Source: Chiloscyllium plagiosum (Eukaryota). Taken from it: DNA of 64,000 nucleotides. Shown here one piece after another: positions 1 through 64,000 of this stretch; position 1 is the stretch's first letter; the number at the start of each line of letters is the position of its first letter. The position numbers were made by a program, and so were the translations under genes. The DNA lies in assembly GCF_004010195.1 (NCBI RefSeq), contig NC_057755.1, positions 6,183,474 to 6,247,473 on the forward strand, written 5' to 3'. A model generated the notes under the pieces. The model saw only the letters and a list, made by a program, of their open reading frames with translations, was not told the DNA's origin and made no database searches.

Positions 1-1057
1 GTTGAGGCTTTTGCTGCGCTGGTAATAGTGGGTACGAAAAGAGGTTCTGCATATGTGTAAAAGGCTGCTTAGGTGTCTATGAATTGTAACCATAAACGTA
101 CACAGAGTGATTCAGAAACATAAATCGGGAACCAGGTCAGACTTATGCTCAGTTTCAAAGTATTAGCACAGTTATTTTGGTAGATGTGTGCCGGACTTAA
201 AAATAGAAAAAACATGTGAGACATGAAGAGAGATTATTCTGATGGAAGCGTTTAATACCTGACTTCCAGATCTTATAAGAATTCATCTGGATGAACGGAA
301 AATGCGGGTAGTGAGAAGAGCGGCAGAAATGGCAGATGATTATGAAATGACGCAAAAGGTGTAATTTCTGGCATGAATTTCGGCCTATGAGAGAAATTCG
401 GAGAAGGCGAGATTCTTCACCGCAAAGCAAAGTGTAGATGACACTGCTGAGAATATTTGTAGCTCAGGTTGAGGTTCCGGGAAATGGCATGGTAAAACAG
501 GCTAAGACAGTGGGATTGTTGTGTCGTCGTAGTCTTAGCAGACCATAGGAGCAGCTCTCTCATCAGAGGGAAGCGACTGATGGAGATGAACATTGGGCAA
601 GCAGTAGTAAGGAAAGGGACGATGCTGAGAGGGTGTGTCCTTCATAATAACCTCAAACCTGTGATCTAAATTGAGGGCAAGTGTCATTGGGATTATTAAA
701 GATGTTAAAAAATCAAGAAATAATTTACCAGTGAACGCCAATGTAATGGATCATGTAATTGAATTCAATATTACAAGTCTGGAAAAATAAAGTTATCCAA
801 AATTCTGCACATCATGTCTTAACGAGCAGCAAATTCGGTTTACTACAGGCCCTGTGCTTGCTGACCCATAATGACTCCTGATGTGGTTTCATGGTTAAAA
901 CACTATTATTACTGCGATATGGCTTGTACATTAACCTGTAAAATATCTACTGTGAAGATTGGATCCTTGTCGCGATAGATGTCTTGATGTTTATCATCAT
1001 TGCTAACAATACTAAATATTTGCATGTATGTAAAACTGCACATTTATAATTCTGTAC

Positions 1058-1159
1058 CTGCTTTCTTGATAAAACAAATAGATACAAGCTGCAAATAGAC
1101 AATTAGCATTCTTACCGCTAGCATAATGGCAAGCATTAAGAAAAAGGAATAAATTCCCA
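1058..1159 (-). other. Candidate transmembrane exon (speculative)
   Basis: ttgcag|...|gtacag flank a 102-nt, stop-free, phase 1-1 segment reading (V)GIYSFFLMLAIMLAVRMLIVYLQLVSICFIKKA(G). A possible terminal acceptor ttttacag|GT TAA lies at 935. The polypyrimidine tract is weak and no upstream exon was identified. Confidence 0.3.
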
Positions 1160-1229
1160 CTGCAATTTCATTGAAATATCAGGAATTTATGTAATAATGC
1201 AAGAGTTGTGAGGCAAGTAAAATTCACAT

Positions 1230-1520
1230 ACATGTCTTCAAGTCCCATGGCATTGCTCTCCATCAAACCTGCCCACACCGCCAACTTCTCAATTCTCTGA
1301 GAGGATTGTCATCGTCAAATTCTAGCCTGATGTGCATTCTTACTTAAAATTGCTTGCATTGCTGTCGGCCATTTCTTACATTCACCGACGTCACAAGCTC
1401 TGGAACTCTATGCCTCTATTTCTTTGCCTTTCTGTTACTTTCCTCTCTTTGTACCCTTCTTCAATTCTATGTCTTCAACCAAACGTGTTGTAATCTGTCC
1501 CAATAGCTTGAGTCATGAGA
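1230..1520 (+). mobile_element. Degraded L2-like LINE 3' end
   Basis: Resembles L2 3' tails (gtcggccatttc...caagctctggaactc followed by a pyrimidine-rich tract). Recognised by eye only. Confidence 0.3.
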
Positions 1521-2599
1521 ATTATTTTCTAATGTCTTGCAAGAAATTATATAAGTTGCTATTGCGCCAATATGGTGCAAGTGGATTGTCAACTAGGCAA
1601 ATATGGTGTTAAGTGCAGTTTCAAAAGAGAATGGGCCTATTTAGTCTGACAAGTCTTTGCATTTGTGATTATGCTTTGTCATATTCATATGCTATCTCCT
1701 ACTATGATTCAGACATTTGAAAAAAGCACTTGTAAAGAGCAGAATTCGTTAAACGTTTTCTAATTTAGGAATCCAACTAATCACTGCCGAGATCTGATGT
1801 ATTTTGCCAACTATGAATGTGTATGCTTGTAATCAAGAGGATATAGTTTAATTCTGAATAGCAGCTCTTTTTCCTTATCAGTTTGCTACACGTTTATTAA
1901 AACACATATTCTTAAAGAATCACTGTTGATATTATTCAAGAAATTTAGAATAGTCTCTCTAGTTGTAATTTACAGTAGTTAAATACACAAATTGGCGAGT
2001 GTAATAATAAAATAGAAAAGTGAAACTTGTAGTGCAACTCGTGAAGTAGAAGAGCTTGATTACGAGTGCATTCCTCCGATCAGAGCTAAAACATTGCAGA
2101 AAATAAATCTATTTGCAGTACATCTTAGCACCAAACTCAGAATGGGACCCCACTGCAGATTTTGCATTTCTTAATCCTACAGAATATGTCCTTTGAGTGT
2201 CAACCACGGTTCAGTTTTGTTTTGTAAGTACAATAAAATCTGTTCTCGATTGTTTTAAATAACGATATTTCCAACAGACTGAACAAGATTCAAGGTCAAT
2301 CCTTTATGCCTCTTTCAGTCATTCCGACTCATTTGTCTTCACTTCTTCACCTTTTGCTACACAAATTCAAACAAATAATGATATTGTTCAAAGTAAAAAT
2401 GAAAATCAAAATGAAGTACACATCAAAATTAAACACATTAATGTTTAACACTTTCACAACCAAATATTTTTGTGATTCAATATGATACTGCACTTATAAA
2501 TATGCAGGTGATAATCGTTGTCAATTTTCAATGTTTTATGTATCCTTATATCAGAGCAGGTCAAGGAATTATAACAGAACAAATATGATGTGGATGAAC

Positions 2600-4560
2600 T
2601 CAGTGAGAGTGATGCAACGTATTATAAACCTAGGGAAAAAGATCTTGCGGTTTGTTTAACATACACTATAATACTAGTTCATCATTCAAAACAGTACTTG
2701 CTAACCATAATGGATGAAACTACCAGATTTCTAAAGACAATTCTGTTATGGAGTATGAGAGCAAAGACAGTGGTGGAGGAGTTAGTAGCCTAACTCCTCC
2801 AATACCTTCGTCCTCCAAAACTCCTTGGTCGCCAATACCAGTTACCTGGTATTGGCGACCAAGAGCAATTCAGTCAGACCAAGGTTCTAATTTTACTGCT
2901 GGGGTGTTTAACGAAACCTTGTGTCGCTCAGGCAGACAGCACTTTAAATCAAGTCCGTACGATCTTGAATCGCACAGAACGTTGGAAAGGTGGTATTAGA
3001 ACCTGAAGACCATGTTGAGAGTGAACTGTCAGAATTACACGAATGGTTGGGGTAAAGGTGTCCCAATTCTACTGTTTACCATCGAGATGTCCCAAATGAA
3101 TCTACTCCATTTACTTGCTTTGAGTTATTCGAACATGAAGTGGAGGGACTTTGAAATTAATTACAGAAAAATTGACAGCGGAGAAGTCAGAGATCTCAGA
3201 TTTGGATTGTGTATCTGAGGTAAGGGAGAGATTAAATCGGGTAGGTGATTTAGATAAACAGCACCTGAAGCGGGCCCAGCATAGAATGAAACGGAAGCCA
3301 AATTAAAACTGTAAAATTTGGATCTTTTCCTGTTAACATTAGTAGGAGATCCACTGAAAGTCAGGTTTAGTCGTCTCTATCAAATTTAGAAGATAAAAAG
3401 ATTCCGGTACAATATCTATTAAGTATGCCGATTAGAAAAAGCAAAGCCATATCGGGTATGTCAAGCGAATATTTTGAAAATTTACGATATTAGAAACAGA
3501 TACATGTAAAAACATGTGCAAGTTACTGCCCCACATTGTGAGGAATCAAATCTGGGTTTTTCAGAGTTTGATATTTCTCAAAATGCGTTATAAAATGAGG
3601 CGGTACTTGTGGAGAGTGATAGGTTACTGTGTCAGGAGCAAAGAAGCGAGTTGAATGATTTGCTGCAGCAGTATGGAGATACATGCAGGAATAAGATGTG
3701 GAGAACCAATGTGGCAGTAGGGAATCCTGTTTCGACAAAACAACACAGGCTTAATGCTCTCAAATGCTGTCAAAGCCACCAAGGTCCAGAAGGAATTGGA
3801 TGGGATGCTAAACGAAGATATCATCGAATTAAGTCAGAATGAGTGGAATTTGCTGATTGAATTGGTTCCAAACCTGACGGGGCGCAATGATTTTGTGTGG
3901 ACTATCTGAAGATCAACGTTGGAACAAAATCAGACTGTTATCCAATAGCAAGTTTGGTGGACTGTATAGAGAACGTTGGGCAAGCGACTTTCGACAAGCT
4001 ACTATACAAAGTGGTGCTGTTTGCAATGATGAATGCACCAGACACATTACAAACACTCATGCAGAGAGTTGTGACAGGATGAACAAATTGTGCATTTTAT
4101 CTGGTTGATGTACTCATCTTTAGCGAATCATGGAAAGATCACATGATTCAGTTGACAGAGCTCTTTGAATGATTACGACAAGCAAAACAGTTATTAAAGT
4201 TAAGGAAAATAGAATTTGCAAAGCCAGAGGTGACGTTTGTGGGACATACTATCGGTCACGTAAGGTGATGACAGAAGGATGATGATGGAATTGAGCGGCT
4301 GACTGGTTGCTTTTGAAAGAAACTCAAAATCCATTATTGTGTTTGGTACTGTCTGTACAACATTTTAATGTTTATGTGATAAACGATGTGTTGGTCACGA
4401 TTGCGTATCCGGAGAACAATCCTATTAAATTCTTGGAACGATTTAAAGACAAAAATACGCGACAATTTCGATGGAGTCTTGTATTACAGACTTTCAATTT
4501 ATAAATTTCACATGTTGCGGGTCATAAAAATGTGATAGCAGATCATTATCACGGATATAA
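2600..4560 (+). mobile_element. Degraded Ty3/Gypsy LTR retrotransposon pol, Gmr1-like order (IN-RT-RH)
   Basis: Integrase motifs YLLTIMDETTRF, IQSDQGSNF and SSPYD..TLERW (2690-3100) come first. RT motifs LVPKPDG, FCVDYLKIN, MMNAPDT and YLVDVLIFS (3860-4250) follow, then RNase H motifs QHFNVY, NPIKFL and RWSLVLQ..HVAGHKNVIAD (4310-4550). Many stops and frameshifts. Confidence 0.85.
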
Positions 4561-4700
4561 TGGAAAGTGTGTGGATAATTTTAATAATGCTGCTTCTTTA
4601 ACAAAGTAATATTGTCCTTGCTTTCCAAAATATCTGAGTTTGGAAGCTTTAAGGGCAATTTTCAGTATAGCTTACACATACTGCCTCAGGTAAAATGGTT

Positions 4701-5586
4701 TTAAGTTAAAAAAAAATCACATGTAAAATGAAAAGGAATGGTCAGTTTATGTAGTTCTGCCCTAAATTTTGTTTGGATCATTGCATAGATGCACGTGTTT
4801 GTGTAAGAACTCAAGTCGGTCAACAGATGCCCAGTCTCATGGACAATGTATACAGAGATAGTACAGTGTATTTGATCAAGCACGAAGTGTTGATCAAGAA
4901 ACTCACTGTAGATGTCGTATTCTGCAATATAAAACGGCCCGCCGCCATGAAGAGCAAAATAATCGATTTTTTTTCGGCTTTTCATCCCTGGTCACTCTGA
5001 TTTATAACATTCTGAACCCGAAGTCTCCAGCGACCATTCCTGCTCATTACGATGTCTCTGGCAGTCATACCATTAAGTAGTAATATCAAAATGAAAGGAA
5101 TCCATGAAACTAAAGTATTTTGCAACTTGGAGTACATTGCACCTACAGGTGTTGTGAGAAACATGACATTGGGACAGTGTCCCCATTGAATATTGTTAAT
5201 TGTGTATTTATGGTCATATACAAACCAAAAAAGGATGTTCTCTAGATATACCAACATCGCCATTAATATTACGACCATGGTTGCAGTTCCCACTGTGCCA
5301 TGCTTGTTATTGAGTTTGCGACAGCATATAGCTATAAATCGGTGAAACGTGAAGTAGACTGTGTACCATACTGACAGATAGACATTGGAGCAGGTAACAT
5401 ACAATGTAAGGTTTATAACCACGGTGAGGAATGATTGTGGAAATTGTTTGTTCAAAATTTGCAGTACAATATCATTACTGAGCTTGACCAGCAGATCTAC
5501 TGTCGCCCTGGCCAGCATGTAGAGTGAAGTGCATTTCGAAAGGCCACAAGTTCCTGTTGAGAGAATCACAGTTGCAAGGAGATTTG
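4701..5586 (-). pseudogene. GPR139/GPR142-like GPCR pseudogene (copy 1), exon 2
   Basis: Acceptor ttcttacag|CA AAT CTC (ANLLATVILSTGTCGLSKC). Family motifs FTFHRFIAICC, MKSRKK and TNTCIYAMIQTKFR are present. Frameshifts occur around 4985-4965 and further downstream, and DRF is changed to HRF. Confidence 0.9.
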
Positions 5587-5732
5587 CTGTAAGAATGGAA
5601 GAAAAGATGGATGAGTCAGAGAACAGAGAAATGTTTGTAAGCTGATGACCCATTAACATTGCTACCAGTTTATTATTCCAGAAACCCAAGTAATATTCTG
5701 GGGATCTGGCTTCCAATCTAAATTCACAATCT

Positions 5733-6080
5733 AGCATGGCATAGTTCCACAGTGGTTAATGCTGCTGCTTCACAACGCCTGGGTGTATAGCTCTATTCCA
5801 CCCTCGGGTGACTAACAGTTTGGAATTGGCACAGGTACCCTGATTCTGCGTGGGTTTGTTCTCAGAGTGCTCTGCTTTCCTCCCATAGTCCAAAAATGTG
5901 CTGCTCAGGTGAATTGACCATAATCACAACATCCGCGCATGTGCAGTCAGTTTGGATTAACAATGTGAAATGCAGTGTCCCAGGGATTGGGGGGAGGGGC
6001 CTAGGTTGAATGCGCCTCAATGGTTCAGTGTGGATTGGATGGGCCGAATGGTTTACATTCGCTCTGTAGGAATTCTATGA
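5733..6080 (+). mobile_element. HE1-type tRNA-derived V-SINE
   Basis: tRNA-like head (cagtggttaatgctgctgcttcac...), V-domain ctgcgtgggttt...tttcctcccatagtccaaaaatgtgc, and a CR1-type tail (gggccgaatgg...ttctatgatt). Lies in the intron of GPCR copy 1. Confidence 0.8.
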
Positions 6081-6794
6081 TTTGAAGCCATGTGGGAAAA
6101 GATTTGATGTGATAAAACAATTCTGAAAAGATAGTCTTGTCTGCGACGATTATTTTTCTGCAGTGAGTCAATGAAGAGATTCCACAGCCGAATTCACATC
6201 TTGCTGTTGTGTATGCACCTACAGAACAGGAACAAAAACAGTGCATTCGCCCCTCGAGCCTGTTGTGCCATTCAATAAGATAATCATCTTCTGTTTATAT
6301 TTTGGATTCCACACTCCTATCGACCCCAAATAACCCACGATTTCCTGACCATACAAAACATTTTCAACACTGATCTGGAAAATGTTTAAGGATTGTGATT
6401 CCACCACCTTCCGAGGAAGTGTAATCCAAATGCGTAAGACCATCAGACAGAGACCAAAAAGGAAGCTCGAATCTTTGTCTTAAAGGGGGAGACCCACAAT
6501 TGAAACAGTGCAAACCGAGATTAGAAAGCGCATCACCACACAACAAGAGGGATGCGATTCTACTGCTCATCCCAAAGTGAAGTTAATGCTCGATCCGTTG
6601 TTCAGTTTAAATCAGAAGTTGACAATTTTATGAAACAAGGGCATGCAGGGATCTATGCCAAAGGCAATTCAATGGATTTACTTAACAGGTCTGCCATTAT
6701 GTCATTGAACAGTAGAAGAGGCTCGAGGGGCTGAATTACCTCTTGATTGGGGGGGTGTATTCGACTCCAAATAATAGTCAACAGAATATATAAT

Positions 6795-6932
6795 TTAAAA
6801 AAACTTGTGGAGGCAGGAGATCTAAAACAAACGGAAACACAAAGAGCTGAAGAAACTCAGCAGGTCTGACAGTATCTGTGAGGGAATGGAGAAACATTGT
6901 TAACATTTCTATTCCAGTGATCCTTCTTCAAA
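6795..6932 (-). mobile_element. Penelope-like terminal fragment
   Basis: The common terminal motif gaaactcagcaggtctg...gttaacatttc...ccttcttca, with a degraded hammerhead-like core on the minus strand. Confidence 0.45.
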
Positions 6933-6938
6933 GTATAC

Positions 6939-7007
6939 CTGGCACACTAAAGGCAGCGAGTACTGGGTAGAAGATATTCTTTATGTGAAAATGATCGGCA
7001 GCATCAT
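6939..7007 (-). pseudogene. GPR139/GPR142-like pseudogene (copy 1), exon 1
   Basis: Reads ATG ATG CTG CCG ATC ATT TTC, then a -1 frameshift, then IKNIFYPVLAAFSVP G|gtatac. This matches exon 1 of the intact copies (YYPILAAIGII G|gt). Its length of 69 nt is one base short of phase 1. Confidence 0.8.
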
Positions 7008-7430
7008 TCTTTCGAAGAATGTTCAAGTTCTCCCTCGTTTATCTTTTCACTGAGGATGGATTGGAAACACACAATGGCTTTCATTTCGAACACCGTTGAT
7101 GAGCAAGCGGGAATCTCGTCTGCATAAAGTTAGTCCTTAATTACTCAATTAACAGGTAGTGCCATTCAGAAAGAATCCGGTGGAAATATTGTCCATGTCA
7201 TCATTGCAAAATAAAGTCAGGACAAGGTATCGTGTCAAAGTGCAAGAGATTGAAGGTTCAAAAGAGACAGGGTGAGTGAGAGAGTGAAACGTGAGTGTGT
7301 GCGAGAGAGAAAGAAAGAGAGACAGAGGTTATCATAATTAAGTTAGGAGAAACAAAATCGGGAAACTGTCAGCAATAATGCTGTCAACTCTCACACTGTG
7401 ACTTCATCTCAAGATCGCAAATTATTATTA

Positions 7431-7690
7431 CTGACACATCGCTGACCACACTCTTCTTGTCACTCTTAATTCAGCGACATCACGGATCTCACTCTTATTG
7501 CCTCTGTCCATCCTGATACATCGTTGATATCACTCTTGCTGTCACCCCTCACTGAGAAACACAAATGACCACACTCTTCTTCTCACTCTCCATTCTGATA
7601 CGTCACTGACCTTTAGCATATGATCACTGTTCATTCAGATACATCACTGGCCTCCTACTCATTGTCATTGTCCTCGCAAATACATCACTG
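7431..7690. repeat. Degenerate ~41-bp minisatellite (~6 copies)
   Basis: A unit like ctgatacatcactgaccacactcttcttgtcactc recurs near 7431, 7472, 7513, 7552, 7595, 7636 and 7676. Confidence 0.75.
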
Positions 7691-7949
7691 AATATGAGAT
7701 AAAATGCATCAGGAAATGGTGTTATGATCGCGGTCAATTCTGACAATATATTTGCAAATTAATAGCAAAACGGTAATGAGTTTATTGAGATTTACATCAG
7801 GAAAATGCAAAGTAAGGTACTCAATTAAGCTAAGAATATGACGGAGATACTAAATGATAACATTTTTCTGGCTTAATTAAGTTAGAAGATAGTGACAAGG
7901 CGAGGTTGAACATTTGGGCGTTAAAAACTCTGAGCATTAGAGCAATAGA

Positions 7950-9345
7950 CAAATGAGTGGTGTTAGAAATGTTTGCACCATTGTGGGATAGAGACGCCAC
8001 CAGCAGCAGTTGGGATACATCGAAATTGCTGAGTGTGTTAAGGGAGCAAATCGCAGTGCTATTGCCAGAAACTTTCCAGGTCCTTAGAAGTGTCGTGAGG
8101 AACCACAGGATGGCAAAGGTAACATTGTACGTTCAGAAAGTGGTAGGATAATCCAGCAAACTGTGAACGTTCCAACCTGATATCAAGAATGCGAAAATTG
8201 ATGGAGGGCATAAACGAGATAAGGTACACTGAGATAAAAAACCGTTAAGGGCACATTTCCACAAGACAGAGTCAAGGGCACAACATGCCTGATAAATGTT
8301 ATTGAGTTCTCTGGCGAAGTGACGCAATGTATGATGTTCTATGTTTGGATTTTTAGGAAGCATTCAATATATTACACATGATAGATTCTTCAGCGAATTA
8401 TAAAATGTTTCATGTTGATGCGCCCTTGCCAGCATGGAATAAAATTTGGCTAAGAGATAGGCAACAATGCCCTGATAGAAAAGGGGATTTCTCAGACTGA
8501 AAAAAAAATGAAAGTGGTGATCACTGGAAATCCGCGTTGTGACCCTTACTTTTTCTGATTTTGCTAAATGATTTGGAGATGAGTGTTCAGGGTTAAATTT
8601 CGAAATTTGCAAATGACGCTACGCTCAGGAGAATGGCAAATTATGAGAATGATGCTGATCGACTTCGGAGGGACAATGACAGGTTGGTGAAATGGGCAAA
8701 CACTTGGCACTTGAAATTCAGTGCAGAGAAATTTGAAGTATTAGACTTCGGAGAAGAAACTGGAAGAGACGATACAGATTGTATGGTAAAACAAATTGAG
8801 GAGCAGAGATATCTTGGGGCTCACATACATGATTCTCCGAGAATGACCAGGCAAGGTCAACTTCACAAAGTGAAAGAGATATTAAGAAAATTTCTAAGTT
8901 CCCTGGATGTATAAATAACGTCACAGAGTAGAATAAACAAGGAAGTGATGCTACACTTCTACAAAGCATTGGTCACACCATAGTTGAAGTGTTGTGTTCA
9001 GTTCTGGACACTTTATTCAAGGAAGCATCTTCAAGCGCTGGATGTAAGTCAAATAAAATTCAATGGAATTAAACCAGGGATACAGGGTTTAAGATACGTG
9101 TAGTGACCAGAGAGATTGAACGCATTGTCCTTGGAGCAAAGAAAATTAAGAAGAGACCTTACTGAGTTGTTCAAACTTACGAGCAATTTTGACAGGGTAA
9201 AGAAGTATAATCTATTTCCAACAATTGGCATCTGAGTAAGTGGGGATCAAAATTTCATGATTGTGAGCAAGGGAGCTGGGACTGAGATGAGAAGAAACTT
9301 CTTTTCTCAGAGAGTTGTTCTGATTTGGAATGTTCTGCCTTCCAA
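7950..9345 (+). mobile_element. Old CR1 LINE ORF2 (RT) remnant
   Basis: CR1 RT motifs KFANDA, DRLVKWANTWHLKFSAEK, EEQRYLG and CVQFW, plus the 3' motif RRNFFSQRVVLIWNVLP. Confidence 0.8.
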
Positions 9346-9919
9346 ACCCACAATCGCTTCCATTTGGAAGGTCAAGAACTCCAGTCATATAGGAAAGCAC
9401 CGCCATCATGCTCTCCTGTCAACCACTCACCAGCCTGACTTGGAAATATGTCAGTGTTCCTTCAGTGTTGCTTGTTCAAAATCCTGCAATTTCCTCTCGA
9501 AGGACAATGGGAGTCTAAGTACCTTACATGAACTGTAGTGGAATTAGAATCAACTCACCACTATGTTAAATGGGTACTATTGACGGCAAATAATTATTGA
9601 CCCGTGACTGATTGATAAAGATGTGTTACTTATCCCATGAATGAAAACAAAAGGCAGGCTGGTGACAGGCTTGCTGGTGAGACGCTTGTAGGGGCAGTTT
9701 GACGATGTTTGAATGTATTTGATGCCTTGTGCTTTGAGTTGGTGGAAACTTGTAAGGTTCTGTCGAAGGAAGTCTGACTGATGTTGCACTCCGCTACTTC
9801 TTGTGCATCAGGAGTGAATTGTTCAGCCAGCAGAGATGACTTGGTTAGAACCAAGAATCTTCCTCCACATCTGGCTTTAGCACGTCCCCAAATTACGTTT
9901 GGTCGAATTGATTACAATT

Positions 9920-9990
9920 TCACACTGACAAATACACACACGCACACTCACGCACAAGCAAACACAAACACACACACACACTCACACACA
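9920..9990. repeat. (CA)n-rich microsatellite
   Basis: Imperfect CA run. Confidence 0.9.
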
Positions 9991-10019
9991 GTTGCAGACT
10001 CTTGCTGAAGCATACACTT

Positions 10020-10745
10020 TGTTCTGAGGATGTGGGTGTACCTTTAAGGGAGTTAAAAACAGCAGAACCACCGGACAGAAAACAAAGTGTTCTCAATAAG
10101 GCAACAATGTAACAGTGGGTCGAACAACTCGATTAGTTCTTTGCCTGGAGACATAAACAAATTTTAATTCAAATTGAACAATCAGTTTACATTATACTCC
10201 CCTTCTTCTTCACCCCCCCAAAACAAAAATTCCAATCAAGTCCAAGTTGAGTATATTGGCAAAATGAAACGCCAATGACACGATCAGATGTTATGGGATA
10301 TAAGACTCGGGGAAATTGAAGAGTTGAGAAGTGAACTGCCAATTCATAGCATGTAACAGACTGCTTGAACAACTATCATTCTTGAACGTACCTTTTCAAT
10401 CAGTAACTGGTGATGCAAAAATTCCTAACAAGAAGAAAAGCAGGTATGGGGAGATCTGAAGGAAAGAACCTACAGCTGCCTGGTTTTGAGAGATGAAGTG
10501 TTGTTTTGTAAACCTTATTTGGGTATTTTATTGGACGAGTATTATAGGAGGGAAGGTAAAAGATAGGTTAGGGAAAGAAATTGAAAATTGTAGTCAGTTA
10601 AGTATTCACTGTTATACTTTAAGAAATAAAGTTGTTAATTTTTACTTTCCTTACTCTTGGCCACTCAAGTTTTTTACAGATTACTGCATGGGATAAATCT
10701 TTTCTGTGTTGCTGGTTTTAAATTAAGCAGGGGAGTTTACTCCAT
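10020..10745 (+). mobile_element. Probable solo LTR
   Basis: Starts with tgt...gatgtgggtgtacctttaag, has TATAA at ~10298 and AATAAA at ~10625, and is non-coding. It resembles shark Gypsy LTRs, but the 3' terminus and a TSD are not clear. Confidence 0.45.
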
Positions 10746-11827
10746 GTTCGGCGCAAAGATTTTCCTTTGTTGGGTTTACCATGTGCTATCGCCATGTCTG
10801 CTGCGTGCTCCCACGATCAGCTGACGGCCAGCAGTCATCGCCACAAACCACTTTTGGACCTTCAAACCATTCATCATTGCACTGCATTGCAAACACTGTT
10901 GACCTTCCTCGAAAGTGTTCAAGTGGAAGCTGGCAACATCTCTCCAATATCCACTGAAATGATTTTACACTAAATACTGCTCCAGGTCTCTGCCGTTAAC
11001 TGAATGATTCCTCACATTGGAGTTGTATCCGTTAGGAAGCAGATCTATAATAAACTTGTTAGTTTTAACCACACCATTGCCAGTGACTGTTTTCCTTCTG
11101 CCATCTGCATAAACGGTCAAAGTTCTCTTGAACAGGAAAGAGGGTGTGTCTCAGCAGAAATATTTCTCTACATCTTCAGTAATCATTTTACATCCTGCAT
11201 TGTCATCAGATTCCTCTTGTACATATATTTCTCATCAATCTGTTCAGAGATTTACAACAAACCTCTTGAGAAGGTGGCAAAAGAACCCATGTCTCCTGAC
11301 TGAGAGGGAGGGACACAACCTCTTCCCCTCAAAACCACAGGAGCTTCTTGGAACTACCACGAATTAAACAAGAACAATTTCCCATCAAATTGTAACTTTC
11401 TCACAGTTCAGTTGTTTAACCATTCACCAGGAGGTAACCAATCATCCAGTCTAAACAAAAGGTGAATCAAACTTTGAGCAGAAATTTGAAATATGAGATG
11501 GAGAGCTTGGGGGCAGGATTGCACGGAATAAGAAATGGCGTAGAAATAAAACGAATGCGAGAGAAAAGACAGAGAAAATACAGAGAAGGAAAAAGCGAAA
11601 AGAGAGGGAGACAGAATTGAAGAGTGGGCGAAAGAGTACAGGTGAATGCAGCTATTTTGTAAAAATGTAACAAAAATAAATGAACAAAGTCGGCAAGCTT
11701 AGTAAGTTTGAGACGAATGGACAATGATAAAACTATAATATATTTGATCACTTTATTTATAATTTTAGCAAGAGTTATACAAATGAATATGTTTATTTCA
11801 AAATTGACTACAAGTGCACACTGCTGA

Positions 11828-13018
11828 AAATGTGTTGCTGAAAAAGCGCAGCAGGTCAGGTAGCATCCAAGGAGCAGGAGAATCGACGTTTCGGGCATGA
11901 GCCCTTCTTCAGCAATGAGGAAAGTGTGTCCAGCAGGCTAAGATAAAAGGTAGTGAGGAGGGACTTGGGGGAGGGGTGATGGAAATGGGATAGGTGGAAG
12001 GAGGTCAAGGTGAGGGTGATAGGCCGGAGTGGGGTGGGGGCGGAGAGGTCTGGAAGAAGATTGCAGGTTAGGAAGGCGGTNNNNNNNNNNNNNNNNNNNN
12101 NNNNNNNNNNNNNNNNNNNNNNNNNNNNNNNNNNNNNNNNNNNNNNNNNNNNNNNNNNNNNNNNNNNNNNNNNNNNNNNNNNNNNNNNNNNNNNNNNNNN
12201 NNNNNNNNNNNNNNNNNNNNNNNNNNNNNNNNNNNNNNNNNNNNNNNNNNNNNNNNNNNNNNNNNNNNNNNNNNNNNNNNNNNNNNNNNNNNNNNNNNNN
12301 NNNNNNNNNNNNNNNNNNNNNNNNNNNNNNNNNNNNNNNNNNNNNNNNNNNNNNNNNNNNNNNNNNNNNNNNNNNNNNNNNNNNNNNNNNNNNNNNNNNN
12401 NNNNNNNNNNNNNNNNNNNNNNNNNNNNNNNNNNNNNNNNNNNNNNNNNNNNNNNNNNNNNNNNNNNNNNNNNNNNNNNNNNNNNNNNNNNNNNNNNNNN
12501 NNNNNNNNNNNNNNNNNNNNNNNNNNNNNNNNNNNNNNNNNNNNNNNNNNNNNNNNNNNNNNNNNNNNNNNNNNNNNNNNNNNNNNNNNNNNNNNNNNNN
12601 NNNNNNNNNNNNNNNNNNNNNNNNNNNNNNNNNNNNNNNNNNNNNNNNNNNNNNNNNNNNNNNNNNNNNNNNNNNNNNNNNNNNNNNNNNNNNNNNNNNT
12701 TGGAACTGGTCCTCCTGGGAGCAGATGCGGCGGAGACGAAGGAATTGGGAATATGGGATGGCGTTTTTACAGGGGGCAGGGTGGGAGGAGGTGTAGTCTA
12801 GGTAGCTGTGGGAGTCGGTCGGTTTATAGTAGATGTCCGTGTCGATTCGGTCACCCAAGATAGAAATGGAAAGGTCTAGGAAGGGGAGGGAGGAGTCTGA
12901 GACGGTCCAGGTGAATTTGAGGTCGGGGTGCAAGGTGTTGGTAAAGTGGATGAACTGTTCAACCTCCTCGTGGGAGCAGGAGGCAGCGCTGATAGAGTCA
13001 TCAATGTCGCGGAGGAAA
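11828..13018 (-). mobile_element. Penelope-like retroelement (RT fragment plus 3' end), interrupted by an assembly gap
   Basis: RT motifs RDIDD, LKFTWT, LPFLDL, YYKPTDSHSYLDYTSSHP and IPYSQFLRLRRICS. The 3' end carries ctgaaga-agggctcatgccc-gaaacgtc (11885-11912). Confidence 0.9.
12081..12699. other. Assembly gap (619 N)
   Basis: Run of N inside the Penelope copy. Confidence 1.
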
Positions 13019-13569
13019 GTGCACACTGAATTGAACGTAAGATTGTTAAACAACTGTACTTTATTTTTCAGAATAAGTCAAGGGGCTTTACTGGATGTTC
13101 AACCAACTCGTCGACAGTTCCTTTGTCCTTGCAAGGAAGTAGTTGCTTGACACATTGTGCTAAAGGTGCTTAGACATGTGCAGTGTCAATGACTGCACGC
13201 ATACATACACAACAACAATGACAATCTCCCTAGGCTGGGCTCTGTGATTTATCGCTCCCTCAGACTCAATCACGTCATGATCCTCCTCTGCTGTAGACTG
13301 TAAATTTCACACACAGAAACATACACAAACCCTCAGTATCATCCCCCTCCGTGGGGGACTGCAAATGTTAAACATACACACACACACACATTCAGTAGAA
13401 TCACACTTTGATGGGGACTTTAAATGTTACATATACACAGACGGTCACAAAATTTAAAGTCACTGCTGGGATCTGCTGTGACTAAGATAATATTCCCATA
13501 ATAAAAACATCATTTTGCAATTCATCTTCAATAATTGCATTTTTTTATTTTTCTCTTTCTGTCCTGAGT

Positions 13570-14015
13570 TTGGATGGTTAAAAAAGCGTTCTGGACATTT
13601 ACCTTTATCAGGCGAAGTACAAATTAGTTGAGCAGGCAGGTTATGTTGGAATTTTGCAGGACTTTGTAGACACCACAGCTGAAGTATTATGTGCAGGACT
13701 GGTCCCGACACTGGCAAGGGTGTGATTGTACTGGAGGGAGTGCAAAGGAGATTTATCAAGACATTGCCTAAGATGGAGCATTTCAGTGAGGAAGAGAGGC
13801 TGCATGATCTCAATTTATTTTCTTTGGTAGTGAGAATGCTAAGCATGCACAAGGGTATAGTAGACAATTGTTCTGCTTTTTTGAAGGGTCCCTAACAATA
13901 GTGCATCATTTTCAAATGAAAGACAAAACCTGCAATCGGAGAGTGACAGTGATCTGGAACGAACTGCTTGGGAGAGGGATTTGAGGCTGGAAACCACACA
14001 ATGGTGAAAAACTAT
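13570..14015 (+). mobile_element. CR1 LINE 3' ORF2 fragment
   Basis: LEGVQRRFIKTLP..EERL..LNLFSL motif. Confidence 0.75.
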
Positions 14016-14017
14016 AT

Positions 14018-15127
14018 GGATGACCAGTTCCACCACAGAACACACCAGATGACCTCCTTCTTCAGAGACCGCAATTTCACTTCCCACGTGGTTAAAGATG
14101 CCCTCCAACGCATCTCGTCCACATCCCGCACCTCCGCCCTCAGACCCCACCCCTCCAACCATAACAAGGACAGAACGCACCTGGTGCTCACCTTATGCCC
14201 CACCAACCATCGCATAAACCAAATCATCCGCCGACATTTCCGCCACCTCCAAAAATACCCCACCACCAGGGATATATTTCCCTACCCACCCCTTTCCGCC
14301 TTCTGCAAAGAGCGTTCCCTCCGTGACTACCTGGTCAGGTCCACGCCCCCTACAACCCACCCTCCCATCCTGGCACTTTCCCCTGCCACCGCAGGAACTG
14401 TAAAACCTGCGCCCACACCTCCTCCCTCACCTCTATCCAAGACCTTAAAGGAGCCTTCCATATCAATCAAAGTTTTACTTGCACATCAACTAATATCATT
14501 TATTGTATCAGTTGCTCCCGATGCGGTCTCCTCTACATTGGGGAGACTGGGCGCCTCCTAACAAAGCGCTTTAGGGAACATCTCCGGGACACCCGCACCA
14601 ATCAACCACATTGCCCCATGGCCCAACATTTCAACACCCCCTCCCACTCTGCCGAGGACATGGAGGTACTGGACCTCCTTCACCGCCGCTCCCTCACCAC
14701 CAGACGTCTGGAGGAAGAACGCCTCATCTACCACCTCGAAACACTTCAACCCCAGGGCATCAATGTGGACTTCAACAGTTTCCTCATTTCCCCTTCCCCC
14801 ACCTCACCCTAGTTCCAAACTTCCAGCTCAGCACTGTCCCCATGACTTGTCCGGACTTGTCCTATCTCCTTTTCCTGCCTATCGTCTTTTCCACTTATAC
14901 ACTCCACCCTCTCCTCCTTGACCTATCACCTTCATCCCCTCCCCCACTCACCCATTGAACTCTATGCTACTTTCTCCCCACTCACACCCTCCTCTAGCTT
15001 TTCTCTCCACGCTTCAGGCTCACTGCCTTTATTCCTGATGAAGGGCTTTTACCCGAAACGTCGATTTCGCTGCTTCTTGGATGCTACCTAACTGCTGTGC
15101 TCTCCCAGCACCACTAATCCAGAATTT
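14018..15127 (+). mobile_element. 5'-truncated Penelope-like element (RT thumb, GIY-YIG endonuclease, 3' terminal repeat)
   Basis: DQFHHRT..FFRDRNF and IIRRHFRHLQ; GIY-YIG NIIYCISCSRCGLLYIGETGR..RFREHLRD (~14490-14590); terminal LQPQGINVDF; hammerhead motif near the 3' end. Confidence 0.92.
15031..15066 (+). ncRNA. Minimal hammerhead ribozyme motif (Penelope-associated)
   Basis: CTGATGA (15035-15041), stem II gggc-tttt-accc, GAAA (15055-15058), then CGTC. Predicted GUC cleavage after 15062. Confidence 0.6.
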
Positions 15128-15259
15128 GAAGTGTTATGGCATTGAAGACGTGTGACATGCAGTGTGCTGCGAAGATGCGTGTTCGCTCCACTGCTTTTAA
15201 TAATGAATAAAACTAATTTGTATGGGAATGTACGATTAATGTCTCGTAACTTTGTAACT

Positions 15260-16085
15260 GACAATAGAATTGGTGGTGTGGTAGACAGCAAAGAGTACAA
15301 CTGGACCCTGGACAGATGAGCCAATGGGCCGAGGAATGGCACATGGAGTTTAATGTAGATAAATTGAGGAGTTGCATTTTCGCAAGATAAAGCAGGGCAG
15401 GATTTATACAGTTAGTGGTCGAGTTGTGGGAGTGTTGCTGAACCGAGACATCGGTGTGAAGTGAAGTCGCAGTTAGACATGTTAGTGAAAACCGCGTTTA
15501 GTACGATTCCCTTTTCTGTTTAGTACACTGAGTCCCGCAGTTGGGAAGTAACGTTGCAGCTGGACATGGCATTGGCGAGGCGACTGTTGCAATAGTGTCT
15601 TCATTTCTGTTCTTGATGCTATAGGAAATATGTTGTTAAACGTGAAAAGGTTCTGAAACAATTTCAAGGACTTTCCAGTGGTTGGACGGTTTGCCATGTG
15701 GAGCGAGGCTGAATAGGCCACGTCTTTTTTTCCTGTAGCGTGGTAGGCTGAAGTGTGACATTCTGGAAGTTTTTAAAATCATGAGTCACATGGATAGGAT
15801 GAATCGCCAAAGACGTTGCCTAACGTAGGGGATTCCAAACAAGAGGCAGAAGTTTAAAGTCAGAGGTTGCAGAGTGAAAGAGAACAAAGAGACATCCTTT
15901 TCATGAAGAGTGTGGGGGTACAGAATGACATACCAGAGGAAGTATTGGATGCGTGCAAATGAATAGGAAGTGTTTAGACGGGTAATATTGAAACTCCAGC
16001 AAATGGGACAAGAATTATTTAGGATAGCTAGTCGACATTGTCAAGTTGGATGAAATGGTCTGCTCTCTGTGCAACGCTGTGACTC
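15260..16085 (+). mobile_element. Degraded CR1 LINE 3' portion
   Basis: gaattggtggtgtggtagacag, tgggccgaggaatggcacatggagtttaatg (WAEEWHMEFN) and a CR1-type 3' UTR. Confidence 0.75.
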
Positions 16086-16619
16086 CAAAGTAGGAAAGTT
16101 GATTAGTACAGGTCTTGGTGAATTTGTGACGTTATGGACGTGATGGGCAAAAGGGACGCTTCTGCACTGTGTATTTTTATACTGCAAAAATATTTTACTG
16201 AACATTTATCATCAGAAATGCAAAGTAAGATTAGTAATGAACATATGTGTCCATTGCATACATGTAAAAAAGTCTTTCTCACAAACCTGGCCACATTGAA
16301 AATAGATAATTTATGCAGCACTAAATTCTCTGTCCTCGTCATCAGTTCTGCCTGAAAAATTAATTTCCCGGATGGAGAATACCAGAGCAATAAACGGTGG
16401 ACAATAGTTGTCTAAAAGGACAGAGCGATAATTGTGTATCTGTGAATTTTCCGTGTTAATGTTGCTGGTGTAGGGTGCTGAAAAGAACATTTTGACGAGG
16501 TATGTTCCCAGTTTGACTGGTCCGTGTTTGCTGAGTTTCTGTAAGGAATCTCTAGTATCGCGAAAGAAGTTGGGGATCCACTATACAATGGGTTTCAAGA
16601 TGTCTTCGACATAGCCAGA

Positions 16620-16998
16620 GTCGTTCTCAACCAGGGTCACTTTGCCTGATACGACCGGACGTCCTGGTGACACTAATTATTAAAGTTCACTTGAGAATGT
16701 AACTTTTAAAAAGTTTTGCGATTTACATATGAAAGAAGTGAAACTAACTTTGTAATTCTAATAGATGAGAGACTAAACAAAAATCAAAACATTTTTCAAT
16801 GGATAATGTCAGTTACATTACACTGTAAACGTTTGCTATAAATTCTTTGTCTTACAATCGTGTACTCCACAACCACCTGCTGAAGGAGCAGCGTTCCAAA
16901 CTCTAAAGCTTCCAATTAAATATGTATGACTATAACATGGTGTTGTGTTATTTTTAACTTTGTATACCCCAGTCCAACACCGGCACGTCCAACTCATG
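16620..16998 (+). mobile_element. Terminal repeat of a second Penelope-like family
   Basis: accacctgctgaaggagcagcgttccaaa is a mutated CTGATGA..GAAA hammerhead core, followed by tggtgttgtg..ccccagtccaacaccggc. Confidence 0.55.
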
Positions 16999-17949
16999 GC
17001 CAACAAAAATATGTTTGATTGTCACTGAGTTAAACAATGGATGGACGTTAAGGGAAGCCTGACTACCAGATAGCATGAAACCAGATGTCGCCTGTTGGTG
17101 AGGAAATCAAACCTCCAATTGTCCTCCAAACCCCAATGCATCTTGTTGACTATTGCTGTGTTTGAAATGAAAAGAAAAATGACATGTTCTTTAACTTGAT
17201 CATAACAGAGAAGAATGTTAAATTGTTGATGTGGTTCCCCTGGTTCAATGCTTGCTTATCAAATTTTGATAGCAGGTAGTTATAAACCTATCAATGCGAA
17301 GGTGATGCGAAAACAAACAGACAAATCATTGTCAACAGTGGTAAAGTACAAAATTAACTTTCAGATGGGAAAGAGGCTCAGTAATGGAAAGTGAAACTTA
17401 AAGCTGAAAATGTGAGACAACATCACATTGAAGGGCATAAACAGCAGATCTCCTGTTGCCATGGTCATCATGTAGACAAACATACACGTCGAAAGGCCAC
17501 AGTTTCCCTTGTAAACAATTACAATAGTGATTCGGTTTCCTGTTCAAAAGTGAGAGAACAAACCGTCAAATATCTTTTTTGTTCATATCTATTAAAGACG
17601 ACTGTATCAGATATTGACAACAATCAGTTGATATTGCCCACTAGAACACCAAAGGCAGCAAGAACCGGGTTGCAAATTTTATAAGTCGACAGAATAATTG
17701 GCTGTCTCATTTTCTGAAAAAAAAATCTATTGGCGATGCACAAAAAGAACATCGTAATGGTTGAATTTATTGAAGCTTCAAACTTCCAGACTGCTAATCG
17801 TTTAAAATTATAATTGCCGTTAAATGCAAAATGTATAAGTCAGTTGGTTGTTTCGTATGACACATCAGACTGAGGGAGACAATGTTGCAACAATACATTC
17901 AGGCAACAGATCAAATCCCCCTGTGGTGTAGCTGACCACCTTCTTAAAA

Positions 17950-18410
17950 AACAGTTCAAAGGAAGTTTACCAAAATAATAGCAGAATGAGGGATTTCATA
18001 CACAAGGAAAGATACGGTAATTGGGCTTATTCCTCTTGGACCAGCGAGTATTAAAAGGTAATCTTATTGAGGAGTTCAAAATTGTTCGCAATTTTGAATC
18101 GCTAAAGAAGAATGTTCTGTTTCCACTAGTTGGTATGTCAGTAGCGAGGATTCACAACTTCAAGACTGTCAACAAGAAAGCGAAGAGTGAGGTGAGGAGC
18201 AACTTATTTACCCAGCGAGTTACTTGAATTTGGAATGTGCTATCTAAGAGACTGTTGAGTGCAGATTCTATAGAAGGGTGAGCAAGACAGCTGGAGATAT
18301 ATTTGACAGTGATGAAGTACTACATAGAACCCGAGAGTGGGACTAGCTTGGTGGCTGTTTTGTGAGTGATTACGGGCATGGTGGGTGGAATGGCCTCTTT
18401 CTCTGCAGTA
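17950..18410 (+). mobile_element. CR1 LINE 3' fragment
   Basis: LGLFLLDQRVLKGNLIEEFKI..LFPLV..RSNLFTQRV. Confidence 0.7.
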
Positions 18411-18479
18411 ACATGACCGTTTGCAACAACAATAAAATTCCCAGTTTAATACAGCATTAACGGTATTTGATTCTCACAT

Positions 18480-18810
18480 TGCCTTGGCAAAACTACCAGA
18501 ATAATCAAAGACCACTTCAATGATATTCATAAACTCTTTCCCGCCAATGCTGTCGGGCAGAAGATACTAAAGTGTGTAAATATACACCAACAGTTACAAG
18601 AGTATCATTTTTCTGAGGTTTTACTTGACATTTGAACCGTCATTTCATATATTCGAATTGATTTCTGTCTCTGTGCAGCTGGAAAACTACATTCGGAATT
18701 CTGCTTTATTAACCTGATGTATTTATGTATGATATAATTTGCCTGAATATAACAAACAGCAGCATTTTTCACTGTATCTCGGTCCACGTGATAATGAAAA
18801 AAAACTCACA
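18480..18810 (+). mobile_element. Rex1/Babar-like LINE 3' remnant
   Basis: ataatcaaagacc (IIKD) and tcgggcagaagatac (SGRRY) resemble the Rex1 ORF end. Tail ttttcactgtatctcggt..gtgataa. Confidence 0.5.
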
Positions 18811-19055
18811 TTTAATCAAACTACTCACCTTCTCTGGTGCTGGAGTAATGCTTGCATTCATTTGAAAATGACAATCATGTTTGAGTATTCACTGTGATTA
18901 GCACATATGCTGGAACAGAGAGTTCTACCTTGAACTCTGAATACCACTAATTCTTAACCATTATCACAGTGCTCCCCCCCCCCCCCCCGTCTGTACAATA
19001 TTAGTACCAGAAAATATGTTTGTAATGTTTTTTTATTTCAGTGGCGATAAGTATT

Positions 19056-20610
19056 TCATTTGAGAAAGAATGTATTGAATTTATTGGGTGTGTCAGTCTG
19101 CAATCTCAACACATTCCTGGGAAAATATTTGAAGCAAGCAACTCGCCCATAGCTGGCGAGAATGCAAAGCCAGGGGCCACGCTCGAGATTTATTAGAACA
19201 CGAAAGATACCATCCATGTGCTGTCGCCCTTCGTTTACGTTTTCGATGAGATGCTTGTCCACGCCAATACTAAAGTATTGGTGCATATTATAAAGAGCAT
19301 TCCCAAAGGCAAGGCCACAGTTATGTCATTGTTGCAATGTATCCTCCTGGAGCAATTTCTGTTGCCATAACCCAAGTTTCATTAGCTATACGCTGTGCAT
19401 TTGCATCTATACTACTTAAGTCTGCCCTCATCCCTTCCTTGTCCATTGGAAGGTGACCATTCATTAGATCACTGCCAACAATTAAACCATTCTTAACTTC
19501 ATGTTCCTCTTCCCAGCTACTTTCGTTTGCCCTCACTGTTAAGTGGAGAATTAGACAATTCAGACTCTTGTCTTATAAGTTGAAATAAACTCCCACTATG
19601 CTATTTCGTGTCTCAGCTCGGAGATTAGTTGCATTTCTGCTCTGGTGAAGCACATCTCTTTTGAAAGAAAATCTCCCTTGCCAAAAGTGATGACAAAATG
19701 CCCAATATCGAATAAATGATACAGTTTGTGGTGAGTCTCGATGGGACAATTCATTCCTGTGTTAATACCGTGGACCATCGTTTTTCAAGGAATCATTCGG
19801 ATTTCAGTTGGTGGGGACAAAATCCGTGAGAGACTGACTGATACCTTTTGAGATTTTTTGGGGGAAAATTGTGTTTGTAGCGTTTTTCTTTCAAAATTAT
19901 GGCACGGCCTTTGTACTGACATAGATAAAAGTAGTCCCAGGAAAGACTTCCATCAGTAACACTACATAAGTAATTTTACATTTCAAGCATGAAATACATT
20001 GCATACTAAGCATTAAATCAAGTGGCAGAATAACTGTGAACGACAGCAACGTAAAAAGAATGACTGCAGATGCTGGAAACCAGATTCTGGATTAGTGGTG
20101 CTGGAAGAGCACAGGAGTTCAGGCAGCAACCGACAAGCAGTAAAATCGACTTTTCGGGCAAAAGCCCTTCATAAGTACAGTTTAAGGAGATCCTGCGTAT
20201 AAAGAAGTAATTCTTGTACAAATAATGTGTCCTGTCATTGTGCAGGGGTTGTGTCAGCTTCCAGTTCAGTGGCGTTAAAGTAACAGAGCTAATTATTAAT
20301 ACATTATGAAATTTATTTGGGAAGCTTGAGCTTGCAGCATTTCACAAATTTAGGTTTTCAATGTTAATTCAAAGAAAAGAGAATACGATGATGACATAGA
20401 CTAGTTCCAGTTACATTCGGTCTAGTCTCGGCACTCAGCCTCAAAAGCACAACTGGAACCAACGTGAAAAGGCAAAACACTTTGAAGCTGTACTGTGACT
20501 GAACAATAAAACTTCTCGATGTTCCCAGACTCATCAATAAATTGCACTGTAATATTGCGTGGTCTCAGATTTGAATGGTTTTTCTTTTCTGTACAATTAA
20601 ATTGCAACGT
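19056..20610 (-). mobile_element. Ancient hAT (Charlie/Buster/SPIN-like) transposase fossil
   Basis: Colinear degenerate motifs across frames: RNITVQFIDE (~20540), SVTDGSLS (~19950), SELRHEIA (~19610), NE..S..QGR (~19450) and KLGLWQQKL (~19370). They parallel hAT motifs RNTV..RI, VTTDGAPSM, FELRxEI, NELNLSLQG and KLxLW. Confidence 0.5.
20055..20172 (-). mobile_element. Penelope 3' terminal fragment
   Basis: Reverse complement of 15040-15127-type sequence (gaagggcttttgcccgaaa..ccagcaccactaatccagaa). Confidence 0.75.
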
Positions 20611-21102
20611 GCAACTGTGAACAATCGGTTCTATAAATATAGACAGTTAACTGACATAATCATAAATGTATCGCAATTTAGAATGAGTGCATTTGACCCA
20701 TAGTGATTGTTCATTGCACATTATCATCTTAATCGTGGCATCAATAGGAAAACATTCCGAGACCAGTACTGCAAGATGCTACAGTTTTAACTTATAACCG
20801 AAGTATAAGTAAGACTGAAGACAAAAAATATGACTTGACTGAATGGAGAGGATATCATTGCATTTTATATACTCATATAGTATCATGTATTCACTGCATA
20901 TTGTAGTTAAGATGTACAAGGAAGCATTCTCAATTTTTCAATACGCTTTAAATTGCATGCATTCCAATCATATAATAATTGCCGATAATTATACATAAAG
21001 TATGACAGCTCATTTAATTCGCATTCTTATGAAAAGACACTAACGTTCTTTCTAGAGCCTGAGGTCGGTTTAAGTGTACATATATTTTGTTTGATCCTCA
21101 AC

Positions 21103-21524
21103 GATTTTCCAAACAAATCATGGAAACGCAGACTCCTGTTCAATCGTGGCAGAACAGTGCACGATGGATACACCAGTTAGCCAAGTCATGTTTGCCTGGA
21201 TGATATACAGACACAGCAGCTAATGGAACGGAAGGAATTCACAGAGTGCTGCATGTGTGATCGATTGGTGCCATGTTATTTGTATTTCATGAGAGCTGAC
21301 TTGGATCACTTCAGATTTTCCAAACAAATCATGGAAACGCAGACTCCTGTTCAATCGTGGCAGAACAGTGCACGATGGATACACCAGTTAGCCAAGTCAT
21401 GTTTGCCTGGATGATATACAGACAGAGCAGCTAATGGAACGGAAGGAATTCACAGAGTGCTGCATGTGTAATCGATTGGTGCCATGTTCTTTATATTTCA
21501 TGACAGCTGACTTGGATCACTTCA
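21103..21524. repeat. Tandem duplication, 2 x 211 bp
   Basis: 21103-21313 and 21314-21524 are near-identical, with about five substitutions by eye. Confidence 0.95.
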
Positions 21525-23219
21525 AAAATAAAATTCACAGAAATGCAGGCCATTTGATGAAATTCTTCTTTTTGTTCATGACACATTCATTTGACGTTCT
21601 TGTGAAAATGCAGGCAGTTAAGGTCTTCCCATATTTTGACTCCCCATCTTACAGTTGGCAGGGGCAATATTATTTGGGGAGATTTCTGCGGTGTACAATT
21701 TGTCTGGGGGGCAAAATTGAGAGTTGCAAAATAGTGGCACTACAAGGGCGGAGGTATCAAATGGGGGGGGGTATATGTGGGGGAGATTAGTTTGAGGAGG
21801 GGAACAAAACTACACAGGAGGGGCCATTGGATAGGAGGGTATAGTGGGCGGATTTGGTGGGGAATGCAAAACTACGGACAAGCACAACATCCAGGGGAAG
21901 GAAATGAGGTGGTATTTGGGGAAAGGCACACACTGGGGGGAGATGAGGTAAAGCATGTTTCCCAGTGAGTTGGGGACGAGGGACTACAGAGAACAGCAAG
22001 AGTCAGGGATCTTGCTATGCATCCCTGTATTAATATCTCCATGCACTCACTTTGTGTTGGAGAGCAGGATAGGATATTAGGGAAGAGATGTCGCCACAGG
22101 AAGGGGACCTGAATAAGGGTCAATCGGGAGCAAATCCTGAGGAGCCGGGGACAGCACACTCAATATTTCACAGGCAGGAGGGGGGTAGGTACGATGGGCC
22201 GAAAGTCTTCTTCCTGGGGCGCGAGGCGTCTGGGGTTCTGGGACCAGGATCTTGCTGTGCTTTCATAGAGGGGGTCTGCAGACTCATTTATCCACAGTCC
22301 AGCAGTTGAGGTTCAGCGAGGGTCGGTATATAGGACATGGTGGGCTGTAGAAGTGGGGTTTATGCCAGTACTAATGGAATGGAAGAGTCGGGGCAAAAAG
22401 GCACATTGCACAATCTGGGGTGAAAGGGGGGAAAAGCATGGGTGATGGAGCAGTTGCAAAACTCAGGGAAGGGGGAGAAAAGCAGAAGGGGTGTAATAAA
22501 ATTAGGGCATCTGCGTTCCCGAAACTATTTCTGACTCTTCCCCCCCCCTCCCCCCCCCACCATGTGTTGGTGCCCCAATCAGGAGGAGCAAGACTGTGGG
22601 TGCGGTTGGGGCAGCAAAATGTGCGTGCGTTGGGTGGGGGGTGAATGGTAAGATGCTAAATAATTGGCAGTGCATGTTCGGGGTCACAGAAATATCCCGG
22701 GGGAGGATTGTTTGAAGGGGGAGTCTTTGGAGCAGCAGCGTGTGGAGAAATGATTGCGTGAGAGGAGGGGCCGACAAAATAGGACAGACACAACATCTTG
22801 TGGGACATGGCATATTTAGGTCAACATGAGAACCGGGGGAGATCGTCGGAAGCGTTCTGTCAGTATTGTTGGGGCGGGGGAAGTAACAGGGGATGGAGAG
22901 TGGGATCATGCTGTGCCCTACCGCTGTCAGCCCAAAGGTGATTCAGTGCACATGCTTACTGTGTTGGCCCCATGGTGTTGTATCGAGGAGGACCGGTCTC
23001 TGGGAGGGGAAATAATTACTCGAGGCACAGACCCTCCAAGTTTTATAAGTTTCAAATGCTCATTCAAGTACATTTCACAGGTTTGAGAGATTTTCCAACT
23101 CGATACACTCTCAGAGCCCATTCCGGACACCCCAAGAGACCTCTGGGTGAAAGCAGTTTCTCTCAAATCTCCTCTGAACCTCCTGCGTTTTACTTTAAAA
23201 TCATGCTCCCTTGTTATTA

Positions 23220-23830
23220 AATTAGATTACTTAACTTGTGTGAACAGGCCATTTGGCACAACAAGTCCACATCGACCCTTTGCAGCATAACCCACCCAGA
23301 CCAATTTCCCTCTGAATAATACACCTAACACTGTAGGACTGTGTTCGATGGCCAATCCACCCTAACCTGCACATCTCCTGACACTATGGGACTATTTAGT
23401 ATGGCCAACCTGCCCTAACCTGCACATCACTGGATAGTTTGGGGAATTTCGCACGGGTTTTTTAGCATGGCCATCTTAACTTGCAGAGCCTTGGACACTG
23501 GGACAATTTCCCATGGCCAAAACACCCTAACCTGCACATCCCTGAATACTATGGGGCAATTTAGCACATCCAAGTCACCTTAACCGACACTCTGGGACAA
23601 TATACCATGGCCAATTCACTCGAACGTGCACATCCGTGGACACTATGGGACAATTTTGCATAGCCAGACCCCCCCTAACCTGCACATCTCTGGACACTGT
23701 GGAAGAATTTAGCACGGTAAATGCATCCTAACATTTACACATCCAGAGTCTGTTGGAGGAAACCAGAGCAGAGGGAGGAAAACCAGACACGGGGAGAATG
23801 TGTAAACTCCACAGTCGCCCAGGTGGTTGG
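23220..23830 (-). mobile_element. HE1-type SINE with an internal ~55-bp tandem expansion
   Basis: V-domain at 23750-23820. The unit ggccaa..ccctaacctgcacatc..gacactatggg..aatttagca repeats about 7-8 times over 23330-23745. CR1-like tail at 23220-23280. Confidence 0.8.
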
Positions 23831-24223
23831 CGCAAAGGAGGTTTGGGCGGGAAGAAAGATGGTGGGGCAAGGTCGTGGGTGGGAAAGTCAGAGGTCGGGC
23901 AAGACAGACTGACTGACAAAAAAGAGAGAGAGCAGAAAGACAGAGAAAGAGATAGAGAGAAAAAGAGAACAAGAGAAAGAGAGAGAAAGAGAGAGAAAGA
24001 GAGGGGGAAGGCAGAACACGGGGGATTTGTAAGGGGTGGTGTAATTTTTAAATCATTAACTGTTGTAGTAAGCACATAGTAAGTACAAAGCCACCATTTT
24101 AGTCCTTTCTACCCTGTAGTAAGCACCAGCAGATACTCCCCTAGATTTTCATGAATGGAACAATGGAAACAGCTTTCCTCGTGGCTGAGGGACTGCCCAC
24201 AACCCATGGCTGTACATCATCAT

Positions 24224-24425
24224 CCATATAAGGGAGAACGGTGAACTCAAACACTGATTGGCTGGGTGATGAACCAAATAATCTCATCCATCAGGGAGGA
24301 CAGTGGGGAACTTTGACACCCATTGGCTGAGACAGTAGAAGGCCCAGCCCATTACTACATGTATATAATGCGCGGGGATTACAATCTGTGTGTGTGCCTC
24401 GTGGGAAGCCATTGAGGTAACACCC
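24224..24425 (+). promoter_or_regulatory. Putative Pol II promoter cassette (CArG, two inverted CCAAT, TATA, splice donor)
   Basis: CCATATAAGG at 24224-24233; ATTGG at 24257-24261 and 24322-24326; TATATAA at 24362-24368; GAG|gtaaca at ~24417. Confidence 0.4.
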
Positions 24426-24639
24426 GGTTCTGCAGAACTGAATACATAGTTTTGGACGAGCTCCTCCGTGTCTTTGTTCTTGGGAAGGGAAGCAGAGTGC
24501 CTGATGGGGGGTCGCAGAGGTCCCTATCTTGCACAAGGGGAAGAGTAAGCGAGATACAGAAGGGAAGGGGACACATGGAGGCGGCAAGGAGACCATCTTC
24601 ACCATTGCAGCTGCTTCCAGATCCATTTCCACATGGTCT

Positions 24640-24644
24640 CTCTG

Positions 24645-24676
<32 letters not shown>

Positions 24677-24678
24677 GT
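24640..24678. repeat. (CT)n microsatellite
   Basis: CT run. Confidence 0.9.
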
Positions 24679-24919
24679 ACCCATCAGGCACAGAGCCTAC
24701 TTGGGGAAGCTGAAACAATCAGATTCAAACACAACACACACAGTCTCGTCTTTGTGGGATTACGGAGTCCCTGGGAGAAAGCAGCAGCTCAAGGGTTGTC
24801 TCAGTCTGGCACTGTCCTTTTCCCAAGTCCCTCACTGACCCAGCCTGGGAGCACAGAAACACAAACACACACCCTGAGCAACCCCAGACACAGAGTCACA
24901 ACACAAGTTCAGACTACAG

Positions 24920-25215
24920 TACTCCACAAACTTAACACAAGACGTTTAAACAACTTAACACAGAATTCTTTATAAACATTCCAGCAACATTTTTGCCCAG
25001 GTGAGCACAGGCGTTTTTCACAAACTAAGACAAGAGTTTTGCACAGATTAATATAACTTTTTTATGACCTAAGGAACTCAGATTTATTCCACATATTTAT
25101 GCAAGATGTTTGCAAAATGTGACACACTGTTTTTGTATTAATTGATATAACATTTTTTGCCCAAATATGCACAGATTTATTCCACAGGTTAAGACATGAG
25201 ATTTGTACAGATTAA
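24920..25215. repeat. Degenerate AT-rich short-period tandem repeat
   Basis: Recurrent cacaaacttaacacaag, cacagattaa and cagatttattccaca units. Confidence 0.55.
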
Positions 25216-26224
25216 CGAAACGGCAATGAAGTATTGACGTATGCAAGTTTTTTGAGTTTGAGTTTTATCAGAATGAGTAAACATCTTCGTCTAGTTTCTT
25301 TCCTTGCCATGTTCTGGTCACCTTGTGAAATCGGGCGTGAAGTGTTCATGGTACAAAGATTCCCACGAAGCGCTTTGAGAAAACCTGATGCAACTTGTGA
25401 GAGAGAATTTACTTAAAGCGTGAAATCCATTGAGAACCACAAGAAGCAACAGGAAGGGGTGTCTTCAACCCCTACTGCAGCCATCATGTTGAGCCGAGGT
25501 CTGGAGATCAATGGGGCTGTGTCACAAGCGCCCTCATCAATAAAACCTGCTCATCAATAAAACTTGCACGTCCCATCAATGCAACAATTGAATATTCCCC
25601 GGTACAGTTCCAGGCAACGTATTCCAGGACACAACTGCATCAATGCTTGGCAAAGTACTTTTATTCTCCCATGCTGCATTTTCCTCTTTTGCAAGTTTTA
25701 TTAAATCTCAGCCTATCGTTCTCAATACGAGTGGAGACGACCATCTGTTCAATGATGTCATGGCCTGTCGTCTGTCTAAATTCCACTTTCCCTTGTTACT
25801 TTCGTACTCTGTGATATTACTAATGTTCTCACTTTCCATTCCACCTCTGCCCAACGTTCACATGTTTATAATGCAGAACCTGTCTAAATATGCCTTAAAA
25901 GGTTTCAATCTCTCTGCTTTCAGTTACTTTGCAGAAAGAGATTGTAACAACCTCATGAACTTAATGTGATTCCCCTTAAATCCACACAGATACCGGGAGC
26001 TCATTGAAACTTACATAAGATAAAAATCCCCTTCCTTTTACAAACTGTCTTCTGCTAGAAGACAGTTGACAGTTATTCCTTGTTATTCCAGGGCTCTGAA
26101 ACAAGAGTGGAACACAAATAAAAGATTTTTCCAAACATGTCTGTAATGGTGTGGGAAAGCTAATATTTCCCTCAAAAACAAACTCTTATAACCTGTGCTT
26201 CCCCATCGCAAGAATTAGGTCAGC

Positions 26225-26229
26225 TCTCC

Positions 26230-26282
<53 letters not shown>

Positions 26283-26468
26283 ACAATGCCAGTATTCTGA
26301 ACTGAACACTTATTGTACAGTTGTTTTTATTTAGTTGAGTGCTGAACACGTGCACGCGCATATATGCACAAAAATGCACAAACATCTGCGTACACACGCA
26401 TGTACACATACACATACACATACCCATACACACACGCATACACATATGTGTACACACACGTACACACC
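26225..26468. repeat. (CT)n and (CA)n microsatellites
   Basis: CT run at 26225-26279 and a CA/TACA-rich run at 26346-26468. Confidence 0.9.
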
Positions 26469-28645
26469 TGAATCCCCTGAGGTTTTCTCCTTCACAAAAC
26501 AATAAAGTAAAAGATGCAGCCCAATGGAACAGAGGGCAGACAGAAACAAATGCAAGTTCACAATGATACCATTTTATTTTATGATAGTTAATGTACAACA
26601 TTCAGGACCATTAAATCTTGGTGGTTATTCACAAAGTACAAGAACAAAGTGATAAACACTTCTACTCCCGAATGTGACACGGGCTTTGTAGATCTTCATG
26701 TGAAAGTATTCCCAGGATTGCCGACCTTAATGTTTTGACATCAGCTGCTGTCCACTTCAGCACTACAGTCCATTGCACACAAGGCAGTAAATCATTGTTA
26801 GAAAGTCTATGAGTAACAGATGGCGGTTTAGTACCATCCAAGAGGAGGAACAAAACGTTCACAGAAAAGAAAACGACTTTTCAACAAACAAGGGATCGCC
26901 TGAAGTAATCATGCAACACCATCAGACGTGTTTTTGAAACTTCACGATCTGAAATGTTTACATTGATTAACAAAGCAGCCAAGATGTATCAATGATCAGT
27001 TCCTCCACACGATCTGTCCTTCCTGCATTAATAATATATCCTGTAATTTTATGAGTGATCCTTCTGTTCCCGTTCAATGTCAATAAAACCCTAGACTGAT
27101 ACCTTGGTGAGATTTTATTGGTGATGACAAATTTGCAAAATTGATCGCATTATGCTGTCCAAATTTATTTTTTCAAAGAAAAAAAATGGAACTCAGCATA
27201 TGACCTTGACGTAACTTCTGTTTTATTTAATCTGTACTTGGTACTCAGCCTGAATATAATAACTCCAATCGACACTGAAAGAAAAAAAACTTTTTAAATC
27301 TCGACTGTCACAATACCACCTCAAACATCGCGGACTGAATGATAATAATAATCGATGTTCCCAGGTCCTTCTATGAATGATTCCATTTAATTTTTACATT
27401 GTTATTTTGGATTGATTCTCGTAGGGCACCTTCATTTTCTCTGAAGTAAATCAATCTGTTAATAATGGGTTCCATTAATCGAGGCAGTTAATTCACAGAA
27501 TCACCGAAATTGTTCCAGGTTAGAATGCGGGCTTTGAGTCCATAGTGCTTTTTAATTCTACGTTATCATCTTAATAATGACAATAGCAATACAAAATAGT
27601 AAGCATAGTCTTCAACATGCCACCATGGTAAACTAACAGGGAAACAGAAGTAACATTGGAGACAAAAATATAATTACATTGAAAGGAAAGGAAAAGATTG
27701 CGTTTTCTTTAGTTATGTTATGTACTTATTTGCTTGAATCCAGAAATATACGTTATTTTAAAAATATATTTATGTATATGCATAATCATTAAATATGTTC
27801 AATTCTGTGTCCTAGCATATGAAGAAGTGAAGAATCACGAGAGTGTGATTCAATTCAATAAAACAAACCAGTAACGTTTCTGACTTGTACTAAATGCTAT
27901 TTTCCTATGTACTTGTGTGTTCAATTTTAATTGCATTTTGCAATTAGTTGTACATTAAAATATTCCTGACTGTTTAATATTCTTGCAGTGTCGTTACCTG
28001 AACCAATCTTACAGAGGAAATGATTGACAGATCGACCGAGTGTCGCAAAAGAGGGAGGAGATTGTGAAGAATATGAAAGAAATGTTTCCTGTACAATTGT
28101 TAGACCAGAGCTGGACGCTGAACAGGCAGAGCTGGAGATGGAACAGGAGGATCTCACAGAGAGCTGGATGTGCGATTTATTGATAATAGGTCGTTATAAT
28201 GGATGATGGCTGACTTGTATCACTTCATACATAGGATTGTAAAAATGTTCAAGGACATTGCATCGAAAGAAACTCTTGCAGGGTCAGGGGACATTGTCAG
28301 GGCAACGGACTTTAACATTATTTAGAATCCCTCCACTGCAGAACACATTTTTTATTCTTCGTTTCCATTTATTAGTAACACATTTGTACATACCTCATCT
28401 GAAAATGTAAAAATCACACTTGTGCTGGAGTGAACATTTCCAATGTTGACCATCCTGCCCTATATGAGGTGTACTCAATATTCCCCCAGCCAAGTAATGT
28501 TTATTTGTAATACCATCAGACGTTTTCCATAGTTTACTGCATCACAGAAGGTTGTGAGGGATAATTCTGGCAGTTATTAACACGAAACGCCATAACACAT
28601 TCCAGTGCACTTTCAGATGTACAAGTTATTCACTGATTGTATAAA

Positions 28646-29517
28646 TTATAAAACCAGAGATGTAAAGGCGTTCTTTATTTTCTCTCTAAACTTAGACTGG
28701 GTTGCTGCATAAATAAATGTGTTTGTGCAGCAACTTAAATTCCGCAACATGATTCCAAAACTTCCAAATATTATTTTAGAGTCAGTGTACTTTATTCCTC
28801 CAATAGAATCAAGAAAGAAGTTTATAATAAATATTAACCAGAGAAGTATAAAACTACCAGATATGGTGAATAGTAAAATGACAGACTTCTTCCTGCTTTT
28901 CATCTCTGCATCGTTGTTTTTCGCACCATTTCTTTGACTCTTCAGCTCCTTACGGACTCGCATCGATGCTAAAATGTATCTGACAGTCAGAGCGTTGATG
29001 AGGAGAATTAGAGCGAATGGAAGAAGTTGGTTTAAAGCTTTAGCAAAGTAGTCATAACCAAACCATGCAGGATCAGTATAATAGCTTGGTTTAGCAGAAC
29101 AAAACCACGGTATATTGTTAACTATTCTCCGGGGCTCATATATGAAAAAGATGGGAACATTTTTCAAGCAAAGCAGAATACAGGTTGTTGAAAGCACCAC
29201 AGCTGCAGTTCTCTCTGTGCAAAATCGTGCTCTCAGATTTTGGCGACAAACAGCTACAAATCGATCAAAAGAGAAAGCCATGGTGAACCATACAGAACAA
29301 TCTATGACTGTATCACATAATGCATCATGAACACTACACGCAGGAGTGATGTCGAGGAAAAATACTGGGGCTTCATAGTAATAAATAACTTCTCTCAATA
29401 TGACTTCAAATATAATGACCAGAAGATCTGCCATTGCCATAGCCACGAGGTAGCGAATGGTGCACTTTGAAATGCCACAATTTCCACGGGAGAGAATCAT
29501 AACTGCCAGCAAATTAG
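28646..29517 (-). CDS. GPR139/GPR142-like class A GPCR (copy 2, intact), exon 2
   Basis: Acceptor tttctcacacag|CT AAT TTG. An open 872-nt frame carries TM1 end to TM7: SRGNCGISKC, AMADLL, DCSVWFT, FDRFVAVC, PWFC, LLPF..ILL.N, SRKKSVILLF, SCCTNTFIY, QSKFRE. Spliced product 312 aa. AATAAA at 28505-28500. Confidence 0.92.
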
Positions 29518-30584
29518 CTGTGTGAGAAACAAAGGAAAAGATGATGGAATTTAATCAGCGACTGTCTTCTATGTCTGACGCGGTCAGTACGGAAATAATG
29601 AAACAATCATAGGGTTTCTGCTGTTGCGAAATCTGCAAATTTAATGCCAAATCTAAAATAACTTCAGAATTACCAAGTTCTCAGATAGTGGAGATTTGTT
29701 GATTCCTGAATTGCATGAGCTTTGTCTGGATCAGTGCCTGATTGAGAGTGGGGAGAGTGCAGACTAATACTTGAATCATGATTTGAATATTTTGAGATAC
29801 AGGCAGTTCTTAATCATTGTGATTCTGATGGAATTCGTTCCAATTTCAAATGGAACTTCTTCCGTGACACTTCAGGGTATAATGCTTTCTCCCCTTGATC
29901 AGACACTCAACACCACTGTTCCTCGCATTATCTCCCAGTCATGGTACACTCCTCTCTATGTTTCGTACACAACTCAGAATCAGATGCATTCCCTGAATGG
30001 TTGTCTTCTCCCATTGTTTCGGTGTAACAGATCTGTTTTATGTTGTTAATCATGTGTCTCCATCCTCAACCAGTGTGAATGCCTTTATGAGCTCACGAAA
30101 TTGTAAGGAATAGTAGGTGGTTCGACCGTTCAAGCCTGAGTTATGTACATGGCGAGTCAAAATATCCCACATTGAATTCTAGCCCTGACCACCTTTCATT
30201 CATTGCGAAAGTAGAATCAATCTAATTCTGCCTCCAAAAGACTGAATGCCTCTCATTTTAATGTCTTTTCAGCAATAGAGTATAATAGACTAGTAAATTA
30301 TGGGATGAAAATCACTAGTCTTGACTCTCTGTTGCATGTGCTGGCCTTAATATTTCCAAACAAACTCTGAGCTCTTGAGAATTCCACAAGATGAACATAT
30401 CCTTCCTTTTGCACGTCAGTGTAGAGGTCATCATTTTATAACTTGTTGGTCCAAGATTCAGAAGGCAGACTAGAATACAACGGAAATAAGATCCAAAACC
30501 TCTCTGATGGTGGGGGGAAATAAACAACATTTCGAACAGCAATGCAATAATCTGTTAAGCCTGAATGCCCACCATTACCATGTG

Positions 30585-30698
30585 GACACACAGACACACA
30601 CACTCACACACACACGCAGACGCACACACAAATCCACACGCATACACAATTTCACACACATACACACGTACAGAGAGAGAGAGAGAGAGAGAGAGAGA
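30585..30698. repeat. Compound (CA)n(GA)n microsatellite
   Basis: CA-rich run followed by a GA run, within the intron of copy 2. Confidence 0.9.
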
Positions 30699-31529
30699 CT
30701 GCAGAACCTCCAATGGACTTGATTCAATTGTATGAACAAGATGGTTTCAACAGCACCAGTATTCAGATCTGAACTTTGATTGCCAAGTTGGCTGTGTTCA
30801 GACGAATGTACAGAAGAGCACACAATGCTGTAAATGTGATTCGATTACAGTTTTAAAAGGCTGCAACATGGTTTGCCAACTTTTATATTCAAGAGCTCGA
30901 CCGATGACGTCACGCATAACATGCACTTTCTTCATGACCCTAGCTGCCTGCGTTGCCATTCTCAGGAACAACTCCTGAAGATATTGACATTGCCAGAAAA
31001 ACGAATTTGCACTCGGAAAGCTCTTAGAAAGTACATGAATAAAATGCACTGTTAATCGTTTGTGGAGCAAGTATTAGGGCTTTCCAAATCTGACAAAAGG
31101 ATACTAGCATGCCTTTGACGTGACAGAGATGTACCTGCATATGGTCTGACATTGACGTTTCACAAATCAAGGCATCATTGCAGTCAATATCTGTGAACAT
31201 TGAGACCCTTCTGGAAAGCAGTAATACAAATGCAACATGAGTGCTCTGTTCATCAAATGCATCTCTCGACTGGTTTACACTAATAGCCCTGAATAAACTG
31301 AATATTGAATTCATTGAAACATTTGAGTTTTCTCATTTAGATCTGTGAATCCATCCTGTGGTTCTTAAAGGGAGGGAAATATTTGATTGCCTCACAAATT
31401 TAAGCAAAGTGCAATAGTTCGTGGTGCATTAAACTTCAAAACAGTAATTTGAATGTAGTTACAAAATTACTTTTTGTTTGAGTGCAGAATAACCATTGGC
31501 CCAAACAATTGCAGATGGAGATTACCTCA

Positions 31530-31965
31530 GCTGAATGAGAGGGGTTACATTTCTGGAAGGTGAATTGGCTCAGGCTTGTGGGGAATGGGGCTGAACAAAG
31601 AGAGTGTAGGGTGCAGATTCACGGTTCCTTGCAGGTGGAATCACATGTAGACAGGAAGTCAAGAAGGGATTTGGAAACTTATGTTTACTGCTACTCCATT
31701 GAATATAGGCGTTGGGGAAGTATATAAAAGGGTAAGTTTTTCATGAAGCGGGTGGTGCGTCCTTGGAACGAGCTGCCAGACTAAGTGGTGGAGTGTGGTC
31801 CAATTACAAAATTACAAAGGCATCTAGATCCGTACACGAATGCAGAGGGTTGAGAGGGATGTCGGTCAAATTATGGAATATGAAATTAAATGTTTTTAAA
31901 ATGTCTGGTCGGCATGGATGGGCAGGGCTGAAGAGTCTGTTTCTGTGCTGTCCCACTATGTGACT
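31530..31965 (+). mobile_element. CR1 LINE 3' fragment (internally deleted)
   Basis: gaacaaagagagtgtagggtgcag, ggaacgagctgccaga and tail gggctgaagagtctgtttctgtgctg. Confidence 0.65.
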
Positions 31966-32819
31966 CTTTGAAATTATGACTACTCTTTTGAAAAAAAAAG
32001 TTAATTTACTGAAGGACGAAACTAATGTGATTACTGAGATAGATTTCTATATGATCATCGGTTAGAAGAAGCCTGAGCAATTTTCCGCAATTTGCAGTAT
32101 TAGCCCATGAAAGTATTTGTCATAAAGCTTCACTATGTCACTGCTGCTTGTGATGCACACGCGCTCTGCGCTGCTTTGAGATTTCTCTCCAGGCCGAATG
32201 TCTTCGCATTATCCCTTTTCAAACTCTATTTGTTGATATCCCGTGCATGGAAATGAAGGGACAGGGCTGTTGGCTTTTACTGGTCAATAAAAGCCATGAA
32301 TCTAAGTGAAAAATCCACATTTTATTTTAAAGGTCTTCACAAGAAAGCACAAATAAAAAATATGCAGAGAATAGAATAAATAGGTTGAGGAAAGTGTAAG
32401 CTATTTTATAATTCAGACATCTTAATTAATTCTAGCAAGGAAATAAATCTTATTTCAAGAACACATAGGTGGATGTTCACAACAACACAGCAGGAAACTG
32501 TTGCAACAGTGGATCTTACTTTGCACAAGTCTACGGGAATAGATGTTTCCAATAGTCTTCTACTGAATGACCACATTAGCCGTTGTTCATTTCAACACTG
32601 GACAGCACGAAAGGCAGTAAATCCTTGCCAGAAAACATTTGAACTACACATAATGATAGCATATCATCTTAAGAGTTGGGATATATTTGCAGAGACAAAT
32701 GAATTCATTTGATCAAACAACTGACGGAATGATTTACGGCCTGTGCAGTTGTGATAAGCACATAACATCATCAGGCACACAGTAACATTTACAAAACTTC
32801 TATTGTCACTCTCACTTAC

Positions 32820-32886
32820 CGAGAAGACCAACAACAGCAAGGATCATATAATATACTTGTTGGAAATCGTACATTTGAAAAGCCAT
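32820..32886 (-). CDS. GPR139/GPR142-like GPCR (copy 2), exon 1
   Basis: ATG GCT TTT... reads MAFQMYDFQQVYYMILAVVGLL G|gtaagtgag. It is 67 nt (phase 1) and joins in frame to 29517, giving GLL-A-NLL. Confidence 0.88.
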
Positions 32887-32969
32887 TTCTAGGTCAATGT
32901 GCGTCGTTTTGTGTTGCCATTAATCCCCTCGTACTTATGTCTGTAGTGATAAAATACCAGGGCCATACA

Positions 32970-32975
32970 TTTATA
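32970..32975 (-). promoter_or_regulatory. Candidate TATA box of GPCR copy 2
   Basis: TATAAA about 85 nt upstream of the ATG at 32886. Confidence 0.4.
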
Positions 32976-33469
32976 CCTAGGAGGTTTGCTAGCTCATGTC
33001 AACGTCATTCTTTCCAACGAAAACAAAAGTAAACAGATTATGACCCTGTGTAGATTCCATTTCACTGATATAACACATTGCGCTGCGATACAATTGCATA
33101 ATTCTGACAAAGTAATGAAAAAGCATTAAAATTTCATAACAACGTAATTATTCCCTGCAGTATTAGCGACGTTAATACATTTCTGATTGATTCTCCTCTG
33201 CACACCATTGACATTCGATTAATGCATTGTGAAAGTGTATGTGCTCTCGTTGAACCTTTTTTTGGTAATAAATCGATCATAAATAATTCGGGAAAACGGT
33301 AACGTATGCAGACTTAGTTAAATAATCCGATACCTTATTTTATAACCATGACCAAAGTTATAAAGGCAGTTACTTGGACAATGAAGTTTTTTATAATGTT
33401 TGGGCTGGAATTTATACCCTGAAGAACGATGGCAATGAGGCACGAGGCTTTACATCTTTAATTTCCCAC

Positions 33470-34085
33470 AATTCAGTTGTCTACGGGGCAGGTCAAGCAG
33501 ATTGGAAAACAGCAAATGCAACGTTACTGTTTGTAAAAAGAAAAGAGGGAGTCAAAAGATGAGGAATTCTGAACCGCTTCACTTAACTTCTGTAGTTGGG
33601 AAAATGCTTGCGGATTTTATCGAGGAAGGAAGAGGAAGGCCTGTAGATAGAAATTGTCCCTTAACAGACGCAGCATGGGCTCATAAAGGACAGGACATGT
33701 TTCTGTAATATTCTGTAATTCTCTGAAGACATAACGAGCGTGGTGTACAATAGGGTCACGATAGATGTGGTGTGTCTGGAATTTCAAAAGGCATTGAATA
33801 GGATGCACGAAACAGGCTGCTGCATAAGAGGAAGATACATGTAGTTCTAGCAATGTATTAGCACGAGTAGAGGATGAATTAAGTAATAGGAAACAAAGAG
33901 TGGGAACAAATGAGTGCTATTCTGTTTTGCAAACAGTGACCAGTGGTGTGCCTCAGGGAACAGCGTTGGGAGATCAATTATTCACATGGATTATTTGTAA
34001 CTGGGTACCACACATAGTGTATGAATATTTGCGATAACACTAAGATAAGTGGTAGAACAAAGTGTGCAGCGTACTGTGAAACATT
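33470..34085 (+). mobile_element. Old CR1 LINE RT fragment
   Basis: DWKTANAT.LF.K, PLHLTSVVGKML and VTSGVPQG motifs. Confidence 0.75.
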
Positions 34086-35859
34086 GTAATCCTCCTGCTT
34101 TCAGTTCTCTGGCGATCATATCCCAGTGGACTTAATGATACCTTCGTGAGACTTCCTTTGTGATGTTGAACTTGCAGCATTGATCAACATTATGTTTTTC
34201 AAACTTTCTTTGAGTAAAAAAAGAGTAAGCAGAATATGAATTTGACAAAATGTCCGTTTCATTCAATCTCTACCTGGCACTCAACCTTAACAGCATATCT
34301 CTGATCAACGTTAAAATAACCCAAAATTGTTTTTAAGCTGTATTTTAATACAAAGATGGTGCTGAATCACACGACAGAGATCCAACGATACAACTGAACA
34401 ATGTTCTCGGATCCTTCGATGAATGAGAACATACCTTATGATTTTGCATGGACTCTCCTTGTGCCGTTTTCGATTTATCTGAAATAAATCTGCCACAGGC
34501 AACTGCGAATAACAGGTTCCATTAATAGAGCCAGTGAATCCACAAGATCATCGAATCTGTTACAAATTAGAATGCGGGGCATTCAACCAATCGTGCTTTC
34601 ATTTATTCTATATTATTATTGTATTAAAGACAATACCATTACCAGTCTTCGACATGCCACAGTGTGAAGGAAATATAAGTAAGAGTATCAAGGAAAGTAT
34701 AGTTTCATTGAAAGGAAGGGACTGTTTGTGTTTTCTGTATTTATGTACGTTTTTTCCAGAATATGCTTTATTCATCTGAAAATCTTTATTTACACACATA
34801 ATCACTAAAGCGGTTCAGTTACACTAGCATATGAAGAAGTGAACAAACATTGAAGTTTGACTGGACAATAGACATTTCTTAATTTTACAAGATAATATTT
34901 GCACATATATATTTCTACTCTATAATAACTGCATTTTGTAATTAGTTGTGCAGTGCAATATTCTTGATTTTCCAATACCTTTAGAACCTCCTGCATTTTT
35001 ATTTGGCAATGTTATCTCAAAAATGATATGAATTATGACAACGCACTTAATTTGCATTCTCAAAATATGATTTTGACATTTCTCCAAACACCAAAGTGGA
35101 TTACAGAGGATATGTCTTTAATTGATTCACAATGATTTTCCAACAAAATGTTATAAGGGAGGACTGTTGTCTAATCAGGGCAATGTAGGTTCACTTGTCG
35201 CTGAAACCATATTTCCTCGTGCAGTTTGGTCTCATGAGCAATCCTGAAGGAAGAAAGACTGACAGGTGGATCGAGTATCAGAATAGGGGGAGGAGGTTGC
35301 GATGAATGTGAAAAAGTGCTTTCTCTATAATTGTTATAATAGAGATGGATGATGTACAGGCAGAGATGGCGATGTCAAGGAACAATCTCGCAAAGTGCTG
35401 GATGTGTGATTTATTGGTTGTATTGGGTGATGGCTACCTTGTATCAGTTCAAACGTAGGTTTGTAAAAACTGCTGAAGAACACCCGATCGAAAGACACTG
35501 TTGCAGAGTCAGGGAACGTCGTCACTGCAAATGCACTTAAAATACATGTAATCAATGAACGGCTGAGGTTTTGATACGTTGTGACCATTCTTTTCCATTT
35601 GTTAATGACATATATATTCGAAGCTCATCTGAAAAGGTGCAAATCAAACTTATGCAGGAGCGAACATTTCCAATGTTTATCCTCCTGACCAGTACGAGAT
35701 GCCCTCAATTTCCTTACAGACCATTAATATCTATTCGCAATGCCATCAGAAGTTTGACAACTCACCTTATACGATGGTTAAGTGTAAACCTGGCATTTAC
35801 AGACTGGAAACACTGCGACATATACCAGTTCACTCTCAAATTTACAAGTCATTTATTCA

Positions 35860-36427
35860 TTATATAAGCTATGAAACCAAAGATGCCAGGCACGTCCATG
35901 ATTTTCTCTCTGAACTTAGACTGAATTGCCACATAAAAAATTGTGTTTATGCAGTGGAGCAATGGAGTTAACCCTTGAACAATGCTCTCAAATCACGCCT
36001 TCCAGGATTAGTATAAATGGTCGGTTTGACGAAACAAAACAATAGAAAATTGTTAACCATCTTCCTAGGCTCATAAATATTGTAATTGAGGATGTTCCTC
36101 AAATAGAGCAGAATGAATGTTGTTGAAGTACCACATCTGCAGTTATCCCGGTGTAAAATCGTGCTGTCAGTTTATTGCAATAAACAGCTGCAAATCGATC
36201 AAAAGAGAATGTGATCGTGAACCAGATAGAGCGCTATATGACTGCTTCAGACAAGGAAAAGTAAATTCTAAATACTGGGGCTTCTTAATAATAAATAACC
36301 ACTCTCAATATGACCTGAAATATAATGACCAGAGGATCTTCCATTGCCATTCCCACAAGGTAGCAAGTAGTGCACTTCGAAATGCCATATCATCTGCAGG
36401 ACTGAATCATAACTGCCAACAAATTGC
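35860..36427 (-). pseudogene. GPR139/GPR142-like pseudogene (copy 3), paralog of copy 2 exon 2
   Basis: Acceptor tcaaacag|GC AAT TTG TTG GCA GTT ATG ATT closely matches copy 2. It has an early TGA, a TAA in place of a Tyr, frameshifts, and a deletion joining TM5 (ttaactccattgctcc) to TM7 (CINTIFYVAIQSKFREKI). Exon 1 was not found. Confidence 0.9.
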
Positions 36428-37136
36428 CTGTTTGAGAAAATAAGGAAAAGATTATGGAATTTGCTCAGCAAACATGTGTCTCCGTTGTGGTCAATACAGC
36501 TAGGTGGAGAACTGAATATGGGAAAGTGGAGACATTTGTAGGATTTCTGCTTCTGTGATGCATAAACATTCCAATGCAAAATCTTAAATAACTAAGGCTT
36601 ATTTAAAACAACATGTTTATGCCATTGTGGGATATGAAACTTCCAGGCTTTCAGATAGTTGAGAGAAGTTGAATCATCAAATACATGAGCCTTGGCTGTA
36701 TTAGTACCTGACTAAGAGTGAGGAATGTACAGACTAATACTCGAGTCATGAATTGGATTTTCTGAGGAACAGAAATTTCCTGTTCTCAATGATCCTGTTG
36801 GAATTGGCTCCCATTTCAAAAGTAACTTCTTCACAGTTTCCTCATAGAGTAAAGCTTTCTCCTTTTGATCAGGCTCCCAACACCACTGTTCACAGAATTA
36901 GCTCTCAGTCATGATTCACTCATCTGTATATTTCGCGCACAACTTCGAATCAGAGGCTCTCCCAGAATGGGTGCCATTTCCCTTTTGTTCGATATAGCAT
37001 GTCTGTTTCCATGTGTCTTGCATGATTTACTTGTACATCTGCATCGTCTATCACGCATGAATAACCGTTTGTGCTCACAACATAGGAGCAGGATTAAGTG
37101 ATAGGACATGCAAAGCTGAAATATATTCAGAATCTC

Positions 37137-37437
37137 CAGATCTAAAGGGGCATAGGTTTAGGGTGAGAGGGGAAAGATATAAAAGAGACCTACGGGGCAA
37201 CTTTATTCAGACAGAGGGTTGTACGTGTATGGAATGAGCTGCCAGAGGAAGTGGTGGAGGCTGGTACAACTTCAACGTTGAAGAGGCATTTTGATGAGTA
37301 GATGGACAGAAAGGTTTGAAGCGATATGGGCCGGGGACTGGCAGGTGGGACTAGATTGGGTTGGAATATCTGGTCGGCATGAAAGGGTTGGACTGAAGGT
37401 TCTGCTTCCATGCTGGACATCTCTGTGACTCTATGAC
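37137..37437 (+). mobile_element. Young CR1 3' end
   Basis: Closely matches the 3' end of the CR1 at 62505-62805 and ends in ctctgtgactctatga. Confidence 0.85.
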
Positions 37438-38071
37438 CCCCTATTCTGTTCTAGTGATGACCGCCTTTCCATTATTTATAAAACAGAATCAGTCAACTCT
37501 GTTCAAAGTGTCTCACTTAATCTGTTTTCAGTGTCGTTGCAGAATGAACATGAAATAGACTAATTAATTCTGGGAGGAAAATTGTTTTTCGCAATGCTCT
37601 TTTGCATTTGCTGACGCTCATATCTAGACAGAAATGCCGACCTCTTGAACTTCTCACAAAATGTAAATAACTTTCCATCTGCAAAACACTGAGCGTGATA
37701 AGGTCCTCATTTTTATAGCTTGTTGTGCCAAGATTGAGAACGCAGACTTGAATAGCACCCACAGAATCTCAAAACCTTTCCGATGGAATGGGTAAGCCAG
37801 TTTTTCCAACGATAATGAACAATGTAACCATCTGTTAATCCCAACTCTCCGCCAATACCACCAGAAGAAGTGTACATACACAGAAACTCACACTCACGCA
37901 CATACACACCTTAAATCTACAATGACTTGCCTATTAGTGTATTACCAAGGTAGTTTTTACCTCACCAGTTTTCAGAACTGAACTCTGATTGGAGAGTTGT
38001 TTTTATTTATATGAATGCTGTAGTCCCTGCTAACCTTTATTTTTTTGCCTCCCCGATCCTAAATAATTTTC

Positions 38072-38423
38072 AGGGAGGCGATGGCTTACAGATATTACCT
38101 TCAGACTATTGATCTCCAGAGACCCAGATAAAGTCCTGGACACCTGTCATAGAATCCCACCACGGCAGATGGTGGAAATTGATTTCAAGCAAAAGGTGGA
38201 ATTAGGAATCAAATAATGACCATGAGCTGATTGCTGCTGAATCCATCTGTTTCACCGATATCTATTAGGAAAGGAGAGTGCCATCCTGACTTGGTCTGCC
38301 CTACATTTGACTCCAGACCCACAGCAACGTGTTTGATTCTTAACTACACTTCGAGCGATTTAGGATGAGAAATAAATGCTGGCTGGCCAGTGACACCCCA
38401 GTTCGTTGAACGAATAAAGAAAT
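38072..38423 (+). mobile_element. tRNA-derived SINE (second family)
   Basis: Head gggaggcgatggc..gaatcccaccacggcagatggtgg, core ctacatttgactccagacccacagcaa, tail aataaatgctggc..gaataaagaaa. Confidence 0.65.
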
Positions 38424-39999
38424 ATAATTAATATTTGGGGTACAAGTAAGTTATGGTTTGGCCACATAAAAAAACGCTTCTTAGTGGCTCCAGATCTCAC
38501 AGAATTATGGTAGTGATGCAAACTGATTTGGAAATTCTAACTCGAATGCTGAGGTGTGGCAACTATCGATGATGTACACCATTGCAGTGACACGGGAGAG
38601 CTGAACGCTGCTGATGTTCCAACAGTGGAAAGAAGGTAACTTTAAATCTGTGGAGGAGAAATTCCAATCCTGTATATGAAAATGTGAAGCAATAAAAAGA
38701 TCCTGCTATTTATCACCTTGCATACTGTTGATGAAATTTTATGTATCATGAAAAAGGAACGGGTGTTGAGAAAAGGAATCGTTCAAGGTCTTATTGAATG
38801 TTCATGTAAGCCCAAAGGCTTGAATGCATCCTTTTGCTCCTGTATTTTTATGTTCAACGTTTTCCCAATACTGCAAAAAATGAAATGTTCTTAATGTCAA
38901 ATGGATCTTGTAAATGATAATTACCCTGTTGTAACCCAAGACGTAATGGACGTGGAATTTGTTCTTGTATGGTAATATGGTAAACGCATCAAGACTCCTG
39001 CTACATTTTATACACTGCCCTTATCCTGAAATAATCACCAACCGTTCAACATAATATTGACTTTTGATGCCTTCCATGCATCATTTTCAAATTCGGATCA
39101 CTCCCAAAGCTCTTCCACAAGGTATTGCTGCAGACGAGGGTTCTGCAATTCTTGATACACTTACATGTATTCAAATGAAGAATGGCAGGTGTTATGAATA
39201 GAGACTGAAATTGATGGAGAAACTCAGCAGTTCTGTCAGCACGTGTGGGGAGAGAGAAGAAAACGTAAACTTAAAAGGTTGGGGAGTACTCACTCGAATT
39301 TAAACTGATGGTGCCGACTGTACGCTCCATCCAAGTGCCATGATTTTATATAATTCTATCAGGACTCTCAGCAGGGTCCACTGCTCTCTGGTAAACAATC
39401 CAATTTCGTTCAATCTCGCCTTAAAGATCATGCACAAGAATCCAGACAAACCTGTTTTTCACTCTGCAGAAGGCCAGCTTTGTTCACCAGAATTGCACGC
39501 ATTACTCGAAATATGACTCAATTAAAGTTTTATAGAGCTGCAACAGGATTTCGTACCTGTTATACTCACTTACCCGACTGATGAAGTAACGTATGCCAAA
39601 CATCAGCTTTAAGATCTCATCTCTGTCTGTTGCGAATCCTGAAAATACTGACATTGGTACTTGGGAAATTCTTAGAATGTAAATATGTAAAATGCATGAC
39701 TCTTGCTTTGTGGAGCAACCATAATGACCTTCGAAATATGACAAAATGAAAACTGTCATGATTTTAACATGACAGAGAGATATATACAGGTGGTTTGATA
39801 GTTGGTCTGAATACAATCAAGGGACAACTTCACTTAGTACCCTTTAGGAAAGCATTAGTACAAGTCCCATAACTTGTCTCTTTACTAAATGTTTCCGTAA
39901 GAAAGGAATCCCAACACCAGTTTCCTCTCGGCAGAATATTGTTGTAAATTGAAGGTGATATTCTATGAAGTGTCGAATGCCTAATAATAACGTTACTAG

Positions 40000-40590
40000 G
40001 CAAAAGTGAGGACTGCAGATGCTGAAAATCAGAGTCCAGATTAGAGTGGTGCTGGAAGAGCACAGCATGTCAGGCAGCATCCGAGGAGCAGGACAATCGA
40101 CGTTTCGGGCAAAAACCCTTCATCGAGACTGAAGGCAGGGAGTCTCCAGGATGGAGAGATAAATTGGAGGCGATTTGTGGGTGGAGAGAATGTAGCAAAG
40201 AGTACAATAGCTGGATGGGGTAGGAATGAAGGTGATAGGTCAGACAGGAGGGTGGGGGGAGTTAGCAAAGACTGCAATGGGTGGATGGGGGCAGGTATGA
40301 CAGATCATGAAGATGGCGCTGAGCTTTGATGTTGGAACAGGGGTAAGGTGGGGGGGTGCGGTAATGAGGAATCTGGTGAAGTCCACATTGATGCCCAAGG
40401 GATTGAAGCGTTCCAAGGTGGAAAATGAGGCGTTCTTCCTCCAGGCGTCAGGTGGTGAGGGAGCAGTGGTGGAGGAGGACCAGACCTGCATGTTCTCGGC
40501 AGAGTGTGAGGGGGAGTTGAAATGTTGGGCCATGGGGAGTGGGATTGATTGGTGCCGTTGTCCCGGAGATTTTCCCTAAAGCTCTCTGCG
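40000..40590 (-). mobile_element. 5'-truncated Penelope-like element
   Basis: AQHFNSPSHSA and GINVDF, homologous to 14580-15127, with a mutated hammerhead core at ~40098-40126. Confidence 0.88.
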
Positions 40591-41359
40591 TATCCACAAC
40601 CTTACGAGTTCAATGGAATCTGTGTGTCGACTTGAAGCAACTAGATGCAACGTTTGTGGAAACAGCTGTGTTTTATCATTTCGATCTCTGACTCCAGCCT
40701 GTGCATTGATGATAGATAAGGAAGAATTTGGTTATCCAATAAAATTAATTACAGCGTAATATTTCCAGGTGCATCAAACTTTCATATAGCGATTGAAAGT
40801 TGGACCATTATATCTTTCTGATTGAACGCACTGTTGTCATTGGCCCCAGCAGTGGCAGAGTGTCTTTAACTTAGCTGCAAGTGAGGCATTGCACTTTGCT
40901 TAGGTGAATTAGCGCAGCCTTCGGGGCATTGCCAGACGAAGTGAGCTTAGGATGTAGATTCACAGTTGCTTAAAGCTGGATTCACAGGTAGATGGGGACT
41001 GAACACAAAACACTTGTGTTTGTTAGTATTCATTGAAATTATGTTGCGACTGAAAAGAACATTTGTTAGACCATGTTTGAAACATTGCATTCAGTTCTGC
41101 TCTCAGAGATATATGACAGATGTGTTTTAAGCCTGCAAGTCTTCTGGAATAAAAACAAATAGGTATGTTGCCAATATTGGAAAGATCGAGATATCGGAAG
41201 AGGCTGGATAGGCTGAGATATTTTCCCTGTAATGCCGGAGGTTAAGTTTGATAAAATAATGATGAACGTTGATACAGATAATTGCCAAAGTCTTTTTCCC
41301 AGGGGAGGGAGAGTCCAAAATCACAGCACATAGTTTATTGTGACGGAGAAACGATCACA

Positions 41360-43808
41360 GGAATGTGCTGGTAGACAGCAAGCTGGTTTGAAACGTGTCT
41401 ACTTCAACGCCAGAAATATCCGAAATAAGGAAGGTGAGTTTGCAGTGTGGATCGGCACTTCGATGTTATGGTCATTTTGGAGACATTGATAGAGCAGGGT
41501 AAGGAATCGGTGTTGCAGGTTCAGGGTTTAGAGCTTTCATTAAGAACAGGCAAAACGGTAAAAGAGAGGGAGATTTGACCTTGTTAGCCAAGGAGAGTAC
41601 AACGGTGGCTGAAACATCTTTTGAAGAGAACTCGTCTCCTGAGGTAGTGTGGGCTGAGGTTAGAAACAGAAGAGGAGAGGTAACACTGCTTGGAGATTTT
41701 CACTAGCCTCTGCAGAGTTGCAGGGAGGTGGAAGAGAGGATTGGCAAAATAATTATTGGTAGGAGTGAAAGGAACATGGTGGTCATTTCGGGTCAACTTA
41801 ACTTGTCCAATATTGATGGAAATGCTATAACTGTAGTACGTCGAGTGGGTCAGTTTTTGTCCAATGTGTACAGAAGGTTTTCCGAACACAGAACGTCGAA
41901 GGGCCGACAAGAGGTGAGGTCACATTGGATATGATGCTTGGAAATGAAGCAGGCCAGGTGCTTGATTTAGTTGTAGGCGAACACTTTGGAGAGAGTGACC
42001 ATAATTCAGCTACGAATAGTTTAGCGATGGAAAAGGAAAGGTACATGCCACGCATCAGGAACTATCGATGGGGCAACGGCAATTATAGTCGACAGGAATA
42101 GTGCCAGAAGACTGGAGGATAGCAAATGTGGTTATCCTGTTCAAGAAGGGTAATAGAGACAACCCGATAATTATAGACCAGTGAGCCTTACTTCAGTTGT
42201 TGGTAATATGTTGGAAAAGGTTATAAGGGATAGGATTTATAATCATCTAAAAAAATAATAATTTGATTAGGAATATGCAGCACGGTATTGTGAGGGGTTG
42301 ATCGTGCCTCACAGACCTTATTGAGTTATTTGAGAAGGTGACCAAAAAGGTAGATGAGAGTAAACCAGTTGATGTGGTATACAGGGATTTCAGCAAGGCG
42401 TTTGATAAGGTTCCCAACAGTAGGCTATTGTACAAAATGCAGAGGAATGGGATTGTGGGAGATATAACAGTTTGGATCAGTAATTGGCTTGCTGAAAGAA
42501 GACAAAGCTTGGTGGTTGATTGGAAATTTTCATCCAGGAGTCCAGTTACTCGTGCTGTACCGCAAGGGTCGGTTTTGGGTCCACTGCTCTTCATCGTTTT
42601 TATAAACGGCCTGGATGAGGGAGTAGAAGGGTGGGTTAGTAAATTTGCAGATGACGCTAAGGTTAGTGGAGTTGTGGATAGTGACGAAGGATATTTTAGG
42701 TTACAGAGAGACATAGATAAGCTGCAGAGCTGGGCTGAGAGGTGGCAAATGGAATTAATGCGGACAAGTGAGGCAATTCACTTTGGTCGGAGTAACCAGA
42801 ATGCAATGTACTAGACTAATGGTAAGATTCTTGGTAGTGTAGATGAGTAGAGAGATCTCGGTGTCCATGTACACAGATCCTTGAAAGTTGACACTCAGGT
42901 TGACAGAAAGCTTACGGTGTTTAAGCTTTTATTAATTGACGGATCGAGTCCGGAACCATGAGGTTATGTTGCAGCTGTACAAAACTCTGCTGCGGCCGTA
43001 CTTGAAGTATTGTGTGCAGTTCTGTTCACCACATTATAAGGATGTAGAAGTTTTGGAAAAGGTGCAGAGGAGATTCACTAGGATGTTGCCAGTTATGGAG
43101 GGAAGGTCTTCCGAGGAAAGGCTGAGGGACTTGAGGCTGTTTTCGTTAGCGAGAACAAGGTTAAGAGGTGGCTCAATAGAGACATGTAAAATAATCAGAG
43201 TTTTAGATAGGGTGGACAGCGAGAGCCTTTTTTCCAAGTATGGTGATGTTGAGCACGAGGGGGCATAGCTTTAAATTGAGGGGTGTTAGATACAGGACAG
43301 TTGTCAGAGGTAGTTTCTTTACTCAGAGAGTAGTAACGATATGGAATACTTTGCCTGAAACGGAGTAGTTTCAACAACTTTAAGTACATTTAAGTCTTCA
43401 TTTGACAAGCAAATGGACCTACATGGAATAGTGTAGGTTAGATGGGTTTCAGATTGGTATGACAGGTCGGCGCAACAATGAGGGCTGAAGAGCCTGTACT
43501 GCGCTGTAATGTTCTATTTTCTACTTATAATGCGATTAGGCAAGAATTAGGAATCATAGAATGGGGTAGCAAAATGCAGGGGATGCAGACAATGTAAATG
43601 TGGAGCTGGTTTAAGGAACAGATATTGCGTGTCCTTGATAGGTATGTCCCTGTCAGGTAGGAGGCTTATGTGTTGATGAGACAAGATTGTTCAGATGAGC
43701 GATGGAGAGTTTCAGATCAGCTAAGAATGATTAAAAGAGAGTATTAAGAAGAGCAAAGAGAGGACACGAGCATTCTTTAGCAAATAGAATAAAGGAGAAC
43801 CCTAAAGA
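41360..43808 (+). mobile_element. CR1 LINE endonuclease region hosting a nested CR1; 3' part missing
   Basis: CVYFNARNIRNK at ~41395 and LGESDHNS at ~41985. The host resumes after the insert (NAIRQELG at 43530) and stops abruptly at RIKENPK (~43808). Confidence 0.85.
42088..43529 (+). mobile_element. Nested 5'-truncated CR1 LINE (RT plus 3' UTR)
   Basis: YRPVSLTSV, DFSKAFDKVP, VPQGSVLGPLLF and KFADD; tail gttctattttcta; flanked by TTATA at 42083-42087 and 43525-43529. Confidence 0.92.
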
Positions 43809-43919
43809 TAATGAAATTTTAAATTCTGATTGGGATTTGGTATTAAAATGCTGCATCCTACTCACTGGGCAAAGGAATTAATTAAATTAACAGATACTAC
43901 TTTCCTTTCTGTCTTGCAA

Positions 43920-44797
43920 TTAATTTAGTGGCATTTTTGATCCTCTCTTGCAGAACGTGTTGTCTCTCAGAGTGCACCACTTTCTACCGGATGGCCATAG
44001 CATTGGCAGACCTACTTTCCATTATCACTGAGGTTATTCTGTGGCGGATCAGTTATTATTATTTCCCAGGGGATCTGGTATGCAATATTATCAACGTCCT
44101 GAGTAGTGTAGCCACTGCCTATTCTGTATGGTTCACTGACACTTTCTCTTTTCTCTTTCTGTTGCCAGAAATTGAAAACAGAGTTTTGTACATGGAAAAA
44201 TGCAATGGCAATTCTAATGACAGCAAGCGTTCTGTTTTGTTTAAAGAATGTTCTGAATTACTTCACAGTTGAAGCTTGATTGGTCATTGAACGTGTCCCC
44301 TGTTTCTGTGATTATAAAGCAGAGAACGTTTCTTAGCCTGAGTGGGGTGGAATTCGATTGGTTTGATACACTCTTCACTCCATTGCTTCCATTTGTTTTA
44401 ATTCTGTTGCACAATGCTCTTACACCTAGACACATTTTAATGGCTGGTCCAAAAGAGATTGATGAGTCAGAGAAAGAAAATGAGTGATAGTGACCCAGAG
44501 ATGGAGAGCAGGAGGAAGTCTGTGATTTTACTCTTCGCAATGAGTGGAAGTTTCGTTCTTCTATGGCAAACTTATGTTATAGACAATTCATTTTATGATA
44601 TTACAGAAACGGATCCCAAAGAATACACAGATTCAGAAAGCATTTTTGAAAATGTTGCAGATATGCTTCAGGTTTTGAGCTGCTGCACAAACACATTCAT
44701 CTATGGGGCGACTAAGTCTAACTTCAGAGAACAGTTAACAATGTTGATGAAATTTCCAATTACATCAATCAACAAAATGATTCAGAAACAAAACTGA
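43920..44797 (+). pseudogene. GPR139/GPR142-like pseudogene (copy 4), exon 2
   Basis: NLVAFLILS..C.LSECT, ALADLL, SVWFT, LLPFVLILL.NAL, DPEMESRRKSVILLF and SCCTNTFIYGAT are present. The acceptor AG is changed to AA (43918-43919), the DRF motif is deleted, and there are several frameshifts and stops. Exon 1 was not found. Confidence 0.9.
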
Positions 44798-44959
44798 AAA
44801 CATCACAGAGGCAAATTGCAATGCTTCCCGTTCTGAATGAGATACGCACACCGTTCTCATAGGTCAACCACACCAATGAGCATCGGGCATTGTTCATTTT
44901 TTGTGTGGAGGTACATTAGAAACTTAGAAGAACTGAGCTATTTTATGAAGTACTCTATC

Positions 44960-45240
44960 TATTAGCCTGTGCACTCGTGTGGTTGCATGCGTGTGTGGGA
45001 GAGACTGTGCATATGGAAGCATTATGTGTACTTGTTTTGTGTCTATGTGCATTTCTGGATCTGACTGTGCTTGTGAATGAGTGAGTGTGTGTGGATGAGT
45101 GTACATGGATGTGTACACGTGTGTGCCTGGCCGCTTGTATTTATATGCAAGAGTCTGTGAGTGTGCATGTGTGGATGTGTATGTTTGTGTGTGTGTATAT
45201 ATATAGTGTGAATGTGTGAGTTGATATATGTCTGTGTGTC
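44960..45240. repeat. TG-rich low-complexity tract
   Basis: Imperfect (TG)n. Confidence 0.8.
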
Positions 45241-45699
45241 AGAGTTTTTGGCTTGTAGTGAGTCATCAAGTTGCAGAATCAATCAGCTTACACAGATCTA
45301 AATGGGCAACTGCAGCTAACATTTCCATATATATATAGAAAGATATGTATACATATATATGTAAAACTTTTATACATATCTTTGAAAGACCATTGTTCTT
45401 TTATTTCCAATGTGAAATCACTGGTCTCTGACCGTCCAAATCCAGATTGTACTGTGAGTGATTTCTGTGGTACAAGACCAGAGTAAGGGCTTGGCTAGGA
45501 ACGTATATTTATTAAACAGGCACAATCTGGATATTGCGACCTCGAGTCCTGGCATATAAGTTGGTGAATTCAATTTGAAGGAAACATTTTATCTCTTCAT
45601 TCTCTGATATCACAACTAACTGTGATTTATCTGATTTTTATGTTTCCATCTATTGATGATAATATTCAATTCCATTACTTGACAAGAATTTGTCTCGAT

Positions 45700-46055
45700 T
45701 TAGATTAGATTCCCTACAATAGGGAAAAAGGCCATTTGGCCCAACAGGTCCAGACAGACCCAGATACATTCCCCTAGATTATATTTACCCCTGAGGAGAA
45801 CGTGAGGACTGCAGATGCTGGAGTACAAGAGTTGAAAAATGTGGTGCTGGAAAAACACAGCAGGCCAGGCAGCATCCGAGGAGCAGGAGAATCGACATTT
45901 CGAGCATAAGCCCTTCTTATGCCCGAAACGTCGATTCTTCTGCACCTCAGATGCTATATTTACCCGTAACTATTGCACCTAACACTATGGGCAATTTAGC
46001 ATGACCAAATAACCTGACCGTCACATCTTTGGATTCTGGGAGGAAGCCGAAGCAA
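45700..46055 (-). mobile_element. HE1-type SINE fragment interrupted by a Penelope terminal insert
   Basis: SINE tail at 45700-45790 and body at 45966-46055. The insert at 45791-45954 is flanked by an 11-bp direct repeat, tatatttaccc. Confidence 0.8.
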
Positions 46056-46059
46056 ATAA

Positions 46060-46750
46060 CAAAGAACAAACAAAATTAAAGCACAGGAACATGCCCTTTA
46101 ACCCTCTAAGCCTACGCTGATTCAGATCTTCTATCTAAAATTGCTGCCTATTTTCTAAAGATTTGTATCCTTTTGCTCGCTGCCCATTGAATTATCTGTC
46201 CAGATACATCTTAAATAACGCTATCATTCGTGCCTCTACTACCTCCTCTGATAATGTGTTCCAGGCCCCCACCAAAGTCTGCACAATAACTTTCGACACA
46301 TATCTCCCCGAACCCTTTCTCCTCTCATTTTGAATTCGTGATCCCCAGTCGTTGAGTTCCACACTCTTGTAAAACGCTTCTCGATTATCCAAACTGTCTA
46401 TACCTCTCATGAGTTGTAGACCTCAATAGGGTCCGCTTCAACCTCCGTCTTTCTAATGAAAATAATCCTAACCTATTCAAGATCACTTCAGAGATAGCAG
46501 CCAACATACCAGACAACATCCTGGTGAACGTCTTCTGTACGTTCTCCAAATCATCCACATACTTTCTGTTAATATCGTAACCAGAACTGTACGCCATATT
46601 CCAAATGTTGTCTAACCAAAGTCCGATACAACTGTAGCATGACGTGCCAACTCTTGTACTCAATACCCCGTCCAATGAAAAAAAAAATGCCTTATGCCTC
46701 CTTGAACACTATACTGACCTGCGTTGCCAGCTTCAGGGAACAATGATCCT
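46060..46750 (-). mobile_element. CR1 LINE 3' fragment
   Basis: LENVQKTFTRML..LGLFSLERRRL and VGAWNTLSEEVVEA. Confidence 0.8.
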
Positions 46751-47049
46751 GAGCATCCAGATCTCTCTGTAAACAATGGAATTGAACAACCAGATCTCGC
46801 TGCAATCACCCAGGCCTCTCTGTAACGGTCTATGGGCAATTTCAAAATGATCAATGATTCAGCGTCCACTACCTTCTGAGGCAGAGAGTCTATCCTGGAG
46901 AGAAACGAATTCCGCTCATCACTGTCCTAACAGCGTGTATTTCATTTTTAACAGAGTCCCCTGCAGTTGTGGATCCATCAAAAATAAATATATGTCCTTA
47001 TCGTTTCCAACTTGATAAATGTATTCAGAATATCACAACATATGAGCAT

Positions 47050-47640
47050 ACAACATTACGATGCATTACAAGCCCTTTTGCACCCTTTGTTGCGCCAACG
47101 TGTAAAACCATTCTAAAGCCCACTTAGCCTACACTATTCCATTTTTAGCCATATGTCTATCCAATGACAAGTCAAATGCCCTGAAAGTTGGCGAGTCTAC
47201 CACTGCTGGACGCAGTGCGTTCCACACATCTACTTTTCATTGAGTAAAGAAACTACCTCTGACATCTGTCCTGAATCTATCAGCCTTCAATTTAAAGCTA
47301 TTTCCACTCGTGCTAGCCAGCACCATCCGAGGAAATGACTCACACTGTCCACCTTATCTAACCCGCTGATTATCTGATAAGTCTCTCCTCAGTCACCTCT
47401 CAACCTTTTTCTCTGTAGCGAAAACAACTGCGAGTCCCTCAATTTTTCTTCATAACACCTTCCCTCTATACCAGGAAAAATCCTCGCAAATATCCTCTGA
47501 ACTCTTTCCAAAGCTTCCACATCCTTCCTATAATGTGTCGACCAGACCTTCACACAATATGTCAAGTGCAGTCCCATAAGGGTTTTCTGCAGCTGCAGCA
47601 TGACCTCATGGTTCCAAACCTCAAACTCTCAACTAATAAT
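47050..47640 (-). mobile_element. CR1 LINE 3' fragment
   Basis: MLQLQKTL..YCVKVWS.HYRKDVEALERVQR; same family as 42088-43529. Confidence 0.85.
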
Positions 47641-48439
47641 AAACTGAAGAACTATTTTATGTTCAATTCCTGTAAAGAATCTAATATAATCACTTGTTGC
47701 ATGTGCATACCAAGGTAATGCATCTTGTACTGGAATTCCCAGATCCATCTGTACTGAACAATTCTGCTGTTACTCAATCTCTAAATTATTTTTCTTTATT
47801 CTTTCTACTACCTTCATATTCTCCCAAATTATATCCTGTCTGCCAGATATTTTCCCTCTCACTTAACTCATCCCTGCAGGTCGTCATGCTTCTTCGCAAT
47901 AGGCTTCATAAGCTATCATAGTTTCATACAGATGTCCATCACGATAAGATACTCTTCAGTCCAACTCGTCCTTGCCAACCAGATATTTATCATAGTCATT
48001 GAATCATACAGCAGAGAGGAGACTCTTGAGCTCATTGAGTTTGTGCTCATCTAACTGCACTAATCCCACTCTCCAGAACTTGACCTACAGCCTTCAATGT
48101 TGTGATATTTCAAGTGGTCACCCAGGTAATTTATAATGATTGCGATGCGTCATACATGTGTCGCCCTCCCCGACAGTACATTGCAGACCCTTAGAACTCT
48201 CTGAGTGGAAACACTTTTCCTCAATCTTCTTCAATGCCTCTGCCTTTCACTTTTCAAAAATGTCCCTTTTCATTCACACTTCAAATGAGGAGAACAACTG
48301 CTTCCTGTATATCGTGTCATCGAGTCACAGTCCTATAGCACGGAGAATGACCCTTCGGCCCTAACGGGTCCATGCCGACTAATATATCTATCCACACTAA
48401 CGCCATTTCCCCGCACTTGGCAGGGAACTTTTGGAGACG

Positions 48440-48830
48440 AGGGCGGCATTGGGTCGGGGGATGTCGTCTTTTTGAGGTGTATAAGATCACGACAACATGG
48501 ATAGGGTGAATACACTCCGTCTTTTCCCCAGGGTTCGTGATTAGAGATTAGAGGGCACCAGTTTAAGGTGAGAGGAGAAAGAATAAAAGGGAAACTTGAG
48601 GGCAACATTTTTTGGACTGAGGGCGATACGCATATGGGATGAGCTGCCAGCGGAAGTAGTTGAATATTTAAAAGATATTTGGACAAATACATGGATAGGA
48701 AAGGATTAGAAGGGTATAGGCAAAGTACAGAGAATTAAGGTTAGTGTGGACGGACATTTTGATCGGCATGGACCAGTTTGGGGTAAAGGGTCTGTTTCCA
48801 TTCTGTCAGACTCTGACTCCATGACTCAAT
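48440..48830 (+). mobile_element. CR1 LINE 3' end
   Basis: agagggcaccagtttaaggtgagagg, gatgagctgccagcggaag and tail ctctgactccatgact. Confidence 0.75.
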
Positions 48831-49619
48831 GACAAAGTTAGGCAGCAGATAGGACTATCAAATTACAAAGGGAGATTGATAGACTGGGTGAATGGAATAA
48901 ATAGTAGGAATCTATGACTCTTTATGAATGCACAAGTCTATTTGGACATCCACTGTATTTACCTTCATACCATCTAGAAATTACACTGACTATCCTTTCT
49001 AAATGGATGTATGTGTATCCCTTCCGATCTGTTGAAAGTGTCCCGTCCTTTGACGGTTCTAAATATGTTTGAAGAGGTGCCGTGGCAGAAAAAAAATGTT
49101 CTAACAGTTTGAGGCACTGCATTTGATCGAGTTTCTACATTGGTTCAGACTTGGAATTCATGTAAAATGTGTTATTGGCTGAATTCTGCCTTTGCTGGGC
49201 ACAAAGAATGCAGTTTTATTGTGACAAGCTCATAATTAGTTTTATGCAGGGCACTGACTTCCTGGAACGTAATGCAAAAATGCAGCTCCCTGAAATTGTT
49301 GCAATGAAAAAAGATTCAAGTTCATTAAAGATTTTCACAGAAAGAAGATTTGGACCAAAGATGGGACTGAGGTGTGTGAGGCCGTCTGAGATGGATAGTA
49401 CAATTAGGAATTAATTTGAGGGAAGAATACAATCTCCAATGTACATCCGATCATTAATACCGTGCGAAAGGAACATAAAGCCATAAGATAGAGGAGCAAG
49501 TGAGGCAATTCAGCCCGTCGAATCTAATCTGAATTTCGATCATGACTTATATGTTTCCAAAGTACATTTTCCTCCGTCTCCCTATAACGCTTGGTCCCGT
49601 TTTTGATCAAGTCCATTAC

Positions 49620-51250
49620 TGGGACTTCAGTGTGTTATTTAGAGGGAGAGTTTGGACAGGCTGACCAACAGGATCACCAACCTCTGATCATATTATACAG
49701 GCTGAGGCAGTTGTCTAACTTCCTTTGTTCTTTTTGTTACCAGTCCAAAGAACCTTCCTGGCTTGTCTGGTTTTTTTCTACATCTGGCTCTCTCCGAAAC
49801 TATCAAAACTTTGGTTTTATGTGGCACACTTTATTGCAATGAAAACACCAGAGTTTTTGAATATTCTTTCTCCCCCTGAAGGGGTTCATTTTACCCTGTG
49901 GTAAGTTATCCTTATGATCTTCACTAAGACCTACCTTTTCCTTTCCACGTGAAGATTTCTCTTTGCATCAAATTTCCATCCCTCATGGCCTAAATTGATT
50001 TTGGAAGCCAAACCAAGTTTTATGACCCAGCTCATAATCATCAGCCACTTCAGCTGCTAACCTTGCCGTTTAACTCTCTGCTCTTCCATATGAGTTCGCA
50101 CTAATTCAGGCAGTGAAATTTTTAATTCCTCCAAAATAAGTACCTCCATAAGGGTTTCATAAGTTTGCCTGATCTTTAAAGCTCTTATCTATCTATCGAA
50201 ATTACTCTGTTTGATCTTTTCAAACTCAATTTAGTTATGACCAAGGTCTCTCCTTCGATTCCAGAAATGTTGTCTATAAGCATCTAATACAAGCGCATAT
50301 GTACTTAAAATGGCTTTTTCTCACCTCCTCATACTCTCCAGATACTTCCTCTGATAATGATGCGAATACCTCACTAACCCTACCTACAAATTTCGTTTGC
50401 ATCAACAAAACCCACATGGCCATTGGTCTCTGCATTTAGAACATATAGAACATAGAACAATACAGCGCAGAACAGGCACTTCGGCCCTCGAAATTGCATC
50501 GACCTGTGAACTAATCTAAGCCCATCCCCCTACCCTAATCATCATCATCCATGTGTTTATGCAAGGATTGTTTAGATTTCCTTAATGTAGCTGAGTTAAC
50601 TACATTGGCAGGCAGGGCATTCTGCGCCCTTACCATTTGTTTAGCCACCTTTTCAAATGAGATGAAAAAGGCTTCCACATCCTTCTCAGCAAATTAAGGC
50701 AATGCTTGAACATAGTTAAACAGTTTCTCACTAGACTTCTGACTGCCAGGAGCTTGCTTATTTTCACTATCTTCCTCACTAAGCCTGCCCTCAGTCTTTA
50801 TCTGCAGTCGTTTTAAGTTGACTTTCCTTTTTAAGTGTCAGCTTTTGAAGTTCAAAAGCTATGTCCTTTTCTTTCTCTGGGTCTCATTTTTCCATCTCTT
50901 CTGCTGCTCTCTCTTCTCTCTGTTCTGCTTTGAAGCGTAACTCAAAGTATTCCATTCCTTTTCATGCCTTTTTCTTACCTCTCGCCTCTAACTCAAACTG
51001 CTTCATTTATCAATTGCATTTTTGCCGTATCTACAGAGTCTGATGTTTTCTCCAGCAAGTTTAAATGCAGAGCAACTGCTATAATTACCTCTCCTTTCAT
51101 CACAGAAGCAGACAGTTCCGATTCCAGTTGGTCTTCTAATTCCTGCCGTTTCTTCTTATTCTTCTTTTGCAAAACTTACAAAGTCACCACATCCACTTCC
51201 AGAAATGTTTTGGCGACTGAAAGAGCCAATACCATTCCAAGCTTTGTATA
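49620..51250 (-). mobile_element. Degraded Gypsy (Gmr1-like) gag with SCAN-like capsid and zinc knuckle
   Basis: VQALP*FAEKDVEAFFISFEKVAKQM..W, YEEVRKAILSTYALVLDAYRQHF, LILEELK.SLP, and WCFHCNKVCHIK (degenerate CCHC, ~49850-49815). Confidence 0.8.
50438..50638 (-). mobile_element. Short CR1 3' end inserted into gag
   Basis: (gttctat)n tail, flanked by CATTT at 50433-50437 and 50634-50638. Removing it restores VAKQMQRPM. Confidence 0.8.
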
Positions 51251-51299
51251 TGCAACCAAACCAACACCAAAATAAAGACACTAGACACCAGACCTGACT

Positions 51300-51662
51300 G
51301 ACGTTTACAAACTCTTGAAGGATATAGATAGGGTGGATAGAGGTAAGATTTTTCCCAGGGTGAAGGATTCAATAACGAGAAGTCATGCTTTCAAGGTGAG
51401 AGGTGGAAAGTTTAAGGGAGATACACGCAGCAAATAAATCACACAGAGGGTGGTGGGCATTTCGAACACATTGCCAGCAGAGGTAGGCATGGTAGATTCG
51501 TTTAAGATGCGTCTGGACAAATGCATGAGTAGGTGGGAAGCAGAAGGGTACAAATGCTTAGGAATTGACCAACAGGTTTAGACCATACATTTGGATCAGC
51601 CAAATTGGAGGGCCGAAGGGGCTGTTCCAGGGCTGGAAATTTTCTTTCTTCTTTGTTCTTTG
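51300..51662 (+). mobile_element. CR1 LINE 3' end
   Basis: tacaaactcttgaaggatatagatagggtggat..cacacagagggtggtgg..gggccgaagggg and tail tttcttctttgttcttt. Confidence 0.8.
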
Positions 51663-53844
51663 TGTAATATTCACATCAGAATCCCTGTATCTATTACTTG
51701 GCTAAATGACTTGTGACTGCCACTTCTAAACTGTCACTATAGTGAATGTCTTCCTAGAGCTACGGTACACCTGAGTGTCACTGTACTCTACTTGAAACAA
51801 TCCCTTCAGAGCTTTTCCTTGTCCCAACACTTCTGTCTGGGACCAACACAACTTTTCATTCCAAGGCAGTCTAATCTAAAATAGTTAAAAATGGAACACG
51901 TGCTAACAGGTTGAAGTTAGATGGGTAGAAGGGGAGAGAGAGGGTTTCCATACAGCTTACCTTTGAACACCTAACTAGTTCTGGATTAACCGCTCAGCTC
52001 GAGAGCTGATCACTCCCCTTTCATTACACAGGTAACTTCTAAAACATGACCAAGTTGGCCCTAAGTCTCAACTGTTTGCATATGAACAAAACGGCCGCTG
52101 AAAACACTTTAAATCTCTGTACCAAACCAACCTAATCGGCACCAAAAGCGTTTCAGAACCCTATGGAAAAAAAAAACAAATACATGCTATCCTTGAAAAA
52201 AGGAACATCTTTGAGAAAAAATGGAAGCACATGTCTCATCTTACACTGTGACCAGTTAGAATCATGCTCTTTTCTAACCCCTCATGAAATATGTCCTCAC
52301 GAACTGGTCATTAATACTCTCTTTCTGCCTGGAAAAACTTGTTGTTGGCTCGTAATCTCTTTTTTCTATATGTCAATTCATTGTCATCTCAGGATTTTGG
52401 ATGTCCTTTCATGTTATCAGGGTCTGCTCAGACTCAATCTTCTATCATAACATCCATTCCTCCCCTCAGCCAACACCCAACTCTCTCACTCTCTCACTAT
52501 CCATAATGCTACATCTTCTTCGGCTTTCCTCAACGTTTTTGCTAGGTTCTTTGTCTCCTTCTTTGTGAAGGTCCTTGACTGGACGTGACCTCACATCAGA
52601 ACCACACAATCCCCATGCCACATCATGTCTCTGCCATTGGACTGAACAACGCATTCCCTCTTTCCACAAAACCAGATAAGATCCTAAACACACAGATCAA
52701 GAATTACCATGCATTGCCTCTCGCAGGCTCTCTTTCTGCATCCCACCGTGACCTGCAGCCGCTGTGCACCCTACACACACCCAGAAACACACACACATAC
52801 GTCTGCCACTCCTCAGTTTTATACCAGGCCTTCACTGCCCCTCACATCGACTGGCAGACTACCACACTGGCATCCTGCTCATAGTCCAGCTGAACTTCTG
52901 CTACCATCCCAGCTGATACCCTACCCATATTCGTGCTGGGCTTTCTAAACCCTCCCCAGTTAGTAATCTAAGTATGTGGCCCCGAACCACCATGCACCTT
53001 AAAACCTGGCACATTTACGTCACTATCCTTTGGCCACCTGTTTCTGACAGTGCTGTCAAATCACCCTTTGTATATGCATAATGTGACACTTTCAGCCAGG
53101 ACAGATCTGTCAGTATAGAAGCATGCTCCCGCGTTCCTAAGGGTTATGCTGAATGGAATCTCCTGTCAGAAATGCAGCACTCCGTTCTTTCATCAGAAAG
53201 AGAAGTGCTCTGATGGCAATCTGCGTGAGATTCCCACCCGCTTGAAAACTTGTCCCAGTGTTTTGTTGGTTTAAAAGGCAATAAGGAAGGAAAAGCTCCA
53301 AATCAGATTGGTAAAGAATAATTTTTGTGCTAACTGTAGTGCATTTTTTTTGTCTTTCAAAAATAGTTCGAAGCCAGTTTTTAACTTATAACTTCTTTAT
53401 TTTCCCACTTAACACGAAGAAGGACTGCAACGTTTTTACTTTTAATTTTGTTTCTTTACTTTTCTACTTTGTATCTAAGATTTTGTACCTCGCTACCTTT
53501 CTGGCTAAGATAATTTTGGAAATGGCGACATTTTGCACTTTTCACTGTAGTCATGTACTTCTGTTCTTCTTATCGTACACATGACGATAAAAAAACTAAT
53601 TCTAATTCTCAAGAAATTAGTGACACTTCATTTTTTATTATAAATTGTATGGTGTAATAACCTTCAGAGGGAAGTAGTTAATTTGCTGCTTGTTCAGATT
53701 AACGTAATTTGTCATTCTGCCAGATGTATTGTCTCACAGGACATTTCTCTTCCAAATAAAATGAGATTGTGTTGACGATAATATTGTTTTTCAGCAGACA
53801 GCATCAATGACTCGACGTTAAAACACAGATCTGATTGGCACAGA

Positions 53845-53914
53845 ATGAAATACTCAGTAATTTTAAATGTAGCGCGAATTTACTACCCAATACTTGCAGC
53901 TATTGGCATTATTG
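53845..53914 (+). CDS. GPR139/GPR142-like GPCR (copy 5, intact), exon 1
   Basis: MKYSVILNVARIYYPILAAIGII G|gtaagt; 70 nt, phase 1, in frame with 55331. Confidence 0.9.
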
Positions 53915-55330
53915 GTAAGTTCTTAAATCTGGTTATGCTTGTGGAAATCAATTTAATTCCGCTCCGTAATCATTTATTCAAATTTGACAAACTTTCCCCA
54001 GCTTTTGGCTATTTCCAAACTGCAATTCTAGTGGTTTCACCAGTAGTTCATTTTTATTATTGATTCCTCCAATTGCTGAATAAGGTTTGCTTATGCATGT
54101 TGTACAGAGTATTTAGTTCCAACACAGAGCAAGCTGAGTCAACATTTATTCCCAATGTGGACTTATACTTCAGAAGGTGTTGGGGAGTTGCCTTCCCAAA
54201 CCACTGCAGACCAATTGTAAGAGCACTGATAAAAAGGGTGCAAACATACCCTTCGGTCCAATTCATTCATGCTGTCGAGGTTTCCACAATCGAACCACTC
54301 CCATTGCCTGCTATTAGCTCATATCCTGCTAAATCTTTCCTTTCTGTGTAGCTGTCCAAATGTCTTTTAATTGATCTAGCCACACTGAAGGATCGGAGAT
54401 GTGTTTCCAAGCCAGGAAGTTCACTATCTTGAAGAGAGCTTAAAAGTGATGTCATTCCCATCCATCTGCTGCTCTTAGACAGTAGCGGCTGTGAGGACGA
54501 GAGGGAGCTGTCTGAGCAACCTTGGTGAGATGCTGCAATGTGTCTTGTAGATGGTACACGCTGGTTGTCACTGAAAGATAGTGGGGGGGGGGCGAATAGA
54601 CTGAAGGGTTTTGGATGTGGTGGCAATCAAGTCGGCTGATATATGCTGGAAGAAAGACAAACTACTGCAGATGCTCGATATTTGCAATAAATAAATAAAA
54701 TATCGGATGAAGTCGGCAGACCAGGAACTTCTATGCAGAGGGAAACAAACGTTATGTCTTCGTGTGTGGCATGACTCTCCTGCAGACTTTCCTATAGTCC
54801 TGGATCGTGTTTGAGTTCTTGCATGTTGCGGGAGTTCCACTCATTCAGGCAAAGTGGGGAACATTCTCTCACACTCATGACTTATACCTTGCAGATGGTG
54901 GACAGTCTTTGAGGATTCATGAGGTGAGTTTTTCGCTGCAGAGCTCCTATCCTCTGACACCCGGTAGAAGCAACAATGCTTACATGGCTAATCCAGGGCA
55001 GGTCTGGGACAGTGGTATTCTCCAGAATCCATTAAACATTGTGCTTAATCAGTCAGAGAACAGATTTGCATTCATATATTTCATTCATTGCGAATTTTTG
55101 TCCTTACTTATTTAATTACTCGCTTTGTCAATTGGTTCACAGCTCATCTTTATTTAATTCTGGTTTGCTTGAGTCATTAGTTTCAATCTACATTTTCATC
55201 ATGCATCATTTAATTGAATTAATATATTAATCTGAGGGAACTGGCACGGTTTGGCAGACGTATTAAACTTATGTTTCTGCTTTGACTCCAGTCGTGAAGA
55301 ATTGTAATTTTCTGTAATTGTTTCTTACAG

Positions 55331-56235
55331 TGAACTTTGTGGGAATCGTGATTCTGAATCGAGGCAATTGCGGCCTCTCCAAATGCATCACTCGCTATTT
55401 GTTGGCAATGTCTGCAGCAGATCTACTTCTCGTCATCCTTAATGTCATACTGAACCGAATTAATAATCTTTATTTCCCAGTTACTTTCTTATCCATCACT
55501 CCTTTGTGTGCCTTGAGAGTTGTTCTGTGCCTGGCAGCCTTGGACTGCTCAGTTTGGTTCACAGTTGCTTTCACATTTGATCGGTTTGTCGCGATTTGTT
55601 GCCAGAAGTTAAGAGCGAGATGTTGCAATAACAGAACTGCACTTGTGATTATAATAGTTGTGAGTGTGGTCTGCTGTTTGCGGTCAATTGCTTGGTATTT
55701 TGTATTAGCTCCTGCAATTATCATTGACAATGTGCCATGGTTTTGCGTCATAATATCAGACTATTATACATCATTATTTTGGAAAATGAATGAATGGATT
55801 GACATTATAATTATACCGCTGCTTCCAATTCTGTTAATTTTAATATTCAATGCTCTGACTATCAGGAATATTATAAGAGCCAACCGCATCCGCTGTCGCC
55901 TTCAGAACCAGGGAAATGGACAGAATAGTGTTGATCCAGAGGTCTTAAACCGGAGAAAATCCATCATCTTGCTCTTTGCATTGTCTGCTAATTTTATAGT
56001 GTTCTGGATGACACATGTCATACGGTCTTTATTCTGGCCAGAGGTAAACTATAATTACGAAGACAAGACTTTAAACGATCCAACATTTATCTTTCAAGAA
56101 ATTGGATTCATGCTACGGCTTCTGAATTCGTGCACCAACACCTGCATATACGCTCTAACACAAACGAAGTTCAGACAAGAGTTAATCAATGGAGTAAAGT
56201 ATCCATTCAATCAAATTGTTAAGCTATGCAAATAA
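55331..56235 (+). CDS. GPR139/GPR142-like class A GPCR (copy 5, intact), exon 2
   Basis: Acceptor tttcttacag|TG AAC TTT. An open 905-nt frame has NRGNCGLSKC, SAADLL, TPLC, DCSVWFT, FDRFVAICC, PWFC, PLLP, NRRKSIILLF and SCTNTCIYALTQTKFR. Spliced product 324 aa. Confidence 0.93.
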
Positions 56236-58999
56236 ACCACAGAACTGACCTCGATTTGAAGATCCTTGTAACAGGTCAGACAACAGGTTTAAAGAATTCG
56301 TGGAATTTTCCTGTCTACATTAACTGAAACGAAGTTCGTGACTTCAGCATTAGAAACAGAACACTTGGCCACTCAAATTGGTAATAATCAGTGGTGCAAG
56401 AAATTAATGAGGTGAAATTCGAATAATAGTTCATTGGGACTGAGCATTTGTCAAGGATGTTGTTGGCCAAAAGTCTGAGTCTTTGCTTTGTGTTTCTTTT
56501 CAAAACCTTTTCCAATTTCTGATGCGTTTACAACTTTGGATTTCCTCATTAAAAAGATGATGTTCTTGTGCTGAAAACCCTTTGGCAGCCTCATGTGAAT
56601 ATGTTCAGTGACTGGCGACCACGGTTACAATGAGCAAAGATTAATCTTAAAGTGTTTCAAACTGCTTTCACACATGCATTTGATTTGAGTCGTGTTAAAA
56701 GCAGCTGAGGAAAAAAATCACACAATTTTCAAATGTGTTTTCCACAATTCACTTCATTACCTGTCACTGCTTCGTCCAAAACAACACGTCTCGTTGTTCC
56801 TATTGTTATATATCATCACCCACTATCCAACTTTGTAACTAAGTCATTTTCAACATTCCTAAAAGCTTCTTGTTTGGCTATGCCTGGCATTTTATTTTTA
56901 TTTAAGCTGTTATAACCTGCCAGTTAAGGTTTCAGTTCCGATCGACAATTGTGAATTTTTAATTATTACATTTTTTTCCTGTTTATTATTGGTCACTACG
57001 TACACTGCACAATGGATGCTCACTCCCTTCACTATGTCTGAGTATCTCCTTGAACACTCATATTGAGCAACAAGATTCACTGTGAAAGAAATACATTGCA
57101 CAGACACGTCGAAGAAAATTCTTGACGACTCAGACTCACTGTGAAATAAATCCTAAACCAGCCAGGATGTGCACAATAAAGTACCGTCAGTTCTTCAAGA
57201 ACACGATAGTTGTCTTCGTACATGGCCACGCTATACAAAAATCATGCTATACAAATAACATGTATAGTGTTATCAATCTAATCTCGTTATAGCCAACAAA
57301 GGCTTTAAAAGTTCGTTGTTTAGAAACTGCGTTCTCTGTTCACCCAATCACATTCCAGCTAATTCACATAACTAAAAAATACGTTATAGCAGATTCTCCT
57401 GTGAACAAAGTGCATGATCTCCTTTGTTCAGTGGATAAGTATGTGGTACATCCAGCAACTGGATGCCCACTGTGTACAAAATGAACGATTTGAGGAATCG
57501 GATAAAATGAGTGTCAAGTGACTGACCGATGTCATTCCTCTCTGACACGACCTGCCTGGCAGTTAATCAACAACCTGACTGGACCTGTGGTGTGATCATC
57601 TCCCTCCAACTGGTGTCTATCACGCTCGCTTCCCCCTTACGCTTCTCAGCATGTCCAACTGGCACCCAAGTCGGTAAAAGAATGTAGAAAGGTGTTTAAA
57701 AAGAGTAATAAAAATAATGATTGTTTATACCCTTTATACAGTATAAGAAAAAGAGCAAGACATTATATAATTTTCGGAATTGTTGCTAAAATGTAAAGAT
57801 GTGACAGAAAGGATCATATCAGTTAAGAAAGAATTGCGAAGAGTTATAAATGCTTAAACGTTTCTGATAACTTTATGAAGGATCATCGATATTATTAAGA
57901 AATACTTGGAAAGCATTGTGAAGACTGTAACAAACTGTAATGGATTGAAAACAGTTGCAATTTCAATATGCCAGAAGATTTGATGGGATGCATTTCTCTG
58001 AATCAATTCCTTCTGAATGGATACAGAGAATCACTGGAGCAGGTCTGCTCGAGGGAAAACTCCAGAAATTGAAATTGCAGGAAGCATGAATGCCTCTCAC
58101 AATTGTCTCATTTTCTATGAGGAGATTGAGGCAAATCTCGACTTTATCAAACACACTGCCGGGATCTGTTGGTCTGTGGTGAAATCAGTTTCTGTTGTCC
58201 GTCCATTCCTTTCCTCCATAAGGTAGAACTGAAACATTTCCACAAAAGACCATCCTCAATTATGACAATGGGAATAAGACAGAAACTGCTGTAAAAGCTC
58301 AGCAGGTCTACAAGCATCTGTGACCGAAATCAGAGTTAACGTTTCAAACTTCAGAATGGAAATAGCCTGATTTGAAACTTTTTTGACACAAATTAATCCA
58401 TTCATTCCTCCTTTTTCTTTAATTGCGCAATACTATACGTGGGTACGACTGATAACGAAGTGACAGAGCAGTGCGACAGAGGGCTGCTGGTAAAATGGAG
58501 ATTTACCTTCCAATTGTACTTGCGATTACAGATGTACTGTTTTAAAGATGTCACAAAGTTAAGATGAGAAACAATGGTTAATGAATTAATAGTCTGCAGA
58601 GATAGATGTGGGAGTGAGGCAACAGTCATTACACAAGCTGTAATGGGTTTTGTGTTTACTGTTCCCTGGATGTGGTAGTTGCTGGCGAGGCTGACATTCA
58701 TGTGCACTTGAGAACGTGGGAGTAAGCTACGTTCCTGAACCATGAAGTAGATGAATCGGCAAAACTGTGACAGATGGAGTTCAATGCAAGCGAGTGTGAG
58801 TTTACTCATTTTGAACTGAGAAAGCATAGATCAGGGCATTTTCTCGATTCCATGAATTTAGATACAGTCGATGTCCAAACAGACATAAAGCTTCAGGTGC
58901 ACAGACCTTTAAAATACCTCAAAAAGGCACAAAAATCAATTATGTATGTTTCTAGTATTCCAGCATTTATCACAAGATGACATTTATGTCAAGGATTCT

Positions 59000-61900
59000 G
59001 GGTAATCCAAGATGGAAGACGTGAAAAATTTCTGGCTGTAACAGCTACTCTTTTTTTGAGTTATTTTAGGAGCTGGAGATTATTTCCTCGAACTCTGGGA
59101 GCAACAATTACTGTTTTATATGCTGTTGCATTGCTTTGGGACTTTGGGGGGAAAAAGTCAAAACAACAGCAGTTTTAAAAGGGAGAATAACAGACAAATG
59201 AACACGTGGTGAAGTCATTACAGGAGAGAGAGAGAGAGAATCTGCACAGTTACTGCCTTTGCTGTGTAAATTTATGTATCGCCGGATATCGGAGTGCACC
59301 TGAGAAAATTAACAAACAGTGAAAATCATAACTGATCTTGGATGAACTATTGGGCGAAATTCACAGCACAGAACCAGAGAAGTTAATCGTTGTTTTTAAG
59401 TGTGGCCTACAGAGAATCTGCAGTAGTGAGTAGAGTGGCTTCATTCTTGATTATATGTTTTTGGAGATATGTCTCTTGATTAAGGTTAAAATATAAGCCA
59501 TAAATATTAATTTAGCCTGGAGCAGTGTTTGAAGAGGAATAAGACAGTGTTATTTTCTGGGTTTGTAGATTGTGAAGGAGCAAAAATGGCCTTTAATAGA
59601 GTGACATGTACTTCTTGTCAGAAGTGGGCGCTTAAAGAGAGCTTGAGGGTTACTGCGGATTATGCTGGCCATAAATGCTATTGGCTGCGAATCTTATCAG
59701 ATCGAATGGATTGGTTGGAGTCACAGTTCGAAACAATGAGGAATTTGCAACAGCAACAGTTGGTGATGGATGGCAGTTATAGGAAGGGGGAAAAGTCTCA
59801 GATCCATCACATAGGAGTGTTAACTCCAGGAAAGTTAAGATAGATAGGCAGCTAGTGCAGCAGTCTTTTGGGGATATACCCATTTCAACCAAGAATGCTG
59901 TTTTGGAAACTACAGGGGGTGGTCGATTCTCAGGGGAACGTAGCATGAACAGCCAAGTTTCTGGTATTGAGACTTGCTCTAATGCAAAGAGGGGTTCGTC
60001 GGGTTCCAAGAGATCAATTGGCTTAAGAGATTCTCTAGTCCGAGCTACAGACATACGTTTCTGTGGACAGCAGCGATAGAGCAGAATGGTTTGTTGCTTC
60101 CCTGGTGACAGAATGAAGAATGTCTCTGAGAGGGTGCAGAATGTTCTCACGGGGGAGAGGGGCCAGCAAGAATTCATTGTCCACATTGGAAACAATGACA
60201 TAGGAAGGGATTCTGAAGGGAGTTTCCAGAGAGTTAGGCAGAAGTTTAAAAAGGAGGCCCTCGAGAGTAGTAATATCTGGATTATTCCCAGTGCTCCAAT
60301 CTAGTGGAGGCAGGAATAGGAAGATAGAACAGATGAATGCATGGCTGAGGACCTGGTGTATGGGAGAGGGAATCATATTTTTGGATCATTGGAATCTCTT
60401 TTGGGGTAGAAGTGACATGTACAAGAATGACGGATTGCACCTAAATTGGAAGGGGACTAATAGACTGGCAGGGAAATTTCCTAGAGCTACTCGGGAGGAT
60501 TTAACCTAGTAAGGTGGGGGTTGGGGGAGAGGGAGATAGTGAGGAAAGAGATCAATCTGAGACTGGTAAAGTTGAGAACAGAAGCGAGACAAAAAGTCAG
60601 GGCAGGCAGGGACAAGGTAGGACTAATAAATTAAACTGAAATTATTTCAATGCAAGGGGCCTAACAGGGAAGGCAGATGAACTCAGAGCATGGTTAGGAA
60701 CACGGGACTGGGATATCATAGCAATTGCACAAACATGGCTCAGAGATGGGCAGGACTGGCAGCTTAATGTTCCAGAATATAAACGCTAAATGAAGGATGG
60801 AAAGAGATACAAGGGGGGAGTGGCATTTTTGATAGGGGGTAGCATTACAGCTGTTTTGAGGGAGGTTAATACCGTAAATACATCCCGGGAGTTATTTGGG
60901 TGGAAATGAGAAATAAGACAAGGATGATAACCTTATTAGGATTGTATTATTGACCACCTAACAGTCAGAGGGAAATCGAGAAACAAACTTGTAAGGACAT
61001 TAAGGGCAAAAGGTTAACGAGGGAGATAATATGGCCCCTCAAAGATCAGCAAGGGTGCCTTTGCAAGGAGCCGCAAAAAATGGGGAGATCCTAAATGAGT
61101 ATTTTGCATCAGTATTTACTGAGGAAAATGATATGGAAAATATAGTCTGTAGGGAAATAGATGGTGATATCTTGCAAAATTTCTATATTACACAGGAGGA
61201 AGTGTTGGATGTCATGAAACGGGTAAAGGTGGCTAAAACAGCAGGACCTAATCAGGTGTACCCGAGAATCCTGTGGGAAGGTAGAGAAGTGATTGCTGGG
61301 CCTCTTGCTGAGATTTTGTATCATCGATAGTCACAGTTGAGGTGCCGAAAGATTGGAGGTTGGCAAACCTGATGCCACTGTTCAAGAAGAGTGGTAACGA
61401 CAGGCCAGGGAAATATAGACCAGTGAGCCTGACGTCGGTGGTGGGTAAGTTGTTGGAGGGAATCCTGAGGGACTGTGTGTACAGATATTTGGAAAGACAA
61501 GGAATGATTAGGGATAGTCAGCATTGTTTTGTGCGTGAGAAATCATGTCTCACAAACTTGTTTGATTATTTTGAAGAAATAACAAAGAGGACTGATAGGG
61601 GCAGAGTGGTAGATGTGATCTACATGACTTCAGGAAGGCGTTCGACAAGGTTCCCAATGGGAGACTGATTAGCAAGGTTATATCTCAAGGAGTACAGGGA
61701 GATCTAACCATTTGGATATAGAACTGGCTCAAAGGAAGAAGACAGAGGGTGGTGGTGGAGGGTTGTTTTTCAGACTGCAGGCGTATGACCAGTGGAGTGC
61801 AACGAGCATAGGCGTAGGGTCCTCTACATTTTGTCATTCATATAAATGATTTGGATGCGAGCATAAGAGGTATACTTAGTAAGTTTGCAGAAATACCAAA

Positions 61901-62805
61901 ATTGGAGGTGTAGTGGATACCGAAGAGGGTTCCCCCAGATTACAACAGGATCTTGACCAGATAGGCCAATGAGCTGGGAAGTGACAGATAGAGCTTAATT
62001 CAGATAAATGCGAGTTGATGCATTTTGGGAAACCAAATCTTAGCAGGACTCATACACTTAATGGCAAAGTTCGAGGGAGTGTTGCTGAACAAAGAGACCT
62101 TGGAGTGCAGGTTCATAGCTCCTTGAAAGTGGAGTCGCAGGTAGATAGGATAGTGAAGAAGGCGTTTGGTATGCTTTCCTTTGTTGGTCAGAGTATTGAG
62201 TACAGGATTTGGGAGGTCACGTTGCGGCTGTACAGGACATTAGTTAGGGTCTCTGTTGGAATATCTCATGCAATTCTGGTATCCTTCCCATCGGAAAGAT
62301 GTTGTGAAACTTGAAACGGCTCAGAAAAGATTTGCAAGGATGTTGCCAGGGATGGAGGATTTGAGATATAGGGAGAGGCTGAGCAGGCTGAGGCTGTCCT
62401 CCCTGAAGCATCGGAGGCAGAGCGGTGACCTAATAAAGATTCACAAAGTTATGAAGGGCATGGATAGGGTAAATAGACAAAGTCATTTCCCTAGGGTCGG
62501 GGAGTCCAGTACTAGAGAACATAGGTTTAGTGTGAGAGAGGAAAGAAACTAAAGACACACATGGAGCAACCTTTTCACACAGAGGGTGGTACGTATATGG
62601 AATGAGCTACCAGAGGAAGTGGTGGAGGCTGATACAATTGCAACATTCAAGAGGCATTTGGATGGGTCTATAAATAGGAAGGTTTTGGGGGGATATGGAC
62701 CAGGTGTTGGCAGGTGGGACTAGATTGGGTTGGGATATCTGGTCAGTATGGACGAGTTGGAGCGAAGGGTCTGTTTCCATGTTGTACATCTCTATGACTC
62801 TATGA
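59000..62805 (+). mobile_element. Near full-length, inactivated CR1 LINE
   Basis: ORF1 from ATG 59586 has TCTSCQ.W zinc finger/zipper and SGNH esterase motifs (RDSLVRATD, VCCFPG, VHIGNNDIG, DGLHLN). ORF2 has the endonuclease start YFNARGL..DIIAIAQTWL, an internal deletion at ~61000, and RT YRPVSLTSVVGKLLE. Tail ctctatgactctatga. Multiple stops and frameshifts. Confidence 0.93.
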
Positions 62806-64000
62806 CTGTCTGACTGAGGTGCAAGAATGCGAAGATATGCTGCAGTTCTGCAAGATCCTGGTTTGTCCCCACTTGGCTTTATGAGCAGATCTGGACACCA
62901 CACCTTAGGAAGGATACATTTTCAAGCTTAAACAGGAAAAGATAGGGTAGGTAAACATGAAATATTCTCACTGGTCTGGGACGCTAGAAAGTGGGCACAA
63001 TCTGAGAATTAGGGCTAGTGCATTCAGGAGAAATATTAAGACGTGTTTTCTCGTGCAAAACATGCTATATGTTTTGGACATTCATCTACATACGGTAATG
63101 TGTGCGATATCAGCTGTTGTTTCTATCTAAGAAAGGTAAGCTTGAATTAACTGAAAGTATTAAGAGATATAGCCCAGTGGAAGGTATGTGGACTTAGGGT
63201 ACAGTGCAGCCATGATGTCATTAAAGGGTGGAACAGGCCTGAGGGGCTGACTGAATAGCCGCAGCCATCGCCTATGTTCCTAAGTCGCTATACACCCACG
63301 ATGCTGTTGGAAGGGGCTTCACAATATGGATCCAGTAAAAATGAGGGATTGGCGAGAAACAGATCTGAATGAACCCAGGAGTGAACAGATACCTGATTTG
63401 ATTGGCTTTTTAAACAGGATGCGACGGTCTAGCATGCCACATGCCAAAAACTGGGCTTGAGGACGGAATGCAAGGATAATTAACCTTTGCTGCAGGTAGA
63501 TATGCTGTGAACTTTCACTTCACTAAGTAGGATATTAATCCTGTAACAACAACATGTTTGGAGTGACCAGAACATGGTCTCTGGTATTAGAGGCAGTAGA
63601 AATATCTCGATCCAAATTGAAAGAATGTTGGAGATGTGATAGCTGTACGTTGAGGTGGGTGGGGTGTTCGAAGACGGTTACTGTTTTAAGAATGGGATGA
63701 TTACTTTGTATATCATTTCATGAAACGGAGAGTCGGGGTCTGGGATTTATTCAGATCCGGTCAAATTCCCAGAGTAGTCCTATGTAGAACTCAGGTTTGG
63801 AGGGAGTGCAGGAGAGAGAAAGAGAGAGAGTGTCAAAAGTGTCTATGGATTGGAGACTTGTTTATAAGTATTTCTGCTGCAATAGGCAATCTTCATATCA
63901 CACAGGAACATTGCCAGTGCCTGCTGCATTGTTGAAATATTCTCTTTCCAACTATGCAGATGCGATGAGCTCCAATTCAAATCGAATGAACATAGAGAAC

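Follow-up and report, generated by a model that had tools for sequence, protein, structure and literature searches.

A multi-copy class A receptor family of cartilaginous fishes, related to but distinct from GPR139, as a candidate repertoire of chemical sensors

The agonist contacts of GPR139, a class A orphan receptor with known structures (7VUG, 9M42), include E108, R244 and N271 (PMC12775434; here and below, what is said of a cited article refers to the portion of its text available to us). Zebrafish GPR139 is 70% identical to the mammalian protein (PMC7318219), and the wider GPR139 group has been inferred to descend from a peptide receptor, with the protostome myosuppressin and FMRFamide receptors as the sister group of GPR139/142 (PMC8557429). 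Rinne et al. 2019 described 'GPR210A/B' and an unnamed third subtype near GPR139 and GPR142 (PMC6504862); the available text of that study has zero occurrences of 'shark', includes no shark genome and describes no expansion. Cartilaginous fishes have very few OR, TAAR and V1R genes, and their olfactory repertoire consists mainly of V2Rs (PMC10116579); sharks have been described as relatively poor in GPCRs (PMC8455134).

Organisation of the receptor cluster

The window is a 64,000-nucleotide stretch of the Chiloscyllium plagiosum genome, in which related class A GPCR loci lie in tandem over positions 4701–56235 (tblastn E 1e-78 to 1e-11, far beyond chance). The cluster comprises six loci in about 52 kb, four on the minus strand (A, B, C and D) and two on the plus strand (E and F). 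C and F are intact two-exon genes encoding proteins of 312 and 324 amino acids; A, B, D and E are pseudogenes. The initial annotation had counted five loci, two intact and three broken, in both orientations. The two intact genes and the mixed orientation stand, but a fourth pseudogene brings the loci to six.

4701..5586, minus strand: locus A exon 2 (pseudogene), interrupted near 4982 by an in-frame stop and shifted out of frame at about 4855–4885; 38–39% identical to F and C
6939..7007, minus strand: locus A exon 1, of 69 nt where F has 70, which shifts the frame; GT donor, followed by a phase-1 intron of about 1.35 kb
17008..17539, minus strand: locus B exon 2 remnant (pseudogene), with a stop and four frameshifts, traceable only as far as TM5
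17641..17710, minus strand: locus B exon 1, ATG kept, donor damaged; intron of only about 100 bp
28646..29517, minus strand: locus C exon 2 (intact); 312 aa encoded after splicing, 7tm_1 E 8e-22
32820..32886, minus strand: locus C exon 1, with ATG, GT donor and a phase-1 intron of 3302 bp
35894..36427, minus strand: locus D exon 2 (pseudogene), with three stops, one frameshift and most of TM5–TM6 gone
43920..44797, plus strand: locus E exon 2 (pseudogene), carrying a stop and three or more frameshifts; its splice acceptor is lost
53845..53914, plus strand: locus F exon 1, with ATG, GT donor and a phase-1 intron of 1416 bp
55331..56235, plus strand: locus F exon 2 (intact); 324 aa encoded after splicing, 7tm_1 E 2e-15

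Exon 1 of locus A scored 29 with a profile, against 10 for the best reversed-sequence null; neither profile nor blastn searches found an exon 1 for D or E. The phase-1 intron in TM1, earlier ascribed to every locus, keeps both splice sites in A, C and F but not in the others: B retains an acceptor beside its damaged donor, D retains the acceptor only, and E reads CAA instead of CAG at the acceptor. The intron falls just before N1.50, which we take to be its position in GPR139 and GPR142 as well. A shared upstream non-coding exon was rejected as a candidate, with acceptor-like sites in 2/4 loci against 444/2000 random windows. Locus D is a tandem segmental duplicate of C, 27.1–30.0 kb matching 34.1–37.0 kb at 65–74% nucleotide identity. 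LINE-type fragments fill the spacers between the loci. About half of the words of F exon 2 were found in four sequencing runs of one study, which may be the assembly's own source, and no RNA run was among those listed; we gave neither observation evidential weight.

Both intact proteins have the hallmarks of a class A (rhodopsin-like) GPCR, namely a 7tm_1 match, seven helices, N1.50, D2.50, D/E-R3.50, P5.50 and Y7.53. The N-terminus is short, as had been noted before: in F, N1.50 is reached at residue 26, and of the 58 homologues that could be scored, 47 have their start no more than one residue away from the corresponding point. The tail of the C protein is 7 aa shorter than the family mode. 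Five intracellular motifs quoted in the initial annotation (RGNCGxSKC, DRFVAxC, RxKSxILLF, TNTxIY and QxKFR) recur in both C and F; four of them are present in 82–144 of 169 family members and in none of 118 single-copy relatives, whereas QxxFR is not specific to the shark family, occurring in 85/86 subtype I sequences. The accompanying description of TM3, TM5 and the extracellular loops as divergent holds in part. When F is compared with C, no helix is better conserved than TM3 (21/35 identical), which diverges only in its outer turns, and ECL1 is also conserved (6/9); the greatest differences lie in TM4 (7/23), TM5 (12/33), TM6 (12/31) and ECL3 (1/13).

Relationship to GPR139 and spread of the family

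Judged by their sequences, the cluster receptors are not GPR139 orthologues and very probably not GPR142 orthologues either, as had been suspected. Among PDB entries they match GPR139 best (profile E 1e-19, the runner-up reaching 1e-11), and they lie closer to it than to other solved receptors. Like GPR139 and GPR142, they have two exons (PMC7318219) and a TM7 motif without proline 7.50. This motif and the closeness to GPR139 point to membership of the GPR139/GPR142/'GPR210' supergroup. By hand count, F shares 67 identities with human GPR139 over 250 GPR139 residues (about 27%), and the catshark has separate true orthologues, reciprocal best matches to mouse at 81.3% (GPR139) and 58.7% (GPR142). 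The shark family differs from aligned human GPR139 by C3.25 and by a long, cysteine-containing ECL2, and keeps P6.50 in only 40/169 members. It is also multi-copy and carries pseudogenes, where GPR139 would be expected once per genome. At the GPR139 contact sites 3.32, 6.51, 7.39 and 2.61, placed by hand on the sequence alignment, F has C, H, F and N and the locus C protein has C, F, I and R, in place of E, R, N and D. Across the family, E3.32 is kept in 0/169 members, R6.51 in 1/169, N7.39 in 16/169 and an acidic residue (D or E) at 2.61 in 23/169. The absence of these contacts makes it less likely that the receptors sense aromatic amino acids or metabolites. That the receptors could be shark GPR139 or GPR142 sensing Trp and Phe, as their RefSeq label and best PDB match might suggest, is contradicted by the low identity to GPR139, the separate catshark genes and the lost pocket residues, which refute orthology to GPR139 and make orthology to GPR142 very improbable, and we give it virtually no credence.

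In trees built without true GPR139 and GPR142 sequences, the shark family forms one clade (96/84) and groups with an amphibian and sturgeon gene as its sister (98/94). Three non-mammalian subtypes were recovered: I, with coelacanth, teleosts, amphibians, reptiles and sharks; II, with teleosts among the matches listed; and III, the amphibian and sturgeon gene, which is conserved, gives one match per species and is found in Xenopus tropicalis too. Rinne et al. 2019 likewise have three non-mammalian subtypes (PMC6504862), and ours may correspond to theirs. Subtypes I and II keep R6.51 (98/98), whereas the shark family does not; the amphibian sister gene has K6.51 and N7.39 in 20/20 sequences. Through this conserved sister gene, the ligand of the ancestral receptor and its site of expression become approachable.

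By homology, the cluster belongs to a large receptor family of cartilaginous fishes, with dozens of versions in sharks and rays. A search with the cluster receptors gave 1550 matches at E<=1e-3, and among the best 120 of these, 118 were chondrichthyan, from 21 species, and the other 2 carried no species name. The 120 listed include at least 32 horn shark proteins, on 17 scaffolds, 11 of them longer than 20 Mb. Clustering at 50% identity and E<=1e-30 gave 110 family clusters. The locus F protein is 87% identical to the zebra shark RefSeq model XP_048381255.1, and its subfamily extends across sharks and skates at 64–87% identity with pocket residues largely in common.

Chondrichthyan RefSeq and UniRef models of this family carry the name 'probable G-protein coupled receptor 139', assigned automatically only; other members are named 'capa receptor-like', 'vasopressin V2 receptor-like' or 'uncharacterized'. 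An Atlas search with the receptor gave back the database label. The label 'GPR139' is unsafe for transferring ligand or function to these models. Multiple copies in white and whale shark were reportedly noted in passing by Marra et al. (2019, PNAS, white shark genome). Our literature search for GPR139-type receptors in sharks found no paper describing the family, as judged by titles and the start of abstracts, with some queries swamped by general shark papers. The available parts of four article supplements (PMC10115646, PMC8455134 in 12/24 files, PMC11589584 and PMC13188829) gave no match. The earlier description of the family as unrecognised is only half true, because RefSeq already models these genes, under the wrong name, and multiple copies have reportedly been noted in two sharks.

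Ligand pocket, cytoplasmic face and possible function

A lineage-specific birth-and-death expansion, proposed earlier, is supported by the sequences: four of six loci are broken, C and D are segmental duplicates, and horn shark proteins alone are numerous. The five loci placed in the tree fall into separate subclades (A; C with D; E; F). End branches are 0.13 for intact C and 0.13 for F, against 0.49–0.75 for the pseudogenes. Pairwise dN/dS for C against D is 0.36; for deeper pairs, where dS is near saturation (1.8–3.2), it was not relied on.

Among horn shark paralogues, identity is 0.48 in the pocket and 0.61 in the intracellular loops, in agreement with the earlier claim of a conserved cytoplasmic face and a variable ligand side; the pocket sites are those generic to class A receptors, with approximate TM4 numbering. 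Single-copy subtype I orthologues, compared at matched overall identity (0.60 against 0.59), show the opposite pattern, with 0.77 in the pocket and 0.43 in the loops: the paralogues vary the pocket, whereas the single-copy relatives vary the cytoplasmic loops. In permutation tests this contrast was reached in 0/20000 cases against all TM sites and 50/20000 against outer-half sites. The 36 horn shark paralogues have 29 different 8-site pocket strings, and core signalling residues are nearly invariant in the family. Clustered birth-and-death loci, a varied pocket and a conserved cytoplasmic face thus occur together, as in repertoire-type families, and as a sequence pattern the latter two fit a repertoire. 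However, the paralogues do not vary more in the pocket than at other outer-TM sites (0.48 vs 0.51, p=0.56), which leaves relaxed selection as good an explanation of the pattern as diversifying selection. Across species, pocket conservation in the F subfamily was not significantly raised (0.70 vs 0.64, p=0.37, 8 sequences).

The reading we prefer, with middling confidence, is that the intact copies together sense a wide range of chemicals from outside, probably short peptides, as a repertoire acting through one G-protein pathway. A class A family related to GPR139, yet distinct from it, would have multiplied in cartilaginous fishes; its intact copies would each detect different chemicals from outside and would all feed one predicted common pathway, and expression would be expected in chemosensory cells of the nose, taste, skin or gut. 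That the ligands may be peptides is suggested by the ECL2 β-hairpin predicted in a structure model and by the peptide-receptor ancestry. Top matches in a fold search with the model were mostly peptide receptors, a weak hint because class A receptors were nearly tied there (TM 0.63–0.77); rank order was not used to name a ligand class. In a catshark brain-plus-olfactory library, the available text reports no GPCR of any family among the 50 most abundant and specific genes (PMC11979771), an observation that counts against a sensory role.

The same sequence signature is predicted by a reading in which the receptors serve immune surveillance, as a repertoire carried by leukocytes, mast-like cells or barrier epithelia and directed at microbial or damage-derived peptides. 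Mammalian formyl-peptide and MRGPR receptors detect such ligands. Because cartilaginous fishes are without MAS1 and its relatives (PMC8455134), an immune peptide-sensing role would be left vacant. We nevertheless consider this reading unlikely. A weak point against it is that the available parts of two shark immune single-cell supplements hold no 'GPR139' or 'receptor 139' entry (PMC11372145, PMC10529500), the gene naming of these tables being unchecked and one file having only 4,750 characters.

Quite unlikely, in our estimate, is that the expansion reflects mainly genomic drift, in which duplication in a slow-evolving, repeat-rich genome left many copies that are redundant, weakly selected and still serve the one ancestral function. 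The dead loci, the LINE-type fragments throughout the spacers and the pocket's equal variability with adjacent outer-TM sites all favour drift, but the F subfamily has been kept across sharks and skates with its pocket residues, the intact copies have short branches and dN/dS well below 1, and the core signalling residues scarcely change. Still less probable is that the receptors diversified to detect peptides or metabolites made by the animal itself, in gut, brain or gonad. It would accord with ancestry in a peptide and amino-acid receptor group and with the K6.51 and N7.39 of the amphibian gene. Against it, a receptor whose ligand is endogenous usually persists as a stable 1:1 orthologue, which is how subtypes I and III behave here, an argument also made for nematodes (PMC2576165), and a basic residue at 6.51 is found in only 4/169 shark members.

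Within the preferred reading of a chemical-sensor repertoire, a bolder form, which we find doubtful, would make this a fifth, overlooked chemoreceptor family with which cartilaginous fishes smell: hundreds of GPR139-related receptors derived from the one gene that amphibians keep, expressed one per olfactory-rosette neuron and outnumbering V2Rs.

Comparison with known chemoreceptor systems

A large, ancient, fast-turning and misnamed receptor family challenges the picture of sharks, animals renowned for their sense of smell, as having very few OR, TAAR and V1R genes and relatively few GPCRs, and is a directly testable candidate for their missing repertoire, whether sensory or immune. With the OR, TAAR, V1R/ORA and V2R/OlfC families it shares clustered paralogues, a high pseudogene share, a varied pocket and a short N-terminus, the last a feature of OR and V1R receptors. 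It belongs to none of the OR, TAAR, V1R or V2R families, as 7tm_1 is the sole Pfam match of C and F and their best matches are GPR139 and peptide receptors.

The nematode srw genes are a birth-and-death family related to myosuppressin and FMRFamide receptors and have been suggested to detect peptides from the environment (Thomas and Robertson 2008, PMC2576165), a suggestion that is speculation within its own paper. The Pfam srw profile (PF10324) matches neither F nor C and only some of their relatives, and the comparison is one of analogy only. The shark family resembles srw in its clustered birth-and-death expansion and conserved disulfide (PMC2576165), and differs in having expanded independently, in another phylum. 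If the bolder reading of a fifth chemoreceptor family is true, the same ancient peptide-receptor lineage would have turned into a chemosensory repertoire twice, in nematodes as srw and again in sharks.

Receptor loci in the window

Six-frame translation and tblastn with two long open frames recovered six related receptor loci, A to F, in the window. The initial annotation had reported a GPCR cluster, which stands, intact loci C and F both matching Pfam 7tm_1; its count of five loci rises to six, and its description of TM3 as divergent needs correction.

Related GPCR loci, by window position
A, 4701-7007, minus strand: pseudogene with stops and frameshifts
B, 17008-17710, minus strand: pseudogene with stops and frameshifts, donor damaged
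C, 28646-32886, minus strand: intact, 312 aa
D, 35894-36427, minus strand: pseudogene with stops and frameshifts
E, 43920-44797, plus strand: pseudogene with stops and frameshifts, acceptor lost
F, 53845-56235, plus strand: intact, 324 aa

The spliced open frames of C (312 aa) and F (324 aa) each span a GT-AG phase-1 intron, of 3302 bp and 1416 bp respectively. An exon-1 profile, for which 57 homologues supplied the initial half of TM1, scored 47 in F, 29 in A, 25 in C and 24 in B (best reversed-sequence score 10), and found no exon 1 of D or of E within the window. The phase-1 TM1 intron earlier ascribed to every locus is borne out, with both splice sites, in A, C and F, and not in B, with its damaged donor, in E, with its lost acceptor, or in D and E, which have no detected exon 1. 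C and D form a tandem segmental duplicate, aligning at 64-74% across flanks and intron (dN/dS 0.36, dS 0.56, 137 codons); homology to the C intron extends as far as 40992. LINE reverse-transcriptase fragments, which we take to be of CR1/L2 type, occupy 41817-43517, the expected exon 1 place of D and of E.

Upstream of F's ATG, 21 open codons (53782-53844) include an N-glycosylation sequon; the stretch is probably untranslated, because homologues mostly begin at F's Met. The C tail (28646-28710) runs 20 residues past Y7.53, against a mode of 27 in its family, with helix 8 intact; an early stop may be the cause. Elsewhere, a retroelement remnant with RT and GIY-YIG-like frames, presumably Penelope-like, spans about 11900-15100 and contains the window's 619-base N gap, with a further copy near 40045-40588. 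A 211-bp tandem duplication at 21103-21524 (97.6% identity) may be recent or an assembly overlap. The short frame at 2718-2996, which we take to resemble an LTR-retrotransposon integrase, holds a near-perfect 40-bp palindrome (2824-2863).

A chondrichthyan family and its relatives

Exon 2 of F matched 1550 proteins. The best 120, a set biased towards F, comprise 118 that belong to 21 chondrichthyan species (sharks, rays and one chimaera) and two without a name; 117 of the 118 are called 'probable' or 'putative GPR139'. RefSeq already models these genes, under a misleading name. Among the matches listed, a zebra shark model is closest to F (87%), which makes a carpet shark the probable source of the window. 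Horn shark accounts for 32 of the best 120, over 17 scaffolds, 11 of these >20 Mb, which places the family on many chromosomes. Exhaustive searching of 50%-identity representatives gave 110 clusters at E<=1e-30; 15 of 16 representatives looked up were chondrichthyan and one had no name, and the remaining 31 of 47 full-length representatives, unlabelled, were assigned by sequence only. The nearest horn shark kin of F and of A (P0006, P0010, P0179) lie on scaffolds equal in length (74,915,995), hinting that linkage of A-F is old.

Past the shark matches lie three conserved non-mammalian groups, subtypes I, II and III. Among the matches listed, subtype I includes coelacanth, teleosts, amphibians, reptiles and three sharks, subtype II teleosts, and subtype III a sturgeon protein and amphibians, the latter at 66-74% identity to the query from newt and with a single cluster for each species listed. 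They probably correspond, with ids unmatched, to the three subtypes of orphan 'GPR210' that Rinne et al. place beside GPR139/142, in an account covering coelacanth and bony fishes, with no data on sharks (PMC6504862).

In our main tree (54 rows, LG+C20, bootstrap/SH-aLRT), the family forms a single clade (96/84) joined to subtype III (98/94); a 126-row quick tree is concordant (94 and 92). The root was five unnamed, probably invertebrate proteins, with true GPR139 and GPR142 outside both trees. The third inner loop carries a DPE motif in 140/169 counted family members and 16/20 subtype III proteins, and in 0/98 of subtypes I and II. The single clade and the chondrichthyan dominance of the matches (118 of the best 120 of 1550) uphold the earlier view of a lineage-specific repertoire, its role being inferred. 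A, C with D, E, and F occupy separate subclades of the 126-row tree (B, too degraded, was omitted); old and younger paralogues thus lie together in the cluster.

N1.50 and D2.50 are near-universal. Subtype III (P0232, P0271, P0275-P0291, P0294) has S1.50 in 19/20 and N2.50 in 20/20, despite which its pocket conservation is extremely high (0.96). Subtype I (P0222, P0331, P0375, P0381 and relatives), a conserved non-mammalian paralogue auto-named GPR139, with two models named TMEM183A, retains R6.51 (86/86), E2.61 (86/86) and D7.36 (85/86), making it the better candidate for a GPR139-like ligand.

By sequence, no PDB entry matches better than human GPR139, yet F shares only about 27% of its residues (67/250, hand count). 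Zebrafish and human GPR139 are reported to be 70% identical (PMC7318219), and catshark to have separate GPR139 (81.3% to mouse) and GPR142 (58.7% to mouse) genes (PMC13200729). Agonist contacts described for GPR139 are E108 (3.32), R244 (6.51) and N271 (7.38/39), with D84 (2.61) close by (PMC12775434); the family retains them in 0/169, 1/169, 16/169 and 23/169, respectively. Human GPR139, as aligned, lacks C3.25 and the ECL2 cysteine, whereas the family has the latter and, in 163/169, the former. Judged by sequence, family members are not GPR139.

Pocket variation and proposed function

We compared site conservation between paralogues and single-copy orthologues at equal overall identity, taking as pocket 30 generic class A positions chosen from general knowledge. 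Horn shark paralogues (n=36) gave 0.60 overall, 0.48 in the pocket and 0.61 in intracellular loops; subtype I orthologues (n=86) gave 0.59, 0.77 and 0.43. The pocket-specific drop was matched in 0/20000 permutations over all TM sites and 50/20000 over outer-half sites, and 19 paralogues of a second species showed a similar pattern (0.46 and 0.65). Paralogues therefore keep the signalling face and vary the ligand side. Their pockets did not, though, exceed the remaining outer-TM positions in variability (0.48 vs 0.51, p=0.56), and across species the F subfamily's pocket showed no significant gain in conservation over the sites around it (0.70 vs 0.64, p=0.37).

An AlphaFold model of F exon 2 has seven helices and an ECL2 beta-hairpin (mean pLDDT 80.7); most of its fold matches are peptide receptors, though the ranks are nearly tied. 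The protostome sisters of the GPR139 group are given as receptors for MIP, proctolin, FMRFamide and myosuppressin, and the group's ancestor is proposed to have had peptide ligands with an aromatic C-terminus (PMC8557429). Together with the precedent of nematode srw receptors, the pocket contrast, the model and fold matches, and this ancestry suggest, at roughly even chances, that family members would be a sensor repertoire for varied outside chemicals, probably peptides. Of the rival readings, immune surveillance ranks first, though unlikely, with drift next and endogenous signalling slightly the least probable.

The main text of a catshark sensory paper does not contain '139'. Our search, mostly without subscription papers, found no literature account of the family. 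The white shark genome study of Marra et al. 2019 reportedly noted a few dozen genes labelled 'probable GPR139' and raised olfaction as a possible role; if so, the bare idea has no priority here. That the family is olfactory we regard as possible but doubtful. A whale shark paper notes that cartilaginous fishes have comparatively few GPCRs (PMC8455134), and OR, TAAR and V1R genes are described as very few in sharks (PMC10116579). As its sequences indicate, the family is a birth-and-death GPCR repertoire, arising from an unexpected lineage.

The sensor-repertoire reading has a precedent in nematode srw, a birth-and-death family related to those protostome receptors, for which environmental-peptide sensing has been proposed (PMC2576165). 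It shares the receptor kinship of the GPR139 group and has likewise expanded by birth and death.
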